A stretch of DNA of 40,313 bases from an uncultured Actinomycetota bacterium (GTDB taxonomy: Bacteria > Actinomycetota > Humimicrobiia > Humimicrobiales > Humimicrobiaceae), in the NCBI GenBank assembly GCA_964478985.1, contig CAYZJW010000003.1, positions 1 through 40,313 of the forward strand. The letters are read 5' to 3'. Positions 1-40,313 of the stretch are shown one piece after another. A program made the position numbers and the translations under genes. How positions within the stretch are numbered: the first letter of the stretch is position 1; every line of letters starts with the position of its first letter. Under the pieces are notes generated by a model, which saw nothing but the letters and a program-made list of their open reading frames with translations, was not told where the DNA came from and made no database searches.

Positions 1-366
1 TTTGCATCTTCTCCGGCGCCGGGGCACCCCCCAAAGCAATTGACCACATCTATGCCCATAAGAGATGCAAGCTCTGTTGTAGCCTTAAGGTCATCACTGT
101 GCGCTTTACTGAATCCCTTATCAGGATGAAGAGGATTGCCATGGGCTGAAAGTGCGCTTATCTCTAGCCCATATTTTTTTGCTGTATGTATAAATCTTTT
201 CCTCTTTGCCCTGTCTTTTAAAAATTCCTGCGGGTGGACATGGTATTTGCCAATAACACCGCCGCTGCCTGCTTCCACCGCTTCTACTCCATACTCACTT
301 ATTGCCTTACAGGCTTCTTCCCAGGACCTGTCGCCGTAAAGTGCGGAAAAAACCCCTATTTTCATA
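1..366 (-). CDS. sugar phosphate isomerase/epimerase (xylose-isomerase-like TIM barrel), N-terminal 122 aa only; the gene runs off the left edge
   Basis: Absent from the ORF track because it has no stop in the window. My minus-strand translation from ATG 366-364 (GGGGAGGA about 8 nt upstream) gives MKIGVFSALYGDRSWEEACKAISEYGVEAVEAGSGG...LEISALSAHGNPLHPD...GIDVVNCFGGCPGAGEDA. This is a typical N-terminus for the family. Confidence 0.75.
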
Positions 367-392
367 CCGCTTTCCTCCCCTGCAAATTTTTA

Positions 393-1460
393 TCATTCCA
401 CTACTATCTGGACCTTCATAGGATCATCCACCCTGTTCTTAAGGTCCACTATTGCCTTTTCCGTCTCCTCCAGGGGATAGGTGTGGGTGACCATGCTTTC
501 AACATCCACCAGCCCTTCCTTTATGGCCCTGATAGCTGTAGGCCAGGCCAGCGGTGCCAGCCATGATGACCTTATTTCCTTATCCATGGTATGAAAACTC
601 AGGGCCGGGATCCTGAATACATCATCTTCATTGGGCAGCCCGAAGTGGACAGTTATAGCTGCATTGCCTGTTATCTCCACTGCCAGCTCAAAGGCCTCAT
701 TGGAGCTGGTGGGCACTATGGCCCTCTCAGCCAGCCTTCCGCCGGTAAGATCCGATATGGACTGTTTGAGGTCGCCGGTATAATATGGCGATTTACTGTC
801 ACTTGTATTGAAGATATAGTCCGCCCCTGCCTTCTTTCCCATTTCCAGCCTGAAATCCCTGGTACCTATTAGGGCTACTTTGCCGGCTCCGGTGGATTTT
901 GCCATCTGCACCATCATCTGGCCCATAGGACCGGGTCCGAAGACAGCCACAAAATTTCCTGGCTCTATTTCCAGTTTCTTCATCCCGTATACCACGCAGG
1001 CCAGGGGTTCCGTAAAGGCCCCTGCCGCATAACTCACATCGTCGGGAAGCCTGAACAGCCCCGTATATCTGGATACTGAGTATTCGGCAAATCCTCCATC
1101 GCATGTGACCCCCGGTACATTAAGATTGGCGCAAAGATTGGTCTTTCCCTCTGCGCACAGATAGCAGGAGTTACACTCCTGGACCGGGTTTACTACCACC
1201 CTGTCGCCTTTGGAAAAAAGGCCCAGCTTATCAGGGACACTTCCCACTTCCACTACTTCCCCGGTAAACTCATGACCCAGTACGACCGGTCCCTTGCCTG
1301 TCTCGGTACCAACGGGGCTGAGTCCATAATAATATGATATGTCTGAACCGCAGATCCCTACATTCTTTACTTTTACCAGTACATCTATGTCTGTTACTTC
1401 AGGAATATCTATTTCTTCCAGCTGCATCTTCTGGCTTTCGTAAAATACCTGGGCTTTCAT
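393..1460 (-). CDS. Zn-dependent medium-chain dehydrogenase (sorbitol/threonine dehydrogenase-like polyol dehydrogenase)
   Basis: Motifs GICGSDISYYYG and VLGHEFTGEVVEVG, structural-Zn Cys cluster CNSCYLCAEGKTNLC, Rossmann motif FGPGPMG. I prefer the internal ATG (MKAQVFYES...) to the track start at 1478, where the G-run abuts the codon directly. Confidence 0.9.
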   Translation of the reverse strand: MKAQVFYESQKMQLEEIDIPEVTDIDVLVKVKNVGICGSDISYYYGLSPVGTETGKGPVVLGHEFTGEVVEVGSVPDKLGLFSKGDRVVVNPVQECNSCYLCAEGKTNLCANLNVPGVTCDGGFAEYSVSRYTGLFRLPDDVSYAAGAFTEPLACVVYGMKKLEIEPGNFVAVFGPGPMGQMMVQMAKSTGAGKVALIGTRDFRLEMGKKAGADYIFNTSDSKSPYYTGDLKQSISDLTGGRLAERAIVPTSSNEAFELAVEITGNAAITVHFGLPNEDDVFRIPALSFHTMDKEIRSSWLAPLAWPTAIRAIKEGLVDVESMVTHTYPLEETEKAIVDLKNRVDDPMKVQIVVE

Positions 1461-1500
1461 CTTGCCTTTCACTTTCATCCCCCCTGTAGCTTATAAATTG

Positions 1501-2388
1501 TTAATCCCCGTATTTCTTTATCAGGTCATCAAGATATTTCTTATTAGACTCCGTCACATCCAGGGCCTCCGGCCAGAAGCAGAGATCGATTGGCCACCAT
1601 TGATCATCATATCCGGCTTCTTTTATTGCCGGCATTATCTTTGAAAAATCAAGTATGCCTGTGCCCAGGGGAGCATGGGTGGAAGTGTCGTCATCGTGAA
1701 GGGTCTCATCGGAATCTATAAGGTGAATATGGCCGATCTTGCCTGTAAGCATATGGGCAAACTGTACCACTCCCCCTGGAAGTACTTCCTTTTTACCCAT
1801 CTGCCTGGAACCAAGCACGCCGCACATATGGGCATGACATGAATCAAAAAGTATAGAAAAATTGGGATGATCGACTTTATAGACCATCCTTACCACTTCC
1901 GAGGGTTTGTTCAGTATAAAACCGGGTTCGAATTCCCAGATGAGTTTGACAGAGTACTTGTCACAAAGATCTGCCGCCTTATTCCATACACCGGCTACTT
2001 TATGGAAGAAATCCCCATAATCCATTCCTCCGGGGACTTCCGTGGGCGGATCGACACTGTCTACCCTGAGTTTGGGGCAGTCCAGGGCTTTGCATATCTC
2101 AAGGTTGTCCTTTACTGCATCAAGGTACTGGCTGTCAGGTGATGCCGCCGGTGACGGAAAAGGCGCTGCCAGTCCTGAGACTTCCAGCCCAAAGTAGTCA
2201 AGCTGCTTTTTTACTTCTTTTGCCTTATCCGCTGTCCTGGGTTCTATATGGGGCGGAAAAGCTGCCATCTCTATGCCGTCAAAATCCAGTTCTTTAAGTC
2301 TCTCAAGCACATCTTTTAGGGGAATGGGATCCTCTGAATAGCCGCCCCATATATAGGCCCATCCGCCAATAGAAGTCTTCTTGCTCAT
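1501..2388 (-). CDS. sugar phosphate isomerase/epimerase (xylose-isomerase-like TIM barrel)
   Basis: 295-aa ORF preceded by GGGAGGAAAA. Family-typical pattern LKELDFDGIEM...LIWEFEP...HIHLIDSD (metal-ligand E/D/H/E layout). Confidence 0.85.
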   Translation of the reverse strand: MSKKTSIGGWAYIWGGYSEDPIPLKDVLERLKELDFDGIEMAAFPPHIEPRTADKAKEVKKQLDYFGLEVSGLAAPFPSPAASPDSQYLDAVKDNLEICKALDCPKLRVDSVDPPTEVPGGMDYGDFFHKVAGVWNKAADLCDKYSVKLIWEFEPGFILNKPSEVVRMVYKVDHPNFSILFDSCHAHMCGVLGSRQMGKKEVLPGGVVQFAHMLTGKIGHIHLIDSDETLHDDDTSTHAPLGTGILDFSKIMPAIKEAGYDDQWWPIDLCFWPEALDVTESNKKYLDDLIKKYGD

Positions 2389-2462
2389 TTTTCCTCCCTG
2401 TATAATAGAATAAACAAAAGATATATATAACAGACCAATTTAAAGTTTGGACCTCCTGGATT

Positions 2463-3560
2463 TCAGCAGTTTATACGTTCTTCAGTGTCAGCGTCAAATA
2501 TATGGGCTCTGTCCATATTTATATTTGCGTATACATTCTCCTCCGTCTTTATAAGGGTCTTGGGCGGAGAGACAGCCCGCAGCAGGATATCCTTTGAGAT
2601 ACTCAGGTTGAGTACGTCTTCAGCACCCATGCTCTGGCTGAAATAGACTTTACTCTTTATGGAATTTTCATCCTTTTTCTCCCTGGTCACTTCAACATCC
2701 TCGGGCCTTATGCCAAAAAGGACTTTCTTTTTATCAAGCTTATCCAGCCGGGAGCACTGTTTTTGGCTCAGACAGCATATAATATCGTCTTCTCCTATGA
2801 CAAGCTTATCTTTGTCCACAGCTGCTTCAAAAGTATTTATGCCGGGACTTCCTACAAACCTGGCCACAAAGATGTTCTGGGGCCTTTCATAGATATCTTC
2901 CGGTTTTCCTGTCTGCAGTATCCTGCCTTCGTTCAAGACACCTATCCTGTCAGCCATGGTCATGGCTTCAATCTGGTCATGAGTCACATATATGAAAGTC
3001 TCCTCAAGCTCAAGGTGTATCCTGGCCAGTTCTACCCTCATCTCTTCCCTGAGCTTGGCATCAAGATTGGACAGGGGCTCGTCCATTAGGAACACCCGGG
3101 GGGTCCTGACAATAGCCCTTCCGATCGCCACCCTCTGCATCTCTCCTCCGCTCAAATTAAGTGTGGACCGTTCCAGAAGTTCCCCTATATTAAGTACCCT
3201 GGCCACCCGGTCTATCCTTTTATCTATTTCATCCTGGTCAAAATTTCTCATCCTGGATTTCAGGGGAAATTCAAGGTTCTGCCTTACGGTAAATGTAGGA
3301 TAAAGGGTATAGTACTGGAATACGAATGCCACATCCCTTAGTGCAGGCCCCATGTCGTTCACATTTTCTTTATCAAGAAAAACATCCCCTCTATCCTGTT
3401 TTTCCAGTCCCGCGATAATCCTCAGGGTGGTAGTCTTACCGGCTCCGGTGGGTCCCAGCAGGACAAAAAATTCCCCGTCACTGACTTCCAGGTTCATATC
3501 ATCAACAGCAGTGATCTCACCAAAAGCCCTGGTTATCGAAGCTAGCTTTACATCTGCCAT
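2463..3560 (-). CDS. ABC transporter ATP-binding protein, MalK/UgpC-like (CUT1 type), copy 2
   Basis: Walker A GPTGAGKTT, signature LSGGEMQRV, Walker B FLMDEPLSNLD, H-loop YVTHDQ, C-terminal regulatory (TOBE-like) extension. AGGAG SD. Confidence 0.95.
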   Translation of the reverse strand: MADVKLASITRAFGEITAVDDMNLEVSDGEFFVLLGPTGAGKTTTLRIIAGLEKQDRGDVFLDKENVNDMGPALRDVAFVFQYYTLYPTFTVRQNLEFPLKSRMRNFDQDEIDKRIDRVARVLNIGELLERSTLNLSGGEMQRVAIGRAIVRTPRVFLMDEPLSNLDAKLREEMRVELARIHLELEETFIYVTHDQIEAMTMADRIGVLNEGRILQTGKPEDIYERPQNIFVARFVGSPGINTFEAAVDKDKLVIGEDDIICCLSQKQCSRLDKLDKKKVLFGIRPEDVEVTREKKDENSIKSKVYFSQSMGAEDVLNLSISKDILLRAVSPPKTLIKTEENVYANINMDRAHIFDADTEERINC

Positions 3561-3593
3561 AAATCATTTCTCCTAACTGTGGTCACAAACTGA

Positions 3594-4700
3594 TCAGTTT
3601 TTAATGGATTCTTCAGTCCCGGGATCGAATACCGATACCCTGTCCATGTCAAAATTAAGGTATACCTTGTCATTTATATCCGGTGATACCGTTGATAGTG
3701 TCCTTACCCTTATTTTTTCTGAGCTGTCCAGCACTACGTCGATTATATTATAGGAACCTGTTGCCTCGATAACGTAGACTTTTGTAGTCACATAATCTGC
3801 TTTTTCGGTAAGGGATAATATAACATCCTCGGGTCTGACTCCCAGGATCACCTCTTTGTCCAGGAATCCTTTTGAGGTCATTAATCTCTGCAGTCTTTCA
3901 TTTACTTCCACCGATTGGTCGACAGACAGGATATTAAGGAATACCCTGCCGTCTTTTTTATAGGTTTTGCATTTCATAAAATTCATCCCCGGACTGCCGA
4001 TAAAATTAGCAACAAAAAGGTTATTGGGGTACCTGTATACCTCTGTTGGTGTACCCATCTGCTGAAGCACCCCCACATCCATTATGGCTATCCTGTCACC
4101 CATGGACATGGCTTCGACCTGGTCGTGGGTCACATATACCGTTGTAGCACCCACATCCACATGCAGCTTTTTAAGTTCGACTCTCATCTCTTCCCTGAAT
4201 TTTGCATCAAGGGTGCCTATGGGTTCATCCAGGAGGAATGCCTTGGGCCTTCTGACCAGGGCCCTTCCCAGGGCTACCCTCTGCTGGTCTCCTCCAGACA
4301 GCTCCCGGGGCTTCTTTTTAAGTATATGTCCTATGCGCAGTATCTTTACCGCCCTATCCACTTCCTCTTTTATCCTTTTTCTGGGTACCCTCTGGGTCAA
4401 AAGCGGGAAAGCAATATTATCATAGACATTCATATGGGGGTACAGGGCATAGAGCTGGAAGACAAAGGCTATGTCACGCTGGGAAGCCCTCTTTGTAGTC
4501 ACATCTTCACCATCAATATATATCCTGCCCTCATCAGGGATCTCAAGTCCCGATATACACCTGAGGGTGGTGGTCTTTCCGCAGCCCGACGGGCCCAGAA
4601 GAACCAGGAATTCCTTTTCCTGGATCTTCATATTGAGGTCATTTACAGCAATAGTCTTATCAAACCTTTTGGTGATCTCTTTTAGTATTATTTCTGCCAT
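3594..4700 (-). CDS. ABC transporter ATP-binding protein, MalK/UgpC-like (CUT1 type), copy 1
   Basis: Walker A GPSGCGKTT, signature LSGGDQQRV, Walker B FLLDEPIGTLD, H-loop YVTHDQ, C-terminal extension. GGAG SD. Confidence 0.95.
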   Translation of the reverse strand: MAEIILKEITKRFDKTIAVNDLNMKIQEKEFLVLLGPSGCGKTTTLRCISGLEIPDEGRIYIDGEDVTTKRASQRDIAFVFQLYALYPHMNVYDNIAFPLLTQRVPRKRIKEEVDRAVKILRIGHILKKKPRELSGGDQQRVALGRALVRRPKAFLLDEPIGTLDAKFREEMRVELKKLHVDVGATTVYVTHDQVEAMSMGDRIAIMDVGVLQQMGTPTEVYRYPNNLFVANFIGSPGMNFMKCKTYKKDGRVFLNILSVDQSVEVNERLQRLMTSKGFLDKEVILGVRPEDVILSLTEKADYVTTKVYVIEATGSYNIIDVVLDSSEKIRVRTLSTVSPDINDKVYLNFDMDRVSVFDPGTEESIKN

Positions 4701-4719
4701 TAAAAAAACTCCATTTCCC

Positions 4720-5571
4720 TTATGCTTTAAACAGCTTCTTCAAAAATTTGAGTCCTTTTTCCAGAAGCACCCATTCATTTTCCTCGGTAGACCTCCAGAT
4801 CGATGCTGCCCTGGCTATGATCTCATTATCAGGAGTGAATGTCTCTATTACCAGGTATCCGTCATAATCTATATCATGCAGGGCTTTGGCTATCTCCTGC
4901 CATCTTACCTGGCCGGTGCCCGGGGCTCCCCTGTCGTTCTCATTGGCATGGAAGCTGACCAGCAGGTCTCCCGCCTTTCTTATGGCATCCGCTGAACTTT
5001 TTTCCTCGATATTCATATGAAATGTATCAAGGTGGAGTTTAAGGTTCTTGCTGCCCGCATCACATATAAGTTTGATCGCATCATCTGTGATATTTATAAA
5101 ATCTGTCTCGAAACGGTTAAGAGGCTCCAGCGCCAGGAATACACCTTTTTCCTCGGCATAGCCGCAAACTTCCCTGAGGCTTTCTACCGCCGTCCTCCAC
5201 TGTTTTCTTTTATCTTCCGGGGTCTCCATACCGGTTCTTCCCACTGCCGAGTAAAGGGGTCCGGCCAATATATTGCATTCCAGGGCTTTTGCCGCATCGA
5301 TACCGTCTTTTATATAGGCAATACCATTTTTAACTGCCTGCATATCAGGCCCCCTTATATCCCGGTCCAGGCCCATCATGCCGCATATGCCGGAACATTC
5401 CAGACCGTTTTTCTTTAATTCCTCCAGAGTCCTGCCGTAATCAAAATCTCCTTTATTGGCCAGGGCTATCTCTACCCCGTCAAAACCCAGCTCCCTTATC
5501 TTTCCAAAACGGTCAGTATATTCATCAGTAAAACTGCCGGTAAATATCATAGTATCCAGTCCGAATTTCAT
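4720..5571 (-). CDS. ketose 3-epimerase family protein (D-allulose/D-tagatose 3-epimerase-like TIM barrel)
   Basis: By eye it aligns closely with characterised D-psicose/D-tagatose 3-epimerases. LEPLNRFETDF, KLHLDTFHMNIEE, SFHANENDRGAPGTGQVRW and LVIETF carry the Glu/Asp/His/Glu metal and catalytic residues. AGGAGGG SD. Confidence 0.85.
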   Translation of the reverse strand: MKFGLDTMIFTGSFTDEYTDRFGKIRELGFDGVEIALANKGDFDYGRTLEELKKNGLECSGICGMMGLDRDIRGPDMQAVKNGIAYIKDGIDAAKALECNILAGPLYSAVGRTGMETPEDKRKQWRTAVESLREVCGYAEEKGVFLALEPLNRFETDFINITDDAIKLICDAGSKNLKLHLDTFHMNIEEKSSADAIRKAGDLLVSFHANENDRGAPGTGQVRWQEIAKALHDIDYDGYLVIETFTPDNEIIARAASIWRSTEENEWVLLEKGLKFLKKLFKA

Positions 5572-5585
5572 CTATTACCCTCCTG

Positions 5586-5810
5586 TTATTTTAGATGTAT
5601 GGAAAATATATAGGCTGCAGTACCTGTAAGCAGCACTGCATAACCATAAGTATAAAACACCATAAACCAGGGCTGGCACAGGAAAGCTATCCCCAGGAGC
5701 ATTATCCACATAAAAAGCGGTTCCAGGTACTTTCTTTTTAAGAGTTTCAGCCTCCAGAAGACCAGTCCTATGATAATATAGAATCCTAAAGCTGCTATGA
5801 ATGAATACAT
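5586..5810 (-). CDS. small hydrophobic membrane protein (74 aa, about 3 predicted TM segments), function unknown
   Basis: GGGAG lies 5 nt upstream of the ATG. The gene is wedged between the permease stop (5820) and the epimerase start (5571). Almost entirely hydrophobic: FIAALGFYIIIGLVFW, IMLLGIAFLCQPWFMVF, AVLLTGTAAYIF. Confidence 0.55.
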   Translation of the reverse strand: MYSFIAALGFYIIIGLVFWRLKLLKRKYLEPLFMWIMLLGIAFLCQPWFMVFYTYGYAVLLTGTAAYIFSIHLK

Positions 5811-5819
5811 ATGAACTCC

Positions 5820-6767
5820 CTACTTACGGATTGCTCCAAATGTTATCCCCCTTACCAGGTGGTTTCTCAAGAGTACGGTAAATATCATGGCCGGGATAAG
5901 GAAAAGCAGAGTACCGGCAGCAGCAGCTGCCCAGTCATACCCCAGTACTCCCATCTGGTACGGCAGCCATGCCGGTACCGTCTGTGATACCCTCCTGGAA
6001 AGCACCAGGGCAAAAGCATACTCATTCCAGGCAAATATGAACACAAATACAGCTGTGGCAGCAATACCGGTGGTGGCCTGGGGAAGCACTATCTTCCTGA
6101 AAGCCTGGAACCTGGTATAGCCGTCCACCATTGCCGCTTCTTCATATTCTATTGGTATCTCATCTATAAACCCTTTGAGCACCCATACCGCAAATGAGAC
6201 ATTGAATGCTGTATAAAGAAGGATAAGGGTCAAATGTGAATCTGTCATATTAAAAAACCTGAACATCAGGAATACAGGGATGATGACCACTACCGGCGGA
6301 AGCATCCTGGTGCTTAATATAAAGAACAGGAGATCATCTTTTCCCCTTATCTTGAACCGTGAGAATCCATAAGCGGCAATAGTGCCAAGGATAATGGTAA
6401 GGATGGTGCTGGCAACGGCAATTATAGTACTATTCAGATATCTCCTGGGAAGGTCTCCTATCCTTACGATCCTTTCTCCGGTCTCCTCATAGACTATCCT
6501 CTCATACCATTTCATGTTTTCTATATCTTCTTCTGTGGGCTGGTTTCCTTCTGAATATACTACCCTTGAAGTAAATATCCTTATATATGCCGCAATAGAA
6601 GGCTTAAAGGTAAACGTAGGCGGCACCTTCTGGACATCAGACCAGGATTTAAAAGAAGTGGTTATTACATAAAGCAGCGGCACCATATATACAAAAGTGA
6701 TGACTATTATCAGGAGTATTATCAAATAGCGGCGGATATTTTTTTTCTTTTTTACAACTTCTCCCAT
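5820..6767 (-). CDS. carbohydrate ABC transporter permease (MalG-like)
   Basis: 315 aa, multi-TM, with an EAA-type loop (EYEEAAMVDGYTRFQAFRKIVLP) typical of binding-protein-dependent permeases. Confidence 0.95.
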   Translation of the reverse strand: MGEVVKKKKNIRRYLIILLIIVITFVYMVPLLYVITTSFKSWSDVQKVPPTFTFKPSIAAYIRIFTSRVVYSEGNQPTEEDIENMKWYERIVYEETGERIVRIGDLPRRYLNSTIIAVASTILTIILGTIAAYGFSRFKIRGKDDLLFFILSTRMLPPVVVIIPVFLMFRFFNMTDSHLTLILLYTAFNVSFAVWVLKGFIDEIPIEYEEAAMVDGYTRFQAFRKIVLPQATTGIAATAVFVFIFAWNEYAFALVLSRRVSQTVPAWLPYQMGVLGYDWAAAAAGTLLFLIPAMIFTVLLRNHLVRGITFGAIRK

Positions 6768-6801
6768 ATGCCGTCCTCTCTCAAAGTAGATACATCATTA
6801 A

Positions 6802-7719
6802 CTATTGCCTTGCCCTATTAAGGTATTTTATGAATATGCTGGTAATGGCAATGATCATTATGAGCATTATATAACCCAGGGCAGAACCGTAACTTGTCTT
6901 CCAGGTCACAAATCCAACATTGTACAGGTACATCGAAAGGAGCTGAGGGGCTGTCGTGCCCCTACCGGTTATACCCATTGCAATATCAAAAATCTTAAAA
7001 GCTTCCATGGTCCTGAATATAAGCGCTACTAGAAGTAGAGGATAGACCATGGGCATGGTTATCCTGGTGAATTTATACCACCATGAAGCCCTGTCTATCT
7101 CTGCCGCTTCATAAAGGTACCGGGGTACCGCTGACAGGCCGGCTATGGACAGGAGCATAACGAAGGGGGTCCACATCCAGACATCAGCTATGACTACTCC
7201 ATAAAGATTGAAAGTGGGATCGGTTGTCCAGTCGATCTTCCCCAGGCCCAGCAGCATATTGAACATGCCGTAATTGGCATTATAGAAAAGTTTCCACATT
7301 ATCCCCACTATTACCGGGGACATGGTCATGGGCAAGATCAGTAGAGTAGTAAGGAACCCTTTTCCAAAAAATTTGACCTGGTGCAGGAGAAGTGCCATTC
7401 CGAAACCCAGTATCATCTGCAGTCCGACGGATAAAAGCACAAATTTTGCGGTAGTTATAAACCTGTTCCACATCTTGGGATCCCTGAGCATCTCGGAATA
7501 ATTCACAGCACCTATCATCTCCGGGTTTTCTCCCCATTCGGTGGCCCTTTTGGCTGAATAATCGGAAAAGCTTAAAACAAGGGACCAAAAAAGCGGAAAT
7601 ACATTCATAATTATTAAAAGGATTATGACCGGAAGCACGAATATCCTGAGCAGTGTTGTGTCTTTCATGCTGCGGTATGCCATATTGACGGTTTTCCTGC
7701 TCCCAGATTTCTTTTTCAT
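6802..7719 (-). CDS. carbohydrate ABC transporter permease (MalF/UgpA-like)
   Basis: 305 aa, multi-TM, EAA loop (LYEAAEIDRASWWYKFTRITMP). GGAAGGAAA SD. Confidence 0.95.
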   Translation of the reverse strand: MKKKSGSRKTVNMAYRSMKDTTLLRIFVLPVIILLIIMNVFPLFWSLVLSFSDYSAKRATEWGENPEMIGAVNYSEMLRDPKMWNRFITTAKFVLLSVGLQMILGFGMALLLHQVKFFGKGFLTTLLILPMTMSPVIVGIMWKLFYNANYGMFNMLLGLGKIDWTTDPTFNLYGVVIADVWMWTPFVMLLSIAGLSAVPRYLYEAAEIDRASWWYKFTRITMPMVYPLLLVALIFRTMEAFKIFDIAMGITGRGTTAPQLLSMYLYNVGFVTWKTSYGSALGYIMLIMIIAITSIFIKYLNRARQ

Positions 7720-7756
7720 CTGACTAATTTCCTTCCTGCCTGTCTGGCTTTAAACA

Positions 7757-7783
7757 GCTTCCCCCGCCTGATACGGGGGAAGC
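7757..7783 (-). terminator. GC-rich intercistronic stem-loop between the binding-protein and permease genes (partial terminator or mRNA-stabiliser candidate)
   Basis: Minus strand reads GCTTCCCCCG-tatcagg-CGGGGGAAGC, a perfect 10-bp stem followed by TGTTTAAAG (weak U tract). It lies in the 81-nt gap 7720-7800. Confidence 0.5.
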
Positions 7784-7800
7784 CTATAACCGACTTCTAA

Positions 7801-9261
7801 TTAGAAATCATTAGGATCAAAATCAGGATCATAGTAGCCGTCTTCTTCAAATATCTCGGTCCATATGTCTGTTACTTCCTGAAGGGCATCTTCTGCAGTC
7901 CCTGTGCCCGATATGACATATGCACCCACAACTTCACTGAATGTCCTCAGCATCTCGTCATACTGGGGTACAGCCCACCAGTCCTGGAAAAGTTCAAACG
8001 ATTCCTTCATATTTGGATTATATGGAGCTGCATTCAGGAATTCATCGGAATTCAGCACTGCTTCATGGCAGGTGAATGAACCGGGCAATTGCGCCCATTC
8101 AGCCTGGGTCTCTTCCCTGGCAAACCATTCCAGCCAGGCAAATGCTGCATTCTTTTTCTCCTCCGAGATATAGCTCACAACAGATCCTGCCTGGCCGCCC
8201 AGGGCTGCACTCTGCCTCACCACGCCGTCAACACCCTCCTGGGGAGGACAGGTAAAGTATCCTGTATCACCAGCAAAGGGATTGGTCTCAGGATTTGCCA
8301 GAGCCGGCAGAAAAGCAAAGAAATTGGTGGACATGGGCACTATGCCGCTTATAAAGGCATCATTGGTGGCAACATAGAATGCATCTCCAAACCCGGGAGG
8401 CACAAACCTGTAAAGCTCCCTGTAGTATTCTATTCCGGCCACAGCTCCTTCACTGTTCAGGTAGCCGTCAACCTCAAAAGTCTCAAAATTTCCCAGGTCG
8501 CCGCCATAAACCCTGATAGTCTGTTCTGCTATCATAGCCAGCGAATCATATCCATTATCGCCGTATACGGCAACACCATAGAACTCATTATCAGGATCTT
8601 GGAAGAACTCTGCTATATCCTTTAGCATATCCCATGATTCGGGAACGCCAAGGGCATAGCCGTATTCTGCCTCAAAGGCTGCCATATTGTCAGGATCCTG
8701 GAAAAGGTCCATCCTGTATGCCCAGCCCAGGGCATCGCCTTCTACCGGTACTCCCCAATATCTTTCATATCCCTTGGGATATTCGGAATAGTAGTACATG
8801 GCAGAGGGCAGGAAAGAATCCAGTATGCCTTTTTCCTGAACAAAATCGGTAAGCTCTACAAAATGGCCGTTTATGGCCATATTGCCCACATCCTGGCTGT
8901 CAGCTACTATGATATCCCAGGCATCACTGCCTGCTATCATCTCTACATTATACTTCTGGACAAATGTCTCCCAGGGTGTCTGCTCAACTATAACCTCTAT
9001 ACCGGTCTCGGCAGTAAACCCGGCAGAAAGTGCTTCCAGGTTATCAGCCGGGGCCCACTGGGCCCAGTGGATAGTGATGGAATCAGCCATAGCCATTTCT
9101 TCTGCCTCTTCTTCTGCTGCCTCTTCTTCTTCAGCCTCCTCTTCCATCTCTTCTTCTGCTATTTCTTCTTCCGCAGCTTCCTCCGCCTTGCATCCCGCAC
9201 CATATATGGTAAGAGATACCATAAGCATTGCTGCCAGAAGCCATATGAGTGCTTTTCTCAT
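7801..9261 (-). CDS. ABC transporter extracellular solute-binding lipoprotein (CUT1 sugar-binding family) with poly-Glu tether
   Basis: Signal peptide plus lipobox MRKALIWLLAAMLMVSLTIYGAG|C. A Glu/Ala linker of about 30 aa follows, then a family-1 binding-protein fold of about 420 aa. AAAGGAGGGG SD. Confidence 0.9.
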   Translation of the reverse strand: MRKALIWLLAAMLMVSLTIYGAGCKAEEAAEEEIAEEEMEEEAEEEEAAEEEAEEMAMADSITIHWAQWAPADNLEALSAGFTAETGIEVIVEQTPWETFVQKYNVEMIAGSDAWDIIVADSQDVGNMAINGHFVELTDFVQEKGILDSFLPSAMYYYSEYPKGYERYWGVPVEGDALGWAYRMDLFQDPDNMAAFEAEYGYALGVPESWDMLKDIAEFFQDPDNEFYGVAVYGDNGYDSLAMIAEQTIRVYGGDLGNFETFEVDGYLNSEGAVAGIEYYRELYRFVPPGFGDAFYVATNDAFISGIVPMSTNFFAFLPALANPETNPFAGDTGYFTCPPQEGVDGVVRQSAALGGQAGSVVSYISEEKKNAAFAWLEWFAREETQAEWAQLPGSFTCHEAVLNSDEFLNAAPYNPNMKESFELFQDWWAVPQYDEMLRTFSEVVGAYVISGTGTAEDALQEVTDIWTEIFEEDGYYDPDFDPNDF

Positions 9262-9742
9262 TTTCCCCTCCTTTGAGATTACAAAATGTGATTGAGATCA
9301 CCTGCGATCATCCGGCCTACGCCTGGTGTTTGCATAAACCGGCAGTAATGATGATTTTCTTTCTATAGGACCACCCCCTTTACAATCAGCGCTTTTTCCA
9401 TTTGGCCCTCCTTTTTAAAGTCTAAAAATGGCTAGATCTATCCGGGGATAAAAATAATATTTTAGGAAAACACCTAATAGATGGCCTGTTTTTGCTGGAT
9501 GGATTAAACCAGATTCTACTGAATAAACTGAAGTAGGTTTTGAAGAATATTTTCACAGCTGCAAACATGACCCTCCAGTATGTTTACAAAGCTTCTGTTC
9601 CTGCACCGGGAGCTCCCTGCTGTAATCTTGCCCTGACCGGAATTCCCCTGCTAAACAATAGTATAATACAAAATAATAGTTTTTAAAATACCCGCTATCC
9701 TCTGTGCTGCTGTCTATCACCTGATAATCTGCCTTAAACCTG

Positions 9743-10939
9743 TTAGCAGAGTGGTTTATAAGTTGCATCAACCCACTTCTTCTCCCTGCTGCTCTCAACT
9801 ACTTTTTCCACAAAGTTTATACCCCTGGCTCCATCCTGTACTGTGGGAAAATCAAGATCGAATTCTGATGGTTCTGATCCATTTTTCTTTGCCTTCATAG
9901 TCCTGGCTGCATTTAAATAGATATTTGCCAGAGCCTCTATAAATGCTTCCGGATGGCCGAATGGAAGACGGGAGTTATGCCTTGTGACTTCTTCCAGGTA
10001 ATCATTTCCATGCTTGTATACCTTCTCGGGCTGGTCTTCGTACCTCAGGTAAAGGTAATTGGGGTTTTCCTGGTGCCATTCCATGGAGGCTTCAGTGCCA
10101 TATACCCTGAACCTTAAATTGTTCTCATCCCCCACAGATATCTGGGAGGCAAAGAATATACCCCTGGCCCCGTTCTCAAAGTGGACAAGTACATTGCCGT
10201 CATCATCAAGCACCCTGTCTTTGCCGAAGATGGTGAGATCAGCCATTACCCCGGTTATCTCCAGTCCGGTTATATAGCTGGACATATTCTCCACATGGGT
10301 CCCCAGGTCTCCCATGCAGGAAGATATCCCTGCCTGGGCGGGATCTGTCCTCCAGACTGCCTGCTTGGCGCCATCTTTCTCAATGGTCTTTGTCAGCCAG
10401 CCCTGGGGATACTCTACTACCACTTTGCGTATATCTCCCAGGACTCTGTCAGCTATCATCTTCTTAGCCTGCTTTACCATGGGATATCCGGTGTAGGTAT
10501 ACGTAACAGCAAATACCCTGTCATTTTCTTTTGCTATCCGGCACAGTTCTTCTGCCTCATCCATGGTCCTGGTCATGGGCTTGTCGCATATTATATTTAT
10601 CCCGGCCTCCATCATGGCCCTGGCTGCAGGATGATGCACGTGATTGGGTGTGACTATAGAGGCAAAATCGATCCTCTCTTCCTCCGGAAGAGCCCCTTCT
10701 TTCTCTGCCATCTCCTCATATGATCCGTATACCCTGGAAGGGTCCAGCATCAGTTCCCGGCCCTGGGCCTCTGATTTTTCCGGGGTAGAAGAAAAAGCGC
10801 CTGCGACCAGCTCTATCTCTCCATCCAGTGCAGCTGCTTTCCTGTGGATATCTCCGAAAAATGCTTCCGGTCCTCCGCCCACCATGCCATACCTGATCTT
10901 TTCTGGATTTTCATTGACATCTTTTACTATTCCGACCAT
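9743..10939 (-). CDS. Gfo/Idh/MocA family NAD(P)-dependent sugar dehydrogenase
   Basis: IRYGMVGGGPEAFFGDIHR Rossmann start, ICDKPM motif and family-typical C-terminal alpha/beta domain. Start moved to MVGIVKD (ATG 10939-10937, GGGAGGAG 7-8 nt upstream); the track start at 11005 would overlap the upstream gene. Confidence 0.9.
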   Translation of the reverse strand: MVGIVKDVNENPEKIRYGMVGGGPEAFFGDIHRKAAALDGEIELVAGAFSSTPEKSEAQGRELMLDPSRVYGSYEEMAEKEGALPEEERIDFASIVTPNHVHHPAARAMMEAGINIICDKPMTRTMDEAEELCRIAKENDRVFAVTYTYTGYPMVKQAKKMIADRVLGDIRKVVVEYPQGWLTKTIEKDGAKQAVWRTDPAQAGISSCMGDLGTHVENMSSYITGLEITGVMADLTIFGKDRVLDDDGNVLVHFENGARGIFFASQISVGDENNLRFRVYGTEASMEWHQENPNYLYLRYEDQPEKVYKHGNDYLEEVTRHNSRLPFGHPEAFIEALANIYLNAARTMKAKKNGSEPSEFDLDFPTVQDGARGINFVEKVVESSREKKWVDATYKPLC

Positions 10940-10979
10940 CTTAAATCTCCTCCCTTTATTTCTAAAAAAGACTTCCCTG

Positions 10980-11969
10980 TCATTCATTCTTAAGAGCATC
11001 ATCAAAAGCGCCGGAGGCAGGATTTATATTTATATGCTTTACAAAGTCACATGCTTCAGATGCCCCCCTCATCCTGTCCATCCCCGAGTCCTCCCATTCC
11101 ACAGACAGGGGGCCCTCATAACCTATCTGGTTTAGCTCCCTTATTACTGCTCCGAAATCAACCTGGCCCCTTCCCGGTGAACGGAAGTTCCAGCCCCTCC
11201 TGGTATCACCGAACTCTATGTGGGAACCCAGTATTCCGTTAAGGCCGTCAAGTGTCACCGAGGCATCCTTTATATGCACGTGATATACCCTGTCAGGAAG
11301 AGCTCTTATCATAAGGTGGGGTTTTAATCCCTGCCACAAAAGGTGGCTGGGATCAAAGTTTATGCCCAGTGTCTCTCTGCCTTCAAAAGCATTTAGCAGC
11401 CTTTCAAAGGTATAGTAGTCAAAGGCGATCTCCGTGGGGTGCACCTCAAATGCAAATTTGATATCCATTTTGTCCATCTCATCAAAAAGAGGCGTCCATC
11501 TTTTAACAATGGAGGCAAAACCCTCCTCTATCATCTCTTCTGATGCCGGGGGGAACGAATACCAATAGTTCCATATAGGGGAGCCCAGAAATCCGGTGAT
11601 TATACTGATGTCCAGGTTCTTGGCTGCCGTTATGGTATCCTTTACCTCCTGGACTGCCCATTTCCTCATTGCCTCTTCGTCTCCGGCTACAGCAGAAGGG
11701 GCAAAGCCGTTATGGCGGCTGTCGTAGACATCCCCTACCAGCTGACCGGAAAGGTGGGCTGATATAGCCCAGCTGCCAAGCCCGTGCTTTTTAAGAATGT
11801 CTTTTATTTCCCTGGCATAGGACTTGTCCCGGGCAGCTTTTTGGGCATTTATATGCTTGCCCCAGGTAGCAAGCTCAAGACCCTCATAACCCATCTTTTG
11901 CGCAGAAGCGCACATCTCGTCAAATGGTATGTCAGCAAACTGGCCGGTAAATAGTGTTACTGCTCTCAT
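10980..11969 (-). CDS. sugar phosphate isomerase/epimerase (xylose-isomerase-like TIM barrel), partner of the adjacent dehydrogenase
   Basis: 329 aa: YEGLELATWG...KFAFEVHPTEIAFD...NFDPSHLLWQG...HVHIKD...SVEWED (E/D/H/E ligand pattern). TAGGAGGG SD. Separated by 40 nt from the Gfo/Idh/MocA gene. Confidence 0.85.
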   Translation of the reverse strand: MRAVTLFTGQFADIPFDEMCASAQKMGYEGLELATWGKHINAQKAARDKSYAREIKDILKKHGLGSWAISAHLSGQLVGDVYDSRHNGFAPSAVAGDEEAMRKWAVQEVKDTITAAKNLDISIITGFLGSPIWNYWYSFPPASEEMIEEGFASIVKRWTPLFDEMDKMDIKFAFEVHPTEIAFDYYTFERLLNAFEGRETLGINFDPSHLLWQGLKPHLMIRALPDRVYHVHIKDASVTLDGLNGILGSHIEFGDTRRGWNFRSPGRGQVDFGAVIRELNQIGYEGPLSVEWEDSGMDRMRGASEACDFVKHININPASGAFDDALKNE

Positions 11970-12034
11970 CTTATGACCCTCCTATCATAAAATATTAATA
12001 GTATTATTTTAGCAATAGAAAGTATTGCAGTCTA

Positions 12035-13282
12035 CTATGTGAGCTTGAATTTAAGCCTGCCTTCCTTTTCTCTGACTTCCTTCAATCTCTGTGCTGCTTC
12101 CCTGTTGTGGACAACGCAGCCCACTGCCTTTTGCCTTATGAGAAGTTCTATGCAGTTGTCGCAGGCAATACACCAGTCAATGTCCTCTTGCTGGCCGGAA
12201 AGCAGTTTATTGGGTAAGTATGGATCAGCAAGCGTCTGCCTTCCTATAGCTATCATATCACATACGCCATCATTAATATTCTTATTTCCCCAGTAAGTAA
12301 GTGATTTCTTTTCTCTGGGAACCTTTGGCTGCAGATTATTATCGCCATCCCTGAAAATAGAATATGCCGAGCCGATTACAACAGTTTCCGGGGAGACATT
12401 ATCGCTTACAGTTTTCTGAAAGGTATGATGCAGGTATACCTGGTCTGGTATCCTTCTGTCAGGCTGCGAAAGTGCAAGGGTGATAGAGGGGCATCCAGCT
12501 GAGACAATTATGTAATCTGCTCCTCTTTCTTCAAGTCCTTTTACAAGAGCAATCGGTTCGGTATTATCCATGACTGCCGTATCAGGTCCTGCCGATCCAA
12601 ATCCGCCGGGAAAGCCTTCCCAGAAAGATATCTTTGAGCCAATAATAAATCCGGGATCATCGATCTCCTTTTTCACCCTTTCATAACCTTCAAAGACAAA
12701 CCTGGTGCGGTTCTCAAAAGATCCGCCGTATTTCCACTTTCTGTCATTATACGGCCTGAGCAGCTGGGTGCCCAGATATCCGTGGCAGATCTTAATATCT
12801 ACACCATCCGCACCGCATTCATGAGCAATTTTAGCTCCCAGCACAAATTGGTCCAGGATCATTTCTATGTCTTTTTCACTGAGCAGTTCACCGCCAAAAT
12901 CCGCATGCGGCTTAACCGTGACCCTCTTGGAAAAATCCGGATGGCTTATTTCGCCGGAATGTGTCAATTGCCAGATAAAGACAGCTCTGTCATTTATCTT
13001 TTTCATCTCTTCTGTAAATTTCTTAAGAGCTTTTTCATTTTCAGGCATCACGCTGAGCTGGTTTAGCCTGCCCCGGCTTTCCCTGGTAACAGTTATTGCT
13101 TCCAGGTCTATCAGTCCTGCTCCACCCTCAAAGTATCTGGCATACCTTTCATAAGTCCTTTTTGTCGGATTCCCTTCATCATCGGCATCATTGCATTCCA
13201 TGGCATTCAGGGCTATGCGGTTGGGGGCTGTAAGGTTGCCTATTTTTATAGGAGTTAAGAGTTCTTCTTTTTTATTAGTCAT
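12035..13282 (-). CDS. Old Yellow Enzyme-type NADH:flavin oxidoreductase domain with C-terminal 4Fe-4S motif (FadH/enoate-reductase clade, lacking the NAD(P)H domain)
   Basis: CHGYLGTQLLRPYNDRKWKYGGSFENRTRF matches the OYE core motif. CIACDNCIELLIRQKAVGC is CxxCxxC-x11-C. The protein ends 26 aa later. TAGGAGGG SD. Confidence 0.85.
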   Translation of the reverse strand: MTNKKEELLTPIKIGNLTAPNRIALNAMECNDADDEGNPTKRTYERYARYFEGGAGLIDLEAITVTRESRGRLNQLSVMPENEKALKKFTEEMKKINDRAVFIWQLTHSGEISHPDFSKRVTVKPHADFGGELLSEKDIEMILDQFVLGAKIAHECGADGVDIKICHGYLGTQLLRPYNDRKWKYGGSFENRTRFVFEGYERVKKEIDDPGFIIGSKISFWEGFPGGFGSAGPDTAVMDNTEPIALVKGLEERGADYIIVSAGCPSITLALSQPDRRIPDQVYLHHTFQKTVSDNVSPETVVIGSAYSIFRDGDNNLQPKVPREKKSLTYWGNKNINDGVCDMIAIGRQTLADPYLPNKLLSGQQEDIDWCIACDNCIELLIRQKAVGCVVHNREAAQRLKEVREKEGRLKFKLT

Positions 13283-13400
13283 TTTGACCCTCCTAATAAA
13301 ATCCTGAAGATATATGCTCTTTAATTGTAACAGTATAATAATTTTAGTAAATACAGGGATTTTTCATGATATATTATTATTTGTTTAAATACTTCCCTGA

Positions 13401-14618
13401 TTATTCCCTGTCCGGCATATCCGGATTACTGTCAGGCCCAAAGTATTTCAGCATTACCAGGGGTTCATAACCGGTGTTATGTATAGTCACTCCCTTTACA
13501 GCCGTATCATAAGGCACAAAGAATTCATCTCTGGTAAGATCTCCAAACCTTATCATGGTAGGCGATTCTGCCTGGATATCATTTAGTTCCCCGTGTCCCT
13601 GTATTATCAGCATGCCGTAAGGTCCGGTATCGGTTATGGTTGCTTTTGCCCCTGAATATACAGTAAGCTCCTTGGCAGAGAATGCTTCATCTCCGTCGAT
13701 CCTCCCATATACCACCCATTTTTCCTGATATTTATTGGGAAAGGGGTTATCTATATTTAAGGGGGGAAGGAAAAACCTGGCCTTAAAATCTGATACGGTA
13801 TTGAGCTCCCAGTTAAGGCTTCCGATTATATGATCCAGGTCATCCTTTCTCTCGTCGGCAATATCTTTGGAAAGAAGGGATCTGTCTATAGGTTTTCCCG
13901 AGGGCAGGGATTCAAACATCATATAGACATCTGAAGCCCACTGGGGCTCGAAAGTGCACAGGGACCCGGGCGCATGCAGGATGCCGGGAGGGATCAGCCA
14001 GCCGGTCCCCAGCTCCAGCCTGTATGCCCTGCTGAGATCCAGTATCTTATTGTCGCCCCTGTCGAATGCGGCCAGGCATTTTTTAAGGTCATCTTTGCTG
14101 GTGCCGGGTTCCAGTCCGAAAAAGGTATAAGGAAATGAATCTGGCTGGAAATTATACTGGGCAGGGAAATAATATGCCTCTGGCTTGCCTTCAGCCCCTA
14201 TCTGCCGGGCATAATCATGGTCCACATGGACATGATGAGGCAGGGGCTCCATATTGTCAAAAAACTTGGCAAATATCTTCCAGCCTCCCCATTTTGACAT
14301 TATGCTATGGCCCAGTATATCGGTGCCTTCTTCCTCTATCAGGGTCTTTAAAAGCATTTTTTCTTTGCCTGCTACTGCATATGAGAGACCTTCGTCTTCA
14401 GGTGTGCCGGGACCATTATCGGCCCGGATCGTAGAAGCAAACCATCTTTCATCTATTCCCCCTCTATGGGCGCCCAGGGCAAACAGATCATCAGGATGCA
14501 GTCTCAGCCTTCTTCCCGGGATACAGAAGGACCTGGGGACCCATGAGGGCGCCAGGTGCAAAAGCCCGTTATTGAGCTCCAGTGCATTATTCAAGAATTT
14601 TTTAGTTTCCTTGCTCAT
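13401..14618 (-). CDS. cupin-fold protein resembling class I phosphomannose isomerase (aldose-ketose isomerase candidate)
   Basis: 405 aa. LPHHVHVDH, GKPEAYYF and PGILHAPGSLCTFEPQWASDV resemble the PMI type I metal and active-site motifs (HKPE..., HAY..G...E...SDN). The assignment is by eye only. AGGAG SD. Confidence 0.6.
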   Translation of the reverse strand: MSKETKKFLNNALELNNGLLHLAPSWVPRSFCIPGRRLRLHPDDLFALGAHRGGIDERWFASTIRADNGPGTPEDEGLSYAVAGKEKMLLKTLIEEEGTDILGHSIMSKWGGWKIFAKFFDNMEPLPHHVHVDHDYARQIGAEGKPEAYYFPAQYNFQPDSFPYTFFGLEPGTSKDDLKKCLAAFDRGDNKILDLSRAYRLELGTGWLIPPGILHAPGSLCTFEPQWASDVYMMFESLPSGKPIDRSLLSKDIADERKDDLDHIIGSLNWELNTVSDFKARFFLPPLNIDNPFPNKYQEKWVVYGRIDGDEAFSAKELTVYSGAKATITDTGPYGMLIIQGHGELNDIQAESPTMIRFGDLTRDEFFVPYDTAVKGVTIHNTGYEPLVMLKYFGPDSNPDMPDRE

Positions 14619-14767
14619 TTTTATAGTCTCCTATCTCATTATTTTATATTCCCAGACTAATCTTTTTTTCTTTTAAAATCAAAACTTAAATAATTTACTT
14701 TAATATTTCTGCACAAATATTGTATTATATTGGGTAAATCTGGCATTCCCGGTATAAATATATTTTT

Positions 14768-15436
14768 ATGGACACTTTAGAAATAACTAAAGACTTGCTA
14801 TATATTATGGGCGGTTTTTTGCTTGGCTCCATACCTTTCTGCTTTATCCTGGCAAAGCTTACCGGCAGGAAAAACCTCAGGCAGATCGGAGATAAAAACC
14901 CGGGAGGCTGGAACCTGATGTTTAATGTATCAAAGGTCTGGGGACTTGTCGGTATCCTGCTTGATATGGCAAAAGGCTATTTTTCATATTATATCGTACT
15001 TGGCCTGGCATATGAAAGCAGTACCGCTATTATGGGGACGAACCACAATCAGCTGATCGCCGTACTTGCCGGGTGTGCCGCCGTTGCCGGCCACAATTAT
15101 TCCCCATTCCTCAGCTGGAACGGCGGAAAGGGGATAGCAGCCTGGGGAGGTTTTATGACAGCAGGCAGCTGGTATGCCTTCCCGGTAGGAGGATTCAGCC
15201 TGCTCATGGGTATCCTTTTTACCAGGAATATGATATGGTCTGTTATCCTGGGAATAGTTATGACCTGTCTTTTTTTATGGTTTTATACTGATGCAGCCGT
15301 TTTTGTTTTTGCCTCACTTCTGCTTCTTGTGATCATGCTGCCCCGACAGATAAACCGGCAGCTGCCGCTGGGAAAGAATTTCCAGTTCTGGAAGGAAGCC
15401 AGCCTGCAGGATCTTTTCAAACCAAAATTGAGATAA
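14768..15436 (+). CDS. plsY: PlsY-family glycerol-3-phosphate acyltransferase (divergent motif 2)
   Basis: GSIPFCFILAKL..., LLDMAKG, AGHNYSPFLSWNGGKGIAAWGG match PlsY motifs. The usual GSGNxGATN is GDKNPGGWNL here. No SD precedes the ATG. Confidence 0.8.
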   Translation: MDTLEITKDLLYIMGGFLLGSIPFCFILAKLTGRKNLRQIGDKNPGGWNLMFNVSKVWGLVGILLDMAKGYFSYYIVLGLAYESSTAIMGTNHNQLIAVLAGCAAVAGHNYSPFLSWNGGKGIAAWGGFMTAGSWYAFPVGGFSLLMGILFTRNMIWSVILGIVMTCLFLWFYTDAAVFVFASLLLLVIMLPRQINRQLPLGKNFQFWKEASLQDLFKPKLR

Positions 15437-15508
15437 TTATATTTTTGGGAAATCTCTGCTAATAATATATAATCTTTATATATTGATAATAATTTATGGA
15501 GGTTTGTT

Positions 15509-15709
15509 ATGCCTAAGAAGGATTTTTTGATCAGCCAGTTTAAAGGCCAGATTGACGACTGGGATGACCAGATATATAAATTGACATGTGACATAAAAGA
15601 GACTGCTGATGAAAGTGTAAAGATCCAGTGCCGTGAAAAAATAGAAGATCTTGAATCAAAAAGATCGAAAGCAATGGATGAGATAGAAAAATTAGAACAG
15701 CAGCAATAG
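15509..15709 (+). CDS. small coiled-coil protein (66 aa), function unknown
   Basis: GGAGG lies 7 nt upstream of the ATG. Charged heptad-like sequence; no recognisable family. Confidence 0.5.
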   Translation: MPKKDFLISQFKGQIDDWDDQIYKLTCDIKETADESVKIQCREKIEDLESKRSKAMDEIEKLEQQQ

Positions 15710-15713
15710 AACA

Positions 15714-16080
<367 letters not shown>

Positions 16081-16084
16081 GTAT

Positions 16085-16112
16085 ATTATACATCAATCTT
16101 CGATTTCACCAA
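16085..16112 (-). promoter_or_regulatory. candidate sigma70-type promoter for rnpB
   Basis: Minus strand TTGGTG-16 nt-TATAAT. The -10 lies 2 nt after the rnhA stop codon and the predicted start falls in the GGGG that opens P1. Confidence 0.4.
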
Positions 16113-16554
16113 AGCTTATACCTGATTCACCTGCATATCTGAATTCCATGTTCTCCAGAGCCCTGTTTACCAGTTTGTCCGCCTCTCTGTTTTTTTCCCT
16201 GGGAATGAGCCTGAGGTCTACTTTTTCATATTGGGAAAGCTTGTCGGTGATCCCCAGATATATATCAAGGATCTTTTTATCCTTGATCTTCCATATCTTT
16301 TTTACCTGGTTATGGACAAGGGCGCTGTCTGTAAGCAGGATTATTTTCCTTATTTCCAGCTTTTCTACATATTCCAGTACTTTTTCCAGTGCTTTATACT
16401 CGGCCACATTATTAGTGTTCTTTCCTATATACTCGGAAAGCTCTCCCATCCTTTCTCCTTTTTCATCATATATAACAGCGCCGATAGCGGAAGGACCCGG
16501 ATTGCCCCGGGAACCGCCGTCAAAAAATATCTTCAGATATTTGTCCTGGTCCAA
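16093..16554 (-). CDS. rnhA: ribonuclease HI
   Basis: FDGGSRGNPGPSAIGAVIY, NNVAEYKALEKVLEY, LLTDSALV and REKNREADKLV give the DEDD pattern of type 1 RNase H. TTG start one nt after the upstream stop, with AAAGGAGC upstream. Confidence 0.85.
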   Translation of the reverse strand: MDQDKYLKIFFDGGSRGNPGPSAIGAVIYDEKGERMGELSEYIGKNTNNVAEYKALEKVLEYVEKLEIRKIILLTDSALVHNQVKKIWKIKDKKILDIYLGITDKLSQYEKVDLRLIPREKNREADKLVNRALENMEFRYAGESGISFGEIED

Positions 16555-16555
16555 A

Positions 16556-17320
16556 TTATTCCAGCTCCTTTTTTATATCATCTATCTCCGGTCTGTAGAG
16601 CACTGAAAGCCGGCCGCAAAGCGGGCACTTATAGAGAGTATCTGAATCGACCATCTTTTCCATGTCGGTATGGGGTATCTCCATATTGCAGACTCCGCAG
16701 AATTCATCTTTTATCACCGACACAGCGATGCCGCCTTTTTTTGATTTTACTATATTATAATTTTTTAGTCCCTCTTCCGGCATGCGGGAAACTACATCTT
16801 CCCTCCTGCGCTTTAGCCCCTCCATATTATGTTTCAGGACTTCTTTTTTCTCCTCTAACTCAGCTCTTATCCTTTTTGCCAGCATTTCCAGTTCATCAAG
16901 TTCTTTTCTCAGGCCTTCAATGACCAATTCCAGTTCTTCCTGTTTGTCCATCAGTTCCAGGATCTCATCTTCCAGCCTGCTGTTGGTTTTCCTGAGTGAG
17001 TCTATTTCACTCTGGTAGTTGGAAAGCTCCCTGGGATCAGTTATGGAACCGCCAAAAAGCTTCTTTTCATTCGACTTTATTTTTTCTTCATTAGCCCCCA
17101 GCGAATCCTCCAGTTTCTTTCTCTGGACATTGATATGATGAAGGTCCTTTTCCATGGCAGCCAGCCTGTCTTTGCACTGTTCCTGCTTCTGGAACACAGT
17201 CTTTAGCTCTGCATGGTCTTCAAGCTTAGCCATCTCTGTACTGCGGGCAGTTAAAGCATTATCGATAAACTGTAGCTCTACAAGGTCTACTACATCTAAC
17301 TTACCTGCTGCCAATGTCAT
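16556..17320 (-). CDS. coiled-coil / C4 zinc-ribbon protein (COG1579 type)
   Basis: About 200 aa of coiled coil followed by CGVCNMEIP...CPLCGR. GGAGG SD. Overlaps the nif3 end by 20 nt. Confidence 0.8.
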   Translation of the reverse strand: MTLAAGKLDVVDLVELQFIDNALTARSTEMAKLEDHAELKTVFQKQEQCKDRLAAMEKDLHHINVQRKKLEDSLGANEEKIKSNEKKLFGGSITDPRELSNYQSEIDSLRKTNSRLEDEILELMDKQEELELVIEGLRKELDELEMLAKRIRAELEEKKEVLKHNMEGLKRRREDVVSRMPEEGLKNYNIVKSKKGGIAVSVIKDEFCGVCNMEIPHTDMEKMVDSDTLYKCPLCGRLSVLYRPEIDDIKKELE

Positions 17321-18437
17321 ACCTCCAATCCCAGTATCCTGCTCTGGTCTTTTTTACCTCAATGTCAAGCTGTTTCTTGTCAATATAGTCTTCCAGCAAA
17401 TCGCAGATGCCCTCTATAGCATGTTTCTCTATAGTCCCGTGTCCCAGCGAAGCTACTATCTTTCCTGAATCCCATAACCTTGCAGCATTGTGATAGCTTA
17501 TCTCTCCTGTTACTACCATATCGCAGTCAAGAGAGGCAAGCTCCCCGGTAAGTGAATTGCAGCTGCCCGCGACCAGGGCAACTTTCTCTATCATCCTGCT
17601 GCCGTCATTTTCACGCTTACGGTCAAATAATCCTATTTCACCGGCATCAAGTTCTTTTTTTAAAGTACCTATATACTGTTCCAGGACTGCAGGATGCTTA
17701 AGCCTGCCGGTCCTTCCTGGTCCCCTGTGATCTATTCGGTTTTCCAGCCTGTAGATGTCATAGGCAGGCTGCTCATAAGGATGAGCCTTAAGGGCTGCAT
17801 ATACCAGGTCTTCCAGATCTTGCTCCGATACCATGCATTCCATCCTTAATTCATCCACCCGGCTAAGTATGCCTGGCTTCCCGGTATGAGGCCGGGCATC
17901 TTTGCCGGGAAGGAAAGTCCCTGTGCCCACGGAGCTGAAAGTGCAGCATGAATAGTCCCCCAGTTTTCCGCCTCCTGCCTTGCATACAGCCTTCCGTACT
18001 TCTTCCTGGCTGCCATTGGGTATAAACACTACGAATTTATACCAGTTACCGTATCCTGAGACTATGGCGCCTGTATCCTCAAGGCCCATTTTCCGGGCAA
18101 TAAGATCATTCAGGCCGCCTTCCATGATATCGTAATTTGTATGGGCAGCATAGGCAGCTATCCGGTTTTCTGCCAGTCTCAGGATCCTGCTTCCGGTAAC
18201 CGTGGAATCAGTGATGTTTCCCGGATCCTCAAATACCGCCGGGTGATGAGATATTATGATGCTGGTGCCGCCAGAGACAGCCTCGTCGATGACTCTGTCG
18301 TCCACATCCAGCGTCACCAGGATCTGGCTTACCTGGCGGCTGCCGCTGCCTATTTGCAATCCTGCCCTGTCCCATTCCAACGCCAGTTCTTTGTGGAATA
18401 TCTTATCAAGGTCTAAGACAAGCTCTTTCAGGATCAT
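17301..18437 (-). CDS. Nif3-like dinuclear metal centre protein (long YqfO-type with inserted domain)
   Basis: LALEWDRAGLQIG, ILVTLDVDDRVIDEAV and IIISHHPAVF at the N-terminus; TGEISYH...GH at the C-terminus. Confidence 0.9.
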   Translation of the reverse strand: MILKELVLDLDKIFHKELALEWDRAGLQIGSGSRQVSQILVTLDVDDRVIDEAVSGGTSIIISHHPAVFEDPGNITDSTVTGSRILRLAENRIAAYAAHTNYDIMEGGLNDLIARKMGLEDTGAIVSGYGNWYKFVVFIPNGSQEEVRKAVCKAGGGKLGDYSCCTFSSVGTGTFLPGKDARPHTGKPGILSRVDELRMECMVSEQDLEDLVYAALKAHPYEQPAYDIYRLENRIDHRGPGRTGRLKHPAVLEQYIGTLKKELDAGEIGLFDRKRENDGSRMIEKVALVAGSCNSLTGELASLDCDMVVTGEISYHNAARLWDSGKIVASLGHGTIEKHAIEGICDLLEDYIDKKQLDIEVKKTRAGYWDWRYDIGSR

Positions 18438-18529
18438 ATCATATGCTGTAAACAGTTATAATAGATTAAATATTATAATATTAGCGGTCAAATAAAAAGC
18501 TTATCTTAAAAGTATGACTGAATGGGGGC

Positions 18530-18913
18530 TTATTCTTTCTTTTTAAAATCAAGGGATGCCGAATTTATGCAGTATCTTTTCCCGGTAGGCCTGGGACCAT
18601 CATCAAATACATGGCCAAGGTGACCCCCGCATCCTGCGCAGTGCACTTCGGTCCTGGCTGTGGCCAGGCTCCTGTCTTCTTCTGTCTCGACACTTTTTTC
18701 CGTAGACGGCCTGTAAAAACTGGGCCATCCGGTACCCGAGTCGAATTTGGCGCCTGATTCGAATAATCTTTCCCCGCAGCCGGCACAATAATATGAGCCT
18801 TCGTCCCTGCAGTCACAATATTTATTGGCAAAGGGCTTTTCTGTGCCCTTTTCCCTTAATACATGATATGCTTCGGGTGACAGTTTCTTTTTCCACTTAT
18901 TTTCATCTATCAT
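18530..18913 (-). CDS. msrB: peptide-methionine (R)-S-oxide reductase
   Basis: Two CxxC pairs (CAGCG, CAGCGGHLGHVF), GTGWPSF, and catalytic RYCINS. Start moved to MIDENKW (AAGGAGGG upstream); the track start at 18964 overlaps the upstream gene. Confidence 0.9.
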   Translation of the reverse strand: MIDENKWKKKLSPEAYHVLREKGTEKPFANKYCDCRDEGSYYCAGCGERLFESGAKFDSGTGWPSFYRPSTEKSVETEEDRSLATARTEVHCAGCGGHLGHVFDDGPRPTGKRYCINSASLDFKKKE

Positions 18914-18933
18914 CTCTACCCTCCTTTTAGAGA

Positions 18934-19935
18934 TCACTGGCTGGGATATCCCTTGTCTATCCATTCATCGATTCCCCCGCCGGCAAGGTCATATATTTCT
19001 TTGAAGCCATTAGCCGCCAGTATGGCAGCGGCATTTCCGCTCCTGTTGCAGCTGGAGCCGTTACAGTATACCAGTATGGGCCTATCCCGGGGGATCTCAT
19101 CCAGCTTCTCTTTCAGCTGGGACACAGGGATAAGCAAGGCCCCTTTGATATGCCCGGATTCATATTCCGGTCCTGACCTCACATCCACAATGATCAGATC
19201 AGGATCATTAAGGTATGCTTCATATGCCTGGTCCACTGAAATATCTATTATAAGGGAAGAAAGGCCGGAAGTATCCGCTTCCGCACCAGAGGATGCATCT
19301 TCAGCACTTTCCCCCTCTATTTCCAGGGTAATGTCTTCCATCTCTACCGGTCCTTTTTCATTAGCCTGTCCCCAGAAATTTACATATAAGGCAATCCCGA
19401 TAAGGATTATTCCAATAGCAATAAGGATATATGTCAATATTTCAACTATCAGCATCTTTCTGGCCGCGGTTATCTTTTCTGAGAATACCTTCTGAAGTGT
19501 CCAGGCATCATTAGGCTCTATGATTATTAGCAGGTTCAGGATAAATATGACAAACAAAACGATAAAATGATAGATACTGAAAGTCATATCAAGAAATCTG
19601 CCAAAACAGCCGCAAAGCATATCAGGCCTGCTTCTTAAGACATAGAATGTCACCCAGGAAAAGATGATAACCATCACATTCAGGTGTAAAGCGGCAATCC
19701 TTATATACACACCCAGTACCAGCATAATACCCAGAATCAGTTCTATTACCGGTATTGCTGCTGATGCCAGGAATGTAAGGGGGCCTCCCAGCAGGCCCAG
19801 AGCACTGATGACTCCCTGGAAGCCTTTTAGGTCTATTAACTTGAATATCCCGGATAAAAGGAATGCCATCCCGATTATTATGCGGATAACCGGTATGGCA
19901 AATTTAATAAAAGTATTCCTGCCCCTAATTTCCAT
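18934..19935 (-). CDS. membrane protein fusion: MauE/DoxX-like multi-TM domain + extra TM + C-terminal rhodanese domain
   Basis: The N-terminal 130 aa are hydrophobic (IIIGMAFLLSGIFKL...). The C-terminus IIVDVRSGPEYESGHIKGA...ILVYCNGSSCNRSGNAA...GGIDEW is a rhodanese fold with an active-site Cys loop. Confidence 0.75.
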   Translation of the reverse strand: MEIRGRNTFIKFAIPVIRIIIGMAFLLSGIFKLIDLKGFQGVISALGLLGGPLTFLASAAIPVIELILGIMLVLGVYIRIAALHLNVMVIIFSWVTFYVLRSRPDMLCGCFGRFLDMTFSIYHFIVLFVIFILNLLIIIEPNDAWTLQKVFSEKITAARKMLIVEILTYILIAIGIILIGIALYVNFWGQANEKGPVEMEDITLEIEGESAEDASSGAEADTSGLSSLIIDISVDQAYEAYLNDPDLIIVDVRSGPEYESGHIKGALLIPVSQLKEKLDEIPRDRPILVYCNGSSCNRSGNAAAILAANGFKEIYDLAGGGIDEWIDKGYPSQ

Positions 19936-19974
19936 AGGATAATATATTACCCTAAAAATTAAGAAAATTGTATA

Positions 19975-20190
19975 CTAATCCTGGTTTCCCTCTGCTTTGG
20001 AAGCTTCCACAAGTTTCCTGGCGATCCTTAGCTCTGTCTTCATCTTTATCTCGTCCGTATAGATCCTGAGCTCTCCTACCAGTTCATTATACCTGGTGAT
20101 ATATATAGTATCCCCCTGGTTCTCCTTGAGAAACTTTGACAGCTTTATCCTGAGCTCATTGGTGTCTACTCTTTTGATCTCCTGGTTCAT
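19975..20190 (-). CDS. small protein resembling a Phd/YefM-type antitoxin N-terminal domain (no toxin partner seen)
   Basis: VDTNELRIKLSKFLKENQGDTIYITRYNELVGEL resembles the antitoxin pattern (..ELR..LS..L......PV.ITR.G.PVAVL). GGAAGGGA SD. Weak, by eye only. Confidence 0.45.
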   Translation of the reverse strand: MNQEIKRVDTNELRIKLSKFLKENQGDTIYITRYNELVGELRIYTDEIKMKTELRIARKLVEASKAEGNQD

Positions 20191-20259
20191 ATCTCATCCC
20201 TTCCAGCCCTATTGTATATTTATTTATGTATTATATATATATTATAGTTATCTAATTCT

Positions 20260-20287
20260 ATATTAATACATTCCTAATAAATGTCAA
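20260..20287 (-). promoter_or_regulatory. candidate sigma70-type promoter upstream of the 71-aa gene
   Basis: Minus strand TTGACA-16 nt-TAATAT in an AT-rich 195-nt spacer. Confidence 0.3.
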
Positions 20288-20355
20288 ATAAAATATCCAC
20301 AAAATAAGGCTTGGTTCTTCTATAAGCATCTATTAGACACAGGGGGATGTTATTT

Positions 20356-20382
20356 GATGGAGCCCGCCTGGCAGGCTCCATC
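20356..20382 (-). terminator. stem-loop immediately after the FAD/Fe-S gene stop (weak terminator candidate)
   Basis: GATGGAGCC-9 nt loop-GGCTCCATC, a 9-bp perfect stem starting 4 nt after the stop. No convincing U tract on either strand. Confidence 0.35.
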
Positions 20383-20385
20383 AGC

Positions 20386-23300
20386 TTATTGTCCTTTTCT
20401 AGTAAGGTAGTCTATCATTGGCTGGGTGACCAGAGGCACCAGGTCCTTTATCATATGGGGCATAAGGTTATCCATTACCTCAGGCATCAGTTCCGGCATC
20501 TGCTCTTTCATATATTCAGGCATGGGTATCATCTTTCCCACCCTGTCCAGTATCACCGGCATTAGCCCGGGCATCATCCTGGGAAGGAGTATGGGAAAAA
20601 GTATGGGAAACATGGGTTTCATAAGCTTTAGGGCTCCCGGTATCCTGCCCATTGTCCTCATCATGCTGCCCATCTTAAAGGGCATGGCATCCATAAGCTC
20701 AGGCCACATGGAGGCCATAAGGTCCGCAAATCCTCTGGGACTCATAAGGGCGATCATGGCTTCAAAAACAGCCCACTGCCTCTGGACCTCGGGATCCGGG
20801 TCTTCAAATTCATATCCCAGGGCCTGGCAGGCAAAATTAGCCAAATCTATTATCTCAACCGGGAGGTGCTTTTTTTCAGCTGTCACCCTGAACTGGAACT
20901 CGCAGCAGGGGCACAGGGCAAGTACCTTTTCCGCCCCTGCTTCCACTGCTTCATCAAGCCTTTCCTTTCCCACCTCTGCCGCTACCGGCGGATCTTTTAT
21001 AAGTGTCAGGACACTGCCGCAGCAGTGAGCCTCATCCCTGATATTTTCCATCTCCACCAATTCTACACCGGGTATGGCTTTAATAAGCTCCCTGGGCTCA
21101 TCATAGACCCCGGACACCCTGCCAATATGGCAGGAATCGTGCCAGGTGACCTTAACCGGTTTCCTGCCATTCCCATTTCCGGGGAAGACAAATTCCTTTG
21201 ATCTTATCTTTTCTGCCACCAGTTCAGAGTAGTGCCTGGCCTTTATATCATATTCTATACCCAGTTTTCTTGCCCATTCCGGATAGACATGGCGCCACAT
21301 CATATCGCATGCAGGACAGGATGATATTACCGTATCTGCCCCCGCATCCTTTACTGCCTGTATGTTCTTCTTGATGGTATCGGCAAATACATCCCATTTA
21401 CCGGCTACCAGCATGGGCGTGCCGCAGCAGTTTTCCTTTTCTCCCAGTATGGTAAACTCCACCCCCGCCTCGTCAAGCAGCCTTACACCCGCCTTTCCGA
21501 TATCCTTCTCTACATAACTGGCAGTACAGCCGGCAAAATAGACATTCTTTGCTTTCTTTCCGGGACCATGTTTTTCCGTCAAGTCTTCCGGAAACCAGTC
21601 TATACGGTTCTTTCGGTAGCCGGCCCAGATATCTCCCTGGCTGGTAAGAGCTGCCGCCATCATCTCAAATGGGGGTATGGTCATCTTCTTTTGTTTATGT
21701 ATAAGCTGTCCCCTCATCTTGAGCCAGGAAGGCTCTATGGGTAGATTGGCCGAACATCTGAGATTGCATAGCTCGCATGTGGTGCAGGCCATAAATGCAT
21801 CGACCATATACTGGTCCCATTTTTCCCTTCCTTCAAGGTATTCCCTTAGCCAGTACCATCTTCCCCTGGGACTCTGGCTTTCCCACCCCCTGCCGTAGAA
21901 CTGGTCGCATTCAGGTACGCAGTAACCGCACTGGGAACAGGCATAGGCATACCATGCAACATCCCCGGGGATGCCTTTTATCTCTTTTTGCGGTATCCTT
22001 TCACCAAGTTCATGGGTGATCCTGTTTCCAAAAGGCCTTATTAGGGGCTCCATAAGGCTGGCGATCCCCATAAGCCTGCCTACGGTATTTCTATCTATGA
22101 CCTTTCCCGGGTTCAGTATGCCCTGCGGGTCGGCTTCTTTCTTAAGCGACCTTATTCTTTCCAGACGGTTTCTTCCCAGGACCCTATCTGCCATATTTGA
22201 AAAATATATACCGGTGGCATAAGGCCTTCCCCCATATTTACGGGCTATCTTTATTATTGAAAGAGTGAGGGCAAATACGAAATTATAACTGAATTTTCTC
22301 TGGTCGCTGGGAATAAACCCCAGAAGCACCACTTCCGGTTTCCCGTTCCTTCCTTTTTTTATTACTACTCCTTCCTTTACCAGGGGCTGTTCGATCTTGG
22401 TCTCTATTTCAGAAAGGACCTTGCCCAGGTTTTCCAGGGGGACTATTACTTCAGCAGGCACCAGGCTGGGCCCAAGCCTTTTTACCACCATGAGCTTAAA
22501 CCTGTTTTTCCATTCATGCTCAGCCAGCCTGTCTTCAAGGAGCTTGCCCCCGGAATCTGCAATCAGTCCGGGAAGCTTATCCATAACTTTTCTTTCATCG
22601 CTCTTCCTGAATGTAAGGGTGACAATATATTTTTCCGGAAGTATTAACCTTTCTTCTGCTGCATGTCCGCCATGCTCCATAAGGGGAGCCTGGTTTTTTA
22701 ACTGGGCCATCCTGGGATTTATAAACAGGAGTGACCATATAGGCACTGCATCCTTTATAAGCGATGCGGAGAATTCCTGGAGGTCTGATGATGAATCAAA
22801 GGCAGCCGATATAACTTTCATCTCTTCCAGGGGCATCACTTTTATGGTCATCTGGCTTATCATGCCGGTGATCCCCTCTGCATCGGCGATAAGTCCCAGT
22901 TCGTCACCTTCAAATTCTTTTATGCTTCCGTCAGCCAGGACTATCCTGGCACTTATAACGCTTTCCCTGAATTCTCCCGCCTCATATGAACCTATGCCAG
23001 AGCCTCCATGCGCCAGCCAGCCCCCTGCAGTGGATCCGGGATAGCTGGATGGATAAAGCCTGAGTGTAAGAGACTGTTTTTTAAGCTTTTTATCCAGTCT
23101 TTCCCATATTATGCCGGGCTGTATGGTGACTGTCATAGCATCAGTGTCTAAATCTATTATTTTATCCATCCTGTTAAAATCTACTACTATACCCTGCCTT
23201 ACTGGAAGAACGCCGCCATAGCCTGAGGTAGCTTTTCCTCTGGGTGTAAGCGGTATTTTGTTTTTAGAAGCCCATGCACATAATTCACCCAGCTCTTCTT

Positions 23301-23475
23301 CGGAATTCGGCTGGACTACAGCATCGGGAAGGGTATTCCCGATAAAGGGCCTGACCAGAGAAGGTACGGTAGCTATATCATGTCCGTATAATTTTCTTTC
23401 CGTCCTGTTAAAACATACCCTGTCTTCAAATCTGTCTTCCAGGTACTTTCGGTGTTGACGGGTAAAACTGCTCAT
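20386..23475 (-). CDS. FAD-binding oxidase (GlcD-like) fused to a 2x[4Fe-4S] + two CCG-domain (GlcF/HdrD-like) module, with a C-terminal Met/Pro-rich tail
   Basis: N-terminal PCMH-type FAD domain (PLTPRGKATSGYGGVLP). CSQCGYCVPEC and CTTCELCNLRC ferredoxin motifs. CCG motifs YFAGCTASY...NCCGTP and WHDSCHIGR...HCCGS. Tail of about 130 aa with about 24 Met. AGGAGG SD. Confidence 0.85.
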   Translation of the reverse strand: MSSFTRQHRKYLEDRFEDRVCFNRTERKLYGHDIATVPSLVRPFIGNTLPDAVVQPNSEEELGELCAWASKNKIPLTPRGKATSGYGGVLPVRQGIVVDFNRMDKIIDLDTDAMTVTIQPGIIWERLDKKLKKQSLTLRLYPSSYPGSTAGGWLAHGGSGIGSYEAGEFRESVISARIVLADGSIKEFEGDELGLIADAEGITGMISQMTIKVMPLEEMKVISAAFDSSSDLQEFSASLIKDAVPIWSLLFINPRMAQLKNQAPLMEHGGHAAEERLILPEKYIVTLTFRKSDERKVMDKLPGLIADSGGKLLEDRLAEHEWKNRFKLMVVKRLGPSLVPAEVIVPLENLGKVLSEIETKIEQPLVKEGVVIKKGRNGKPEVVLLGFIPSDQRKFSYNFVFALTLSIIKIARKYGGRPYATGIYFSNMADRVLGRNRLERIRSLKKEADPQGILNPGKVIDRNTVGRLMGIASLMEPLIRPFGNRITHELGERIPQKEIKGIPGDVAWYAYACSQCGYCVPECDQFYGRGWESQSPRGRWYWLREYLEGREKWDQYMVDAFMACTTCELCNLRCSANLPIEPSWLKMRGQLIHKQKKMTIPPFEMMAAALTSQGDIWAGYRKNRIDWFPEDLTEKHGPGKKAKNVYFAGCTASYVEKDIGKAGVRLLDEAGVEFTILGEKENCCGTPMLVAGKWDVFADTIKKNIQAVKDAGADTVISSCPACDMMWRHVYPEWARKLGIEYDIKARHYSELVAEKIRSKEFVFPGNGNGRKPVKVTWHDSCHIGRVSGVYDEPRELIKAIPGVELVEMENIRDEAHCCGSVLTLIKDPPVAAEVGKERLDEAVEAGAEKVLALCPCCEFQFRVTAEKKHLPVEIIDLANFACQALGYEFEDPDPEVQRQWAVFEAMIALMSPRGFADLMASMWPELMDAMPFKMGSMMRTMGRIPGALKLMKPMFPILFPILLPRMMPGLMPVILDRVGKMIPMPEYMKEQMPELMPEVMDNLMPHMIKDLVPLVTQPMIDYLTRKGQ

Positions 23476-23484
23476 AAAATCCTC

Positions 23485-23814
23485 CTATTTGATTAACTCA
23501 CTTAACATCTTATTATTATCCCTGAATTTTTCTTTAACTATCTCGCTTACCAGGTCGAAAGCCTTAAGCACCTTCAGGTCTGATATATGGTAATAAGTGC
23601 AGTTTCCCTTTATATCTGATCTTACCAGGCCCCTGGACTTTAGTATTCCCAGGTGCTGGGAGATATTTGACTGGGAAGACTCAAGCTTTGCGGAAAGTTC
23701 ATTTACATTCATGCTTCCACCCCTCAAGGTGTCTATAATAGCCAGTCTTTTGGGGTTAGAGATAGCCCTGCACAATCCTGCATGGAGATCGTAAAATTCT
23801 TGTTTCTTTGCCAT
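23485..23814 (-). CDS. ArsR/SmtB-family winged-helix transcriptional regulator
   Basis: NPKRLAIIDTLRGGSMNVNELSAKLESSQSNISQHLGILKSRGLV is the classic ArsR HTH. It lies 9 nt upstream of the FAD/Fe-S gene. I see no canonical alpha3 (CxC) or alpha5 His/Asp metal site. Confidence 0.85.
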   Translation of the reverse strand: MAKKQEFYDLHAGLCRAISNPKRLAIIDTLRGGSMNVNELSAKLESSQSNISQHLGILKSRGLVRSDIKGNCTYYHISDLKVLKAFDLVSEIVKEKFRDNNKMLSELIK

Positions 23815-23834
23815 AATAATAATATATCCTGCAT

Positions 23835-23852
23835 ATATCTATATATTGATAT
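23835..23852 (-). promoter_or_regulatory. 18-bp near-palindrome between the -10 and the arsR-like start (candidate autoregulatory operator)
   Basis: ATATCaATATATATaGATAT on the minus strand, with one mismatched pair. It abuts the -10 hexamer. The AT-rich context raises the chance expectation. Confidence 0.3.
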
Positions 23853-23853
23853 T

Positions 23854-23882
23854 ATTATATTTATATATGCTAAATATGTCAA
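23854..23882 (-). promoter_or_regulatory. consensus sigma70 promoter of the arsR-like/FAD-FeS operon
   Basis: Minus strand reads TTGACA-17 nt-TATAAT, a perfect match in both hexamers and spacing, about 40 nt upstream of the ATG at 23814. Confidence 0.6.
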
Positions 23883-23917
23883 ATTCTTAGTGATTTTTTT
23901 GTAGAGGAATTGTATTT

Positions 23918-23950
23918 TTGATTTCAAAATGGTGGGCCCACCAGGACTTG
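23918..23950. repeat. direct repeat copy 1: duplicated tRNA 3' end (21 nt) plus 12 nt of flank
   Basis: ttgatttcaaaatggtgggcccaccaggacttg is identical over 33/33 nt to 24087-24119. Confidence 0.9.
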
Positions 23951-24086
23951 TTCTTTCGTCTCGCTGGCGCTCGCTGCAGAGACGCAGACTCCCTCGCTTC
24001 GCTTCGGTCCGTCTTTTCAAGTCCTTACGAAACGTGGATCCACCACGTTTCTAGCAGTTGTAGATCTATTCCTCTCGGCGGTAATA
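23951..24086. other. GC-rich 136-bp insert bracketed by the tRNA-end direct repeats (integration scar or miniature element candidate)
   Basis: Clearly more GC-rich than the AT-rich flanks. Contains a perfect 9-bp hairpin gaaacgtgg-atcca-ccacgtttc and short GCGAG/GAAGC reiterations. No ORF. Confidence 0.4.
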
Positions 24087-24119
24087 TTGATTTCAAAATG
24101 GTGGGCCCACCAGGACTTG
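24087..24119. repeat. direct repeat copy 2, overlapping the genuine tRNA 3' end
   Basis: Identical 33-mer. Positions 24099-24119 are the T-arm 3' strand, acceptor 3' strand and CCA of the tRNA. Confidence 0.9.
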
Positions 24120-24175
24120 AACCTGGGACCTCCGCATTATGAGTGCGCTGCTCTAACCAACTGAGCTATGGGCCC
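24099..24175 (-). tRNA. tRNA with CAU anticodon (elongator Met or lysidine-dependent Ile2; CCA encoded)
   Basis: The minus strand folds as a 77-nt cloverleaf: GGGCCCA UA GCUC AGUUGGUUA GAGC A GCGCA CUCAUAA UGCGG AGGUC CCAGG UUCAAGU CCUGG UGGGCCC ACCA. G1-C72 and A31-U39 argue against an initiator. The T-arm and variable loop resemble E. coli ileX. Confidence 0.95.
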
Positions 24176-24206
24176 GGAATGTGTGCCTGTTATCAGACAA
24201 TTGCAT

Positions 24207-24235
24207 ATGTTAATAGAAATAATACCATAAGTCAA
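24207..24235 (-). promoter_or_regulatory. candidate promoter for the tRNA
   Basis: Minus strand TTGACT-17 nt-TAACAT, ending about 30 nt upstream of the tRNA 5' end. Confidence 0.3.
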
Positions 24236-24353
24236 ACATTTGATAGACCAAAAAAAAGGTGCATTTTCCAGCTGCTTATTTTTTATTCTTGCCTTTTACG
24301 TGCTTCTGTATGAGATTATATAGTGGTAAAAGGCGGCAGCCTAAGGGCTCCGG

Positions 24354-24995
24354 CTATGGGACCTCCTCCGTAAGCAGGTATTCAAGGCCATAACCGGAAT
24401 ATATATCCTTCTGCAGATCCATGGCCTGCTGATATAATGCCGTATTTTTTCTGTGAAGCTCTTTAATATCTGTTATGTCTCCATCATAGTAACCGGAATA
24501 ATATAAACCGGTCTCCTGCCAGGCGGAAATATCATTTTCCAGAAAATCCACAAGCATATTATGGAATATTTCCAGCGGTTCGGGAATATCCCTGATGTCT
24601 TCAAGGCTGTCCCGGAATCTTTTTGCAGAATTTATCCTCCTGTCAGCAAGTTCCTTCAGATCTTCCAAATTCACTGCTTTTTTATCGGCCTCTTCCAATA
24701 TCCCTGATATACTGGCCTGGTATTTACGCCTTATGACTGAATACTTTTTGTCGAAATCTATTATATCCCCGATGTCCTGGTCCCTGGTAAGTTCCCTCAG
24801 CCTTATAAATTCCTCAGTCGCATCCCTGGCGGCCATCTTTTCCAGCTGGAGCTCTTCCAGGGCATTGTGCCTTTCCATCCTTGCCAGGGCCTTTTTTTCA
24901 AAAACCTGGTAGGATATCAAATTAAGGCATACAAGACCTGTAAATATAACCAGGATTATTGTGGTTATCAGTCTATCTTTTCTGTTTCCTGTCAT
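24354..24995 (-). CDS. membrane-anchored coiled-coil protein (213 aa), function unknown
   Basis: Single N-terminal TM (LITTIILVIFTGLVCLNLISY) followed by charged helical sequence. No recognisable family. Lies 77 nt downstream of the GGDEF/HD-GYP gene. Confidence 0.6.
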   Translation of the reverse strand: MTGNRKDRLITTIILVIFTGLVCLNLISYQVFEKKALARMERHNALEELQLEKMAARDATEEFIRLRELTRDQDIGDIIDFDKKYSVIRRKYQASISGILEEADKKAVNLEDLKELADRRINSAKRFRDSLEDIRDIPEPLEIFHNMLVDFLENDISAWQETGLYYSGYYDGDITDIKELHRKNTALYQQAMDLQKDIYSGYGLEYLLTEEVP

Positions 24996-25072
24996 TTATT
25001 ATGGCGGTCTTCCATAGGCCGATATCTATTGATACAAAAACAATTGAAATATATATTATCAGATCCAGCTGG

Positions 25073-26494
25073 TTATCTCTTGTATTTTATCACTTCAAGG
25101 AAGATATCGACCAGTCTGGGGTCAAACTGGGTGCCGCTGCATCTCTTTATCTCTTCGATCGCTTCCTTCTTTGTCTTTGACTTCCGGTATGGTCTTCCCT
25201 CCCGCATTATCACATAAGAATCTGCCAGCGCCATTATCCTGGAGATAAGGGGAATACTTTTCCCGGCAAGCCCCTGGGGATATCCGCTTCCATCCCAGTG
25301 TTCATGGACAGTCAATATATACTCAGCCACCCTGGAAAGCTGGTTTGAAGACATTGCTATCCTGTAGCCGATCTCGGGATGTTTCTTTATTGCCTGCCAT
25401 TCATTTTCAGAAAGACTTTCCCTTTTATTGAGAACACTGTCAAGAATAGCTACTTTCCCTATATCATGTATGGTAGCCAGGAGTCTCAGCTCATCCTGCC
25501 GGTCCTCAGAAAGCCTTAACCTCTTACCTATTTCCAACACTATCCATTTGAGCATTTTGAAATGGTCTTCGGTCCTTATTTTCTTTTCAAAAAGGGTATT
25601 TTCCAGCGATGCTATTATTGATGCGATGATGCTTTTGCTTTCCTTCAGCTTATGCCGGTACATGTCCTCTTCGGCTTTTCTTATAATACCGGTAAAATCT
25701 TCCTTTACAAAGACCTTGGTAGCTGTCCCCAGGGAGATAGAAAGCGGTATCCTGTTGCCGTCTGTCTTTTCACAATGCTCTTTTATCCTGTCTAATAATT
25801 TCCTGGCATCCTTCTCACCGGTCCTGGGGAGCAGCATGGAAAACTCATCTCCGCCAAAGCGGGCTACTATATCATCGGCACGGCAGCATTTCTTCAACAC
25901 CCTTACACAGCTCTTGAGGAGTGCATCGCCCTCCTGGTGGCCGAAGGCGTCATTTACCAGCTTAAGCCCGTTTACATCAGCCATTATTATGCTTAATGGA
26001 AGCTGCCTTTCGGTATCAAGCCTTTTTACCTCTTCCATATAATATGCCCGGTTATATGCCCTGGTAAGACTGTCGTGAAAAGACAGATAGGTTAATTTTT
26101 CTTCGGCTTTTTTTCTCTTTGATATATCCCGCATTATGCCTTCTATCCTGAGAAGCCTGCCTGTCCTGCCATATACGGGAGATACCGCAGCTTCATACCA
26201 GAAAACTCTTCCTTCCCTATTAAGGACCCTTATCTCGATAGCCTTGCTGAAGTCTGTCTTTTCCCTTTCTATCTGGCTGATTATCTTGAGATCGTCTTTA
26301 TGTATGACCTTTTTAAAAAAATCATGCTCCCGGTAAAAAAGTTCCCGGGTATACCCCAATATTTTACTTGCTGAGGGGCTGATGTATTCAAAAACCTTTT
26401 GAGGCCTGAGCCTGTAAATAAAAACTATATCGGGGGTTCTTTCTATAAGTTCCCGGAAATGCCTGTCTTTCAGGGAATGGTTCTTATGGGGCAA
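25073..26494 (-). CDS. PAS - GGDEF - HD-GYP three-domain c-di-GMP signalling protein
   Basis: N-terminal PAS-like region. RADDIVARFGGDEFSMLL has an intact GGDEF and an RxxD I-site 5 aa upstream. ATIHDIGKVAI plus HEHWDGSGYP form an intact HD-GYP. TTG start with GGAGGG 6 nt upstream. Confidence 0.9.
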   Translation of the reverse strand: MPHKNHSLKDRHFRELIERTPDIVFIYRLRPQKVFEYISPSASKILGYTRELFYREHDFFKKVIHKDDLKIISQIEREKTDFSKAIEIRVLNREGRVFWYEAAVSPVYGRTGRLLRIEGIMRDISKRKKAEEKLTYLSFHDSLTRAYNRAYYMEEVKRLDTERQLPLSIIMADVNGLKLVNDAFGHQEGDALLKSCVRVLKKCCRADDIVARFGGDEFSMLLPRTGEKDARKLLDRIKEHCEKTDGNRIPLSISLGTATKVFVKEDFTGIIRKAEEDMYRHKLKESKSIIASIIASLENTLFEKKIRTEDHFKMLKWIVLEIGKRLRLSEDRQDELRLLATIHDIGKVAILDSVLNKRESLSENEWQAIKKHPEIGYRIAMSSNQLSRVAEYILTVHEHWDGSGYPQGLAGKSIPLISRIMALADSYVIMREGRPYRKSKTKKEAIEEIKRCSGTQFDPRLVDIFLEVIKYKR

Positions 26495-26676
26495 TACTAC
26501 CCTCCTTTTAATATGATCCCCTAATCTTTTATCCAGATCACTAAACTATTTAAAATAATCTACTTTTCTTTTAATATTATTCCTGTTTGTTGGAAAATAT
26601 GTTTTTGTTAAAATTTATTATACAACATTATACACTTTTACAAAAATATTAAAATATTGGTTATAAATTAATTAAT

Positions 26677-27633
26677 ATGAAACTTAATAATAGGATTGAT
26701 AGATTAACTGATATACTTGAAAACTGCACCCTGTGCCCCCATAAGTGCGGGGCTGACAGGACTTCAGGTGAAAAAGGATTCTGCGGTGCCGGAAAGGATA
26801 TGGTAATATCAGCGGCCATGCCGCATCATGGGGAAGAACCGCCTGTTTCAGGTACCGGAGGCTCAGGTACCATATTCTTCTCCTACTGTAATATGAGATG
26901 CTGTTACTGCCAGAATTACCAGATCAGCCAGGAGCACAAGGGCTATGTCATAAGCCCCCTGGCGCTGGCAGAAAAGATGGTGATGCTTAAAGAGCACGGA
27001 GTGCATAATATAAACCTGGTATCACCTTCAGTTTGGGTTCCCGGGATAACCAGGGCCCTTGAGATTGCGGCAGATTCCGGGCTGGACCTCCCTATTGTCT
27101 ACAATACCGGCGGTTATGACCGTCCTTCTATTTTGAGGATGCTTGAGGGGCTGATCGATATATATATGCCCGACATGCGTTACAGCAGCGATTCTATGGC
27201 AAAAAAGTATTCTTCGGTCGATGATTATGTGAGCTGCAACCGGGAGAGCGTTTCCGAGATGTACAGGCAGGTAGGTCCCCTGAAGCTGGATAAATACGGT
27301 ATTGCCCGAAAGGGCCTGCTTATAAGGCTGCTGGTACTGCCCGGAGATATTTCCGGGACAAAGGCCACGCTGGAATTTATCAGTAAAAAACTTTCCCCGG
27401 ATGTCTATTTAAGCATAATGGCCCAGTATCATCCTGCTTTCAGGGCACATGATCTCCCTGAACTTTCCCGCCGGGTGACCGCTGATGAGTATAAGGATGT
27501 GCTGGAATATGCAGCCGGACTTGGCTTTAAGCGCGGGTGGTCCCAGGACCATGAGGGACTTGATCCGGATAAGGATTATTTTATACCCGATTTTGGTGAT
27601 GAGGATGTCTTCAGGTATTATAGGGACAGCTAG
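26677..27633 (+). CDS. radical SAM protein, PflX type (pyruvate formate-lyase activase-related, COG1313-like)
   Basis: N-terminal CTLCPHKCGADRTSGEKGFCG plus the radical SAM CxxxCxxC motif (CNMRCCYC). Confidence 0.85.
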   Translation: MKLNNRIDRLTDILENCTLCPHKCGADRTSGEKGFCGAGKDMVISAAMPHHGEEPPVSGTGGSGTIFFSYCNMRCCYCQNYQISQEHKGYVISPLALAEKMVMLKEHGVHNINLVSPSVWVPGITRALEIAADSGLDLPIVYNTGGYDRPSILRMLEGLIDIYMPDMRYSSDSMAKKYSSVDDYVSCNRESVSEMYRQVGPLKLDKYGIARKGLLIRLLVLPGDISGTKATLEFISKKLSPDVYLSIMAQYHPAFRAHDLPELSRRVTADEYKDVLEYAAGLGFKRGWSQDHEGLDPDKDYFIPDFGDEDVFRYYRDS

Positions 27634-27638
27634 CCGGC

Positions 27639-29399
27639 TTATCTTTCCCGGCGCCAGGACATAAGTTCATCATATGACATAGTGTTTAGTATATCTTTGG
27701 CCTCCAGGCCCGCCCGCCTGGCTACATCCACCCCCAGCCGGATCATCTCCATATTGCCGGGCCGGTGTGAATCGGTATTTATAGCCAGTTTTGCTCCTGC
27801 TTCCGCAGCTTTGCAGGCATATTCCTCATCCAGGTCCAGCCTCATATAATAGCTGTTTATCTCCAGGGCTTTTCTGTGATCTGCAGCCGCTTCTATCACT
27901 TTTTCCATATCCATAAATATGGGAGCCCTGTTGCCGAAAACTATTCCGGTGGGATGGGCTAAAAGATCAAAGAACCCTTTTTCCAGGGCGCTTACTGCCA
28001 TTAAAGTATTCTGGCGGACAGAATTTAAGAAACTGGAATGCAGGGATGCTATGGCTATATCCATTTTTCTGATAATATCCGGGTCATAATCAAAAACACC
28101 AGGTTTTTTGATATCTATTTCCGAACCCATAAGGATACTTATATCCCTGTATTTTTTCCTGAGAGCGCTGATAAATCTCATCTTCTCCATAAGTCTTTCC
28201 CTGTCCAGGCCGTTTCCGTAATAATTACTCGGGGAATGGTCTGATATGGCAATATACTGGTAGCCCATTTTTCTGGCCGAATCGATCATCTGAGAATAAT
28301 CCATGAGCCCGTCACTCCAGTTTGAATGTATATGGAGGTCGCCCATAATATCGCTGACACTTACCAGGCTCGGCAGCTTTTTTTGGGATGCCCGCAGCAC
28401 TTCGTTTTTTCCTTGTCTTAGCTCCGGAGGTATATGATCCAGCCCCAGAGCATCATATATCCTTTTTTCTGATGCCAGTTCCCGTATAGTGCAGCCGTTT
28501 AAACCAGGCCTGCCTTCTTTGAAAGAATGCTCCTGGAGAGCGGCCAGGTGATCCCTGCTGCCGGTAGTCTTTAAGAGCTGCCAGGCCCAGGTATTTCCGG
28601 CAGCGATTATGATCTCGATGTCAAATTCATATATAGTGCTAAAAAGAGCGCTGATATCCTCCGCTGTCCTTTTTACCGACACCAGCTTTCGCATAAAAGG
28701 ATATGCGGCTATCTTTTTAATAAGAGCCTCGCTTCTTTCCATATCATACCTGTCCCGGTTAAAAACAGGCTGGAGCAAAAGATCTACATCGCCTATGAAA
28801 CTTTTTTTGCGCCTTATGGAACCAGTATATTCTATCCTTTCTACCTCGGATGATCTTTTTAACTGCTCTATGATGATGCCCGCATAGAACTCTGCCGGCC
28901 ACCTGGGAATCATTTTCCTTATGGAATCAAGATATTCTATGGACCGCTTTATCCTTTCTGCAAATAAAGGATTCAGCACATCCTTTCCCAGCTTTGAGGA
29001 AGCAGCAGTACCTGCAGCGTCTCTTTCCATAAAAACGCTTTTCAGGTCTTCCAGGTCCTTTATGGAAAATTCTTTATAGATGGAAAGGACCCTTTTTCTT
29101 CCCATTCCCGTCATCCTTATAAGCCTGACCAGGTCCTGGGAATAGTCTGCAGAAAATCTCCGGTACTTCTCTATTGAGCCATTATCAAGGTATTCAGTGA
29201 TCAGCCCATAACAATAATTGTCTATTCCGCTGGAGCTCCCGGGACTTTTCCCCTTAAGTATTTCCTCTATTATGCCGGGGTCATCCCGCAGGGTCCTGGC
29301 CGCCCTCATAAGCGAAAGCACCGCTTCTTTTCCCCCGGTCTCTGATTTTTGTGCCCCGGCAAGATTGGTAAATATGTCTGCCAGTTTAAGGCTTATCAT
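27639..29399 (-). CDS. family X DNA polymerase with PHP domain, divergent paralogue (PolX-1)
   Basis: GSIRRKKSFIGDVDLLL (dNTP/Asp-x-Asp), FDIEII, and an intact PHP domain (GDLHIHSNWSDG, ISDHS, GSEIDI, SLHS, LAHP, NTDSH). The N-terminal HhH motifs are degenerate compared with 31310-33031. Confidence 0.85.
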   Translation of the reverse strand: MISLKLADIFTNLAGAQKSETGGKEAVLSLMRAARTLRDDPGIIEEILKGKSPGSSSGIDNYCYGLITEYLDNGSIEKYRRFSADYSQDLVRLIRMTGMGRKRVLSIYKEFSIKDLEDLKSVFMERDAAGTAASSKLGKDVLNPLFAERIKRSIEYLDSIRKMIPRWPAEFYAGIIIEQLKRSSEVERIEYTGSIRRKKSFIGDVDLLLQPVFNRDRYDMERSEALIKKIAAYPFMRKLVSVKRTAEDISALFSTIYEFDIEIIIAAGNTWAWQLLKTTGSRDHLAALQEHSFKEGRPGLNGCTIRELASEKRIYDALGLDHIPPELRQGKNEVLRASQKKLPSLVSVSDIMGDLHIHSNWSDGLMDYSQMIDSARKMGYQYIAISDHSPSNYYGNGLDRERLMEKMRFISALRKKYRDISILMGSEIDIKKPGVFDYDPDIIRKMDIAIASLHSSFLNSVRQNTLMAVSALEKGFFDLLAHPTGIVFGNRAPIFMDMEKVIEAAADHRKALEINSYYMRLDLDEEYACKAAEAGAKLAINTDSHRPGNMEMIRLGVDVARRAGLEAKDILNTMSYDELMSWRRER

Positions 29400-29420
29400 G
29401 GTAAATCCAATAATCCTTTG

Positions 29421-29429
29421 TGATATAAT
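29421..29429 (+). promoter_or_regulatory. extended -10 promoter element (TGaTATAAT) for the pcm operon
   Basis: Perfect TGnTATAAT on the plus strand, 73 nt upstream of the pcm ATG. Confidence 0.45.
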
Positions 29430-29436
29430 ATATAGT

Positions 29437-29454
29437 GCTGGGATTTATCCCAGC
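29437..29454. promoter_or_regulatory. perfect 7-4-7 inverted repeat in the polX-1/pcm divergent region (operator or 5' stem-loop candidate)
   Basis: GCTGGGA-ttta-TCCCAGC. A second 5-bp repeat, CCCTG-ttaaat-CAGGG, lies at 29463-29478. Confidence 0.35.
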
Positions 29455-29479
29455 TGGAATATCCCTGTTAAATCAGGGT

Positions 29480-29488
29480 ATTATAACA
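29480..29488 (-). promoter_or_regulatory. extended -10 promoter element (TGtTATAAT) for polX-1
   Basis: Perfect TGnTATAAT on the minus strand, about 80 nt upstream of the polX-1 ATG at 29399. Confidence 0.45.
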
Positions 29489-29501
29489 AAAAAAAGATTA
29501 T

Positions 29502-30167
29502 ATGAAAAAAAACCCGGATCCAGGCACAAATGGTTTCGATCTCTACCGGCAGGCCAGGGAAGACATGGTCAAAAGACAGCTGGAATCCCGAGGGATAAGG
29601 CATCCAGGAGTCCTTGGGGCTATGAGGAAAGTCCCCAGAGAATCATTTGTCCCGGAAGGTCTTCGGGGTTCTGCCTATGAGGACCGCCCCCTGCCCATAG
29701 GTATGGGACAGACCATATCACAGCCCTATATAGTAGCCCTTATGACTGAGTCGCTGGACCTTGATTGCAGCATGGATGTGCTTGAAGTAGGTACAGGTTC
29801 CGGATACCAGACTGCAATACTGGCCGAGCTGTCAAATATGGTATATTCGGTTGAAATAAAGAAAGACCTGTGTGATAAGAATGAAGAAGTCCTAAAAGGT
29901 TATGAAAATATCAGGCTTTCCTGCCATGACGGCAGTAAGGGCTGGGAAAAATATTCCCCCTATGACCGTATACTGGTAACTGCAGCACCGCCTCACATAC
30001 CGGATAAGCTTGTGGAACAGCTTAAGGCAGGCGGCATCATGGTGATACCCACAGGCACATCTACCTGGAGCCAGGAACTTTTAAAAGTGGTAAAATCCGA
30101 TAAGGGGATAAAGAAAATAAAGATATGCGATGTGGCTTTCGTTCCCCTCACTGGAGATACAGGATGA
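29502..30167 (+). CDS. pcm: protein-L-isoaspartate O-methyltransferase
   Basis: VPRESFVPE, PIGMGQTISQPYIVALMTE, VLEVGTGSGYQTAILAEL, ILVTAAPPHIP. There is no SD at the annotated ATG; an internal ATG (MVKRQLE) is an alternative start. Confidence 0.9.
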   Translation: MKKNPDPGTNGFDLYRQAREDMVKRQLESRGIRHPGVLGAMRKVPRESFVPEGLRGSAYEDRPLPIGMGQTISQPYIVALMTESLDLDCSMDVLEVGTGSGYQTAILAELSNMVYSVEIKKDLCDKNEEVLKGYENIRLSCHDGSKGWEKYSPYDRILVTAAPPHIPDKLVEQLKAGGIMVIPTGTSTWSQELLKVVKSDKGIKKIKICDVAFVPLTGDTG

Positions 30168-30218
30168 ATTTAGAAAAGATGACAGAATGTTTAAACACAA
30201 TATTTTATTAAAAGGATA

Positions 30219-31307
30219 ATGAGAACCGGTACTGTAAACCTGCCCCTGCACGGCGGAAAAGCCCCCAGGTGGCTTTTTAACCATATGAAGGACCTCTCCC
30301 GGGAGATATTGTCATCTATCGTATCCGAATATGGTCCGGAAGAAGTGCTGGACCGTCTATCCGACCCCTTCTGGTTCCAGGCTTTCGGCTGCGTTCTGGG
30401 CTTTGACTGGCATTCCAGCGGAGTGACCACAACCGTTTGCGGTGCCGTTAAGGAAGCGGTAAAGGGCAGGGAAAAGGATTTTGGCCTGTTTGTAGCCGGC
30501 GGAAAAGGCGGCACCTCCAGGAAGACGCCCTCAGAGATAGAGGCTGCCGGCGAGAAGATGGGCCTTGACTTCTCCAGCCTGGTATATAACAGTAAGATTG
30601 TAGCCAAGGTAGACTCCACTGCATTGCAGGATGACTACCAGCTCTATCACCACTGTTTTTTATTTACCCTGAGCGGCAAAAAATGGTCTGTGATCCAGCA
30701 GGGCATGAATGAGTACAACCGTATGGCCAGGAGATACCACTGGTCCAGCAGCGAGATAGAAGATCTTGTATGCGAGCCCCATAAGGCCATATGCTGCGAC
30801 TCCAGCGGTGATGTCATAAACCTGGTAGCCAGGGAAAGCAGCAAAGTCCGCAGCACCATGACCGAAATATCATATCAGAAGCCCCGGCTGCTCCTGGATG
30901 ACCTTAAAAAAATAAAGAAATACCAGGAGGCAAAATACAATATGCCCGCAAGGCATACCATAAACTTAAGCGATGTGGAAGTAAAAAGGCTGGAAAAGAT
31001 CTTTATTTCCACCTATGAGACAAGACCTGAGAATTTTGAAAAGCTTATCTCCCTCAAGGGAATGGGCCCCAAGACTGTAAGGTCGCTTGCCCTGATATCA
31101 GAACTGGTATATGGAGAAAAATATAGCATAAAGGACCCGGTAAGGTTCAGCTTTGCCCATGGGGGAAAGGATGGAATCCCCTACCCGGTGGACCGTGAGA
31201 CCTATACAGCTTCTGTGGATATACTGCATAATGCACTAAGGGAAAGCAGGATAGGCAGGACCGATAAAATAAAAGCCATAAAAAGGCTTTCACATTTTTA
31301 CGGATAA
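30219..31307 (+). CDS. conserved protein of unknown function, DUF763-like, with a C-terminal helix-hairpin-helix motif
   Basis: The N-terminus TGTVNLPLHGGKAPRWLF...FWFQAFGCVLGFDWHSSGVTT matches my memory of DUF763 proteins. LISLKGMGPKTVRSLALISELVYG (nt 31044-31112) fits the HhH consensus. The stop lies 2 nt before the polX ATG. Confidence 0.7.
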   Translation: MRTGTVNLPLHGGKAPRWLFNHMKDLSREILSSIVSEYGPEEVLDRLSDPFWFQAFGCVLGFDWHSSGVTTTVCGAVKEAVKGREKDFGLFVAGGKGGTSRKTPSEIEAAGEKMGLDFSSLVYNSKIVAKVDSTALQDDYQLYHHCFLFTLSGKKWSVIQQGMNEYNRMARRYHWSSSEIEDLVCEPHKAICCDSSGDVINLVARESSKVRSTMTEISYQKPRLLLDDLKKIKKYQEAKYNMPARHTINLSDVEVKRLEKIFISTYETRPENFEKLISLKGMGPKTVRSLALISELVYGEKYSIKDPVRFSFAHGGKDGIPYPVDRETYTASVDILHNALRESRIGRTDKIKAIKRLSHFYG

Positions 31308-31309
31308 TA

Positions 31310-33031
31310 ATGGATAAGAAAGACGTTGTAAGGATACTTGACCAGACTGCTACCCTGCTGGAGCTGGGAGGCGCTGATTTCTTCAAGGTACGGGCCTACA
31401 GGGGAGCATCCAGGGCCCTGGAGTCTTCTGGCATGGAGACTGATATCAACACAAAAGCAAAAGACCTGCAGGCGACAAAAGGCATAGGAAAAAACATTGC
31501 CGGCCATATTGTCGAGCTCATCTCAAACGGTACATTTGCAGAATATGAGCGGCTCAAGGCCTCTACCCCGCCGGGACTTCTGGTCATGCTGAGGATACCT
31601 GGCATGGGCGCCAAAAAGGTTAAATACCTTTTTGATAATCTGGGCATATCCGATATGGAGACACTGGAGCAGGCCTGCCTGGAAAACAGGCTGTCTGTGC
31701 TGCCCGGCTTCGGAAAAAAGACCCAGGATAATATTCTAAAAGGCATACATGCAGTAAAGAGATACCAGCAGAAGTTCCTTTATAGCCAGGTAATAGGCCA
31801 GGCAGAGTTAATACTGGAGAAATTAAGGAAGGGCGGGTCCGTAATAAGGGCCAGCCTGGCAGGAAGTCTGAGGCGGAAGAAGGAGATAATAAAGGACATA
31901 GATATAGTTGCCTCAACCGGTGAGCCGGAAATGGTGATGGAACTCTTTACCGGCCTGGATGATGTCGAGGATGTCATCGCCAGGGGAAGCACCAGATCCA
32001 GCATCAGGCTTGCCAGTGGCATAAATGCAGATATAAGGACGGTAGAGGATTGGCAGTTTCCATATGCCCTGCATCATTTTACCGGCAGCAGGGAGCATAA
32101 TACTGCCATGCGGTCCCTGTCAAAGAAGTCCGGCATAAGGATGAATGAATACGGCCTGTTTAAAGGCAAAGAACTTATTAAATGCAAAAGCGAGAAAGAT
32201 ATTTTCGGGGTATTCGGCATGCAGTATATACCTCCGGAGCTGAGGGAAAATCATGGTGAGGTAGAAGCAGCCCAAAAAGGCCAGCTGCCTGCCCTGGTAG
32301 AGCCGAGCGATATAAAGGGAATAATACACATCCACACCACCTATAGTGACGGTAAGATGACTCTGGAGCAGGCGGCAAGAAAAGCCATGGATATGGGATT
32401 TTCTTATATCGGGATAAGCGAGCACAGCCGTTCCGCCAGATATGCCGGGGGATTGAAAGAAGAAGATATTGATAACTATCTTACCGAGATCGACAGGCTT
32501 AATGAAAAGCTTGAAGGTTTTAGGGTATTTAAAGGCATAGAATCTGATATATTAAATGACGGAAGCCTTGATTATGATGACCGGACACTGGAAAGATTTG
32601 ATTTTGTCATAATTGCCATCCATTCCAATTTCAATATGTCCAAAAATGATATGACAAAAAGGATAATAAAGGCTTTGCAGCATCCCTATGCTTCCATCCT
32701 TGCCCACCCCACCGGAAGGCTGCTTCTTGCCCGCGACCCTTATGAGGTGGATATGGAAAAAATAATAGACGCAGCCGCTCAGAGCAATGTAGACCTGGAG
32801 CTAAACAGCAGCCCCTTCCGCCTGGATCTTGACTGGCGTTATGGCAGATATGCAAAACAAAAGGGCGTAAAGGTCTTTATAGATCCTGATGCCCACACGC
32901 TGGACGGCCTTTATGACTACAGTTTCGGAGTAAATATTGCCCGCAAGGGGTGGCTGGAGGCAAAGGACATCGCCAATACCATGGATGCCGGTAAAATGGC
33001 GGATTATCTGGAAAATAAAAGGAAAGGATAA
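31310..33031 (+). CDS. polX: family X DNA polymerase / 3'-5' exonuclease with PHP domain (canonical PolX)
   Basis: KVRAYRGASRAL; three HhH motifs (TKGIGKNIAGHI, IPGMGAKKVKYL, LPGFGKKTQDNI); GSLRRKKEIIKDIDIV; ADIRTV; HHFTGSREHN. PHP motifs HIHTTYSDG, ISEHS, ESDI, AIHS, LAHP, DPDAH. Confidence 0.9.
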   Translation: MDKKDVVRILDQTATLLELGGADFFKVRAYRGASRALESSGMETDINTKAKDLQATKGIGKNIAGHIVELISNGTFAEYERLKASTPPGLLVMLRIPGMGAKKVKYLFDNLGISDMETLEQACLENRLSVLPGFGKKTQDNILKGIHAVKRYQQKFLYSQVIGQAELILEKLRKGGSVIRASLAGSLRRKKEIIKDIDIVASTGEPEMVMELFTGLDDVEDVIARGSTRSSIRLASGINADIRTVEDWQFPYALHHFTGSREHNTAMRSLSKKSGIRMNEYGLFKGKELIKCKSEKDIFGVFGMQYIPPELRENHGEVEAAQKGQLPALVEPSDIKGIIHIHTTYSDGKMTLEQAARKAMDMGFSYIGISEHSRSARYAGGLKEEDIDNYLTEIDRLNEKLEGFRVFKGIESDILNDGSLDYDDRTLERFDFVIIAIHSNFNMSKNDMTKRIIKALQHPYASILAHPTGRLLLARDPYEVDMEKIIDAAAQSNVDLELNSSPFRLDLDWRYGRYAKQKGVKVFIDPDAHTLDGLYDYSFGVNIARKGWLEAKDIANTMDAGKMADYLENKRKG

Positions 33032-33043
33032 GGAAGAAAGAAA

Positions 33044-33697
33044 ATGAACAATATCTTTAAACCGGCTATAGAAAATATTGACAGGATAGTGAAAACACTG
33101 GAAGACACCTACCCGGATGCCCTCCGTTCCACCCTGGACCATAAGGATGCTTTCCAGCTCCTGGTGTCTACCATACTGGCTGCCCAGAGCACTGATAAGC
33201 TGGTAAATACCATTACCCCGGACCTGTTTGAAAAGTATAAGGGACCACAGGACTTTGCCGATGCCGACCCCGGGGTCATGGAGCAGGATATAAGGAAGAC
33301 TGGATTTTTCCGCAATAAGACAAAAAGCATAATGGGAGCCGCCCGGGAGATAGTAGAGAGTTTTGAAGGCAGTGTACCCGGCAATATGAAGGACCTCCTG
33401 ACCCTTCCCGGAGTGGGAAGAAAGACGGCCAATGTAGTGCTGGGAGAATGCTTTGGAAAACAGGTCATTGTGGTAGACACCCATATGAAGCGGATATCCC
33501 GTCATATAGGGCTTACCGATAATACTGATCCCGATAAGATAGAATCTGACCTGGCAGGGATAATACCGGAAAAGGCCCGTACAAGCTTTTCGCATAAGAT
33601 AGTCCGGCACGGCAGGACCATATGTATAGCCAGGAGGCCGAAATGCAGCGAGTGCCCTATCCTTAAATATTGCCGTTATGGGCAGGAGAATGCCTGA
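33044..33697 (+). CDS. nth: endonuclease III (HhH-GPD DNA glycosylase/AP lyase with 4Fe-4S cluster)
   Basis: LVSTILAAQSTD, LPGVGRKTANVVL, VDTHMKR, and the cluster loop CIARRPKCSECPILKYC. Confidence 0.92.
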   Translation: MNNIFKPAIENIDRIVKTLEDTYPDALRSTLDHKDAFQLLVSTILAAQSTDKLVNTITPDLFEKYKGPQDFADADPGVMEQDIRKTGFFRNKTKSIMGAAREIVESFEGSVPGNMKDLLTLPGVGRKTANVVLGECFGKQVIVVDTHMKRISRHIGLTDNTDPDKIESDLAGIIPEKARTSFSHKIVRHGRTICIARRPKCSECPILKYCRYGQENA

Positions 33698-33734
33698 TAT
33701 TGCCGGCACAGGATGATATCGGTATTATCATGTG

Positions 33735-35261
33735 CTATATCCCGCTTATTTTTTCAAAATCCCCTTCCAGGTCCTTGTATAATGACCTGTATACCGCATA
33801 GTATTTGGAATACAGGTCATTAGTCTCAGCATCCGGCTCCGTCTCGGTAACTTCCTTCAGGATACTGCTGCAGGCTTTTCTTACTGAAGGATACAATCCT
33901 GCCCCCACTCCGGCTATTATGGCAGCCCCGTAAGAAGGACCTTCCTCCACATTCAGGGTCACTATAGTGGTGCCGAATATATCGGCAGTGATCTTCCTCC
34001 ACAGCCCTGACCTGGCTCCCCCGCCGAATAGCACTACTTTCTCAGATGATATGCCGGCATCGGCCATAAGGTTAAAGCAGTCATACTGGGAATAGGTTAT
34101 GCCTTCCATAACAGCCCGGGCAAAGTGGGAGCTGTCGTGGACATAGGAAATGCCGAAAAATACTCCCCTGGCATGAGGATCGGCATAGGGGGTCCTCTCC
34201 CCGGAAAGATAGGGTAGAAATATAAGTCCTTCTGATCCTGCAGGAGCTGACTCTGCCTGTTTGTTTAAGAGCTCATACTTGGAAAGGCTGCTGTATCTGG
34301 TTTTTATTTCACCAGATATCCCAAATGTATCATGATACCATTTATAGGAGCCGGCTGCAGATAAGGTGACTCCCATAAGGTGCCAGGCGCCTTCCACGGC
34401 ATGGCAGAATGAATGCAGCCTTCCCGCCGGGTCGTATACCGCCTCATCCGAATGGGCAAATACTACTCCGGAGGTTCCCAGATAGTCAGATATCACTCCT
34501 TCATATACGATACCGGAACCAACTGCCCCTCCGGCCTGGTCCCCGGCCCCTCCGGCAATGGGAGTGCCCTGTATCAGGCCGGTGAGCTTCGCTGCCTCAT
34601 CCGAGACTTTTGATGATATATATGCGGACTCATAGACGGGGGGGAGAAGATCTTTATCGATATCAAGTCCGTCTATTATATCATCCGACCAGGTCCTTTT
34701 TGCTATATCCATAAGGATGGTGCCTGAGGCATCAGATACTTCGGTGGCATAGGCTCCTGAGAGCCTGTAGCGTATATAGTCCTTGGGAAGAAGTATCCTG
34801 GCCACTTTCTTATAGTTCTCCGGCTCATTTTCCCTGAGCCACAATATCTTGGGTGCCGTAAAACCAGTCAGGGCTTTATTATATGACAGCTTTATAAACT
34901 CAGCCTCTCCGCCGAAGGTATCATAAATGGCATCACACTGGGGAGCTGTCCTCTGGTCGCACCAAAGGAGGGCCGGCCTTATTACTTTGCCGTCCCTGTC
35001 CATAAATACCGAACCGTGCATCTGGCCCGATATGCCTATGGCGGCTATGTCAGAGGGGTCTATCCCTGATCCGGAAAGTACTTCCTTTACTGTCTTGACT
35101 GCTGCTTCCCACCACAGGTCCGGATGCTGCTGGGCCCAGCCCGGCCTGGGAGTATCCATATCGTATTCTTCGGTGGATGATGATATAAGTTTACCTTCCT
35201 GGTCTATCAGTATGCATCTTGTTGATGAAGTGCCCGCGTCAAATCCTATAAGATACTGCAT
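33735..35261 (-). CDS. xylB: xylulokinase (FGGY family)
   Basis: By eye it aligns closely with E. coli XylB: GFDAGTSS, GISGQMHGSVFMD, FTAPKILWLRENEP, LLPKDYIRYRLSG, HSFCHA...WHLMGV, FLPYLSGERTP, FGGGARS. Start moved to MQYLIGF (GGAGGAG SD). Confidence 0.85.
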   Translation of the reverse strand: MQYLIGFDAGTSSTRCILIDQEGKLISSSTEEYDMDTPRPGWAQQHPDLWWEAAVKTVKEVLSGSGIDPSDIAAIGISGQMHGSVFMDRDGKVIRPALLWCDQRTAPQCDAIYDTFGGEAEFIKLSYNKALTGFTAPKILWLRENEPENYKKVARILLPKDYIRYRLSGAYATEVSDASGTILMDIAKRTWSDDIIDGLDIDKDLLPPVYESAYISSKVSDEAAKLTGLIQGTPIAGGAGDQAGGAVGSGIVYEGVISDYLGTSGVVFAHSDEAVYDPAGRLHSFCHAVEGAWHLMGVTLSAAGSYKWYHDTFGISGEIKTRYSSLSKYELLNKQAESAPAGSEGLIFLPYLSGERTPYADPHARGVFFGISYVHDSSHFARAVMEGITYSQYDCFNLMADAGISSEKVVLFGGGARSGLWRKITADIFGTTIVTLNVEEGPSYGAAIIAGVGAGLYPSVRKACSSILKEVTETEPDAETNDLYSKYYAVYRSLYKDLEGDFEKISGI

Positions 35262-35388
35262 ATCTCCTCCCCGTCTCACGGCTATATTAATACTTTTATA
35301 TAATCATATAAGAACCAGCAAAAATCCTACTGTCTGCCGCTTATTTAAAAAACCGGCATATCCTGAAGCATTAAAGAAGTTTTGAACC

Positions 35389-35805
35389 TTACATCTCCTT
35401 TGCCAGCGTGGACCTGGCCACAGCGGCATGCTTTACACCTTTTGCCACCTTGAGCCTGGCTTCCAGGTCATATACTTTCTTTATCTTTCCCTTTAACGCT
35501 ATTATCTCCAGGCAGTTGCTGTGGTCAAGGTGCACATGCTGGCTGGATATTATTATGTCATGGTAATCATGCTGTATGCTTACCAGGTTTTCCACCAGAT
35601 CATGGTGGTGATGGTCATATACCATTATTATGGCTCCAGCCACTTCCTCATCTTCATCTTCCCAGGCCGTCTCTACCAGCTCCTTCCGCACCAGGTCCCT
35701 TAAGGCTTCGGACCGGTTCCGGTAACCCTTTTCCCTTACATACCCGTCAAGAGCCGAAAGCAGGTTTTCCTCCATAGATACACCGAACCTTTTTAACTCT
35801 GCCAT
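35389..35805 (-). CDS. nikR: nickel-responsive transcriptional regulator NikR
   Basis: N-terminal ribbon-helix-helix (RFGVSMEENLLSALD...RNRSEALRDLVR). The C-terminal nickel site DHHHHDL...QHVHLDHSNCLEI is nearly superimposable on E. coli NikR (HHHHDL...LHVHINHDDCLEI). Its ATG overlaps the upstream stop (TAATG). Confidence 0.9.
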   Translation of the reverse strand: MAELKRFGVSMEENLLSALDGYVREKGYRNRSEALRDLVRKELVETAWEDEDEEVAGAIIMVYDHHHHDLVENLVSIQHDYHDIIISSQHVHLDHSNCLEIIALKGKIKKVYDLEARLKVAKGVKHAAVARSTLAKEM

Positions 35806-36569
35806 TACTTACTCCTCTCAAGCAGGGCATACAGGCTTATATGCTTTTTGGGATCAAATTGCTCACTGCCCCCTGTGCCTGTTAACCTTATTTTTTTAAA
35901 TCCGGCATTCTTTGCCATACTCTTAAACATATTGACCTTAAGCGTGGCCAGGTATGATGAGTTTACAAAAAAATCATGAGCCGAGCTTCCCTTTAGCCTG
36001 GTTATTATAAAGTCTACCCTGGTCTTTACCTTTCCATACTGGAAATGCTTAATAAACACATAGGTAAACCCGTCTTTTTCAAATACCTTCGGGGAATAAT
36101 AATCATTTTTATCTATTATGGTAGAACTGAAATTTAAGAACTGCAGTACTGCCAGGCCGCCGTCTGCCAGCCTCTTTCTCATATTTTTCAGCGCCATTTT
36201 TATCTTTTTCCTGTCTCCCAGTATGGGAAGAGTGTTGCCCAGGGAAGTTATAAGGTCAAAATCCCCTGGAGGGAGGCTCTCCAGTTCCTCAAAACCTTTC
36301 TGATAAAGGGTCACATTTTGAGCCTTTATGGTATTTTTACCGGCAAAATCCACCATATCAGGATCGGGATCGATAGCCGTCACTTCCCGGGCATACCCGG
36401 CAAACATCTGGGCATGATGCCCGGTTCCGCATCCTATCTCCAGGACCCTGCCTATTTTCCTCTCATTGAATATTTTTTCGAAGAAGTGTCTTTCCTTATC
36501 CATCCTTTTGTCCCAGTCTACCTGCAGGTCATAGTACTCCGGGTTGAAATCAAAATTTTTTGTGGCCAT
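35805..36569 (-). CDS. class I SAM-dependent methyltransferase (small-molecule/protein type)
   Basis: VLEIGCGTGHHAQ (motif I), AIDPDPDMV, DLITSLGN, ADGGLAVLQ. I see no DPPY/NPPY-type DNA methyltransferase motif. Confidence 0.8.
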   Translation of the reverse strand: MATKNFDFNPEYYDLQVDWDKRMDKERHFFEKIFNERKIGRVLEIGCGTGHHAQMFAGYAREVTAIDPDPDMVDFAGKNTIKAQNVTLYQKGFEELESLPPGDFDLITSLGNTLPILGDRKKIKMALKNMRKRLADGGLAVLQFLNFSSTIIDKNDYYSPKVFEKDGFTYVFIKHFQYGKVKTRVDFIITRLKGSSAHDFFVNSSYLATLKVNMFKSMAKNAGFKKIRLTGTGGSEQFDPKKHISLYALLERSK

Positions 36570-36575
36570 TTCTAC

Positions 36576-38930
36576 CTACTTCATCTCTATTACTTTATTA
36601 ACTGTATATTTTCTGGAAAGGCCGGCAATCTCATCTTTTACCGAAAAATATACTATAGACCAGCCCTTATGTGCCAGTTTCTTTAAAACCTTAAACTGGT
36701 TCTCGAGCCTGCGGCTGTCAGATGACAGGAAGGCATCATCTATTATGAAGAACCCCCTTCCCTCCCCCAGCATCTCCTCAGATATGGCTATCCTTATGGA
36801 AAGGAAAAGCTGGTCATATGCTCCTTTGCTAAGTTTTTCTGCAGTAAGGGTATTTCCTCCTGCATCCGCTACTGTCACTTCACCGGCCTGGCTGTCAAAC
36901 CTGACGTCTTTATATTTATTCCCGGTTATGTCTGCGAATATGTCAGAGATCTTAAGTTTTTCAAAAAGTTCCGATACCTTGGTCTCTTCCGTATTTTTTA
37001 TATCCTCAAAAATCCTTATTGCTTCAGCTGCCAGGTTCTGCTGCCGGTCTATCAGCCCTGCAAATCTATTACAGTGATCGACAGCTTCCCGGAGCCTCTC
37101 CAAATTGTTTATCTCGAATGGCCCCAGCCTGTCAAGGTACCGGGGAAGGTCCAGGGCGGCAAACTTTCCCTGGAATCTGTTAAGTTTATCCCTGTGTTCT
37201 TCGAGGCTTATTTTAAGCCTGCCCTCCTTTTCCTCCAGGGCTTCCAGTTCCGACCTTAAGTCTTCCAGCTTCTCCTTACCGGCTTCTTCATCCTCCGGTA
37301 CAGGCTCTCCATCCGGCCTTAAACCGGACAGCTTTTCTTCCCAGGTAGTGATGGCGTCACCGAATCCTTCCGCCATCTCTCCCAGGTCCCTGTCAGGATC
37401 ATATCCAGGGATATCCCCTCCCGGCATCTCCATCAGCGACCTGGCCAGCGACATCATCTCCGAAGCCGCCCTGTTTCTCAGCCGCCTCTTTTCATTGAAC
37501 TGGTTTATATCACTTATGCCAAGACTTCCCATTATCTCTTCCAGTTCCAGCTCATATGACTTTTTATCCCTTATATAATCTTCCAGTGCCGATGATAACT
37601 TTTTATCATCCATTTCCAGCAGTCTTAACTGGTCATCAAGACGGTCCCTTTCACCGGTTTTTTCCCTGTACCCATCATCAAATGCCGCTGCCGCCGGCAG
37701 CACTTCTTCCAGGCCCTCTATCCGGAAACCTATCTTCCTGAACTCGTTTTCCAAAAGTTTTTCTTCAGCAGCAAAATGGCCTGCCTTTATGCCTGCCCGG
37801 TTTACTATGAATACCGCCAGGCCCGCAATAAGTAGGAGTACTGGCAGTATAAAGGAGTATAAAAGACTGCCGGTGGGTATATATACTGCCGGGAAGCTGA
37901 GCGGTGCCAACAGAAGCAGTATTACAGTTATCACCCTGGAAAAGGTCTCCGGCTCCTTTACCTCCTCTGCCTTACGGCGGTTAAATATCTCAAGTTCTGC
38001 CTTCAACCGGTCTATAAGGGCTTTCTTTGATTCAAGCGCATCCAGTTTTCCCTGGACCTGCGCCAGCTTTTCCTCCAGCCCTGTCCTTTGTTTTATATTC
38101 TTTTCCTGGTCGGAAGTAGTGCGGGAGACCCTGCTGCCGAGACTGTCGATATTTATTATAAGCTCTGATATTTTTTCATATTTTGCCTGGCTGAAATCCT
38201 TATGGTCCTTATATATTTTCCACCTGTCCCTGAGGCTCCGGAGGGTTGAACTATTTTTCCTGTATTCCTGCCACTGAAGCGTCCGCAGGCTTTCCTTTAT
38301 TTCCTTCCTGGTACTTTTTATCTTTTGCCTGGCAGTCAACTGTTCCAGTTCCAGGTAATCAAGTTTTTTATCTTCAGATTCCTCTATGTACTCCTTTGCC
38401 TGGCAACTAAGATCTACTGCCAGTGTGCGAAGCTGGCTTATCTTGCCGTATTTTCTGTCATTTGAAAGCCTGGAATCGCTGGAAGGGTTTACCAGCCTTC
38501 CGAAATCCTGTATATAAGACATGATATCTTCTATCTGTTCCAGCCTTAGACCGGTAAGCTTATCGGTTATATTCCTAAAATATCCGCACTCATCCCTCAG
38601 GGTAAGGTCGCTGTCACGGATAATAAAAATATTCCTTAAGTCCATCCCTCCCAGGTCCATATGCCTTTCCAGGCCTTTTCTTATGTCTACTTTCTGCTCT
38701 TTGCCCTTATTGTCCTCAAAAAGTATATATCCTTCCGGCTCCTGGCTGACTCTGTCAATATGTTCAAAATCCCTGGTCTTTCCCTCCAGCAGCATCTTGA
38801 TGACTGCATCTATGGTAAGGGTCTTTCCGGACTCATTAGGGCCCATTATTACCTGCAGTCCGGGACTGATATCAAGTTCCAGGCTGTTTATGGGTCCGTA
38901 CTTTATAATATGTATCTTTTTTATCCTCAT
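36576..38930 (-). CDS. Rad50/SbcC-like AAA ATPase (YhaN-like) with a central two-helix membrane hairpin
   Basis: Walker A GPNESGKT at aa 30-37. Long coiled-coil arms. aa 331-377 (nt 37800-37940) VITVILLLLAPLSFPAVYIPTGSLLYSFILPVLLLIAGLAVFIV are hydrophobic. C-terminal signature and Walker B: LSKGAYDQLFLSIRIA...FFIIDDAFLSSD. No CxxC hook. Confidence 0.8.
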   Translation of the reverse strand: MRIKKIHIIKYGPINSLELDISPGLQVIMGPNESGKTLTIDAVIKMLLEGKTRDFEHIDRVSQEPEGYILFEDNKGKEQKVDIRKGLERHMDLGGMDLRNIFIIRDSDLTLRDECGYFRNITDKLTGLRLEQIEDIMSYIQDFGRLVNPSSDSRLSNDRKYGKISQLRTLAVDLSCQAKEYIEESEDKKLDYLELEQLTARQKIKSTRKEIKESLRTLQWQEYRKNSSTLRSLRDRWKIYKDHKDFSQAKYEKISELIINIDSLGSRVSRTTSDQEKNIKQRTGLEEKLAQVQGKLDALESKKALIDRLKAELEIFNRRKAEEVKEPETFSRVITVILLLLAPLSFPAVYIPTGSLLYSFILPVLLLIAGLAVFIVNRAGIKAGHFAAEEKLLENEFRKIGFRIEGLEEVLPAAAAFDDGYREKTGERDRLDDQLRLLEMDDKKLSSALEDYIRDKKSYELELEEIMGSLGISDINQFNEKRRLRNRAASEMMSLARSLMEMPGGDIPGYDPDRDLGEMAEGFGDAITTWEEKLSGLRPDGEPVPEDEEAGKEKLEDLRSELEALEEKEGRLKISLEEHRDKLNRFQGKFAALDLPRYLDRLGPFEINNLERLREAVDHCNRFAGLIDRQQNLAAEAIRIFEDIKNTEETKVSELFEKLKISDIFADITGNKYKDVRFDSQAGEVTVADAGGNTLTAEKLSKGAYDQLFLSIRIAISEEMLGEGRGFFIIDDAFLSSDSRRLENQFKVLKKLAHKGWSIVYFSVKDEIAGLSRKYTVNKVIEMK

Positions 38931-38933
38931 ATG

Positions 38934-40007
38934 CTACCTGGCTTTTATCTTTGAAAACTGCGATATTACCATCTCTTCCATTTCCTTTTCAAATCCTTCT
39001 TCCAGCCCCGCCTGTTTAAGTCTTTCTTTAAATGCTCCGTACAGGGGGTCTTCCAGTACAGAACTTATATCACGGTACTGTTCCACGACCTCGATTGCCA
39101 TATTCTTTCCCGTATTTTTCTGCACCAGCTTTTTTATGATACCAGCCAATTCCTTCTCGCCAGAGGATATGAATCCGCCCATATTAATGCATATATCAAC
39201 CCTGTGGCCGCTGTATTTTTTTAATGTCTTTTCCAGCTCATTCAATATATCGTATTCCATTCCCGGCGAGAAGCCTATTTCAATATCCTCATAGTAGAAG
39301 GAATCCAGGGGAAGAAATTTTATACTTTCGCTGGAAGGTCTTTCTGTATCCAGAAGCACGGCAGTACGCCTGCCTTTCTCCTTCCTGGAGACAGATACAG
39401 GACTTCCCGGGTAAAGGAAAAGGGTCTTTTCCGAAAGGCGGTTTTCCACAGTCCTGGAATGGAAATGCCCGGCAAACACATAATCAAATCCAATATTTCC
39501 CAGTATCTTCGAATTGACAGGTAGATATGCCTGCTTCTTCTCATCCCCGTATCCGTCATCAGCCAGGTATGGCATGTCAAGAGTGCAGTGTATTACCAGA
39601 ATATTTATTTTTTCTCCGTTAATGCTCCCACTGAGGGGGCCGGCCAGGTCATTGAAAACCTGGTTTGCATATGGGACTGCAGTTATCCTTACTTCTTCGA
39701 AGTCGATGACCTCGAAAGGATGCCGGTTCAGTACTTTGATGCTGTCACCGAAATTCATATCGGCCCTGTATGCATCCATATCATGGTTTCCGGGAATTAC
39801 CATTATGGTAAACGGCAGGGAGGACAGCATCTTTCTAAGCCGGGGCCTTAAGATGTCTGCTTCCTCATTGGAGTCAAACATATCACCGCTAACCACCAGA
39901 AGGGCTGCCTTTTCTTCCTCAGCCTTTGCCAGTAGATCCTGCAATGCTTCCAGGCTTTCCTTTCTTCCGGAGCTTAGATGTATATCTGATGTGTGGATTA
40001 TTCTCAA
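38934..40007 (-). CDS. Mre11/SbcD-like metallophosphoesterase nuclease (YhaO-like)
   Basis: Phosphoesterase motifs in order: HTSDIHL, VVSGDMFD, IPGNHD, LVIHCT, FAGHFH. TTG start 1 nt after the upstream stop; its stop lies 3 nt before the ATPase ATG. Confidence 0.85.
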   Translation of the reverse strand: MRIIHTSDIHLSSGRKESLEALQDLLAKAEEEKAALLVVSGDMFDSNEEADILRPRLRKMLSSLPFTIMVIPGNHDMDAYRADMNFGDSIKVLNRHPFEVIDFEEVRITAVPYANQVFNDLAGPLSGSINGEKINILVIHCTLDMPYLADDGYGDEKKQAYLPVNSKILGNIGFDYVFAGHFHSRTVENRLSEKTLFLYPGSPVSVSRKEKGRRTAVLLDTERPSSESIKFLPLDSFYYEDIEIGFSPGMEYDILNELEKTLKKYSGHRVDICINMGGFISSGEKELAGIIKKLVQKNTGKNMAIEVVEQYRDISSVLEDPLYGAFKERLKQAGLEEGFEKEMEEMVISQFSKIKAR

Positions 40008-40008
40008 T

Positions 40009-40313
40009 CTATGCCTGCCTGTCCCTGGCTTTATCCAAAAAAGGTAGCTTTTTTCCCGTTATGAATCCGATGGCCTGGGTGGAGGCGATTATTTTATCAT
40101 CCTGGTTCTTTACGATAATATTATAGGTGCTGACAGTCTTGCCCCTGCTTACTTCTGAAGCTGAGGCAGTCAGTATGTCTCCAGGCCTGGAGGGTCTTAT
40201 ATAATTTATCTCGATATTCAGTGCTACTGTTATTATACCGTATGAATTGGCAGCTGCTCCGAATGCCACATCCACCAGGGAGAATATGGCTCCGCCATGG
40301 GTGGTGGAATGAA
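40009..40313 (-). CDS. PaaI/hotdog-fold thioesterase, C-terminal part (N-terminus outside the window)
   Basis: The frame stays open to the window edge. My translation upstream of the track start gives HSTTHGGAIFSLVDVAFGAAAN, the PaaI HGG...D..G motif. The track 'M' is an internal GTG. Confidence 0.75.
   Translation of the reverse strand, partial: HSTTHGGAIFSLVDVAFGAAANSYGIITVALNIEINYIRPSRPGDILTASASEVSRGKTVSTYNIIVKNQDDKIIASTQAIGFITGKKLPFLDKARDRQA

Follow-up and report, generated by a model that had tools for sequence, protein, structure and literature searches.

Two recurrent gene modules make up a composite sugar or polyol locus of an uncultured Actinomycetota bacterium

Described relatives and layout of the locus

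Pairs of a Gfo/Idh/MocA dehydrogenase and a TIM barrel are equally typical of the 3-keto routes for glycosides and levoglucosan and of inositol routes, and CUT1 importers frequently transport glycosides. Known glycoside operons have one Gfo enzyme and two TIM barrels (PMC10628242; bioRxiv 2024.03.25.586180), and the TIM barrel AtHYD is a 2-hydroxy-3-keto-glucal hydratase (PMC10628242). We compared these systems with a locus at the left end of a 40,313-nucleotide stretch from an uncultured Actinomycetota bacterium (hereafter, the window). None of the YcjQRS, Thermotoga Iol, Lgd, and 3-keto-glycoside systems is orthologous to this locus; they are its analogues. In line with the original prediction, which had judged the composition unlike known routes, a search of NCBIfam, the PDB, and a set of papers turned up no characterised cluster of this make-up.

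The predicted gene positions were borne out: 14 co-oriented minus-strand genes (13 large ORFs and a conserved 74-aa ORF) encode the TIM barrels, the Gfo, MDR, and OYE enzymes, the cupin, and the ABC importer (Table 1). Domain searches retrieved four PF01261 barrels; the first had been placed at 1-366, where a barrel is indeed present, but one base out of frame. The Gfo gene described as lying 40 nt behind a barrel does so if it starts at the ATG at 10939, the start called in other assemblies. Intergenic spacing is 9-118 nt, with a sole exception given earlier as 480 nt, which measures 481 nt and marks a module boundary where relatives have a ROK gene. No terminator-like sites were found between genes within the window.

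Table 1. Features of the locus and the xylulokinase gene of the window
Feature	Position	Strand	Basis or remark
TIM320, xylose-isomerase-like TIM barrel (320 aa), of which the contig end leaves the N-terminal 121 aa	3..365	-	PF01261, 32.7 bits
MDR361, MDR Zn-dependent dehydrogenase, polyol-dehydrogenase/IolM-like	393..1478	-	ADH_N + ADH_zinc_N
TIM295, orphan xylose-isomerase-like TIM barrel, obligate MDR361 partner	1501..2388	-	PF01261
MalK-type ABC ATPase 2, 365 aa	2463..3560	-	ABC_tran + OB_MalK
MalK-type ABC ATPase 1, 368 aa	3594..4700	-	ABC_tran + OB_MalK + TOBE_2
TIM283, ketose 3-epimerase-like TIM barrel amid transporter genes	4720..5571	-	PF01261, PsicseEpim
74-aa hydrophobic small protein after permease 2	5586..5810	-	conserved ORF
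ABC permease 2, 315 aa	5820..6767	-	BPD_transp_1
ABC permease 1, 305 aa	6802..7719	-	BPD_transp_1
CUT1-type solute-binding lipoprotein, 486 aa, acidic Glu-rich linker	7801..9261	-	SBP_bac_1 + SBP_bac_8
481-nt intergenic gap, module B/A boundary	9262..9742		ROK gene here in relatives
Gfo398, Gfo/Idh/MocA dehydrogenase	9743..10939	-	three GFO_IDH_MocA domains
TIM329, TIM barrel homologous to 2-hydroxy-3-keto-glucal hydratase	10980..11969	-	PF01261, 8ro4
OYE-family FMN/[4Fe-4S] enzyme, 415 aa	12035..13282	-	PF00724, 113 bits
PMI-fold bicupin, 405 aa, family without Pfam model	13401..14618	-	AlphaFold/Foldseek
Xylulokinase XylB	33735..35279	-	TIGR01312, 553 bits (cut-off 380); 19 kb from locus

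Enzymes compared with characterised families

Curated equivalog thresholds were reached by no enzyme of the locus, only the distant XylB passing, and we therefore read each specific activity from distant relatives; searches of NCBIfam and the PDB gave no characterised close relatives. The best NCBIfam match of both Gfo proteins, Gfo398 and Gfo370 (the latter encoded beyond the left edge), was the levoglucosan dehydrogenase model LevoglcsnDh, at only 112 and 66 bits, respectively, against a cut-off of 650. The families BT_2158/BT_2159 gave 26-30 bits (cut-offs 650-750), DgpA gave 31 bits with a locus dehydrogenase, and all Iol models fell below their cut-offs (IolG 64 bits with Gfo370). Among structures, Gfo398 matched 3v5n best (387 bits), followed by 7d5m/7d5n and 3dty (249-258 bits), and levoglucosan dehydrogenase 6a3f reached only 96 bits. 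IolN, IolD, IolB (PF04962), IolJ, and IolA are not encoded in the locus, nor did we find a C-glycoside deglycosidase or a DUF1080 protein in it.

Of the suggested likeness to Lgd, Dgp, Iol, and 3-keto-glycoside enzymes, what stood was the homology of TIM329 to AtHYD. TIM329 matches 8ro4, the "2-hydroxy-3-keto-glucal hydratase", over its full length (183 bits, E 9e-53), scores 338 bits with SCO6571 (2zds), and has IolE as its sole NCBIfam match (59 bits). Judged by sequence, it is a true homologue of AtHYD, so the tie to 3-keto-sugar chemistry is real. TIM320, whose full-length gene is present in L001-L004, is 25.7% identical to TIM329 and weakly similar to SCO6571 (63 bits), IolE (44 bits, again the sole NCBIfam match), and AtHYD (34 bits). 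The postulated beta-elimination step found no counterpart, as we found no recognisable beta-eliminase orthologue and AtOGE (8BVK) gave just a 19.7-bit local match with TIM295.

The remaining enzymes appear to fit polyol and rare-sugar chemistry, going by the nearest relatives of MDR361, TIM283, and TIM366 (a barrel beyond the left edge) and by the predicted fold of the cupin. MDR361 scored 193 bits with IolM, its best NCBIfam model (cut-off 450); among structures, it reached 157 bits with ketose reductase 1e3j, 107-137 bits with sorbitol, xylitol, and arabinitol dehydrogenases, and 94 bits with 3ip1, presumably the T. maritima IolM-type enzyme. TIM283 is nearest to D-tagatose, D-psicose, and L-ribulose 3-epimerases: it gave 191 bits with PsicseEpim and 140 with IolO (cut-offs 300), 110-142 bits with structures of D-tagatose/D-psicose 3-epimerases, 82 bits with TM0416, and 70 bits with E. 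coli YcjR (29.8% identity). TIM295 adjoins MDR361 in 28 of the 29 TIM295-anchored loci, and its 2106 homologues are all generically named. A PDB sequence search gave it nothing above 25 bits, and its AlphaFold model (pLDDT 86.5) placed IolI on top in Foldseek without discriminating among IolI, SCO6571, ketose 3-epimerases, AsbF, and IolE.

The "PMI-type cupin" of the original prediction has the fold of type I PMIs by predicted structure (AlphaFold pLDDT 76, pTM 0.80; Foldseek best matches at E 3e-13 to 1e-11, best about 1e-13, TM 0.55-0.72), though its sequence found no match in Pfam (E up to 10), NCBIfam, or the PDB, and 27 divergent family members found none in Pfam. The family forms 2103 clusters at 50% identity, with H129, H131, K145, E147, H215, and E224 invariant (an H-x-H...K-x-E...H...E set). 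The OYE enzyme carries a C-x2-C-x2-C-x11-C motif; no NAD(P)H/FAD domain was found in it, and its best PDB match is at only 77 bits. Its homologues share 56-73% identity over six or more phyla, with K164, H167, Y169, C371, C377, and C389 invariant and position 374 occupied by Cys in 21 of 25 sequences and by Asp in the other 4.

In the importer, the two ATPases share 41.5% identity and are kept as a pair across loci. The PDB search gave no informative relative of the binding lipoprotein (5iai best at only 62.7 bits, YcjN 33.6 bits). More than 15 loci have the 74-aa ORF at this position, with at most 64% identity outside close relatives, and the gene calls of L001-L005 and L175 include it.

Modularity, kinases, and regulators

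The gene set and order were found again in dozens of independent contigs, which places the arrangement far beyond chance and makes the association genuine and recurrent, not a one-off. The locus is a composite of two modules that recur in many phyla, jointly or separately, and a widely conserved sugar/polyol-breakdown cluster without prior characterisation. Module A covers positions 1-9261, extends past the left edge, and comprises the importer, the 74-aa membrane protein, TIM283, TIM295-MDR361, TIM320, TIM366, a PfkB kinase, and Gfo370. Module B (9743-14618) comprises the cupin, the OYE enzyme, TIM329, and Gfo398. The order binding protein, permeases 1 and 2, TIM320, Gfo, TIM283, ATPases 1 and 2, cupin, TIM295, MDR, TIM366, Gfo370 recurs in many contigs. 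Most homologues bear the names of Actinomycetota or 'Ca. Humimicrobiaceae' MAGs.

The locus does not form a single indivisible unit. Of the 29 TIM295-anchored loci, only 3 have an OYE gene and 8 a TIM329 gene within 10 kb, and OYE homologues (67-83% identity) occur by themselves, following a gene for a PAS-LuxR or two-component regulator. Seen from the OYE side, 23 of 50 loci, drawn from at least six phyla, combine this enzyme with a HYD-like barrel and a dehydrogenase inside 3.5 kb, and 32 of 40 TIM329-type matches lie no more than 2.5 kb away from it. In 19 of 29 loci, module A contains a cupin of this family that keeps all the invariant residues, and in L024 such a cupin heads module B; close homologues also adjoin transketolase, transaldolase, and RpiB genes or occur in other contexts. 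Since the OYE enzyme and the 405-aa cupin subfamily occur in unrelated contexts, their role here is not certain. The TIM329-Gfo pair has unrelated surroundings on Deinococcus and Cryobacterium plasmids. In other phyla, module-B-type clusters come with CUT2 transporters, DeoR/LacI/GntR regulators, PfkB or FGGY kinases, and GatZ. GH4 genes lie near some relatives, and GH4 enzymes also work via a 3-keto intermediate.

As anticipated, the locus runs on beyond the left edge. Assemblies 99.6-99.7% identical to the window across 11,478 nt add the remainder of TIM320, a fifth TIM barrel (TIM366, 366 aa, nearest to xylose and rhamnose isomerases), the PfkB kinase (328 aa), and a second Gfo/Idh/MocA protein (Gfo370, 370 aa). 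The kinase scored 241 bits with the fructokinase model (cut-off 450) and 220 with IolC_N (cut-off 300), relatively nearer to the latter cut-off, and in L094 it lies 8 nt from a xylose-isomerase-like barrel. FGGY/XylB kinases are found in 16 of 28 related module-A loci, one type being orthologous to the XylB of the window, and Bacillota and spirochaete versions also have PfkB or FGGY kinases. The window's XylB, whose neighbours are NikR, methyltransferase, and SbcCD-like genes, shares 61-66% identity with the FGGY kinase whose gene lies downstream of module A in L106, L111-L113, L115, and L140. The kinases belong to this system. The idea of a phosphorylation-independent route is contradicted by a PfkB gene in the same gene string and by the kinases of related loci.

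Nor was the lack of a kinase, aldolase, or regulator confirmed as a trait of the locus: the PfkB kinase is missing from the window because the locus is cut at its edge, and the absence of a regulator is peculiar to this lineage. Relatives at 85-93% aa identity have a ROK regulator at the gap site, a SorC-type regulator, and FGGY kinases. More precisely, in L094 and L095 a ROK gene of 407-411 aa separates Gfo398 from the binding-protein gene. No ROK remnant was found in the 481-nt gap of the window; about 180 nt of this gap, next to the binding-protein gene, show 75% conservation relative to L094, and an Rfam search of the gap found no element. A class II aldolase occurs in only 3 of 28 related loci.

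Candidate pathways

We consider that the region may be a composite locus for carbohydrate catabolism in an uncultured anaerobe, turning a polyol, cyclitol, or rare sugar into phosphorylated ketoses by redox, epimerisation, and isomerisation (probability roughly 0.45). A neutral, monosaccharide-sized substrate would be imported, and the MDR and Gfo enzymes would oxidise it to keto-sugars with NAD(P). Metal-dependent TIM barrels would epimerise, isomerise, hydrate, or dehydrate these, and the cupin and the xylose-isomerase-like barrel would interconvert aldoses and ketoses. Fructose-type ketoses (xylulose-type in relatives) would then be phosphorylated by PfkB and XylB before leaving the pathway. 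Module B could be a 3-keto/enone branch, in which the dehydrogenase would make or remove a ketone, the HYD-like barrel add water to an enone or remove it, and the OYE/Fe-S enzyme reduce or form a C=C bond with an external electron partner. What we observe are the genes present, their homologies, the modular build, and the kinases; the substrate class, the order of steps, and the direction of the OYE reaction are suggested by them.

Non-hydrolytic breakdown of a glycoside or anhydro-sugar along levoglucosan or 3-keto-glycoside lines (oxidation, elimination, hydration, reduction, then phosphorylation of the released hexose), would account for the hydratase homology of TIM329 and its adjacent Gfo gene, the LevoglcsnDh matches, the CUT1 importer, the nearby GH4 genes, and the Gfo and TIM-barrel make-up shared with known operons. 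We think it unlikely, given dehydrogenase scores far short of the LevoglcsnDh and BT_2158/BT_2159 cut-offs and equally low with DgpA, the eliminase, deglycosidase, and DUF1080 proteins not found, the CUT2 monosaccharide-type transporters paired with OYE-TIM-dehydrogenase sets in other phyla, and the kinases, which contradict phosphorylation independence; it also leaves the ketose epimerase, the xylose-isomerase-like barrel, the polyol-dehydrogenase-like MDR, and XylB without a role. In a variant cyclitol pathway, a Gfo enzyme would turn an inositol isomer into an inosose, the IolM-like MDR and its partner barrel would oxidise and open the ring (or an IolE-type barrel dehydrate it), the IolO-like barrel would epimerise the product, the cupin would take the role of the IolB isomerase, and the IolC-like PfkB would phosphorylate a keto-deoxy acid. 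The scores with IolM, IolO, TM0416, IolE, IolC_N, and IolG and the Foldseek rank of IolI point this way, as does the ROK gene upstream of the CUT1 importer in relatives, an arrangement that Rodionova et al. reportedly found in the T. maritima iol regulon in 2013. Yet all Iol models are below cut-off, five Iol proteins are not encoded, MDR361 scores better with sorbitol/ketose reductases than with 3ip1, the aldolase is rare, and XylB linkage in relatives, together with xylose-isomerase-like barrels, favours pentuloses or hexuloses over uronates; we regard such a pathway as quite improbable.

We give a similarly small weight to the view that there is no single pathway, but independently regulated neighbours with their own substrates (the cupin, the OYE enzyme in a general role of enone reduction or detoxification, TIM329-Gfo398, the importer/TIM295-MDR operon, and PfkB-Gfo370). 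The sparse OYE and TIM329 genes around TIM295, the solitary OYE homologues, the scattered cupins, the plasmid settings of TIM329-Gfo, and the regulator gene at the gap site are what this view would predict. Against it stand the co-orientation of the window genes, with gaps of at most 118 nt inside modules and no terminator-like sites found, the OYE-centred associations, and the cupins shared by both modules. Finally, modules A and B are contiguous and in the same strand order in L036, L054, L157, and L037, among several spirochaete and other loci.

Gene content of the locus and its continuation past the contig edge

The first 14,618 nt of the window (1-14618) contain 13 large minus-strand ORFs, and a conserved ORF of 74 aa brings the total to the 14 genes of the original prediction. 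Intergenic distances are of 9-118 nt throughout the locus, with the exception of one gap of 481 nt. The upstream border is marked by a gene for PlsY on the other strand (14768-15436) and by an RNase P RNA (15713-16079). The latter is a bacterial class A RNA encoded on the minus strand (302 bits), and the ORFs 15283-15783 and 15540-15845, which overlap its gene, are probably spurious. The rest of the window carries housekeeping genes, among which we found no transcription factor that looked related to sugars, and a tRNA is located at 24102-24175 (-). We found no riboswitch in the locus using Rfam, and scans of the locus for terminators and promoters left the operon boundaries undefined.

Genes of the locus, in transcription order, and the separate kinase gene (proteins are named by fold or family and length in aa)
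Feature	Position	Strand	Description
cupin405	13401-14618	-	405 aa, no Pfam match; first in transcription order
OYE415	12035-13282	-	OYE-family FMN enzyme, 415 aa
TIM329	10980-11969	-	xylose-isomerase-like TIM barrel (PF01261)
Gfo398	9743-10939	-	Gfo/Idh/MocA dehydrogenase
Intergenic gap	9262-9742		481 nt, between Gfo398 and the binding-protein gene
CUT1 binding lipoprotein	7801-9261	-	Glu-rich linker
Two permeases	6802-7719, 5820-6767	-	
Small membrane protein	5586-5810	-	74 aa, directly after permease 2
TIM283	4720-5571	-	TIM barrel
Two MalK-type ATPases	3594-4700, 2463-3560	-	
TIM295	1501-2388	-	TIM barrel
MDR361	393-1478	-	MDR Zn-dehydrogenase
TIM320, first 121 residues	3-365	-	another TIM barrel
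TIM366	past edge		fifth TIM barrel, 366 aa
PfkB kinase	past edge		328 aa
Gfo370	past edge		second Gfo/Idh/MocA, 370 aa
XylB xylulokinase	33735-35279	-	TIGR01312, 553 bits (cut-off 380)

The window makes up a whole contig of 40,313 bp. Four longer assemblies, 99.6-99.7% identical to the window across 11,478 overlapping bases, continue the gene string past the left edge with the remainder of TIM320 (320 aa in total), TIM366, a PfkB kinase and Gfo370, after which come an unrelated ABC exporter and toxin-antitoxin genes. On the fructokinase model (cut-off 450) the PfkB kinase reaches 241 bits, and on that of the IolC N-domain (cut-off 300) it reaches 220. Since it belongs to the same gene string in near-identical assemblies, the kinase-less appearance of the locus is an artefact of the window edge, and the proposal of a phosphorylation-independent route gives way to this kinase and to the FGGY/XylB kinases found in relatives. 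The window itself has a xylulokinase gene passing the TIGR01312 equivalog cut-off, and its product is 61-66% identical to one FGGY type encoded, in related contigs, directly downstream of module A (the importer with TIM283, TIM295 and MDR361). This gene lies 19 kb from the locus, amid unrelated NikR, methyltransferase and SbcCD-like genes, and appears to be separated from the cluster in this genome.

Regulators are also found in relatives. Two related contigs with 85-93% amino acid identity encode a ROK-family regulator exactly between Gfo398 and the binding protein (L094, 1665-2900; L095, 1773-2996), where the window has the gap. We searched these 481 nt for a pseudogenised ROK remnant, but none is left, the conserved part being only the ca. 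180 nt beside the binding-protein gene. Two further genes of contig L094, one for a SorC-type regulator (15099-16043) and one for an additional xylose-isomerase-like barrel, stand between those for the PfkB kinase and Gfo370, and neither is found in the window's lineage. Hence, the absence of a regulator holds for the window's copy and not for the system, while the break of 480 nt in the original prediction is real and is better read as a module and regulatory boundary. In the window's population, expression of the locus may be constitutive or controlled by a regulator encoded at a distance.

Modular organization in other genomes

Using OYE415 as an anchor in species-representative genomes, we obtained 80 loci with 56-73% identity across at least six phyla, from Actinomycetota, Spirochaetota, Chloroflexota, Thermotogota, Bacillota, Planctomycetota and MAGs labelled Myxococcota (high-GC loci were mapped by tblastn). 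Fifty of the loci extend for 3 kb or more on either side of the OYE gene; 23 of these have an AtHYD-like TIM barrel together with a dehydrogenase (MDR or Gfo) no further than 3.5 kb away, and 21 have neither. Matches of the TIM329 type lie within 2.5 kb of the OYE gene in 32 of 40 cases, and those of the transporter and of TIM283 are mostly more than 5 kb away. The unit of Bacillota consists of TIM-MDR-OYE, flanked by a CUT2 (monosaccharide-type) ABC importer, DeoR, PfkB and a further TIM-Gfo pair, and a locus of Pleomorphochaeta adds LacI, GntR, FGGY and GatZ/KbaZ genes. The Bacillota cluster of Clostridium sp. BSD9I1 (L076) also has a PHP-domain gene (15093-15956) between the CUT2 permease and the TIM-Gfo pair, whose product might provide a phosphatase or other metal hydrolase step that is missing from the window. 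In other loci the OYE gene is solitary, behind PAS-LuxR or two-component regulators. In Actinomycetota-type relatives, homologues with 67-83% identity (L089, L090, L175, L176) are usually found behind a PAS-LuxR (GerE) regulator or a GAF histidine kinase with a GerE response regulator, neither of which occurs in the window, and this suggests that the gene is an independently regulated unit in some relatives. A plasmid search with the OYE gave one distant match, and the plasmid contexts of TIM329 were generic.

With TIM295 as the anchor, metagenome contigs yielded another gene set. Over 29 loci of at least 12 kb, the most frequent companions are an MDR (28 loci), TIM283 (23), a Gfo (21, Gfo370 in 19), a cupin of the same family (19, 32-37% identical and with the same invariant residues) and the importer genes (17-20), followed by TIM366 (16) and TIM320 (13). 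TIM329 is present in 8 of these loci and the OYE in 3. The arrangement that recurs is SBP-P1-P2-(74 aa)-TIM320-Gfo-TIM283-A1-A2-cupin-TIM295-MDR-TIM366-Gfo370, and in many cases one or two genes for FGGY kinases come next, with a further xylose-isomerase-like barrel and a kinase of the PfkB type. Because the two anchors retrieve different sets, the locus is a juxtaposition of module A, built on the importer and the TIM295-MDR core, and module B, made of OYE415, TIM329 and Gfo398 and headed here by the cupin. The modules are contiguous in several loci of the spirochaete type (L036, L054, L157, L037) and near each other with regulators between them in L175. They also occur apart, as the rarity of the OYE in TIM295 loci and its solitary occurrence elsewhere indicate, which argues against a single indivisible operon.

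Transporter and enzymes of the locus

The importer is of the CUT1 family, with a SBP_bac_1/8 binding protein, two BPD_transp_1 permeases and MalK-type ATPases with an OB/TOBE domain; comparisons of the binding protein with the PDB gave weak matches only. It has two different ATPase genes where one is usual (41.5% mutual identity), and the gene of an enzyme, TIM283, separates the permease genes from those of the ATPases. The versions of Spirochaetota, Chloroflexota and Actinomycetota keep both features, and the conservation of the pair across these phyla suggests a heterodimeric ATPase. The hydrophobic 74-aa ORF is a real gene, since more than 15 other loci have it in the same place, with up to 64% identity outside close relatives. 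It has no Pfam family, and its product may be a small membrane subunit that has gone unrecognised in these transporters.

Identities among the five barrels do not exceed 26-30%, and the barrels are therefore not recent duplicates. TIM329 is homologous over its full length to SCO6571 (338 bits) and matches the 2-hydroxy-3-keto-glucal hydratase 8ro4 with 183 bits (E 9.1e-53; residues 7-327 on 10-335). The latter is AtHYD, from the GlycDH/Gfo/AtOGE/AtHYD operon of A. tumefaciens (PMC10628242). By homology, TIM329 is a putative hydratase of the AtHYD type, and in this respect the predicted link to keto-sugar chemistry stands. TIM283 is closest to the D-tagatose, D-psicose and L-ribulose 3-epimerases of the PDB (110-142 bits), with IolO/TM0416 and YcjR less close; its 191 bits on the D-psicose 3-epimerase model are under the cut-off of 300, and it is still a clear DTE/DPE homologue. 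TIM320 matches only SCO6571 and AtHYD, weakly, and IolE. TIM366 is remotely related to xylose and rhamnose isomerases. For TIM295 no relative is informative: sequence matches in the PDB reach at most 25 bits, and one of them covers part of AtOGE, the O-glycoside eliminase (8BVK; local, 19.7 bits, E 0.004). The predicted model of TIM295, a confident one (pLDDT 86.5), showed no preference among IolI, SCO6571, ketose epimerases, AsbF and IolE, 8BVK was not in the Foldseek top 50, and the fold search thus did not assign TIM295 to a subfamily.

Among the dehydrogenases, Gfo398 is nearest to structural-genomics oxidoreductases (3v5n, 387 bits) and remote from levoglucosan dehydrogenase (6a3f, 96 bits) and from DgpA (7xr9, 31 bits). 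On the LevoglcsnDh model, with a cut-off of 650, it scores 112 bits and Gfo370 scores 66. MDR361 has its nearest relatives in ketose reductase and in the dehydrogenases of sorbitol, xylitol and arabinitol (107-157 bits), and its best curated model is IolM (193 bits for a cut-off of 450).

OYE415 belongs to PF00724 (113 bits, cut-off 27), and the best solved OYE matches it with only 77 bits. K164, H167 and Y169 are invariant and the H-G-Y triplet of the active site is conserved, as is the cluster motif C371-x2-C374-x2-C377-x11-C389, except that C374 is replaced by Asp in 4 of 25 sequences, which might have an Asp-ligated or a [3Fe-4S] cluster. The FMN TIM barrel at the N-terminus, with a four-Cys motif behind it, is shared with FadH, BaiCD, bilirubin reductase, 2-naphthoyl-CoA reductase and TMADH. 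However, the chain stops around 25 residues past the last motif Cys (homologues have 410-415 aa) and thus has no NAD(P)H/FAD domain, unlike the FadH/BaiCD/BilR group of ca. 640-730 aa with its C-terminal FAD/NAD(P)H domains. Scores on the models of Fe-S flavoenzymes are of 100-136 bits for cut-offs of 425-825, including 106 bits for BaiCD (cut-off 825) and 101 for the long bilirubin reductase (cut-off 750). Databases label the protein "2,4-dienoyl-CoA reductase". Its gene context is related to sugars and not to acyl-CoA, bile acids or bilins.

The cupin405 sequence has no match in Pfam, NCBIfam or the PDB at E up to 10, and among 27 divergent members we found no match to a PMI family beyond a single PMI_typeI_cat hit (E 0.23). 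Its assignment rests on the fold search, the sequence searches being uninformative: the top 17 Foldseek matches of the AlphaFold model (pLDDT 76, pTM 0.80) are all type I PMIs (E 3e-13 to 4e-9, TM 0.5-0.7; E about 1e-13 and TM 0.55-0.72 at the top). The invariants of the family are E57, K118, H129, H131, K145, E147, H215 and E224; of these, H129, H131, E147 and H215 are invariant in 45/45 and 27/27 sequences. The model predicts a bicupin fold with a (Q/H)-x-H, E, H set. The reference structures are the PMIs of B. subtilis (1qwr) and S. typhimurium (3h1w). The spacings K118-x12-H131, K145-x-E147 and H215-x8-E224 parallel K86/H99, K132/E134 and H255/E264, which are the residues mutated in the entries of the S. 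typhimurium enzyme, and from this parallel we infer putative metal ligands and a residue mapping. There is no evident equivalent of R274 ten residues after E224. This residue, also mutated in that series, is the one we take to bind phosphate, so a non-phosphorylated substrate is possible for cupin405. The family has ca. 2100 clusters at 50% identity, mostly "hypothetical protein", and no Pfam model. A 405-aa ORF that follows the OYE gene in L176 was considered as this cupin and rejected. Two paralogues of the cupin occur on one 127-kb contig (among L006, L007 and L008), one of them behind genes for transketolase, transaldolase, RpiB and a SorC-type regulator, a hint that the family may act with sugar phosphates in certain contexts.

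Comparison with known pathways and proposed function

Several unexpected carbohydrate pathways have recently emerged from clusters in which dehydrogenases of the Gfo/Idh/MocA or MDR type accompany xylose-isomerase-like barrels, among them levoglucosan use, the non-hydrolytic cleavage of glycosides and C-glycosides, guloside epimerisation and the inositol route of Thermotoga. The locus falls in this class, yet none of its enzymes appears orthologous to a characterised one in our model and PDB searches, in agreement with the prediction of an undescribed cluster. Moreover, none of the known systems that we compared contains an OYE/Fe-S enzyme or a PMI-fold cupin, and the nucleotide-domain-free FMN/[4Fe-4S] OYE-type enzyme and the PMI-fold cupin family are two components new to them. 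Among the papers searched, we found no description of this gene combination or of an OYE in pathways for 3-keto- or anhydro-sugars, and nothing relevant on PDB codes 7D5M and 8RO4 or on IolM/IolN/IolO.

The ycjM-V locus of E. coli resembles ours in having an MDR dehydrogenase (YcjQ, D-guloside 3-dehydrogenase), a TIM-barrel epimerase (YcjR, 4-epimerase) and a Gfo dehydrogenase (YcjS, D-glucoside 3-dehydrogenase) inside the operon of a CUT1 importer (YcjNOPV). We rejected orthology on the low identities in BLASTP (YcjQ-MDR361 26%, YcjR-TIM283 30%, YcjS-Gfo370 23%; 54-88 bits), and our locus differs in having no phosphorylases or beta-phosphoglucomutase and in adding three or four more TIM barrels, the OYE, the cupin and a PfkB kinase. 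Polyol and rare-sugar ("Izumoring") sets and fructokinase/xylulokinase polyol operons have matching enzyme classes, namely a sorbitol/xylitol-type MDR, a tagatose/psicose 3-epimerase, a xylose isomerase-like protein, a metal cupin isomerase, and PfkB with XylB. These schemes, however, offer no role for the two Gfo enzymes, TIM295, TIM320, TIM329 and the OYE, and no curated threshold is reached.

Our best reading, to which we give a probability of roughly 45%, is that of a funnel in which redox, epimerisation and isomerisation reactions lead to phosphorylated ketoses. A neutral polyol, cyclitol or rare sugar of the size of a monosaccharide would be imported and oxidised to keto-sugars by the MDR and Gfo enzymes, the keto-sugars would be rearranged by the metal TIM barrels and the PMI-fold cupin, and the resulting ketoses would be phosphorylated by the fructokinase-like PfkB and, in relatives, also by XylB. 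Module B would serve a 3-keto/enone branch, where the dehydrogenase would set up the ketone, the AtHYD-like barrel would add or remove water across the enone, and the OYE/Fe-S enzyme would reduce or form the double bond with an external electron partner. Gene content, homologies, modularity and the presence of kinases are shown by the sequences, and from these we infer the substrate class, the order of the steps and the direction of the OYE reaction.

The cleavage of glycosides or anhydro-sugars, as originally predicted, is unlikely. The systems of A. tumefaciens, Lgd, Dgp/Car and BT/AL likewise have Gfo/Idh/MocA proteins beside xylose-isomerase-like barrels and a keto-sugar chemistry, and a homologue of the hydratase AtHYD is the one enzyme that the locus has in common with them. 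They are nevertheless without the extras of the locus, i.e., the MDR, the OYE/Fe-S enzyme and the PMI-fold cupin, as well as the barrels resembling ketose 3-epimerases and xylose isomerases and the PfkB/XylB kinases. We found in the locus no orthologue of the C3-dehydrogenases LgdA, DgpA, BT_2158/2159 or GlycDH (26-30 bits on the BT_2158/BT_2159 families, for cut-offs of 650-750), no GMC oxidoreductase, and, in PDB sequence searches of the TIM barrels, no match to C-glycoside deglycosidases. Nor was any beta-eliminase of the AtOGE, LgdB1, DgpBC/CarBC or DUF1080 type recognised beyond the faint AtOGE match of TIM295, which leaves the eliminase route undemonstrated. The original gene list holds except for the artefact of the edge. 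What remains of the original interpretation is an uncharacterised cluster with a link to keto-sugars; its independence of phosphorylation is lost, the genes do not form one operon that cannot be divided, and an eliminase chemistry is not demonstrable.

Quite improbable, in our assessment, are both a cyclitol variant of the Iol type and the mere juxtaposition of unrelated units. The IolR regulon of T. maritima reportedly comprises IolG (Gfo), IolM (MDR), IolN, IolO (a TIM barrel) and the CUT1 importer InoEFGK (Rodionova et al. 2013). What it shares with the loci of the window's relatives is a ROK regulator, together with a CUT1 importer, a Gfo, an MDR and an epimerase of the TIM-barrel type; among the NCBIfam models MDR361 scores best on IolM, and TIM283 matches IolO strongly, in second place. 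Yet the scores stay under the equivalog cut-offs (IolM 193/450, IolO 140/300, IolG 64/355), no TIM barrel matches the IolN model, and the kinases here are of the fructokinase and xylulokinase type. The Bacillus-type iol system fares no better, with 59 and 44 bits for IolE (cut-off 290) and an IolC N-domain score under its threshold, and the locus encodes neither a ThDP enzyme (IolD) nor a cupin of the KduI/IolB type, and likewise no aldolase (IolJ) and no MMSA dehydrogenase (IolA). With all models under cut-off, we rejected an assignment to the equivalogs of Lgd, Dgp, BT or Iol. As for unrelated units lying side by side, the occurrence of the modules apart speaks for it and their contiguity in several spirochaete-type loci against it.

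We also considered a more novel reading, which is possible but, with all its parts taken together, rather doubtful. The trio of OYE/[4Fe-4S] enzyme, HYD-like barrel and Gfo/MDR dehydrogenase would be a so far undescribed module of three enzymes, with which anaerobes perform a flavin/Fe-S chemistry of C=C bonds on keto-sugars. It could reduce an enone produced by dehydration or beta-elimination of a 3-keto sugar, the reductive deoxygenation serving as an electron sink. Alternatively, it could desaturate beside the ketone as BaiCD does, and sugars locked by an ether, such as 1,5-anhydroalditols, would be hydrated and opened without oxygen. The cupin family would then be a new class of aldose-ketose isomerases of free sugars, feeding the kinases.

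The cluster is common in uncultured sediment anaerobes of the Actinomycetota, Spirochaetota, Chloroflexota, Thermotogota and Bacillota. Mesotoga, Pleomorphochaeta sp. DL1XJH-081 and Clostridium sp. BSD9I1 are cultured bacteria with a related cluster. Identifying its substrate would annotate thousands of genes now called "sugar phosphate isomerase/epimerase", "hypothetical protein" or "2,4-dienoyl-CoA reductase", and might reveal an oxygen-independent handling of keto- or anhydro-sugars. Well-delimited and widely spread targets for this are the trio of OYE, TIM barrel and dehydrogenase, the pair of TIM295 and MDR, and the cupin that lacks a Pfam model, and the map of modules (core, accessory genes, regulators and kinases) tells which proteins to co-express.

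Outside the locus, the window has two PolX-like genes (DNA polymerase beta thumb and PHP) located 2 kb apart (27639-29399, minus strand, and 31310-33031, plus strand). Between them are genes for a protein-isoaspartate methyltransferase and a DUF763 protein, a gene for an HhH-GPD glycosylase comes after the two PolX-like genes, and the group looks like a small island of DNA and protein repair. Finally, a gene at 20386-23475 (-) encodes a fusion of 1029 aa with a FAD-linked oxidase (GlcD-like), a 4Fe-4S dicluster domain and two CCG domains, which is a single-chain dehydrogenase of the GlcD-GlpC/LutA type.

What the first reader, a model, noticed from the sequence alone, without database searches (positions are those of the whole stretch)
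20389..20778. Extremely Met/Pro-rich C-terminal tail on an ArsR-linked FAD/Fe-S (GlcD+GlcF-like) oxidoreductase
Seen: the last 130 or so residues contain about 24 Met, often as MP or M-x2-3-M. An example stretch is MIALMSPRGFADLMASMWPELMDAMPFKMGSMMRTMGRIPGALKLMKPMFPILFPILLPRMMPGLMPV...MIPMPEYMKEQMPELMPEVMDNLMPHMIKDL. The tail follows a complete FAD domain, two ferredoxin motifs and two CCG domains. The gene is co-transcribed, with a 9-nt gap, with an ArsR-family regulator driven by a consensus promoter.

Established: Met-rich segments act as Cu(I)/Ag(I) ligands in copper-handling proteins (Mets motifs). They also form pliable hydrophobic binding surfaces, as in the SRP54/Ffh M domain. GlcD/GlcF-type fusions oxidise 2-hydroxy acids.

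Inference: the tail may be a membrane or quinone docking device, a metal-binding or sensing module, or a sacrificial Met-sulfoxide sink. msrB lies about 1.5 kb away. I do not recognise it as a described domain.
Basis: partly seen in the sequence, partly recalled or inferred. Interest (0 to 1): 0.6.

Follow-up and report, generated by a model that had tools for sequence, protein, structure and literature searches.

The report
Conserved methionine-proline helical domain on redox enzyme
The methionine-rich tail is real: it is a strongly conserved, folded, so far undescribed helical domain at the electron-output end of a widespread but uncharacterised flavin/iron-sulfur enzyme of anaerobes. It most likely acts as a greasy docking surface for the membrane or a lipid-soluble acceptor, but nothing about its function has been tested.

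Summary
The 1029-aa protein (window 20386-23475, minus strand) has a FAD domain, two 4Fe-4S motifs, two complete CCG motifs and a roughly 140-aa tail. The tail holds 24 Met and 19 Pro.

The tail is not low-complexity drift. It is 71-80% identical in 320 species genomes across Chloroflexota, Actinomycetota, Methanoperedens, Zixibacteria, Planctomycetota and others. It is as conserved as the ferredoxin module. It is always the C-terminus of this roughly 1000-1045-aa architecture.

AlphaFold2 folds the tail on its own as a confident all-helical domain (pLDDT 86.7). It matches nothing in Pfam, NCBIfam, PDB sequences or Foldseek.

- The two long helices have a 4.0-residue hydrophobic/Pro period.
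- A 46-residue stretch carries +6/0 charge.
- Met columns change to Leu/Ile/Val/Phe and never to His or Cys, while Met content stays near 17%.
- The His-His-Glu metal triad of D-2-hydroxy-acid dehydrogenases is absent.
- An ArsR gene lies upstream in 28 of 59 loci. msrB linkage is unique to this window.
- Co-occurrence with MenA is suggestive but ambiguous.

Best reading (about 0.4): a pliable hydrophobic dock for the membrane or a lipophilic acceptor.

This scan has already found and followed up the same domain in several other genomes, with the same conclusion.

The parts
23854..23882 (-). Sigma-70-type promoter TTGACA-17-TATAAT upstream of arsR
   Evidence: 12 of 12 consensus matches; sequence read.
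23485..23814 (-). ArsR/SmtB-family regulator, 109 aa. It ends 9 nt before the oxidoreductase start codon.
   Evidence: HTH_5 E = 2.2e-13. NF033788 scores 75.6 bits against a cut-off of 55. An orthologous regulator lies directly upstream in 28 of 59 related loci. The N-terminal Cys is conserved in 30 of 32; the alpha-5 Cys is present in 20 of 32 but absent here.
20386..23475 (-). 1029-aa FAD / 2x[4Fe-4S] / 2xCCG oxidoreductase with the Met/Pro-rich C-terminal domain (coordinates include the stop codon)
   Evidence: AlphaFold2 full-length model: pLDDT 80.7, pTM 0.77.
22912..23328 (-). FAD_binding_4 domain (residues 50-188)
   Evidence: Pfam PF01565, E = 3.7e-37. Foldseek best matches are D-lactate dehydrogenase and alkyl-DHAP synthase folds.
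22099..22827 (-). FAD-oxidase_C cap domain (residues 217-459). It lacks the His-His-Glu metal triad of D-2-hydroxy-acid dehydrogenases.
   Evidence: PF02913, E = 1.2e-08. Alignment to mouse LDHD: GHVGDGNFH aligns to KKGRNGKPE, and GEHG aligns to YATG. No invariant His lies between residues 321 and 635.
21742..21948 (-). Ferredoxin-type dicluster module (residues about 510-578; C513/516/519/523 and C564/567/570/574)
   Evidence: PF13534, E = 1.4e-09. All eight Cys are invariant. Lowest column entropy of the protein, 0.43.
21286..21540 (-). First CCG motif region (approximately residues 646-730; C650, C683-C684, C720, C723)
   Evidence: PF02754 matches two stretches. The Cys are invariant in 56 homologues. 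Borders are approximate and taken from the motif.
20887..21150 (-). Second CCG domain (residues 776-863; C782, C818-C819, C855, C857-C858)
   Evidence: PF02754 best stretch is 776-863. The Cys are invariant.
20389..20808 (-). Met/Pro-rich helical C-terminal domain (residues 890-1029). Predicted helices: 894-910, 913-921, 924-930, 935-943, 948-951, 953-982 and 987-1024.
   Evidence: 24 Met and 19 Pro. 73-81% identical among the listed best of 1451 homologues and 71-80% in the best 80 of 320 species genomes. Column entropy 0.47. AlphaFold2 on the tail alone: pLDDT 86.7, pTM 0.77. No Foldseek or sequence match to any solved structure. 4.0-residue periodicity in the two long helices.
18934..19935 (-). 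Context gene: MauE/DoxX membrane domain fused to a rhodanese. A weakly recurrent downstream neighbour.
   Evidence: Pfam MauE 9e-20, Rhodanese 3.2e-18, DoxX 1.9e-09. A homologue lies downstream of the oxidoreductase in 6 of 81 loci, from Actinomycetota and Chloroflexota.

Best explanation
The last roughly 140 residues form an autonomous, strongly conserved all-helical domain of a previously undescribed family. The domain is fused directly behind the second CCG domain. That places it at the electron-output end of the chain FAD, then two [4Fe-4S] clusters, then the two CCG-bound clusters.

Its hydrophobic positions are filled mainly by Met. A central acid-free stretch (residues 931-976) carries six basic residues plus Phe and Trp. 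The most likely role is a pliable hydrophobic docking surface. It would attach this otherwise soluble single-polypeptide dehydrogenase to the membrane interface, or hold a lipid-soluble acceptor such as a menaquinone-type molecule next to the CCG clusters. This would be analogous in function, not homologous, to monotopic CCG anchors (SdhE, GlpC) and to DUF1641 'helical membrane plugin' quinone-handling proteins.

Shown: the domain exists, is conserved, has a confident predicted fold, has this composition and periodicity, and is found only in this architecture. Inferred: membrane or lipophilic-acceptor docking, and the direction of electron flow. The electron-donating substrate is unknown and is probably not handled as in canonical metal-dependent D-2-hydroxy-acid dehydrogenases.
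For: Conservation and selection for Met:
- The tail is as conserved as the ferredoxin module (entropy 0.47 against 0.43; FAD domains about 1.0). Nearly every Met and Pro is invariant in 56 full-length homologues.
- In homologues below 45% identity, Met columns hold M 57%, L 16%, I 6%, F 4%, V 4% and never His or Cys. Total Met content stays at 17%. This fits selection for flexible hydrophobic side chains rather than fixed ligands.
- One lineage (P0267) replaces most Met by Ile, Leu or Val but keeps the Pro pattern.

Fold and surface features:
- AlphaFold2 folds the tail alone at pLDDT 86.7 and pTM 0.77 as seven helices.
- Residues 931-976 have charge +6/0 and a maximum Kyte-Doolittle 19-residue hydropathy of 1.78. 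Helices 913-951 have a 3.67-residue amphipathic period.

Architecture and context:
- The tail occurs only as the C-terminus, after CCG2, of proteins of about 1000-1045 aa. Shorter database hits are fragments or chimeras.
- No conserved membrane-protein partner gene is present in 81 loci.
- In the window's own class, all 10 carriers lie in genera whose genomes give MenA or weaker UbiA-family matches. 7 of 10 carriers score above the MenA cut-off, against 8 of 39 non-carriers. The three genera with no or only marginal MenA matches (22 genomes) have no carrier.
- The window's own genome has a MenA-like gene next to a UbiE/MenG methyltransferase.

Precedent from the literature: soluble oxidoreductases reach quinones through helical hydrophobic modules rimmed with basic residues (PMC13433803, PMC13524794). 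SdhE is a CCG protein thought to be a monotopic anchor (PMC2754724, abstract seen).
Against: - There is no experimental evidence of any kind.
- I had no access to model coordinates. Solvent exposure of the Met residues and the tail's distance to the CCG clusters are therefore unknown.
- The whole tail is net acidic (14 K/R against 17 D/E).
- The two long helices have a 4.0-residue period rather than 3.6, which is not what a flat in-plane membrane helix would show.
- The window's genome (90.6% complete) shows no MenB, no MenD above cut-off and no MqnA.
- Five Dehalococcoidia carriers have only sub-cut-off UbiA hits (72-80 bits against 102) and no MqnA. A menaquinone pool is therefore not established in many carriers.
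- The MenA co-occurrence is confounded by shared ancestry.
- The very high positional conservation (71-80% across phyla) is more than a generic membrane anchor usually needs. It hints at a specific ligand or partner.
Confidence: 0.4

Rival explanations
1. The tail binds a specific hydrophobic partner other than the bilayer or a quinone. Candidates are a hydrophobic substrate (the FAD domain shares the STVGGW motif with lipid-handling alkyl-DHAP synthase), a partner protein's helix, or copies of itself. Self-association could form an oligomeric hydrophobic chamber.
For: - The tail is 71-80% identical across phyla with nearly invariant Met and Pro. This exceeds what generic anchors need.
- The 4.0-residue period of helices 953-982 and 987-1024 fits helix-helix supercoiling or wrapping better than a flat amphipathic helix.
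- There is weak H6/H7 self-similarity (hhalign P = 2e-4).
- The FAD domain resembles AGPS and 6v42 in its N-terminal half.
- By general knowledge, Met-lined grooves bind hydrophobic helices (SRP54 M domain, Get3).
- DUF1641 proteins form tetrameric quinone tubes (PMC13433803).
Against: - No conserved neighbouring gene could encode a partner.
- The tail sits next to the CCG output module rather than the FAD cap in the sequence.
- No multimer prediction was possible.
- The hhalign signal may come from composition alone.
Confidence: 0.27
2. The tail is a sacrificial or protective methionine shield. Its surface Met residues would scavenge oxidants or soft electrophiles that threaten the exposed CCG iron-sulfur clusters, and Msr enzymes would repair them.
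For: - In this window the gene lies in one same-strand run with a DoxX-rhodanese fusion and msrB.
- Recurrent neighbours elsewhere are redox or thiol-stress genes: thioredoxin in 5 loci, FMN_red/WrbA-like in 6 plus 5, Flavin_Reduct in 4, DoxX-rhodanese in 6.
- The ArsR regulator has a conserved Cys or Cys pair that could sense redox state.
Against: - msrB is a neighbour only in this window, 1 of 81 loci.
- A scavenger needs no invariant positions, no invariant prolines and no defined fold.
- One lineage replaces Met by Ile, Leu or Val and keeps the domain.
- The carriers are mostly strict anaerobes.
Confidence: 0.1
3. The tail is a soft-metal (Cu(I), Ag(I) or similar) binding or sensing module. 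This would fit the ArsR/SmtB metalloregulator gene upstream.
For: - MxxxM and MxxM spacings are abundant.
- An ArsR/SmtB-family gene lies upstream in 28 of 59 loci.
- It scores over the NCBIfam 'metalloregulator' subfamily cut-off.
Against: - The tail has no Cys and about 1% His. The single invariant His (H1007) is lost in distant homologues.
- Met columns are substituted by L, I, V or F and never by His or Cys.
- The protein is a cytoplasmic Fe-S enzyme, whereas known Mets motifs act in periplasmic or extracellular settings (general knowledge).
- No cop, cus or cso genes appear in 81 neighbourhoods.
- The closest solved regulator is Rv0081. From memory, not tested here, Rv0081 is not a metal sensor.
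Confidence: 0.07
4. The tail is lineage-specific low-complexity drift with no function.
For: The composition is biased. A small 12-nt tandem repeat at 20580-20610 encodes FPILFPIL.
Against: - 1451 homologues were found, and the tail is 71-80% identical in 320 species genomes across two domains of life.
- Its column entropy equals that of the ferredoxin module.
- It has a confident autonomous fold.
Confidence: 0.01

Closest known systems
Fused or co-located GlcD-type FAD dehydrogenase with an HdrD-type CCG iron-sulfur module (archaeal glcD-hdrD pairs; E. coli YdiJ; LdhH, GlpC, GlcF, TfrB)
   Same: Same domain order: FAD_binding_4, FAD-oxidase_C, 2x[4Fe-4S], 2xCCG. All Cys motifs are complete. 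Partial NCBIfam matches to LdhH, TfrB, GlcD, GlpC and YdiJ. Sources annotate homologues as 'HdrD', 'D-lactate dehydrogenase (cytochrome)' or 'Fe-S oxidoreductase'. glcD-hdrD pairs have been proposed to couple to heterodisulfide chemistry (bioRxiv 10.1101/390617).
   Different: No curated model is met: YdiJ 75 against 1350 bits, LdhH 152 against 800, GlcD 111 against 568. The His-His-Glu metal triad of the 2-hydroxy-acid dehydrogenases is absent. None of those curated family models covers the tail: no NCBIfam match to the full protein extends past residue 880, and the tail alone matched no model. Most carriers are bacteria, which are not known to use CoM-S-S-CoB.
Monotopic CCG-domain anchors (SdhE of type E succinate:quinone reductase; GlpC)
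   Same: CCG proteins without transmembrane helices that are thought to link a soluble dehydrogenase to membrane quinone (PMC2754724, abstract).
   Different: Those proteins are separate subunits. I am not aware that they carry a Met/Pro-rich helical domain, but I did not check this against their sequences. Quinone reduction by the present enzyme is inferred, not shown.
DUF1641 'helical membrane plugin' proteins (HucM, ForE, YjlC/Ncp)
   Same: Helical hydrophobic modules with basic residues flanking inserting hydrophobic residues. They connect soluble oxidoreductases to menaquinone (PMC13433803, PMC13524794). The tail has a comparable +6/0 hydrophobic stretch.
   Different: There is no sequence or fold relationship. 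Pfam gives no PF07849 hit on the tail. Foldseek gives no PDB hit. The own genome has no DUF1641. The tail is fused to the enzyme rather than being a separate scaffold subunit. Oligomerisation is unknown.
SRP54/Ffh M domain and other 'methionine bristle' binding surfaces
   Same: Helical and Met-rich. Met is interchangeable with aliphatic residues while overall Met content is kept. This is the pattern expected for a pliable hydrophobic surface (general knowledge).
   Different: Pfam shows no SRP_SPB or other match. No Foldseek match. Regular Pro every fourth residue and a 4.0-residue period are not features of the M domain as far as I recall.
Mets-motif Cu(I)/Ag(I) proteins (CopC/PcoC, CusF, CueO insert, Ctr1)
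   Same: High Met density with MxxM and MxxxM spacing.
   Different: The setting is cytoplasmic, next to Fe-S clusters. There are no accompanying His or Cys ligands. Substitutions are aliphatic. No copper genes are nearby.

Membership tests
D-2-hydroxy-acid dehydrogenases of the VAO/PCMH superfamily (GlcD, LDHD, D2HGDH) | FAD_binding_4 plus FAD-oxidase_C fold | tested here: met
   PF01565 3.7e-37 and PF02913 1.2e-08. Foldseek TM (target-normalised) 0.83 to mouse LDHD.
D-2-hydroxy-acid dehydrogenases of the VAO/PCMH superfamily (GlcD, LDHD, D2HGDH) | His-His-Glu divalent-metal triad (HxGDGNxH ... EHG) | tested here: not met
   In the phmmer alignment to 8jdc, the motif positions align to K, E and YA. 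No invariant His lies between residues 321 and 635 in 56 homologues.
D-2-hydroxy-acid dehydrogenases of the VAO/PCMH superfamily (GlcD, LDHD, D2HGDH) | Curated family score (GlcD TIGR00387; YdiJ NF049975) | tested here: not met
   GlcD 111.4 against a cut-off of 567.9. YdiJ 75.3 against 1350.
HdrD/HdrB-type CCG iron-sulfur proteins | Two CXnCCGXmCXXC motifs plus a 2x CxxCxxCxxxC ferredoxin module | tested here: met
   PF02754 in two stretches and PF13534. All Cys are invariant.
HdrD/HdrB-type CCG iron-sulfur proteins | Partner membrane cytochrome b (HdrE- or DsrM-type) encoded alongside | tested here: not met
   No recurrent cytochrome-type membrane-protein neighbour in 81 loci. The only recurrent membrane proteins are the DoxX-rhodanese fusion (6 loci) and an MFS transporter (5 loci).
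HdrD/HdrB-type CCG iron-sulfur proteins | Heterodisulfide reductase activity | not testable with these tools
   Needs an enzyme assay.
DUF1641 / helical membrane plugin | PF07849 match or HucM/Ncp-like fold | tested here: not met
   No Pfam hit on the tail. Zero Foldseek PDB hits at E <= 10. The profile search of PDB sequences gives only chance-level hits.
Mets-motif Cu(I)/Ag(I)-binding modules | Met ligands conserved as ligands (replaced, if at all, by His or Cys), in a copper-handling genomic or cellular context | tested here: not met
   Substitutions are L, I, V or F. Cys 0.2% and His 1%. No copper genes nearby. Metal binding itself is not testable here.
SRP54 M domain | SRP_SPB (PF02978) homology | tested here: not met
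   No Pfam match at E <= 1. No Foldseek match.
ArsR/SmtB regulators (upstream gene) | Winged-helix HTH_5 domain and the subfamily score | tested here: met
   PF01022 2.2e-13. NF033788 scores 75.6 bits against 55.
ArsR/SmtB regulators (upstream gene) | A recognised metal or persulfide sensing site (alpha3N, alpha5, or BigR/SqrR Cys pair) | tested here: inconclusive
   BigR, CmtR and TsoR models score below their cut-offs. Across orthologues there is a conserved Cys before the DPxRL helix (30 of 32) and a Cys in alpha-5 (20 of 32; absent in the window protein). This fits no site I could verify.

The most novel reading that the evidence does not exclude
The Met/Pro-rich domain is a third, unrelated solution to the problem of how a soluble oxidoreductase reaches a membrane quinone, alongside DUF1641 tubes and CoxG-type extractors. 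It would be a fused, self-contained module. Its period-4 Met/Pro helices would form a flexible hydrophobic chamber that takes a lipophilic acceptor out of the bilayer and presents it to the CCG iron-sulfur site. This would make the family a single-polypeptide dehydrogenase:quinone (or other lipophilic acceptor) oxidoreductase that has spread by gene transfer among anaerobic bacteria and Methanoperedens.
Probability: 0.25. Interest if true: 0.75.

Novelty: new variant of a known kind. Interest (0 to 1): 0.5.

Why it matters
CCG-domain proteins are among the commonest electron-output modules of anaerobic metabolism. How the ones without a membrane partner hand electrons on is largely unknown.

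This case is a 140-residue domain that is as conserved as an iron-sulfur module. It is unannotated in all domain and structure libraries searched. It is present in at least 320 species from two domains of life. That makes it a concrete handle on the question.

It also offers a natural test set. Lineages with about 17% Met can be compared with one lineage where Met is replaced by aliphatic residues, to ask why methionine is selected in hydrophobic binding surfaces.

The enzyme itself has an unknown substrate, no metal triad and frequent ArsR control. It is a widespread unknown in Dehalococcoidia, Anaerolineae, anaerobic Actinomycetota and Methanoperedens.

Tried and rejected
Searches for a known domain or fold, all without a credible hit:
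- Pfam and NCBIfam on the tail.
- PDB sequence and profile searches.
- Foldseek of the tail model against PDB, with zero hits, and against BFVD, with chance hits only.
- A DUF1641 relationship: no Pfam hit, and no DUF1641 in the own genome.

Searches for context or other architectures:
I repeated it with the single sequence.
- Search for a second architecture or a stand-alone tail protein. Of 150 representatives, 6 are full length, 114 are N-terminally truncated fragments and 30 have unrelated leader stretches typical of chimeric or frameshifted calls. No independent architecture was found.
- Conserved-partner search in 81 neighbourhoods. Only ArsR is frequent; everything else occurs in 8 loci or fewer.
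- msrB linkage was rejected. It is present only in this window.

Other tests:
- Menaquinone pathway test. The result is suggestive in the own class but ambiguous overall.
- Internal duplication of the two long helices gave only a weak hhalign signal that composition could explain.
- The literature search for a description of this tail or protein family returned nothing relevant.
- I could not obtain model coordinates, so I could not compute Met solvent exposure or tail-to-cluster distances.
Full report
**Observation**

The minus-strand ORF at 20386-23475 encodes a 1029-aa protein. Pfam places these domains:
- FAD_binding_4 at residues 50-188
- FAD-oxidase_C at 217-459
- a ferredoxin dicluster module at 512-578
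- two CCG stretches, the second at 776-863

Nothing matches residues 886-1029.

That tail holds 24 Met (16.7%, against 2.7% in the body; binomial p about 1e-12) and 19 Pro. There are seven MP pairs, and Met-Met spacings are mostly 3 or 4.

The ArsR gene at 23485-23814 ends 9 nt before the oxidoreductase ATG, which follows a GGAGGA site. It is preceded by a perfect TTGACA-17-TATAAT promoter at 23882-23854. msrB (SelR domain) lies about 1.4 kb downstream.

**The tail is a conserved domain, not drift**

A search with the tail alone found 1451 proteins. Among the 120 best listed, the complete ones are about 990-1080 aa with the same Pfam architecture, the rest are shorter partial calls, and the tail is 72-81% identical. 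Their sources name Methanoperedens, Dehalococcoidia, Anaerolineae and Eisenbacteria.

A scan of one genome per prokaryotic species found 320 species encoding it. The best 80 are 71-80% identical in the tail. They come from Chloroflexota, Actinomycetota, Methanoperedens, Zixibacteria, Ignavibacteria, Thermodesulfobacteriota, Planctomycetota (Kuenenia) and others.

In an alignment of 56 full-length homologues, the tail's mean column entropy is 0.47. The ferredoxin module scores 0.43 and the two FAD domains about 1.0. Nearly all Met and Pro are invariant.

An exhaustive search of 1.8 billion cluster representatives gave 198 hits. Of the 150 listed, 6 are full length (1002-1030 aa) and 114 are N-terminally truncated fragments. 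The other 30 have unrelated leader stretches that look like chimeric or frameshifted gene calls. So the tail is known only as the C-terminus of this one architecture.

**Fold**

AlphaFold2 on the whole protein (pLDDT 80.7) predicts the tail as helices 894-910, 913-921, 924-930, 935-943, 948-951, 953-982 and 987-1024. On the tail alone, with 81 sequences, it gives pLDDT 86.7 and pTM 0.77 with the same helices. This suggests an autonomous domain.

Foldseek finds no PDB chain at E <= 10 and only chance hits in BFVD. Sequence and profile searches of PDB chains find nothing credible.

I could not obtain coordinates. Side-chain exposure and the tail's position relative to the CCG clusters remain unknown.

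**Sequence features of the tail**

1. The two long helices have a hydrophobic period of 4.0 residues (peak at 88-92 degrees; power at 90 degrees is 6-7, against 0.3-0.5 at 100 degrees). For the two helices taken together, 1 of 5000 shuffles reached the observed power at 90 degrees. Pro recurs every fourth residue in the pattern [P][polar/basic][h][h]. The short helices 913-951 have the usual 3.67-residue amphipathic period.

2. Residues 931-976 carry six basic and no acidic residues. This stretch includes the most hydrophobic 19-residue window (Kyte-Doolittle 1.78). The flanks are acidic.

3. In homologues below 45% identity, the query's Met columns hold M 57%, L 16%, I 6%, F 4% and V 4%, and never His or Cys. 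Overall Met content stays at 17% in every identity band. One lineage (P0267, 27% identity) has only 9 Met, replaced by Ile, Leu or Val, with the Pro pattern kept.

Together these points suggest selection for flexible hydrophobic side chains rather than fixed thioether ligands.

A weak similarity between the two long helices (hhalign P = 2e-4) may reflect an old duplication or only shared composition.

**The enzyme**

Both ferredoxin motifs and both CXnCCGXmCXXC motifs are complete and invariant. The predicted FAD half superposes on D-lactate dehydrogenase (TM 0.83) and on alkyl-DHAP synthase.

The His-His-Glu metal triad of LDHD-type enzymes is missing. GHVGDGNFH aligns to KKGRNGKPE, and GEHG aligns to YATG. 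The family has no invariant His between residues 321 and 635. The Arg aligned with the conserved Arg of LDHD is kept.

All curated NCBIfam models (YdiJ, GlcD, GlcF, GlpC, LdhH, TfrB, HdrB) score far below their cut-offs. Public annotations are generic or contradictory: 'HdrD', 'D-lactate dehydrogenase (cytochrome)', 'conserved hypothetical'. The donor substrate is therefore open. '2-hydroxy-acid oxidase' is not established.

**Genomic context and distribution**

The window belongs to a 1.6-Mb genome that is 90.6% complete. In a tree of 62 full-length proteins it falls in a clade of Actinomycetota sequences nested among Dehalococcoidia. Branches are shallow, and Methanoperedens is nested among bacteria. 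In its own class only 10 of 49 genomes, and 2 of 6 in its genus, carry the gene. This pattern fits an accessory gene that moves horizontally.

In 81 neighbourhoods the only frequent partner is the ArsR-family gene. It lies directly upstream in 28 of 59 loci that have enough upstream sequence. These regulators share a Cys before the DPxRL helix (30 of 32) and often a Cys in alpha-5 (20 of 32; not in the window protein). They fit no curated sensor subtype, and their closest solved relative is Rv0081.

Weaker recurrent neighbours:
- the MauE/DoxX-rhodanese fusion (6 loci)
- thioredoxin (5)
- FMN_red/WrbA-like proteins (6 and 5)
- Flavin_Reduct (4)

msrB is a neighbour only here. No cytochrome-type membrane partner and no copper gene recurs.

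**Test of the quinone idea**

In the window's own class, 7 of 10 carriers score above the MenA cut-off, against 8 of 39 non-carriers. The three genera with no or only marginal MenA matches (22 genomes) have no carrier. Relatedness confounds this comparison.

The own genome's MenA-like gene lies beside a UbiE/MenG methyltransferase. However, MenB, a MenD match above cut-off and MqnA were not found. Five Dehalococcoidia carriers have only sub-cut-off UbiA-family hits and no MqnA. A quinone acceptor is plausible but not established.

**Interpretation**

The best-supported reading (about 0.4) is a pliable hydrophobic docking module at the electron-output end. It would attach the enzyme to the membrane interface or hold a lipid-soluble acceptor near the CCG clusters.

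In function, not ancestry, it resembles two known systems:
- monotopic CCG anchors such as SdhE (PMC2754724)
- the recently described DUF1641 'helical membrane plugin' proteins, which connect soluble hydrogenase, formate dehydrogenase and NDH-2 to menaquinone (PMC13433803, PMC13524794)

Rival readings, with my estimates:
- a specific hydrophobic substrate, partner or self-assembly surface (0.27), favoured by the extreme conservation and the period-4 helices
- an antioxidant methionine shield (0.1)
- soft-metal binding (0.07)
- drift (refuted)

**Relation to earlier work in this scan**

The same domain has been flagged in many other genomes, and at least five of those flags were followed up. 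They reached the same core conclusions. This report agrees with them and adds:
- the missing metal triad
- the 4.0-residue periodicity
- the +6/0 stretch
- the substitution spectrum
- the ArsR frequency
- the MenA co-occurrence test
- the comparison with helical membrane plugin proteins

Noticed in passing
window 18934-19935 (-); homologues in L006, L029, L042, L069, L077: A MauE/DoxX membrane domain fused to a rhodanese lies downstream of the oxidoreductase in 6 of 81 loci, from Actinomycetota and Chloroflexota. From memory, it resembles the DoxX plus rhodanese (SseA) thiol-stress pair of mycobacteria. It hints at a thiol or sulfur-stress context.
   Followed up: partly
window about 23833-23846 (-), between the -10 box and the arsR ATG: An AT-rich near-palindrome (ATATATAGATATAT). 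It is a candidate ArsR operator.
   Followed up: no
own genome contig C19 (L086 3193-4826): A MenA-like UbiA prenyltransferase (119 bits against a cut-off of 102) lies back to back with a UbiE/MenG methyltransferase. No MenB, MenD or MqnA was detected in the 90.6%-complete genome. Possible explanations are menaquinone made from salvaged DHNA or an unrecognised upstream pathway.
   Followed up: partly
G043:C15:26501-26920 and G044:C1:52193-52606 (same class as the window): Two genomes of one genus carry a divergent version of the enzyme (ORFs of 1019 and 1013 aa) whose tail is only 40-41% identical to the window's. The family therefore has deep sub-lineages within one class.
   Followed up: no
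P0267 (1027 aa, representative-library hit): This distant family member keeps the proline pattern of the tail but has only 9 Met, replaced by Ile, Leu or Val. It is a natural Met-to-aliphatic variant that would be useful as a comparison.
   Followed up: partly
window 20580-20610: A 12-nt tandem repeat of 2.6 copies encodes the window-specific FPILFPIL. Most homologues read FPILFPRL or FPVLFPRL at this position.
   Followed up: no
window 19975-20190 (-): A 71-aa ORF with its own promoter-like site (TTGACA-16-TAATAT at 20287-20260) sits between the oxidoreductase and the DoxX-rhodanese gene. It has no Pfam or NCBIfam hit.
   Followed up: no

Follow-up and report, generated by a model that had tools for sequence, protein, structure and literature searches.

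The analyzed stretch of DNA (hereinafter, the window) comprises 40,313 nt and contains, between positions 27,639 and 33,697, five ORFs, and for all five of them the assignment to protein families is strong. The first gene, polX-1 (27639..29399, minus strand, 586 aa), encodes a divergent PolX paralogue with an intact PHP site and a degenerate dNTP pocket. A 102-nt intergenic region separates it from a divergently oriented plus-strand run (29502-33697), which consists of pcm (29502..30167, 221 aa), encoding a protein-L-isoaspartate O-methyltransferase, a gene for a DUF763 protein (30219..31307, 362 aa), polX-2 (31310..33031, 573 aa), encoding a canonical bacterial PolX with 8-kDa, polymerase and PHP domains, and nth (33044..33697, 217 aa), encoding endonuclease III. 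The gaps between the consecutive plus-strand genes are 51, 2 and 12 nt, respectively. The ORF coordinates match exactly those of the first-pass annotation and bear out the divergent arrangement and the gaps that it had described, while the profile scores given below bear out the gene identities (two PolX, pcm, a DUF763-like gene and nth).

Judging from its residues, PolX-2 is a canonical PolX, in which every canonical polymerase residue is kept. It reached the score of a canonical PolX with the NF006375 profile (559.8 bits; cut-off 426) and was aligned end-to-end with the Thermus thermophilus enzyme (3au2; 385 bits). The protein contains the catalytic Asp triad (D196, D198, and D241), the HFTGSREHN motif with the HF steric gate, N264 as the equivalent of N279, the NEYG motif and all nine PHP metal ligands. 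PolX-2 is therefore similar to the PolX proteins of T. thermophilus (3AU2) and Bacillus subtilis (YshC) in its three-domain organization, Asp triad, HF gate, Asn279 equivalent and PHP ligands, and no notable difference was found. The product of nth exceeded the cut-off of TIGR01083 (237.7 bits; cut-off 211.7), matched EndIII_4Fe-2S, and its translation contains the HhH-GPD lysine (LPGVGRKTA), the aspartate of the VDTH motif and a Cys-x6-Cys-x2-Cys-x5-Cys cluster. From what is established for both families, Nth and a canonical PolX make a plausible short-patch base-excision-repair pair, as previously proposed, and here a bona fide nth gene lies 12 nt from a gene for a canonical PolX. In this respect, the cluster resembles endonuclease III-initiated base excision repair in which PolX cleans the ends through its PHP domain and fills the gap; it differs in that the cluster lacks a ligase and a dedicated AP endonuclease, additionally contains pcm and the DUF763 gene, and its nth and polX-2 genes are inconstant in related genomes.

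In the case of PolX-1, the score with NF006375 (314.1 bits) is under the cut-off of 426, and the Pfam search revealed the PHP domain (E 8.5e-12), a palm match under its own cut-off and no match to HHH_8. The protein is only 33% identical to PolX-2. Its architecture and PHP site are those of canonical PolX (3AU2), but the alignment score is only 239 bits, only one of the three helix-hairpin-helix motifs is retained, and the nucleotide-pocket residues are missing. The catalytic triad of PolX-1 is acidic at all three positions (D204, D206, and D260), and E262, two residues past the third Asp, stands in place of the canonical Arg. The steric gate is occupied by K277 and T278 (the latter equivalent to F272), and L285 corresponds to N279. 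In the alignment, PolX-1 has no GFGxK hairpin, no NEYG motif and no equivalents of F272, N279 and R283 of Pol beta. These losses, as well as that of the HHH_8 match, had been overlooked in the first-pass annotation, which had stressed the GS(I/L)RRKK and D-x-D motifs and all PHP motifs of both polymerases; these motifs are indeed present in our alignments. The nine PHP ligands of PolX-1 (H356, H358, D363, H388, E427, H454, H482, D543, and H545) are unchanged in the 30 aligned sequences, which include both PolX proteins of the window.

PolX-1 and its closest homologs create a separate, small clade of only about 41 clusters, from which the score falls sharply (155 to 89 bits) to the canonical PolXs. 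The residue states were counted over 25 members of this clade. All 25 contain the D-x-D and GSxRRK motifs, Glu (never Arg) two residues after the third catalytic Asp, and Thr as the F272 equivalent, while N279 is replaced by Leu, Ile or Phe. The third catalytic Asp is retained in 17 members and replaced by Asn in the other eight; in the loci L002 and L003 this residue is Glu. Identity within the clade is 71% for the PHP domain and 56% for the polymerase part, and in bacterial PolX proteins generally, conservation has been found to be stronger for the PHP domain than for the polymerase site (PMC12926913).

Based on these features, the small clade that includes PolX-1 appears to consist of degenerate PolXs of the type described in the literature as "noncanonical". 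The similarities to the noncanonical proteins (PMC9226535) are the hydrophobic residue at the Asn279 position, the lost steric-gate motif, the intact PHP site, a polymerase half that evolves faster than its PHP counterpart, and a canonical PolX encoded by the same genome. It should be stressed that the published criterion requires at least one non-acidic residue in the triad; the window PolX-1 (D-D-D) keeps all three acidic residues and is thus canonical in this strict sense, while eight of the 25 clade members are D-D-N. Moreover, PolX-1 differs from the published noncanonical proteins by the lack of palm and fingers deletions, a 9-residue insertion past D-x-D, the invariant Glu two residues beyond the third Asp, and its membership in a separate, tiny clade, with the two paralogues located 2 kb apart within one locus. 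Noncanonical PolXs with such substitutions showed exonuclease but no polymerase activity (PMC9226535). This resemblance, together with the loss of the nucleotide-pocket residues, argues against treating PolX-1 as an equal second polymerase, as had been assumed initially. The presence of two PolX genes, previously described as unusual, has already been documented for 121 of 6239 genomes (~2-3% of the PolX-bearing ones), half of them with pairs of a canonical and a noncanonical protein (PMC9226535).

The residues of PolX-1 point most likely to a 3'-end or AP-site nuclease only, and not to a redundant polymerase, i.e., one of the two PolX "polymerases" is probably only a nuclease. Some residual nucleotidyl-transfer activity is possible, because the three carboxylates are kept and all clade members share Glu262. 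A further-reaching explanation assumes a nucleotidyl transferase with a remodelled site, in which D204, D206 and Glu262, as a shifted third carboxylate, would support a specialized activity, e.g., template-independent or low-fidelity end extension. It would be consistent with the D-x-D and GSxRRK motifs of all 25 clade members, the Glu placed exactly at the position of the canonical Arg, the GS and the basic residue retained at the D276 position, and the polymerase part, whose 56% identity within the clade indicates that it is under constraint. However, the loss of all the pocket residues and motifs listed above, the Asn in eight of the 25 members, and the lack of polymerase activity in the published enzymes with these substitutions (PMC9226535) make such a transferase improbable.

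Within the intergenic region between polX-1 and pcm, two putative promoters were distinguished. The extended -10 box TGaTATAAT (29421..29429, plus strand), read directly from the sequence, is directed towards pcm and may serve pcm, the DUF763 gene, polX-2 and nth; its TATAAT is unchanged across the aligned intergenic regions of six related loci. On the opposite strand, the promoter scan revealed the extended -10 box TGTTATAAT (29480..29488, minus strand), directed towards polX-1, within a promoter-like site (29508..29480) with 10 of 12 matches and the TG element, and the block ATTATAxCA on this side is also unchanged in the six loci. Between the two boxes, the repeat scan indicated a perfect 8-nt inverted repeat, GCTGGGAT-TT-ATCCCAGC (29437..29454), a candidate operator or 5' hairpin. 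The locus L083 contains CCGGAAT-TG-ATTCCGG at the equivalent position; no common register of the repeat was found in L088 and L001, and RNAalifold did not support a shared RNA structure. Taken overall, the promoter and terminator scans were at background level, and a weak terminator-like hairpin is located within the 3' end of the DUF763 gene (31272-31290). The spacing of the genes (2 nt between the DUF763 gene and polX-2 and 12 nt between polX-2 and nth in the window; 4-nt overlaps in L002 and L003, including that of the DUF763 gene with polX-2) is compatible with a single transcript, and pcm, the DUF763 gene, polX-2 and nth most likely form one operon, which would be transcribed divergently from polX-1 out of the 102-nt region with its two conserved extended -10 promoters.

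The comparison of loci encoding DUF763 proteins showed that this gene order is kept only in relatives labelled as Actinomycetota (L001-L006, L081-L084, and L088), where it recurs at DUF763 identities of 86% (L088) and down to 71-72% (L002 and L003). PolX-1, Pcm and DUF763 are encoded together in the window, L081-L084, L088, L001, L003 and L006; in L002 they also co-occur, but a glycosyltransferase gene is inserted between pcm and the DUF763 gene. The closest relatives, L081-L084 (DUF763 96% identical), as well as L001, have no polX-2 between the DUF763 gene and nth, and L005 and L006 lack both polX-2 and nth. Sister genomes that retain polX-1 can do without polX-2 at this locus. Hence, the profiling across genomes proposed earlier confirmed recurrence among relatives of the lineage but not beyond it, and with variable polX-2 and nth. 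Furthermore, GGDEF/HD-GYP, radical SAM and FGGY kinase neighbors are equally syntenic in the lineage, and the shared order is therefore no proof of selection for a repair module.

The pcm product was clearly recognized by PF01135 (E 2.6e-59) and NF001453 (235.3 bits; cut-off 188), and it is an ordinary protein-repair methyltransferase. Of the 80 loci, only eight encode Pcm at a distance of up to 5 kb from DUF763; three of these lie outside the lineage, and in them a gene on the opposite strand is located directly upstream of the DUF763 gene. Nothing was found that would link pcm mechanistically with the DNA genes, and stable local synteny accounts for its placement better than mechanistic coupling does. 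These observations bear directly on the proposal of a co-regulated spontaneous-damage module, in which two active polymerases, Nth, Pcm and a dedicated DUF763 protein would be selected as a unit. The genes themselves, their tight spacing, a common control region between the divergent genes in which a palindrome accompanies the conserved -10 boxes, and the persistence of PolX-1, Pcm and DUF763 across lineage loci stand in favor of it. The lineage-only order, polX-2 and nth that come and go, Pcm unlinked in most loci, the dNTP-pocket residues lost in PolX-1, and unrelated neighbors that are just as syntenic do not fit an integrated unit, and we consider such a module unlikely.

The DUF763 protein of the window matched PF05559 over its whole length (453.4 bits, cut-off 35.5; E 5e-136; profile positions 1-319 of 319) and has the same single-domain architecture as the rest of the family. 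The protein is strongly conserved; it contains a highly conserved N-terminal domain, a conserved loop (FAHGGKDGxPxPVD) and one weak helix-hairpin-helix motif, GMGPKT, whose HHH match (E 0.007-0.016) falls short of the Pfam thresholds; PF00633 is recorded for two homologs. The predicted model was confident (pLDDT 83) and gave no structural match in PDB, the profile searches gave no match to any DNA enzyme, and no function was assigned in the literature searched.

Within this family, the gene is mostly a stand-alone one, and it is located immediately upstream of polX in the window, in L002 and L003, and in one Omnitrophota genome. In the latter (L060), which is independent of the lineage, a 2-nt gap separates DUF763 from PolX within a string encoding RNase HII, 3'-5' exonuclease, YjeF_N, DAO, DUF763 and PolX; this mixture of nucleic-acid repair genes and a metabolite-repair gene (YjeF_N) would also be in line with the integrated module discussed above. 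Among the 74 DUF763 loci outside the lineage, this adjoining PolX is the only one, and nth was found near DUF763 in none of the 74 loci from other phyla. No constant partner emerged over these 74 loci either (163 Pfam families in 133 neighbors), and 41 of them have no tightly spaced same-strand neighbor. The neighbors found elsewhere include methyltransferases, DAO oxidoreductases, isocitrate/isopropylmalate dehydrogenases, flavodoxin-like proteins and transporters, as well as a PD-(D/E)XK nuclease encoded downstream of DUF763 in five to seven loci of Dehalococcoidia. On rhizobial megaplasmids the gene is monocistronic, and neither the rhizobial nor the haloarchaeal context is informative. Many archaea listed for DUF763 fall in PolX-poor groups, and 288 of the 296 archaeal PolXs are euryarchaeal.

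Such heterogeneity, together with the lack of fold or profile matches to DNA enzymes and with GGDEF, radical SAM and FGGY kinase genes as stable in their location as the repair genes, would be expected if the locus reflected synteny inherited without functional coupling in a slowly rearranging lineage, with DUF763 unrelated to DNA repair and acting, for example, as a metabolic or an RNA- or protein-directed enzyme. Against it stand the coupling of the DUF763 gene to polX (a 2-nt gap or 4-nt overlap), which arose independently in Omnitrophota, the nuclease neighbors in Dehalococcoidia, the HhH-like motif and the PF00633 records, and we regard this explanation as possible, though somewhat unlikely. 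Because of the translational coupling to a canonical polX both here and in Omnitrophota, the best available guess is that DUF763 may bind nucleic acids and act with PolX, either as an enzyme or as an accessory factor, which makes a weak but testable lead. The bolder version, a DNA-repair enzyme of a previously unseen fold working with PolX in base excision repair, is doubtful.

In terms of gene content, the locus is an ordinary base-excision-repair cluster that includes a degenerate paralogue of PolX. On balance, we favor reading it as a genuine cluster of this kind restricted to the lineage, with a canonical PolX-2, a degenerate PolX-1 and perhaps a role of DUF763; the division of labor between PolX-1 and PolX-2, like any such role, is what we infer from their residues and gene context. 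According to the known biochemistry of these families, Nth would remove an oxidized pyrimidine and nick the resulting AP site by beta-elimination, a PolX would clear the blocked 3' end through its PHP domain, PolX-2 would fill the one-nucleotide gap, and the nick would be sealed by a ligase encoded elsewhere in the genome. In the bolder and doubtful version mentioned above, DUF763 might, for example, act on a lesion, an AP site or a blocked end, by recognition or processing, ahead of PolX. If this is true, the DUF763-polX pairing of this lineage and Omnitrophota would give the first functional clue to the DUF763 family, whose members are found widely in archaea and bacteria and which has been without an assigned function since at least 2005.

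The five genes of the island, their coordinates, intergenic gaps and family assignments proposed in the first-pass annotation agree with the open reading frames and profile scores, and the profile matches are unambiguous. The minus-strand polX-1 (27639-29399) is separated by a 102-nt divergent spacer from a plus-strand run with gaps of 51, 2 and 12 nt, composed of pcm (29502-30167; PCMT E-value 2.6e-59, NF001453 235 bits vs. a cut-off of 188), the DUF763 gene (30219-31307; profile score 453 bits), polX-2 (31310-33031; 560 bits vs. the PolX equivalog cut-off of 426) and nth (33044-33697; TIGR01083 237.7 bits vs. 211.7, with the Fe-S motif present). The GS(I/L)RRKK and D-x-D motifs, as well as all PHP motifs, were found in both polymerases. 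The DNA part of the island is plausibly an Nth/PolX base-excision-repair cluster; pcm shows no mechanistic connection with these genes.

Both polymerases are PolX proteins sharing motifs, as proposed; however, the two paralogues (33% identical) are not equivalent, as PolX-1 lacks the dNTP-pocket residues. PolX-2 matches the Thermus thermophilus PolX end to end (385 bits) and a residue check in the alignment showed that it keeps every residue defining canonical PolX, i.e., the catalytic aspartates D196/D198/D241, the HF gate, NEYG, N264 (the equivalent of N279 of Pol beta) and the R283 equivalent, with a basic residue at the position of Pol beta D276. PolX-1 scores 314 bits, below the PolX equivalog cut-off (426), and only its PHP and thumb domains are detected by Pfam.

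The polymerase half of PolX-1 was used as a query against 5.8 billion protein clusters, which revealed about 41 related clusters (155-753 bits); beyond these, the score fell sharply, to at most 89 bits for canonical PolXs. Residue states were read in 25 members of this clade. The D-x-D motif is invariant (25/25), while the third aspartate is kept in 17 of the 25 members and replaced by N in eight; two related loci of the lineage, L002 and L003, have E. All members carry Glu (vs. Arg in canonical enzymes) two positions after the third aspartate, Thr at the F272 position, and Leu, Ile or Phe at the N279 position; the R283 equivalent is lost, and the NEYG motif and GFGxK hairpin, sought in the same 25 members, are absent. 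After D-x-D the clade carries a 9-residue insertion (LPxFNxxxYDF). All nine PHP ligands are invariant, and the within-clade identity is 71% for the PHP half vs. 56% for the polymerase half. The clade is new and small, with an apparently early erosion of the polymerase site.

The substitution of Asn279 by a hydrophobic residue, the loss of the steric gate and the intact PHP domain are hallmarks of noncanonical PolXs (Prostova et al. 2022, PMC9226535), which the PolX-1 clade resembles in all three respects; a 2026 survey agrees that the PHP domain is under stronger selection (PMC12926913). It should be stressed that the acidic triad is complete in PolX-1 of the window and, therefore, the protein is not noncanonical by the strict published criterion. 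The invariance of Glu262 leaves room for a rival reading, a nucleotidyl transferase with a remodelled site. Most likely, however, PolX-1 is a PHP nuclease of the kind already described. The presence of two PolX genes, noted earlier as unusual, is indeed uncommon but already known, since more than one PolX was found in 121 of 6239 PolX-bearing genomes, half of these being pairs of a canonical and a noncanonical enzyme (PMC9226535). The locus thus offers a natural side-by-side pair of a canonical PolX and a PolX with an apparently eroding polymerase site (a complete triad in the window genome, Asp-to-Asn already in relatives), and it constitutes clean material for biochemical comparison.

For the analysis of gene order, one genome per species was scanned, which gave more than 599 DUF763 loci; the best 80, from many phyla, were analyzed. 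Among these 80, tblastn with the window proteins detected the island in L001-L006 only, i.e., in metagenome-assembled genomes mostly labelled Actinomycetota. Additional relatives (L081-L084 and L088) were found via exact-protein and metagenome look-ups, and L088 was the sole close locus in a metagenome scan for polX-2 relatives, so the absences of polX-2 reported here refer to this site. In the window, DUF763 is followed by polX-2, nth and a minus-strand FGGY kinase gene. The same polX-2 and nth follow it in L002 and L003 (DUF763 71-72% identical to that of the window), polX-2 and then the contig end in L088 (86%), and an inserted stretch before polX-2 and nth in L004 (71%). In L081-L084 (96%) DUF763 is followed directly by nth and the minus-strand FGGY kinase gene, and in L001 (83%) directly by nth, in both cases without polX-2, while in L005 and L006 (65-66%) the minus-strand FGGY kinase gene comes directly, without polX-2 and nth. 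The junction in L081-L084 is clean, with an intact DUF763 stop codon and nth ribosome-binding region.

The cluster is therefore restricted to one lineage and variable within it, with polX-1, pcm and DUF763 as the stable core across the related loci. The gene order is kept beyond this genome, but only in relatives within the lineage, and polX-2 and nth vary even there. Moreover, the GGDEF/HD-GYP, radical SAM and FGGY kinase genes are unrelated to repair, yet equally syntenic, and the order in the lineage is thus no proof of selection for a repair module. Of the co-regulated module of DNA and protein repair proposed earlier, the Nth/PolX repair cluster is plausible, but the cluster's restricted and variable distribution and the lack of a mechanistic link to pcm do not favor an integrated damage-repair unit. 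In every comparison, PolX-1 is the fastest and DUF763 the slowest evolving of the island proteins (window vs. L002: PolX-1 46%, Nth 58%, Pcm 63%, PolX-2 63% and DUF763 71% identity). The retention of the degenerate polX-1 and the loss of the canonical polX-2 at this locus in sister genomes agree with the published view that many bacterial PolXs are selected for the PHP nuclease and not for DNA synthesis.

Outside the lineage, 74 DUF763 loci (the rest of the best 80 of more than 599) were compared. In 41 of them DUF763 has no same-strand neighbor within 60 nt, and the 133 nearest neighbors represent 163 Pfam families, the commonest of which (Methyltransf_11 and PD-(D/E)XK nuclease) occur five times each. 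In three WOR-3/Stahlbacteria-type loci Pcm lies within 5 kb of DUF763, and the gene directly upstream of DUF763 there is on the opposite strand. In seven loci of Dehalococcoidia (L026, L027, L028, L030, L034, L044, and L058), a same-strand PD-(D/E)XK protein of about 440 aa, composed of two tandem Cas4/AddB-like nuclease modules, each with a terminal Cys-rich cluster motif, is encoded just downstream of DUF763. In L060, an Omnitrophota single-cell genome, a canonical-type PolX gene begins 2 nt after DUF763 within a same-strand string (3951-12190) encoding RNase HII, a 3'-5' exonuclease/WYL protein, YjeF_N (NAD(P)HX epimerase, a metabolite-repair enzyme), a DAO oxidoreductase, DUF763, PolX and KsgA, with gaps of 12 and 2 nt flanking DUF763. 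This is a true independent recurrence of the DUF763-PolX adjacency in repair-flavored surroundings, in a single locus. In rhizobial megaplasmids and a haloarchaeal plasmid, DUF763 stands alone and the annotated context is uninformative.

Directly upstream of DUF763, an ORF of about 365-377 aa on the same strand adjoins or overlaps the start of the gene in L029, L033, L060, and L064 (labelled Chloroflexi, Dehalococcoidia, Omnitrophota and Bipolaricaulota). In L060 this is the DAO-family FAD oxidoreductase; DAO matched three of the 133 neighbors scanned. This upstream ORF is about as recurrent as any DNA-related neighbor.

At 50% identity, the DUF763 family falls into 3694 clusters, and all of the best 150 matches are single-domain proteins. 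Conservation is striking, with 50-60% identity between phyla and 53 alignment columns unchanged among 118 sequences, including DWHSSGxTT, GGKG, AKxD, QQ...ARRYxW, and HGGKD. A first AlphaFold model, from an alignment of 20 sequences, was of low quality (pLDDT 62) and had no PDB match, while a second one, with 118 sequences, was confident, with pLDDT 83 (core above 93) and pTM 0.80. The latter model comprises an alpha/beta N-terminal domain, a short helix-hairpin-helix (HhH)-like element around GMGPKT and the FAHGGKDGxPxPVD loop, which is conserved but was modelled poorly. Foldseek with this model gave no match in PDB (best E-value 0.84) or BFVD (0.18), PDB chains searched by sequence and by profile gave none that was significant (best RidA-like, 0.39; RuvA HhH, 1.2), and PADLOC and NCBIfam had no DUF763 match. 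The HhH match has E-values of 0.007-0.016, under the Pfam thresholds. In the searched literature on DUF763/PF05559/COG1415/IPR008482, only a 2005 domain census was found and no functional study. A ligase-like nucleotidyl transferase, considered for its AKVD and GGKDG motifs, was dropped without a fold match to ligases, and a four-Cys cluster was dropped because those cysteines are only about 90% conserved.

We hypothesize that DUF763 may have a nucleic-acid role, because it has an HhH motif, although a weak one, and its gene is coupled to polX in two phyla that are unrelated. This protein is the main residual interest of the locus and its value lies in a testable hypothesis: if DUF763 acts on DNA with PolX, it would be a new component of prokaryotic base excision repair; otherwise, the cluster would be simply an ordinary repair neighborhood.

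In the 102-nt spacer, two putative extended -10 boxes were read, TGaTATAAT (29421-29429, plus strand) and TGTTATAAT (29488-29480, minus strand), with core positions that do not vary among six related loci. Between them lies a perfect 8-nt inverted repeat, GCTGGGAT-TT-ATCCCAGC (29437-29454), a possible operator or 5' hairpin; at the same place L083 has CCGGAAT-TG-ATTCCGG, with both arms changed together relative to the window palindrome. A common palindrome register does not extend to L088 or L001, and RNAalifold, run on four loci, did not support a shared RNA hairpin in the spacer. Generic promoter and terminator scans as a whole were at background level, and Rfam revealed no regulatory RNA within the island. 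This layout would fit divergent transcription, possibly with joint control. A terminator-like hairpin (31272-31290, plus strand; AAAGCC-loop-GGCTTT and a T-rich run) lies in the last DUF763 codons, just before polX-2, and is identical in L083, where nth comes next instead of polX-2. With 6 pairs, this hairpin is weak and probably due to chance, but might attenuate read-through.

Several features were also observed in the flanks. An SbcC-like ATPase (784 aa; AAA_23/AAA_15/AAA_27) and an SbcD-like metallophosphoesterase (357 aa), a further DNA-end-processing pair of the neighborhood, are encoded 3 kb downstream of nth (36576-40007, minus strand) and also in L081-L084. The radical SAM gene (26677-27633, plus strand; CxxxCxxC, weak NrdG2/AmmeMemoRadiSam-like matches) is convergent with polX-1 and ends 5 nt from its stop codon, a pairing kept in L002, L003, L006, L081-L084, and L088. 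In L081-L084, the region about 7 kb upstream of polX-1 contains genes for a stand-alone LigD_N (3'-phosphoesterase) and a BrkB-like protein, while the corresponding place in the window (20386-23475, minus strand) encodes a 1029-aa FAD/Fe-S/CCG oxidoreductase. Near relatives thus differ by a rearrangement of the left flank. The window also contains, on the minus strand, a bacterial class A RNase P RNA (15713-16079; 302 bits) and one tRNA gene (24102-24175).

Follow-up and report, generated by a model that had tools for sequence, protein, structure and literature searches.

The stretch of DNA analyzed (40,313 nt; hereafter, the window) carries at positions 30219 to 31307 of the plus strand an open reading frame (ORF) for a protein of 362 amino acids. 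The ORF starts with ATG and has the Shine-Dalgarno-like sequence AAGGA 5 to 9 nt upstream. An earlier note, made from the sequence alone, had called the product a DUF763-like protein, and the HMM search made this identity unambiguous. The Pfam profile PF05559 matched far beyond chance, with 453.4 bits (gathering threshold, 35.5 bits; E = 5.4e-136), and over its full length (profile positions 1 to 319 of 319). The ORF, which also yielded the AF2 model described below, is a real gene and a bona fide member of the DUF763 family.

The ORF list and the HMM identities confirmed that DUF763 adjoins a PolX gene and an endonuclease III (Nth) gene in a run on the same strand. The first gene of this run encodes a protein-L-isoaspartate O-methyltransferase (PCMT; 29502 to 30167, plus strand; PF01135, E = 2.6e-59) and is followed by DUF763, PolX-2 and Nth. 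PolX-2 (31310 to 33031, plus strand; 573 amino acids) is a canonical bacterial PolX with a polymerase-beta-like core and a PHP domain; it scored 560 bits against NF006375 (cut-off, 426 bits) and contains the Pfam domains HHH_8, HHH_5, thumb and PHP. Nth (33044 to 33697, plus strand) has an HhH-GPD domain and a 4Fe-4S loop (PF00730, PF00633 and PF10576) and scored 238 bits against TIGR01083 (cut-off, 212 bits). The TAA stop codon of DUF763 (31305 to 31307) is followed by the dinucleotide TA and the ATG of PolX-2 at 31310, confirming the 2-nt spacer described previously, and this junction (31305 to 31312, plus strand) is compatible with translational coupling. Transcribed divergently from the run is PolX-1 (27639 to 29399, minus strand), a divergent PolX paralogue with a strong PHP match and weak palm and thumb matches, which at 314 bits remained below the NF006375 cut-off. 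The PCMT-DUF763-PolX-2-Nth operon is a coherent base-excision-repair module.

Alignment of the divergent intergenic regions revealed a -10-like block, TAAATCAGGGTATTATA, at positions 29469 to 29485 (plus strand), ~17 nt upstream of the PCMT start, that is conserved throughout the clade and, judged from these aligned sequences, is probably the operon promoter. A conserved operator in the region between PolX-1 and PCMT was rejected, as the palindromes of the window are not conserved and the -10-like block alone is. No SOS/LexA box of the Cheo, actinobacterial, gamma or alpha type was detected near the window operon, and no LexA-type box was present upstream of the DUF763 copies of Rhizobium, Sinorhizobium and Legionella. 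A defense or phage origin was likewise discarded: PADLOC reported no system, PHROGs gave nothing below E = 0.09, and tblastn against 50,697 phage records retrieved no match.

Homologues of the window protein share up to 96% identity with it. The family as a whole forms 4,089 clusters at 50% identity, and the best 150 of these 4,089 are all single-domain. DUF763 proteins are single-domain proteins of ~360 to 440 amino acids that occur in Bacteria and Archaea; their distribution covers many bacterial phyla and includes rhizobia, Legionella, Xanthomonas, anammox bacteria, Dehalococcoidia and many archaea, thermophilic ones among them. Apart from one DUF3072 tail, no domain fusion (Rosetta-stone evidence) was found among the 360 homologues and 150 representatives listed, and none of the sequences in either set was a fusion to PolX. 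A further homologue search with the Rhizobium copy as seed retrieved solely sequences at least 94% identical and hence no extra diversity. The window protein shows the motifs, the length class and the single-domain architecture of the family, with no difference at the protein level; what sets the locus apart from the family at large is the operon with PolX and Nth, a locus-specific trait of one clade. The earlier note had described the family as one with no assigned function, in agreement with the open literature, where searches by name, accession numbers and presumed locus tags retrieved no function and where the only mention found is a 2005 domain census that lists it as unknown. DUF763/PF05559 corresponds to COG1415.

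To define the conserved residues, we inspected an alignment of 71 representatives that are 35 to 52% identical to the window protein. It contains 11 invariant positions and ~38 positions conserved in at least 90% of the sequences, most of which are Gly, His, Asp, Lys, Arg, Gln or Ser. All peptide blocks highlighted in the earlier note were found in the window protein, namely LPLHGGKAPRW (residues 8 to 18), FDWHSSG (62 to 68), YHHCF (143 to 147), VCEPHKAICCDSSGD (184 to 198) and SFAHGGKDG (311 to 319). Of the His/Cys/Asp-rich character described there, the cysteines are a local feature, since C58, C74, C192 and C193 are not conserved family-wide. The window protein has every one of the family motifs LPLH, DWHSSGxTT, GGKG, AKVD...QD, YHH, QQGMN, ARRYHW, EPH, GxGPxT, DP and HGGKDG, and the alignments show them to be conserved.

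In the N-terminal loop LPLHGGKAPRW (30240 to 30272, plus strand), L10 and P16 are invariant and H11 and G13 are found in at least 90% of the representatives; residues 1 to 12 have a pLDDT below 50 in the AF2 model and were taken as a flexible loop. It is followed by the motif D63-W-H-S-S-G-x-T-T (30405 to 30434, plus strand; S67 and G68 invariant), which resembles a phosphate- or anion-binding loop, and by the glycine-lysine loop G94-G-K-G-G (30498 to 30512, plus strand) at the end of the predicted strand 90 to 96, in which G94 and G95 are invariant and K96 and G97 are present in at least 90%. The central alpha/beta core (30603 to 30743, plus strand), delineated by conservation and by the predicted strands 141 to 150, 156 to 164 and 169 to 176, comprises A-K-V-D132, Q137-D138, Y143-H-H145, Q160-Q161-G-M-N and A-R171-R172-Y-H174-W. 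Toward the C terminus, D306-P307, the strand 308 to 311 and the loop A-H-G-G-K317-D318-G (31134 to 31175, plus strand) form a last conserved segment, with G315 invariant and D306, P307, G316, K317 and D318 in at least 90%; the AF2 model has a pLDDT below 50 at residues 315 to 321. DUF763 looks like an enzyme because ~40 polar and glycine positions, along with a helix-hairpin-helix (HhH) signature, are kept family-wide, and in the alignment the make-up of the conserved residues looks like that expected of an active site.

The HhH-like segment reported in the earlier note proved to be a real family feature, with a correction of 3 nt at its end: residues 276 to 299 correspond to positions 31044 to 31115 rather than to an end at 31112. 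The motif itself (31035 to 31106, plus strand) consists of a helix (residues 273 to 277), the hairpin L-K-G-M-G (279 to 283) and a second helix (284 to 296), all predicted at a pLDDT of 85 to 93. Its signature is widely retained among the 71 representatives (G281 in 63, G283 in 68, R288 in 63 and L290 in 68). In the window protein, PF00633 HHH (15.7 bits, E = 0.014; cut-off, 24) and PF14520 HHH_5 (17.3 bits, E = 0.007; cut-off, 27) scored below their cut-offs, and in a relative of 70% identity PF00633 exceeded its cut-off with 26.3 bits. The pI of the C-terminal half is in the basic range, at 9.8 in the window protein and a family median of 9.1. To our knowledge, HhH motifs almost always contact nucleic acid backbones.

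The motif also resembles that of the HhH-GPD glycosylases (Nth, MutY, OGG1 and AlkA) in its single HhH with a G-h-G hairpin and in a conserved Asp that follows ~23 residues further on. D306, conserved in at least 90% of the representatives, lies 23 residues past G283, against 20 to 22 residues between hairpin and Asp in HhH-GPD enzymes. A comparison by hhalign matched residues 259 to 303 of DUF763 to residues 101 to 142 of Nth, and an ungapped extension of this alignment by eye places G299 on the loop Gly and D306 on the catalytic Asp (D145) of Nth. Position 285, a Lys in the window protein, coincides with the catalytic Lys of Nth and is Lys in 23, Ser in 15 and Ala in 11 of 71 sequences, a pattern that parallels the Lys/Ser division of glycosylases into bifunctional and monofunctional ones. 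These similarities would fit a cryptic glycosylase/AP-lyase that carries an HhH-GPD-like motif (HhH, Gly and Asp) on another scaffold and would add a lesion specificity to the PolX/Nth module. Against this, the hhalign probability was just 36% over 42 columns, a beta-strand is predicted after D306 where HhH-GPD enzymes have a helix, and most invariant residues are located in the N-terminal and central domains, distant in sequence from the motif. Furthermore, PF00730 was absent even at E <= 10, and no glycosylase, the fold of which is two-domain and all-alpha around the HhH, was among the Foldseek matches although this region is confidently modeled. Membership in the HhH-GPD family was thus rejected, with a local motif resemblance remaining, and we regard the cryptic glycosylase as very improbable.

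The AF2 model of the window protein reached a pLDDT of 83 and a pTM of 0.83. A previous model, for which 53 close homologues had been used, was of low quality (pLDDT, 67), and the Foldseek search with it was uninformative. With the model of pTM 0.83, Foldseek found no match in the PDB and BFVD databases (best PDB E value, 0.9), so that the fold, as predicted, is one with no solved relative. The proposal of a ligase/kinase-like accessory or an end-processing enzyme was not supported by these comparisons: neither fold nor profile searches linked DUF763 to a ligase, kinase, glycosylase or nuclease. Resemblance to the ligase/nucleotidyltransferase motif I (KxDG) is limited to G-K317-D-G and was not accompanied by a ligase match in Pfam, PDB sequences or Foldseek. 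A marginal RidA/YjgF/UK114 hit (E = 0.035 over residues 84 to 153, a range that includes the GG loop) was dismissed as spurious, given that a helix is predicted at residues 119 to 135 where RidA has a strand and that Foldseek gave no RidA match.

We then compared the gene order around DUF763 in relatives. A linkage to PolX or Nth was seen only in loci L001 to L004, L007 and L085 to L088, all of which belong to one Actinomycetota-like clade, that of the window. Within ±8 kb of DUF763, tblastn detected neither PolX nor Nth in 73 other bacterial and 80 archaeal loci, and the annotation of seven loci from proteobacteria and Brocadia showed neither gene; in L005, L006 and L084, too, no PolX-2 or Nth adjoins DUF763. 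The junction between DUF763 and PolX-2 varies from an 8-nt overlap (L085) or an overlap of ~5 nt (L002, L003 and L007; tblastn coordinates) to a 29-nt gap (L087), and in L001 PolX-2 is absent and Nth directly follows DUF763. PolX-1 is the most persistent neighbor within the clade, and PCMT precedes DUF763 in most clade loci. As unrelated flanking genes (radical SAM, NikR and a methyltransferase) are also conserved clade-wide in a syntenic block of 10 kb, the DUF763-PolX-Nth adjacency may be inherited synteny. The claim that DUF763 works with PolX and Nth, made by gene association, was not supported, as the gene order behind it is limited to one clade.

Neighbor families were not enriched to any extent, with maxima of 3/69 at position +1, 6/73 at position -1 (PCMT) and 3/114 at positions ±2. 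The earlier note had staked its proposal on an enrichment of DNA-repair neighbors across genomes; there was none in the 160 loci sampled, and in a rough tally DNA-metabolism neighbors were about as frequent as the genome-wide base rate. Candidate general partners were rejected for their narrow occurrence: PCMT was found in 8 of 80 bacterial loci, mostly of the same clade, and in 0 of 80 archaeal loci, and the Cas4-like PD-(D/E)XK protein encoded directly downstream of DUF763 in Dehalococcoidia and the convergent XPF gene of archaea are each confined to a single lineage. Because repair enzymes that work alone commonly have no conserved context either, these results weaken the DNA-repair idea but do not refute it.

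Taken together, these data lead us to a tentative reading, to which we give somewhat less than even credence: DUF763 may work on its own as a nucleic acid enzyme guided by its HhH, which this lineage would have drawn into an operon for base-excision repair. It may plausibly serve in repair; that DNA is the substrate, that the conserved residues form a catalytic pocket and that there is a link to base-excision repair is what we infer. The HhH in the C-terminal helical half would hold the phosphate backbone and bring a strand that is damaged or blocked at its terminus to a polar pocket, which the alpha/beta core would form from H11, D63/S66/S67, K96, D132, D138, H145, Q160/Q161, R171/R172/H174 and D306 and over which two mobile Gly-Lys loops (LPLHGGK and HGGKDG) could shut. 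Recruitment into the PCMT-DUF763-PolX-Nth same-strand run would have occurred in the Actinomycetota-like lineage only. There, DUF763 is probably cotranscribed and translationally coupled with PolX and would thus be made alongside Nth, a glycosylase/lyase, and PolX, which cleans ends and fills gaps; it would probably feed or assist short-patch base-excision repair.

The same gene-order data are compatible with a second reading, in which DUF763 works on its own in the metabolism of small molecules or proteins, its HhH serves a structural role or binds a phosphate-bearing ligand instead of nucleic acid, and its place beside PolX and Nth is inherited order with no functional meaning. The lack of enrichment in the 160 loci and the synteny of the entire 10-kb block favor it. 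The neighbors have metabolic or housekeeping functions (isocitrate/isopropylmalate dehydrogenase, hexapeptide transferases, flavodoxin-like proteins, NfeD/stomatin, QRPTase and CTP-transferase-like proteins), PCMT, which is the same-strand neighbor that persists most within the clade, repairs proteins, and the Gly-rich Lys loops and DWHSSGxTT would also fit nucleotide or phospho-sugar binding. However, the HhH signature is strongly conserved, the junctions with PolX-2 or Nth are tight or overlapping in several relatives, Nth abutting DUF763 in L001, and in Dehalococcoidia DUF763 is, independently, tightly linked to a Cas4-like nuclease. We consider this metabolic role rather unlikely.

A function on RNA, in which the HhH would bind RNA and DUF763 would be a housekeeping accessory for tRNA/rRNA processing, modification or end-healing common to Archaea and Bacteria, appears improbable. 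It would agree with the wide archaeal and bacterial spread and the very high sequence conservation. In six archaeal loci DUF763 is divergent to the RNase P subunit Pop5 and near proteasome alpha, surroundings that are presumably the edge of the archaeal exosome/RNase P gene cluster, and rRNA or RNA methyltransferases and pseudouridine synthases are occasional neighbors. Such neighbors, however, are on the opposite strand and in few loci, and no RNA enzyme was matched by fold or profile. The spread is patchy, unlike that of core RNA-processing factors, as shown by the location on megaplasmids in rhizobia and the several archaea missing from the 2005 species list.

We also compared DUF763 with known repair systems. 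Unlike HhH-GPD glycosylases, DUF763 has no 4Fe-4S loop, and its large conserved alpha/beta core is absent from these enzymes. With the PolX proteins of B. subtilis and T. thermophilus, base-excision-repair enzymes for gap filling and end cleaning, it shares an HhH-type element for contact with the DNA backbone and, here, the operon; it differs in having no polymerase-beta or PHP similarity and in that the linkage is clade-specific. Stand-alone repair enzymes such as Ogt, AlkB, photolyases and the UDG families have a scattered genomic context and known folds and chemistry. DUF763 resembles them in its patchy phyletic spread, usually monocistronic organization, variable neighbors and high conservation, and differs in having no known fold or chemistry.

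New in this analysis are a confident model with no structural match, an HhH signature and ~40 polar and glycine positions retained family-wide, and a linkage to repair genes that is restricted to one clade. With ~4,100 clusters at 50% identity and ~50 conserved positions, DUF763 is among the larger conserved families with no function, and, as it combines a retained HhH with the lack of a solved structural relative, it offers structural genomics and enzymology a well-defined target. If its role is not in repair, the locus is a caution that synteny with repair genes at the level of a clade is no evidence of function. In its boldest form, which we think unlikely, the repair reading would make DUF763 the founder of a class of DNA-repair enzymes with a new fold, common to Bacteria and Archaea, that dock through the HhH, have a previously unseen His/Asp/Lys/Arg site and excise lesions or process strand termini, with this operon as the first genomic pointer to their pathway. 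Should DUF763 be a repair enzyme, it would provide a new catalytic scaffold for base-excision or end-processing repair and account for a widespread gene.

The DUF763 gene (362 amino acids [aa]; positions 30219-31307, forward strand) starts with ATG and is preceded by an AAGGA Shine-Dalgarno-like sequence. Inspection of the open reading frames (ORFs) and the sequence confirmed the junction described in the earlier note: the TAA stop codon (31305-31307) is followed, after two bases, by the ATG (31310) of the 573-aa PolX-2 ORF, a tight arrangement compatible with translational coupling. The peptide blocks quoted in that note were all recovered at their positions in the protein, and its family assignment was borne out by a Pfam match over the full PF05559 profile (453 bits, E = 5.4e-136). 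No NCBIfam model and no sequence match among PDB chains was found for the protein. The gene adds one more member to a family that is already catalogued but has no assigned function, and it is not a new type of element.

Downstream, PolX-2 (31310-33031, +) is a canonical PolX (NF006375, 560 bits versus a cut-off of 426), followed by endonuclease III (Nth; TIGR01083, 238 bits versus a cut-off of 212), whereas the same-strand protein-L-isoaspartate O-methyltransferase gene (PCMT) lies upstream of DUF763. According to PMC6616362, PolX fills the gap, and its PHP domain acts as AP endonuclease, 3'-diesterase and 3'-phosphatase; Nth is a glycosylase and lyase. The other members of this clade-restricted operon thus constitute a coherent base-excision-repair module. 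DUF763 is flanked by two PolX paralogues, the second being the atypical, divergently transcribed PolX-1 (27639-29399, -), beyond which lies a radical-SAM gene. PolX-1 scored below the NF006375 cut-off (314 versus 426 bits) and showed no clear match to the 8-kDa HHH_8 domain, a weak palm and a strong PHP domain; by eye, the DxD and HxH motifs were kept in both paralogues. Within the clade, PolX-1 is the most persistent neighbor of DUF763, which may reflect sub-functionalisation, with PolX-1, for instance, being mainly nucleolytic. A bacterial class A RNase P RNA (15713-16079, -; 302 bits) and a tRNA-Met (CAT; 24099-24175, -) confirm the bacterial chromosomal origin of the window. ORF translation further revealed a PAS/GGDEF/HD-GYP-like signalling protein (25073-26494, -), an FGGY sugar kinase (33735-35279, -) and a NikR-like regulator (35389-35805, -).

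On Pfam-labelled contigs, the conserved block of the clade reads radical SAM, PolX-1 (-), PCMT, optionally an endonuclease/exonuclease/phosphatase-family protein (EEP), DUF763, PolX-2, Nth and NikR, and it was present in loci L085-L088; 3' of Nth, the NikR and methyltransferase genes belong to the conserved synteny. The block varies: L084 contains PolX-1, PCMT and DUF763 without PolX-2 and Nth, the latter two are also missing from L005 and L006, and Nth directly abuts DUF763 in L001. Since unrelated flanking genes are also conserved in the clade, the adjacency is indistinguishable from inherited synteny. Genuine co-expression in this lineage is nonetheless favored by junctions that overlap or leave a gap of 2 nt. 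The EEP protein (~495 aa), which is absent from the window, is encoded on the opposite strand between PCMT and DUF763 (L085:4304-5791 (-), L007:6386-7876 and L002), and its best NCBIfam match was weak and sphingomyelinase-like. RadC and a weak LigD_N-like ORF occur within ~6 kb of DUF763 (L087:12286-12579, L087:1277-1981 and L084:1414-2145) and add to the appearance of a repair island, in this lineage only.

Two palindromes lie in the 102 nt that separate the divergent PolX-1 and PCMT genes: a perfect one, GCTGGGAT-TT-ATCCCAGC (29437-29454), and CCCTG-TTAAAT-CAGGG (29463-29478). They are not conserved in relatives and may be operators specific to the strain or a hairpin resembling a terminator; the only part common to relatives is a -10-like block, TAAATCAGGGTATTATA (29469-29485). 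LexA-type operators were found neither in the operon of the window nor upstream of proteobacterial DUF763 copies, and an Rfam search gave no riboswitch or any other element in the vicinity of the operon.

The earlier note had argued from guilt by association that the protein acts on DNA together with PolX and Nth. Among 80 genome loci from as many species (52-83% identity with the window protein), PolX and Nth accompanied DUF763 solely in L001-L004 and L007, which are the closest relatives; L006 had the divergent PolX-1 only, and the other 73 had neither gene within ±8 kb. Unbiased clustering of 1,055 neighboring ORFs yielded no partner in more than 8 loci, and the top clusters, PCMT (8 loci) and PolX (6 loci), both came from the window's clade. 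In Pfam censuses of the immediate neighbors, the best family reached 3/69 downstream, 6/73 upstream (PCMT) and 3/114 at ±2. According to annotation, the Rhizobium, Sinorhizobium and Legionella plasmid copies stand alone behind their own intergenic region amid unrelated genes, and the same holds for contigs from Brocadia and from Nitrosomonas-like and other proteobacteria. In 80 archaeal loci sampled separately, PolX, Nth and PCMT were all absent; genes near DUF763 there encode NfeD/stomatin, Pop5, proteasome alpha, SerK and a cytidylyltransferase-like protein. By a rough tally, DNA-metabolism genes were about as frequent among the neighbors as genome-wide. The bacterial and archaeal samples revealed no enrichment of DNA-repair neighbors, an outcome that the earlier note itself had named as counting against its proposal, and this lack of conserved context removes the main argument offered for a repair role. 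A scattered genomic context is typical of stand-alone repair enzymes, so that such a role is compatible with this lack.

Several local arrangements were also observed. In L160 (9140-9796 (-)) and three related archaeal loci, which represent a single lineage, a short XPF of 218 aa (ERCC4 + HhH2) is encoded on the opposite strand, convergent with DUF763 at a distance of ~66 nt. In six archaeal loci (e.g., L097:7566-7925 (-) and L096:1512-2291 (-)), DUF763 and the gene for RNase P subunit Pop5/Rpp14 are divergently oriented, and the proteasome alpha gene follows just after the latter; the archaeal gene cluster for exosome, RNase P and proteasome has its border here. A Dehalococcoidia subgroup encodes a protein of 440-453 aa downstream of DUF763 (L036:9059-10417, L068:7567-8901, L037:9286-10602, L043:8397-9719 and L069:9966-11303), and in L036 and L068 the two genes are immediately adjacent. 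This protein matches PDDEXK_1/Cas4 (PD-(D/E)XK) weakly, contains a pair of Cys clusters resembling those of Cas4, CPWFGRQCDYSQVCDC and CPSWMCSYCDYKLEC, and received no PDB or NCBIfam assignment. UdgX and topoisomerase IB at 3-8 kb on pSymB, and LigA and RmuC at 5-7 kb in Legionella, are probably coincidental.

The family is large and widespread. A search of 5.8 billion proteins returned at least 8,000 matches, annotated as DUF763 or hypothetical only among the matches listed, and an HMM search run exhaustively over 1.84 billion cluster representatives gave 4,089 clusters (50% identity), 1,082 of them at E ≤ 1e-30; the best 150 were all ~200-444 aa without extra domains. Bacterial sources include Actinomycetota, Chloroflexota, Thermodesulfobacteriota, Acidobacteriota, Brocadia, Moorella, Desulfofundulus, Legionella and Nitrosomonas, among others, and archaea also hold members. 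Rhizobium and Sinorhizobium carry the gene on megaplasmids; rhizobial copies lie on megaplasmids or chromids (230 PLSDB records). The proteobacterial copies in L081-L083 (Rhizobium etli p42f, Legionella adelaidensis plasmid and S. meliloti pSymB) are 411-416 aa long, with a C terminus extended by ~50 aa. PADLOC and PHROG gave no match, phage genomes contained no homologue, and the open literature reported no function, its single mention of the family being a 2005 Pfam domain census that lists it as unknown.

Across 71 representatives (35-52% identical to the window protein), 11 positions were invariant and ~38 more were conserved in ≥90%, mainly Gly, His, Asp, Lys, Arg, Gln and Ser. These comprise H11, D63-W-x-S-S-G-x-T-T, G-G-K96-G, D132, Q137-D138, Y143, H145, Q160-Q161-G, R171-R172-Y-H174, G283, L290, D306-P307 and G-G-K317-D-G. 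This pattern of conservation is enzyme-like. The cysteines, which had looked conserved in the single sequence, were not so across family alignments, so an Fe-S or zinc site is not a family feature.

The helix-hairpin-helix (HhH)-like segment proposed previously was present, although it spans residues 276-299 (31044-31115) and ends 3 nt later than described. In the window protein, HHH (E = 0.014) and HHH_5 (E = 0.007) were sub-threshold, and a 70% identical relative (P0042) exceeded the gathering score for HHH. The signature L-L-x-x-x-G-h-G-P-x-T-h-R-A-L was kept throughout the family (G281 63/71, G283 68/71, R288 63/71 and L290 68/71), and the segment was modelled as helix, hairpin, helix (pLDDT 85-93), which establishes the HhH as family-wide. 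The C-terminal half is basic (pI 9.8; moderately so in the family, median 9.1).

A first AlphaFold2 model from a shallow alignment was poor (pLDDT 67). Adding the proteobacterial branch (147 sequences) gave a confident model (pLDDT 83.3, pTM 0.83) in which residues 17-88 form an N-terminal helical bundle, strands 90-96, 141-150, 156-164, 169-176 and 189-192 belong to a central alpha/beta core, and the C-terminal region (205-361) is helical. The pLDDT fell below 50 only at residues 1-12 and 315-321, which correspond to the conserved Gly-Lys loops LPLHGGK and HGGKDG; both may be mobile loops of the active site. Foldseek returned nothing significant in PDB (best E = 0.9) or BFVD (best E = 0.58); a marginal RidA-like match of the family profile to PDB sequences (E = 0.035) was contradicted by the predicted secondary structure. 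Within the structures covered by PDB and BFVD, the predicted fold has no characterised relative.

Profile-profile alignment with Nth matched at the HhH element only (42 columns, probability 36%). Ungapped extension placed the conserved D306 on the catalytic Asp of Nth and K285 on its catalytic Lys, a position with Lys in just 23/71 representatives. DUF763 is not a member of HhH-GPD, since PF00730 did not match the protein, no fold match was obtained, and a strand follows D306 in the model whereas HhH-GPD has a helix after its Asp. The resemblance is an intriguing lead on mechanism only.

We tentatively read DUF763 as a stand-alone, HhH-guided enzyme that would act on nucleic acid and that, in the window's lineage, may have been placed under common expression with PolX and Nth. 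Rather unlikely is an enzyme not acting on nucleic acid, its synteny with PolX and Nth being coincidental. An RNA-directed role is quite improbable. The most specific version of the nucleic acid-directed reading, a lesion-excision or AP-lyase-like step via the HhH-Gly-Asp arrangement, is very unlikely. A repair function is speculative, and a new-fold repair enzyme is unlikely. What is new is that the family apparently has no solved structural relative, that its linkage to PolX and Nth is lineage-specific and that its conserved feature is the HhH and not the cysteines; together, these properties make DUF763 a good and well-defined experimental target.

Follow-up and report, generated by a model that had tools for sequence, protein, structure and literature searches.

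Results

A nuclease gene and an SbcE/YhaN-type ATPase gene lie side by side

The window, that is, the whole 40,313-nucleotide stretch of DNA analyzed, carries two adjacent genes on its minus strand. The first (38934..40007, minus strand) codes for a 357-amino-acid SbcF/YhaO-like nuclease of the Mre11/SbcD type (Pfam Metallophos, 60 bits), and the second (36576..38930, minus strand) for a 784-amino-acid Rad50-like ABC ATPase of the SbcE/YhaN type that matches Pfam AAA_23, AAA_15, and AAA_27. The end of the nuclease gene and the ATG of the ATPase gene are 3 nt apart on the same strand, and the two genes are probably co-transcribed. A nuclease gene was found directly upstream of the ATPase gene in 72/72 related loci where that DNA is present. 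No third recurrent gene family was seen beside the pair beyond lineage synteny. The neighboring thioesterase, methyltransferase, and NikR genes were rejected as parts of the system, since their association with the pair is confined to the Actinomycetota clade. When the locus was scanned for promoters and terminators, promoter-like sites were fewer than in shuffled sequence.

The nuclease is predicted to be soluble (maximum 19-residue Kyte-Doolittle score [KD19], 0.87) and aligns with E. coli SbcD across 350 residues; its score against the sbcD model TIGR00619 (56 bits) is under the model cut-off. An alignment of 71 nucleases shows no variation at its metal-binding and catalytic residues D8, H10, D42, N74, H75, H181, and H183; H140 is conserved in 70 of them. 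With the exception of H140, these residues match D8, H10, D48, N83, H84, H222, and H224 of E. coli SbcD. The first-pass annotation, which had placed an Mre11/SbcD-like nuclease gene ending 3 nt upstream of the ATPase, was therefore right on this point, and the catalytic residues are intact.

The ATPase has a split Rad50-like head and long, asymmetric arms

The nucleotide-binding motifs of the ATPase lie at opposite ends of the protein: Walker A GPNESGKT (38820..38843, minus strand, aa 30–37) at the N terminus, and the ABC signature motif LSKGAYDQ (36810..36833, minus strand, aa 700–707) followed by Walker B FFIIDDAF (36729..36752, minus strand, aa 727–734) at the C terminus. Across the family profile (A1), the Walker A residues G30, N32, E33, G35, and K36 are invariant, as are L700, S701, G703, D706, and Q707 of the signature in the family alignment. 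Walker B carries Asp-Asp (D731 and D732, both invariant), compared with Asp-Glu in Rad50/SbcC, and the window ATPase has no H-loop His. The ATPase cycle may thus differ from that of Rad50.

An AlphaFold2 (AF2) model (mean pLDDT 82.9) shows a split head and long helical arms. The head lobes extend to about residue 160 and from about residue 660, with helices 164–310 and 407–658 between them, and the arms are asymmetric (~165 aa on the N side, ~280 aa on the C side). The initial estimate of about 650 residues of coiled coil between the motifs is correct as to the long arms, but not all of the ~670 intervening residues are coiled coil, as they include parts of the head lobes. In a Foldseek search with the model, Rad50 (7zr1) ranked top, followed by Smc5/6, MukB, and JetC; LmuB was also among the matches. 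Sequence matches in the PDB were to Rad50 C-lobes only. No match to the SMC hinge domain (PF06470) was found between the arms, and SMC_N scored 23.6 bits, under its cut-off of 40.

The window pair thus shares an ABC head, an antiparallel coiled coil, and a metallophosphoesterase partner with Rad50-Mre11 and SbcC-SbcD. The curated Rad50 models nevertheless give the ATPase only 16–26 bits against cut-offs of 700–1087 (NF041034, 26.4 vs 1000; PRK02224, 18 vs 1087), and no match to TIGR00618 (SbcC) was found at the locus. Such scores, far under the cut-offs for both SbcD and Rad50 models of NCBIfam, could be taken to mean that DNA is not the target of the complex at all and that the coiled-coil ATPase, anchored in the membrane and partnered by a phosphoesterase, has an envelope or nucleotide-related role; metallophosphoesterases have many substrates, and neither the Walker B nor the H-loop follows the canonical form. 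We regard this as highly improbable. The nuclease retains the Mre11/SbcD motif set and its long alignment with SbcD, Rad50 is the top match of the ATPase in both sequence and fold, and the pair has lineage synteny with DNA repair genes (see below). Consistently, B. subtilis sbcE mutants are sensitive to double-strand breaks (DSBs) and impaired in transformation (Krishnamurthy et al., 2010, PMC2811018).

A membrane-type helical hairpin occupies the arm apex

We scanned the ATPase with 19-residue Kyte-Doolittle windows at a threshold of 1.6. Only two regions, aa 328–354 and 348–383, exceeded it. They correspond to hydrophobic helix 1, VITVILLLLAPLSFPAVYIP (37875..37934, minus strand, aa 333–352; KD19 maximum 2.39), and hydrophobic helix 2, LLYSFILPVLLLIAGLAVFIV (37803..37865, minus strand, aa 356–376; KD19 maximum 2.64). 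Between them, after Pro352, lies the turn TGS (37866..37874, minus strand, aa 353–355), which is predicted to face outside. The hairpin block (aa 333–377) has no charged residue among its 45, compared with 40% charged residues in the flanking arms; the chance expectation is about 6e-8. The block had been described as lying at the midpoint of the protein. Its position in the sequence is as given (nt 37800–37940), but it sits at 0.45 of the length and is not a symmetric midpoint. The zinc hook, which in E. coli SbcC has its CxxC at aa 506, is absent: the window ATPase contains three Cys residues, at 115, 176, and 620, and no CxxC anywhere in its 784 residues. The earlier statement that the arms lack CxxC is therefore borne out.

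On the Hessa scale, helix 2 (deltaG ~-1.7 kcal/mol) and helix 1 (~+0.9 kcal/mol) are the lowest and second lowest 19-mers in the protein. Helix 1 has an Eisenberg mean hydrophobicity of 0.78 with a moment of 0.16, and contains three prolines. AF2 places helices at 330–353 and 356–371, with pLDDT in the hairpin of only 55–71. The same pattern was found in all 21 aligned family members, in each of which the hairpin segments are the two lowest 19-mers (-3.1 to +3.1); the next-best 19-mer elsewhere in these proteins has a deltaG of +4.4 to +12.7. The hairpin flanks are rich in K+R (6.8 vs 4.1 per 24 aa) and poor in D+E, which is consistent with both hairpin ends being cytoplasmic. A proline is present in the turn window of 55 of 78 family members (~30% expected). 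Judged from its sequence, then, the apex segment is a two-helix membrane-type hairpin in place of a zinc hook. The motifs, the hydrophobic block, and the AF2 fold together uphold the original description of a Rad50/SbcC-like ATPase with such a hairpin for a hook. Its insertion into the membrane and its topology are predicted from the same sequence features.

The hairpin is the rule in a widespread family

In 80 genomes that span over 20 phyla of bacteria and archaea, all 77 full-length relatives carry the hairpin. So do 144 of 145 distant representatives (50%-identity clusters), the exception having a milder version, and the divergent ~715-aa forms from the host class. No apex CxxC was found among the 77 relatives or the 145 cluster representatives. 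While the helix sequences drift across the family, their hydrophobic character and ~20+20 length are retained. The family comprises 728 clusters (50% identity) at E<=1e-30, and one scan found it in 342 species-level genomes. The window protein belongs to a separate subfamily of ~770–790 aa whose members come from many anaerobic phyla, both bacterial and archaeal. The hairpin is lacking in an alphaproteobacterial "YhaN family protein", and the wider superfamily can therefore do without the anchor. These counts answer the proposal that the phylogenetic spread be examined, and they contradict the rarity implied at first reading. We conclude that the hairpin is the normal design of the widespread, little-studied SbcE/YhaN family and that the window copy is an ordinary member.

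A B. subtilis-type YhaN shares the hairpin

The YhaO/YhaN (SbcF/SbcE) pair of B. subtilis had been named as the closest described relative, with the presence of a hairpin in YhaN left open. Using primer sequence from PMC2811018, we located a B. subtilis-type yhaN (L083) in metagenome contigs, where its neighbors are prsA and yhaM. It settles the matter: this YhaN has a 38-residue, KQKK-flanked hairpin, TVIAAGMLFIVLFSLLQQWIPAISFGAALIVYWLVSG (KD 2.06). The relationship was likewise confirmed by hhalign of profile A1 against YhaN (probability 99.05%, E 2e-18) and by hmmsearch with A1, which gave YhaN 101.6 bits and Pfu Rad50 45.7 bits, with no match to E. coli SbcC. AAA_27 (PF13514) is a weak criterion, as this model also matches SbcC/RecF-type genes in control genomes; it gives the window ATPase 35.9 bits (gathering score 22; profile positions 1–50, aa 1–47 only) and YhaN 97.9 bits (profile positions 2–203).

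Like SbcE/YhaN (COG4717), the window ATPase has a split ABC head, long arms, no CxxC, and, at its center, two hydrophobic helices with a proline at the turn. YhaN has Walker B FQLDDSF at the aligned position, sharing the Asp-Asp, and in both pairs an sbcD-like nuclease gene lies immediately upstream. There are also differences. The window ATPase is shorter (784 vs ~960 aa), strong alignment with YhaN is confined to the C-terminal lobe, the arms are asymmetric whereas those of YhaN are near-symmetric, and the yhaM-type exoribonuclease gene downstream is absent at the window locus.

Krishnamurthy et al. (2010, PMC2811018) described the central domain of B. subtilis SbcE as unique and hydrophobic, with a conserved proline, and found both the full-length protein and this domain insoluble in E. 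coli. SbcE formed polar foci in competent cells, and SbcE-YFP foci were also seen on the nucleoid. The paper does not call SbcE membrane-bound, and a later paper treats it as cytosolic; in our literature search, no paper was found that calls the central segment of an SbcE-type protein transmembrane. The nucleoid foci would suit hairpins that stay outside the membrane, two of them packing as a soluble, buried four-helix dimerization knot, a protein-only substitute for the hook. The apex is the dimerization site of Rad50 and SMC proteins, and the proline-rich helix 1 with its modest pLDDT would also fit. Such a knot is nonetheless quite unlikely, since 45 charge-free residues with a low moment (0.16–0.18) offer no polar face of the kind seen in soluble bundles. 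Drifting helix sequences that keep only hydrophobicity and length are typical of lipid-facing helices, the flanks fit the positive-inside pattern, and the insolubility of SbcE and its central domain in E. coli (PMC2811018) points the same way.

The pair is near-core in the host class and has no link to phages

A match is present in 64/81 genomes and 17/18 genera of the host class, where the pair is chromosomal and near-core. Its synteny in the lineage is stable, beside the DNA repair genes nth and polX. No canonical SbcC or SbcD was found in its own 1.6-Mb genome, and the pair is apparently the sole Mre11/Rad50-like system of this Actinomycetota (Humimicrobiia-like) genome. An archaeal origin of the DNA was considered and dropped, as Actinomycetota / Candidatus Humimicrobiaceae are nearest among named genomes. 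As what looks like the one system of its type in a reduced genome, the pair probably has a general role in DNA-break repair.

A role in phage or conjugation defense had also been raised. The pair would then be an anti-phage or anti-plasmid module that is stationed at the membrane, is related to Wadjet, Lamassu, or Gabija-type (SMC-like/OLD-like) systems, and destroys entering DNA. JetC of Wadjet and LmuB of Lamassu, both recovered by Foldseek, resemble the window ATPase in their SMC-like fold and nuclease association; a membrane site would suit the interception of incoming DNA, and SbcE is found at the competence pole (PMC2811018). PADLOC gave weak matches of the ATPase to mad8, AriA, PtuA, GajA, and LmuB, and of the nuclease to anti-phage phosphoesterases. 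However, there was no full-length PADLOC match for the ATPase: all matches are limited to the N-terminal P-loop region (~aa 1–60) at 19–35 bits. No recurrent defense partner genes adjoin the pair, which has neither kleisin/KITE nor LmuA partners and no mobile-element link. Searches found no homologs in 50,697 phage records and a single match in plasmid records, on a 571-kb chromid; this is the hairpin-less "YhaN family protein" described above. Near-core distribution and stable synteny with nth and polX are unlike patchy defense islands, and the apparent lack of any other Mre11/Rad50-like system in the 1.6-Mb genome also speaks against defense. We therefore consider a defense role unlikely, and this part of the first-pass annotation was not supported.

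Discussion

It is likely that the nuclease and the ATPase form a membrane-anchored DNA-end processing complex of the SbcF/SbcE (YhaO/YhaN) type, combining an Mre11/SbcD-like nuclease with a Rad50-like ATPase. We infer that the pair processes DNA ends and dimerizes in the bilayer. In the proposed mechanism, the ATPase would fold back so that its N- and C-terminal lobes make one head on an antiparallel helical arm. The tip of the arm, in which a turn joins two hydrophobic helices of ~20 residues, would enter the cytoplasmic membrane; both ends of the arm would stay in the cytoplasm together with the head and the nuclease, and only the 3-residue turn would be outside. Two ATPase subunits and a nuclease dimer might then constitute a membrane-tethered, ATP-driven clamp that captures and trims DNA ends within ~20–30 nm of the membrane. 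Association of hairpins in the bilayer may stand in for hook-mediated dimerization of the apex. In the reduced Humimicrobiia-like genome, such a clamp would probably serve general DNA-break repair.

We give about even odds to the idea that the hairpin truly anchors the protein in the membrane and now does the job of the zinc hook. An SbcEF-type complex would in that case be an Mre11-Rad50 machine operating at the inner face of the membrane, and in lineages without SbcCD all such end processing would be membrane-tethered. Our literature searches found no paper that states or tests the idea of a membrane anchor for a hook; the hydrophobic central domain itself was noted in 2010.

The prevailing view is that Rad50 and SMC proteins require dimerization at the apex by a hook or a hinge. 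Here, a large prokaryotic family swaps the hook or hinge for a membrane-type hairpin. Should the anchor prove real, DNA-end processing in this family would be coupled to the cell envelope, with a bearing on DNA uptake, the tethering of breaks, and nucleoid-membrane contacts. To this family the window contributes one further example and a reduced genome that appears to rely on an SbcEF-type system alone.

Anatomy of the ATPase and its apex

The ATPase gene (36576..38930, minus strand) encodes a 784-aa protein in which a motif scan found GPNESGKT at aa 30, LSKGAYDQ at aa 700 and Walker B FFIIDDAF at aa 727 (36729-36752, minus strand), and no CxxC anywhere, as the first-pass annotation had described; the three cysteines present are at positions 115, 176 and 620. 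It matches Pfam AAA_23, AAA_15 and AAA_27, and curated Rad50, SbcC, SMC and RecF models gave trivial scores only. A1, a profile built from 21 diverse homologues, matched only Rad50 ATPase lobes when the PDB was searched by sequence. In an AF2 model based on A1 (mean pLDDT 82.9) the head is split and the helices are long, apart from two short ones spanning aa 330-353 and 356-371. Chaetomium Rad50 was the top Foldseek match, and Smc5/6, MukB, JetC and LmuB came next.

Two hydrophobic helices had been reported at nt 37800-37940, and these coordinates are correct. Only two stretches of the ATPase exceed 1.6 in 19-residue Kyte-Doolittle windows: helix 1 (aa 333-352, VITVILLLLAPLSFPAVYIP, peak 2.39) and helix 2 (aa 356-376, LLYSFILPVLLLIAGLAVFIV, peak 2.64), joined by TGS. 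Asp, Glu, Lys and Arg are absent from aa 333-377, while the flanking arms are 40% charged; the chance expectation of such a charge-free run is ~6e-8. The hairpin does not sit at the midpoint, as had been proposed, but at 0.45 of the length, because the modeled head lobes extend up to ~aa 160 and resume from ~aa 660. The long helical arms of the earlier description were recovered, but these lobes take up part of the ~670 residues that separate the motifs, so coiled coil accounts for only some of them. The C-side arm (aa 380-658, 36957-37791, minus strand) exceeds the N-side arm by ~110 residues in the model, whereas the arms of B. subtilis-type YhaN are near-symmetric. Within it, aa ~501-551 form an acidic stretch that is variable and of low confidence, except that Trp530 hardly ever changes. 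Separately, the family profile aligns in three pieces to some relatives of ~890 aa (L052, L080; P0091, P0092, P0216), which suggests that these proteins carry arm insertions of ~110 residues.

The apical block has the character of a membrane hairpin

We calculated insertion energies on the Hessa biological hydrophobicity scale, in a version that ignores residue position; in all 21 aligned members the two lowest-deltaG 19-mers were the hairpin segments (-3.1 to +3.1 kcal/mol), and the next lowest in these proteins lay at +4.4 to +12.7 kcal/mol. Helix sequences are poorly conserved across A1, and their length and hydrophobicity are retained. Of 78 members, 55 have a proline at the turn (~30% expected). 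Across relatives, the 12 residues on each side of the block are enriched in Lys and Arg (6.8 vs 4.1 background) and contain fewer Asp and Glu (3.4 vs 4.4). Such a bias would be expected if both ends of the block were cytoplasmic, the only topology that allows both arms to return to one head. The block might instead form a soluble, hydrophobic dimerisation knot at the apex. This reading is disfavoured by the positive-inside flanks and because neither helix has a polar face (Eisenberg mean hydrophobicity 0.78 and 0.91, moments 0.16-0.18).

The hairpin is widespread and the zinc hook is absent

A first homologue search returned 70 proteins with identities as low as 25%, and the central block was present in nearly all. 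The survey of phylogenetic spread suggested in the first-pass annotation was then extended to one genome per species. A relative is encoded by 342 genomes; in the 80 fetched for inspection, the block was present in 77/77 full-length proteins (median relative position 0.46), none of which has an apex CxxC. The genomes come from Actinomycetota, several Bacillota classes, Chloroflexota, Spirochaetota, Planctomycetota, Thermotogota, Acidobacteriota, Bacteroidota and Thermodesulfobacteriota, as well as from candidate phyla and from archaea (Halorussus, Thermoplasmatota, Methanobacteriota). When 1.84 billion cluster representatives were searched exhaustively by HMM, 728 proteins reached E<=1e-30. 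Among the 145 best full-length representatives, 144 carry the block, the sole exception having a milder version, and a central CxxC occurs in none.

Relationship to SbcE/YhaN

In the only experimental paper, B. subtilis YhaN and YhaO were named SbcE and SbcF; SbcE lacks a CxxC, has a "unique central domain" with a hydrophobic first half and a conserved proline, and was completely insoluble in E. coli (Krishnamurthy et al., 2010; PMC2811018). The central domain is nowhere termed transmembrane in that paper, and in the literature searched no paper mentioning SbcE discusses a membrane anchor. Matching the published reverse primer (PMC2811018) against metagenome contigs recovered a B. subtilis-type YhaN (P0089) on a 935-kb contig with prsA-yhaM-yhaN synteny. 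This 959-aa protein has no CxxC and carries KQKK-TVIAAGMLFIVLFSLLQQWIPAISFGAALIVYWLVSG-K at aa 459-498 (Kyte-Doolittle maximum 2.06), so the described relative, for which the first-pass annotation had left the matter undecided, does share the hairpin.

Compared profile to profile, A1 and B. subtilis-type YhaN matched with 99% probability, and the A1 HMM scored this protein at 101.6 bits, a Pseudosulfitobacter "YhaN family protein" at 68.4 bits and P. furiosus Rad50 at 45.7 bits, with no match to E. coli SbcC. These profile scores therefore place the ATPase in the YhaN/SbcE superfamily, where it represents a subfamily of shorter proteins (~770-790 aa). The alphaproteobacterial Pseudosulfitobacter protein (sp. 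DSM 107133 chromid, 1147 aa, L084:2031-5474), which has an overlapping upstream "DNA repair exonuclease", contains neither a hydrophobic block (maximum 1.44) nor a CxxC. Hence the anchor is the rule in hairpin-bearing clades, not in everything that PGAP labels "YhaN family".

The Walker B motif contains Asp-Asp, not Asp-Glu, invariantly in the family, and B. subtilis-type YhaN shares it. The H-loop position reads YFSVK (36636-36650, minus strand); its Lys is nearly invariant, and His is missing. The Asp-Asp and the missing His in this clade may mean that the ATPase cycle is altered and perhaps slow.

The nuclease partner and a proposed membrane-anchored model

The Mre11/SbcD-like nuclease gene noted earlier (38934..40007, minus strand, 357 aa) lies directly upstream, its stop codon 3 nt ahead of the ATPase ATG. 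Its product belongs to the SbcD/Mre11-type metallophosphoesterases and has no hydrophobic segment (Kyte-Doolittle maximum 0.87). Among 71 aligned nucleases, D8, H10, D42, N74, H75, H181 and H183 never vary, and H140 is retained in 70; all of these except H140 line up with catalytic residues in E. coli SbcD, where H140 has no His partner. A function unrelated to DNA is disfavoured by these intact Mre11 motifs, and also by the B. subtilis phenotypes: the mutants are sensitive to double-strand breaks and show reduced transformation (PMC2811018). The same paper reports polar foci in competent cells.

A membrane-anchored Mre11/Rad50-like machine is the best-supported model. The apex would insert in the membrane as a helical hairpin, with heads and nuclease in the cytoplasm at the end of arms of ~20-30 nm, a length estimated from ~140-200 helical residues per arm. 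Hairpins could pair inside the bilayer, replacing the hook, and the complex would process DNA ends near the envelope.

Gene neighbourhood and distribution

The nuclease gene is directly upstream on the same strand in 72/72 loci that include upstream DNA, and a scan of low information overall placed no minus-strand terminator-like sites between the genes. When all flanking ORFs were clustered, every other family was limited to 16 or fewer of the 80 loci. Those that recur do so only within the Actinomycetota clade to which the window belongs: upstream, a PaaI-type thioesterase; downstream, a class I SAM methyltransferase and NikR; and, converging, endonuclease III and PolX. The two-gene pair is therefore the functional unit. 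A "five-gene operon" was rejected as the unit in favour of lineage synteny, the arrangement being held in ~9-16 related Actinomycetota MAGs and none of other phyla. Flanking genes in the window occupy 31310-33697 (plus strand), 35389-36569 (minus) and 40009-40311 (minus). PolX combines a pol beta thumb with PHP, and with endonuclease III it converges on the operon.

A match was found in 64/81 genomes of a class sample (41/48 high-quality genomes, 17/18 genera); the weaker matches are divergent ~715-aa forms, also with hairpin and upstream nuclease. The phage records searched contained no relative, and plasmid records only one, on a chromid. A defence-type role, raised in the first-pass annotation, is disfavoured by this near-core distribution and by gene context; PADLOC matches at the locus were restricted to the P-loop. 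The profile is that of a housekeeping repair gene, not of a defence island.

In the source genome (1.62 Mb, 90.6% complete), which has Actinomycetota of Candidatus Humimicrobiaceae as its nearest named relatives, no canonical SbcC or SbcD was found, the only SbcD-like match being the window's own nuclease. SMC_N-type genes comprise a short SMC, RecN, RecF and UvrA-like ABC proteins. The only SMC-type protein found (~781 aa, outside the window, G000:C2:33621-35963, plus strand) has no SMC hinge match and no CxxC; SMC_N matched it end to end (223 bits), and it may represent a short, hinge-less SMC in this Humimicrobiia-like lineage.
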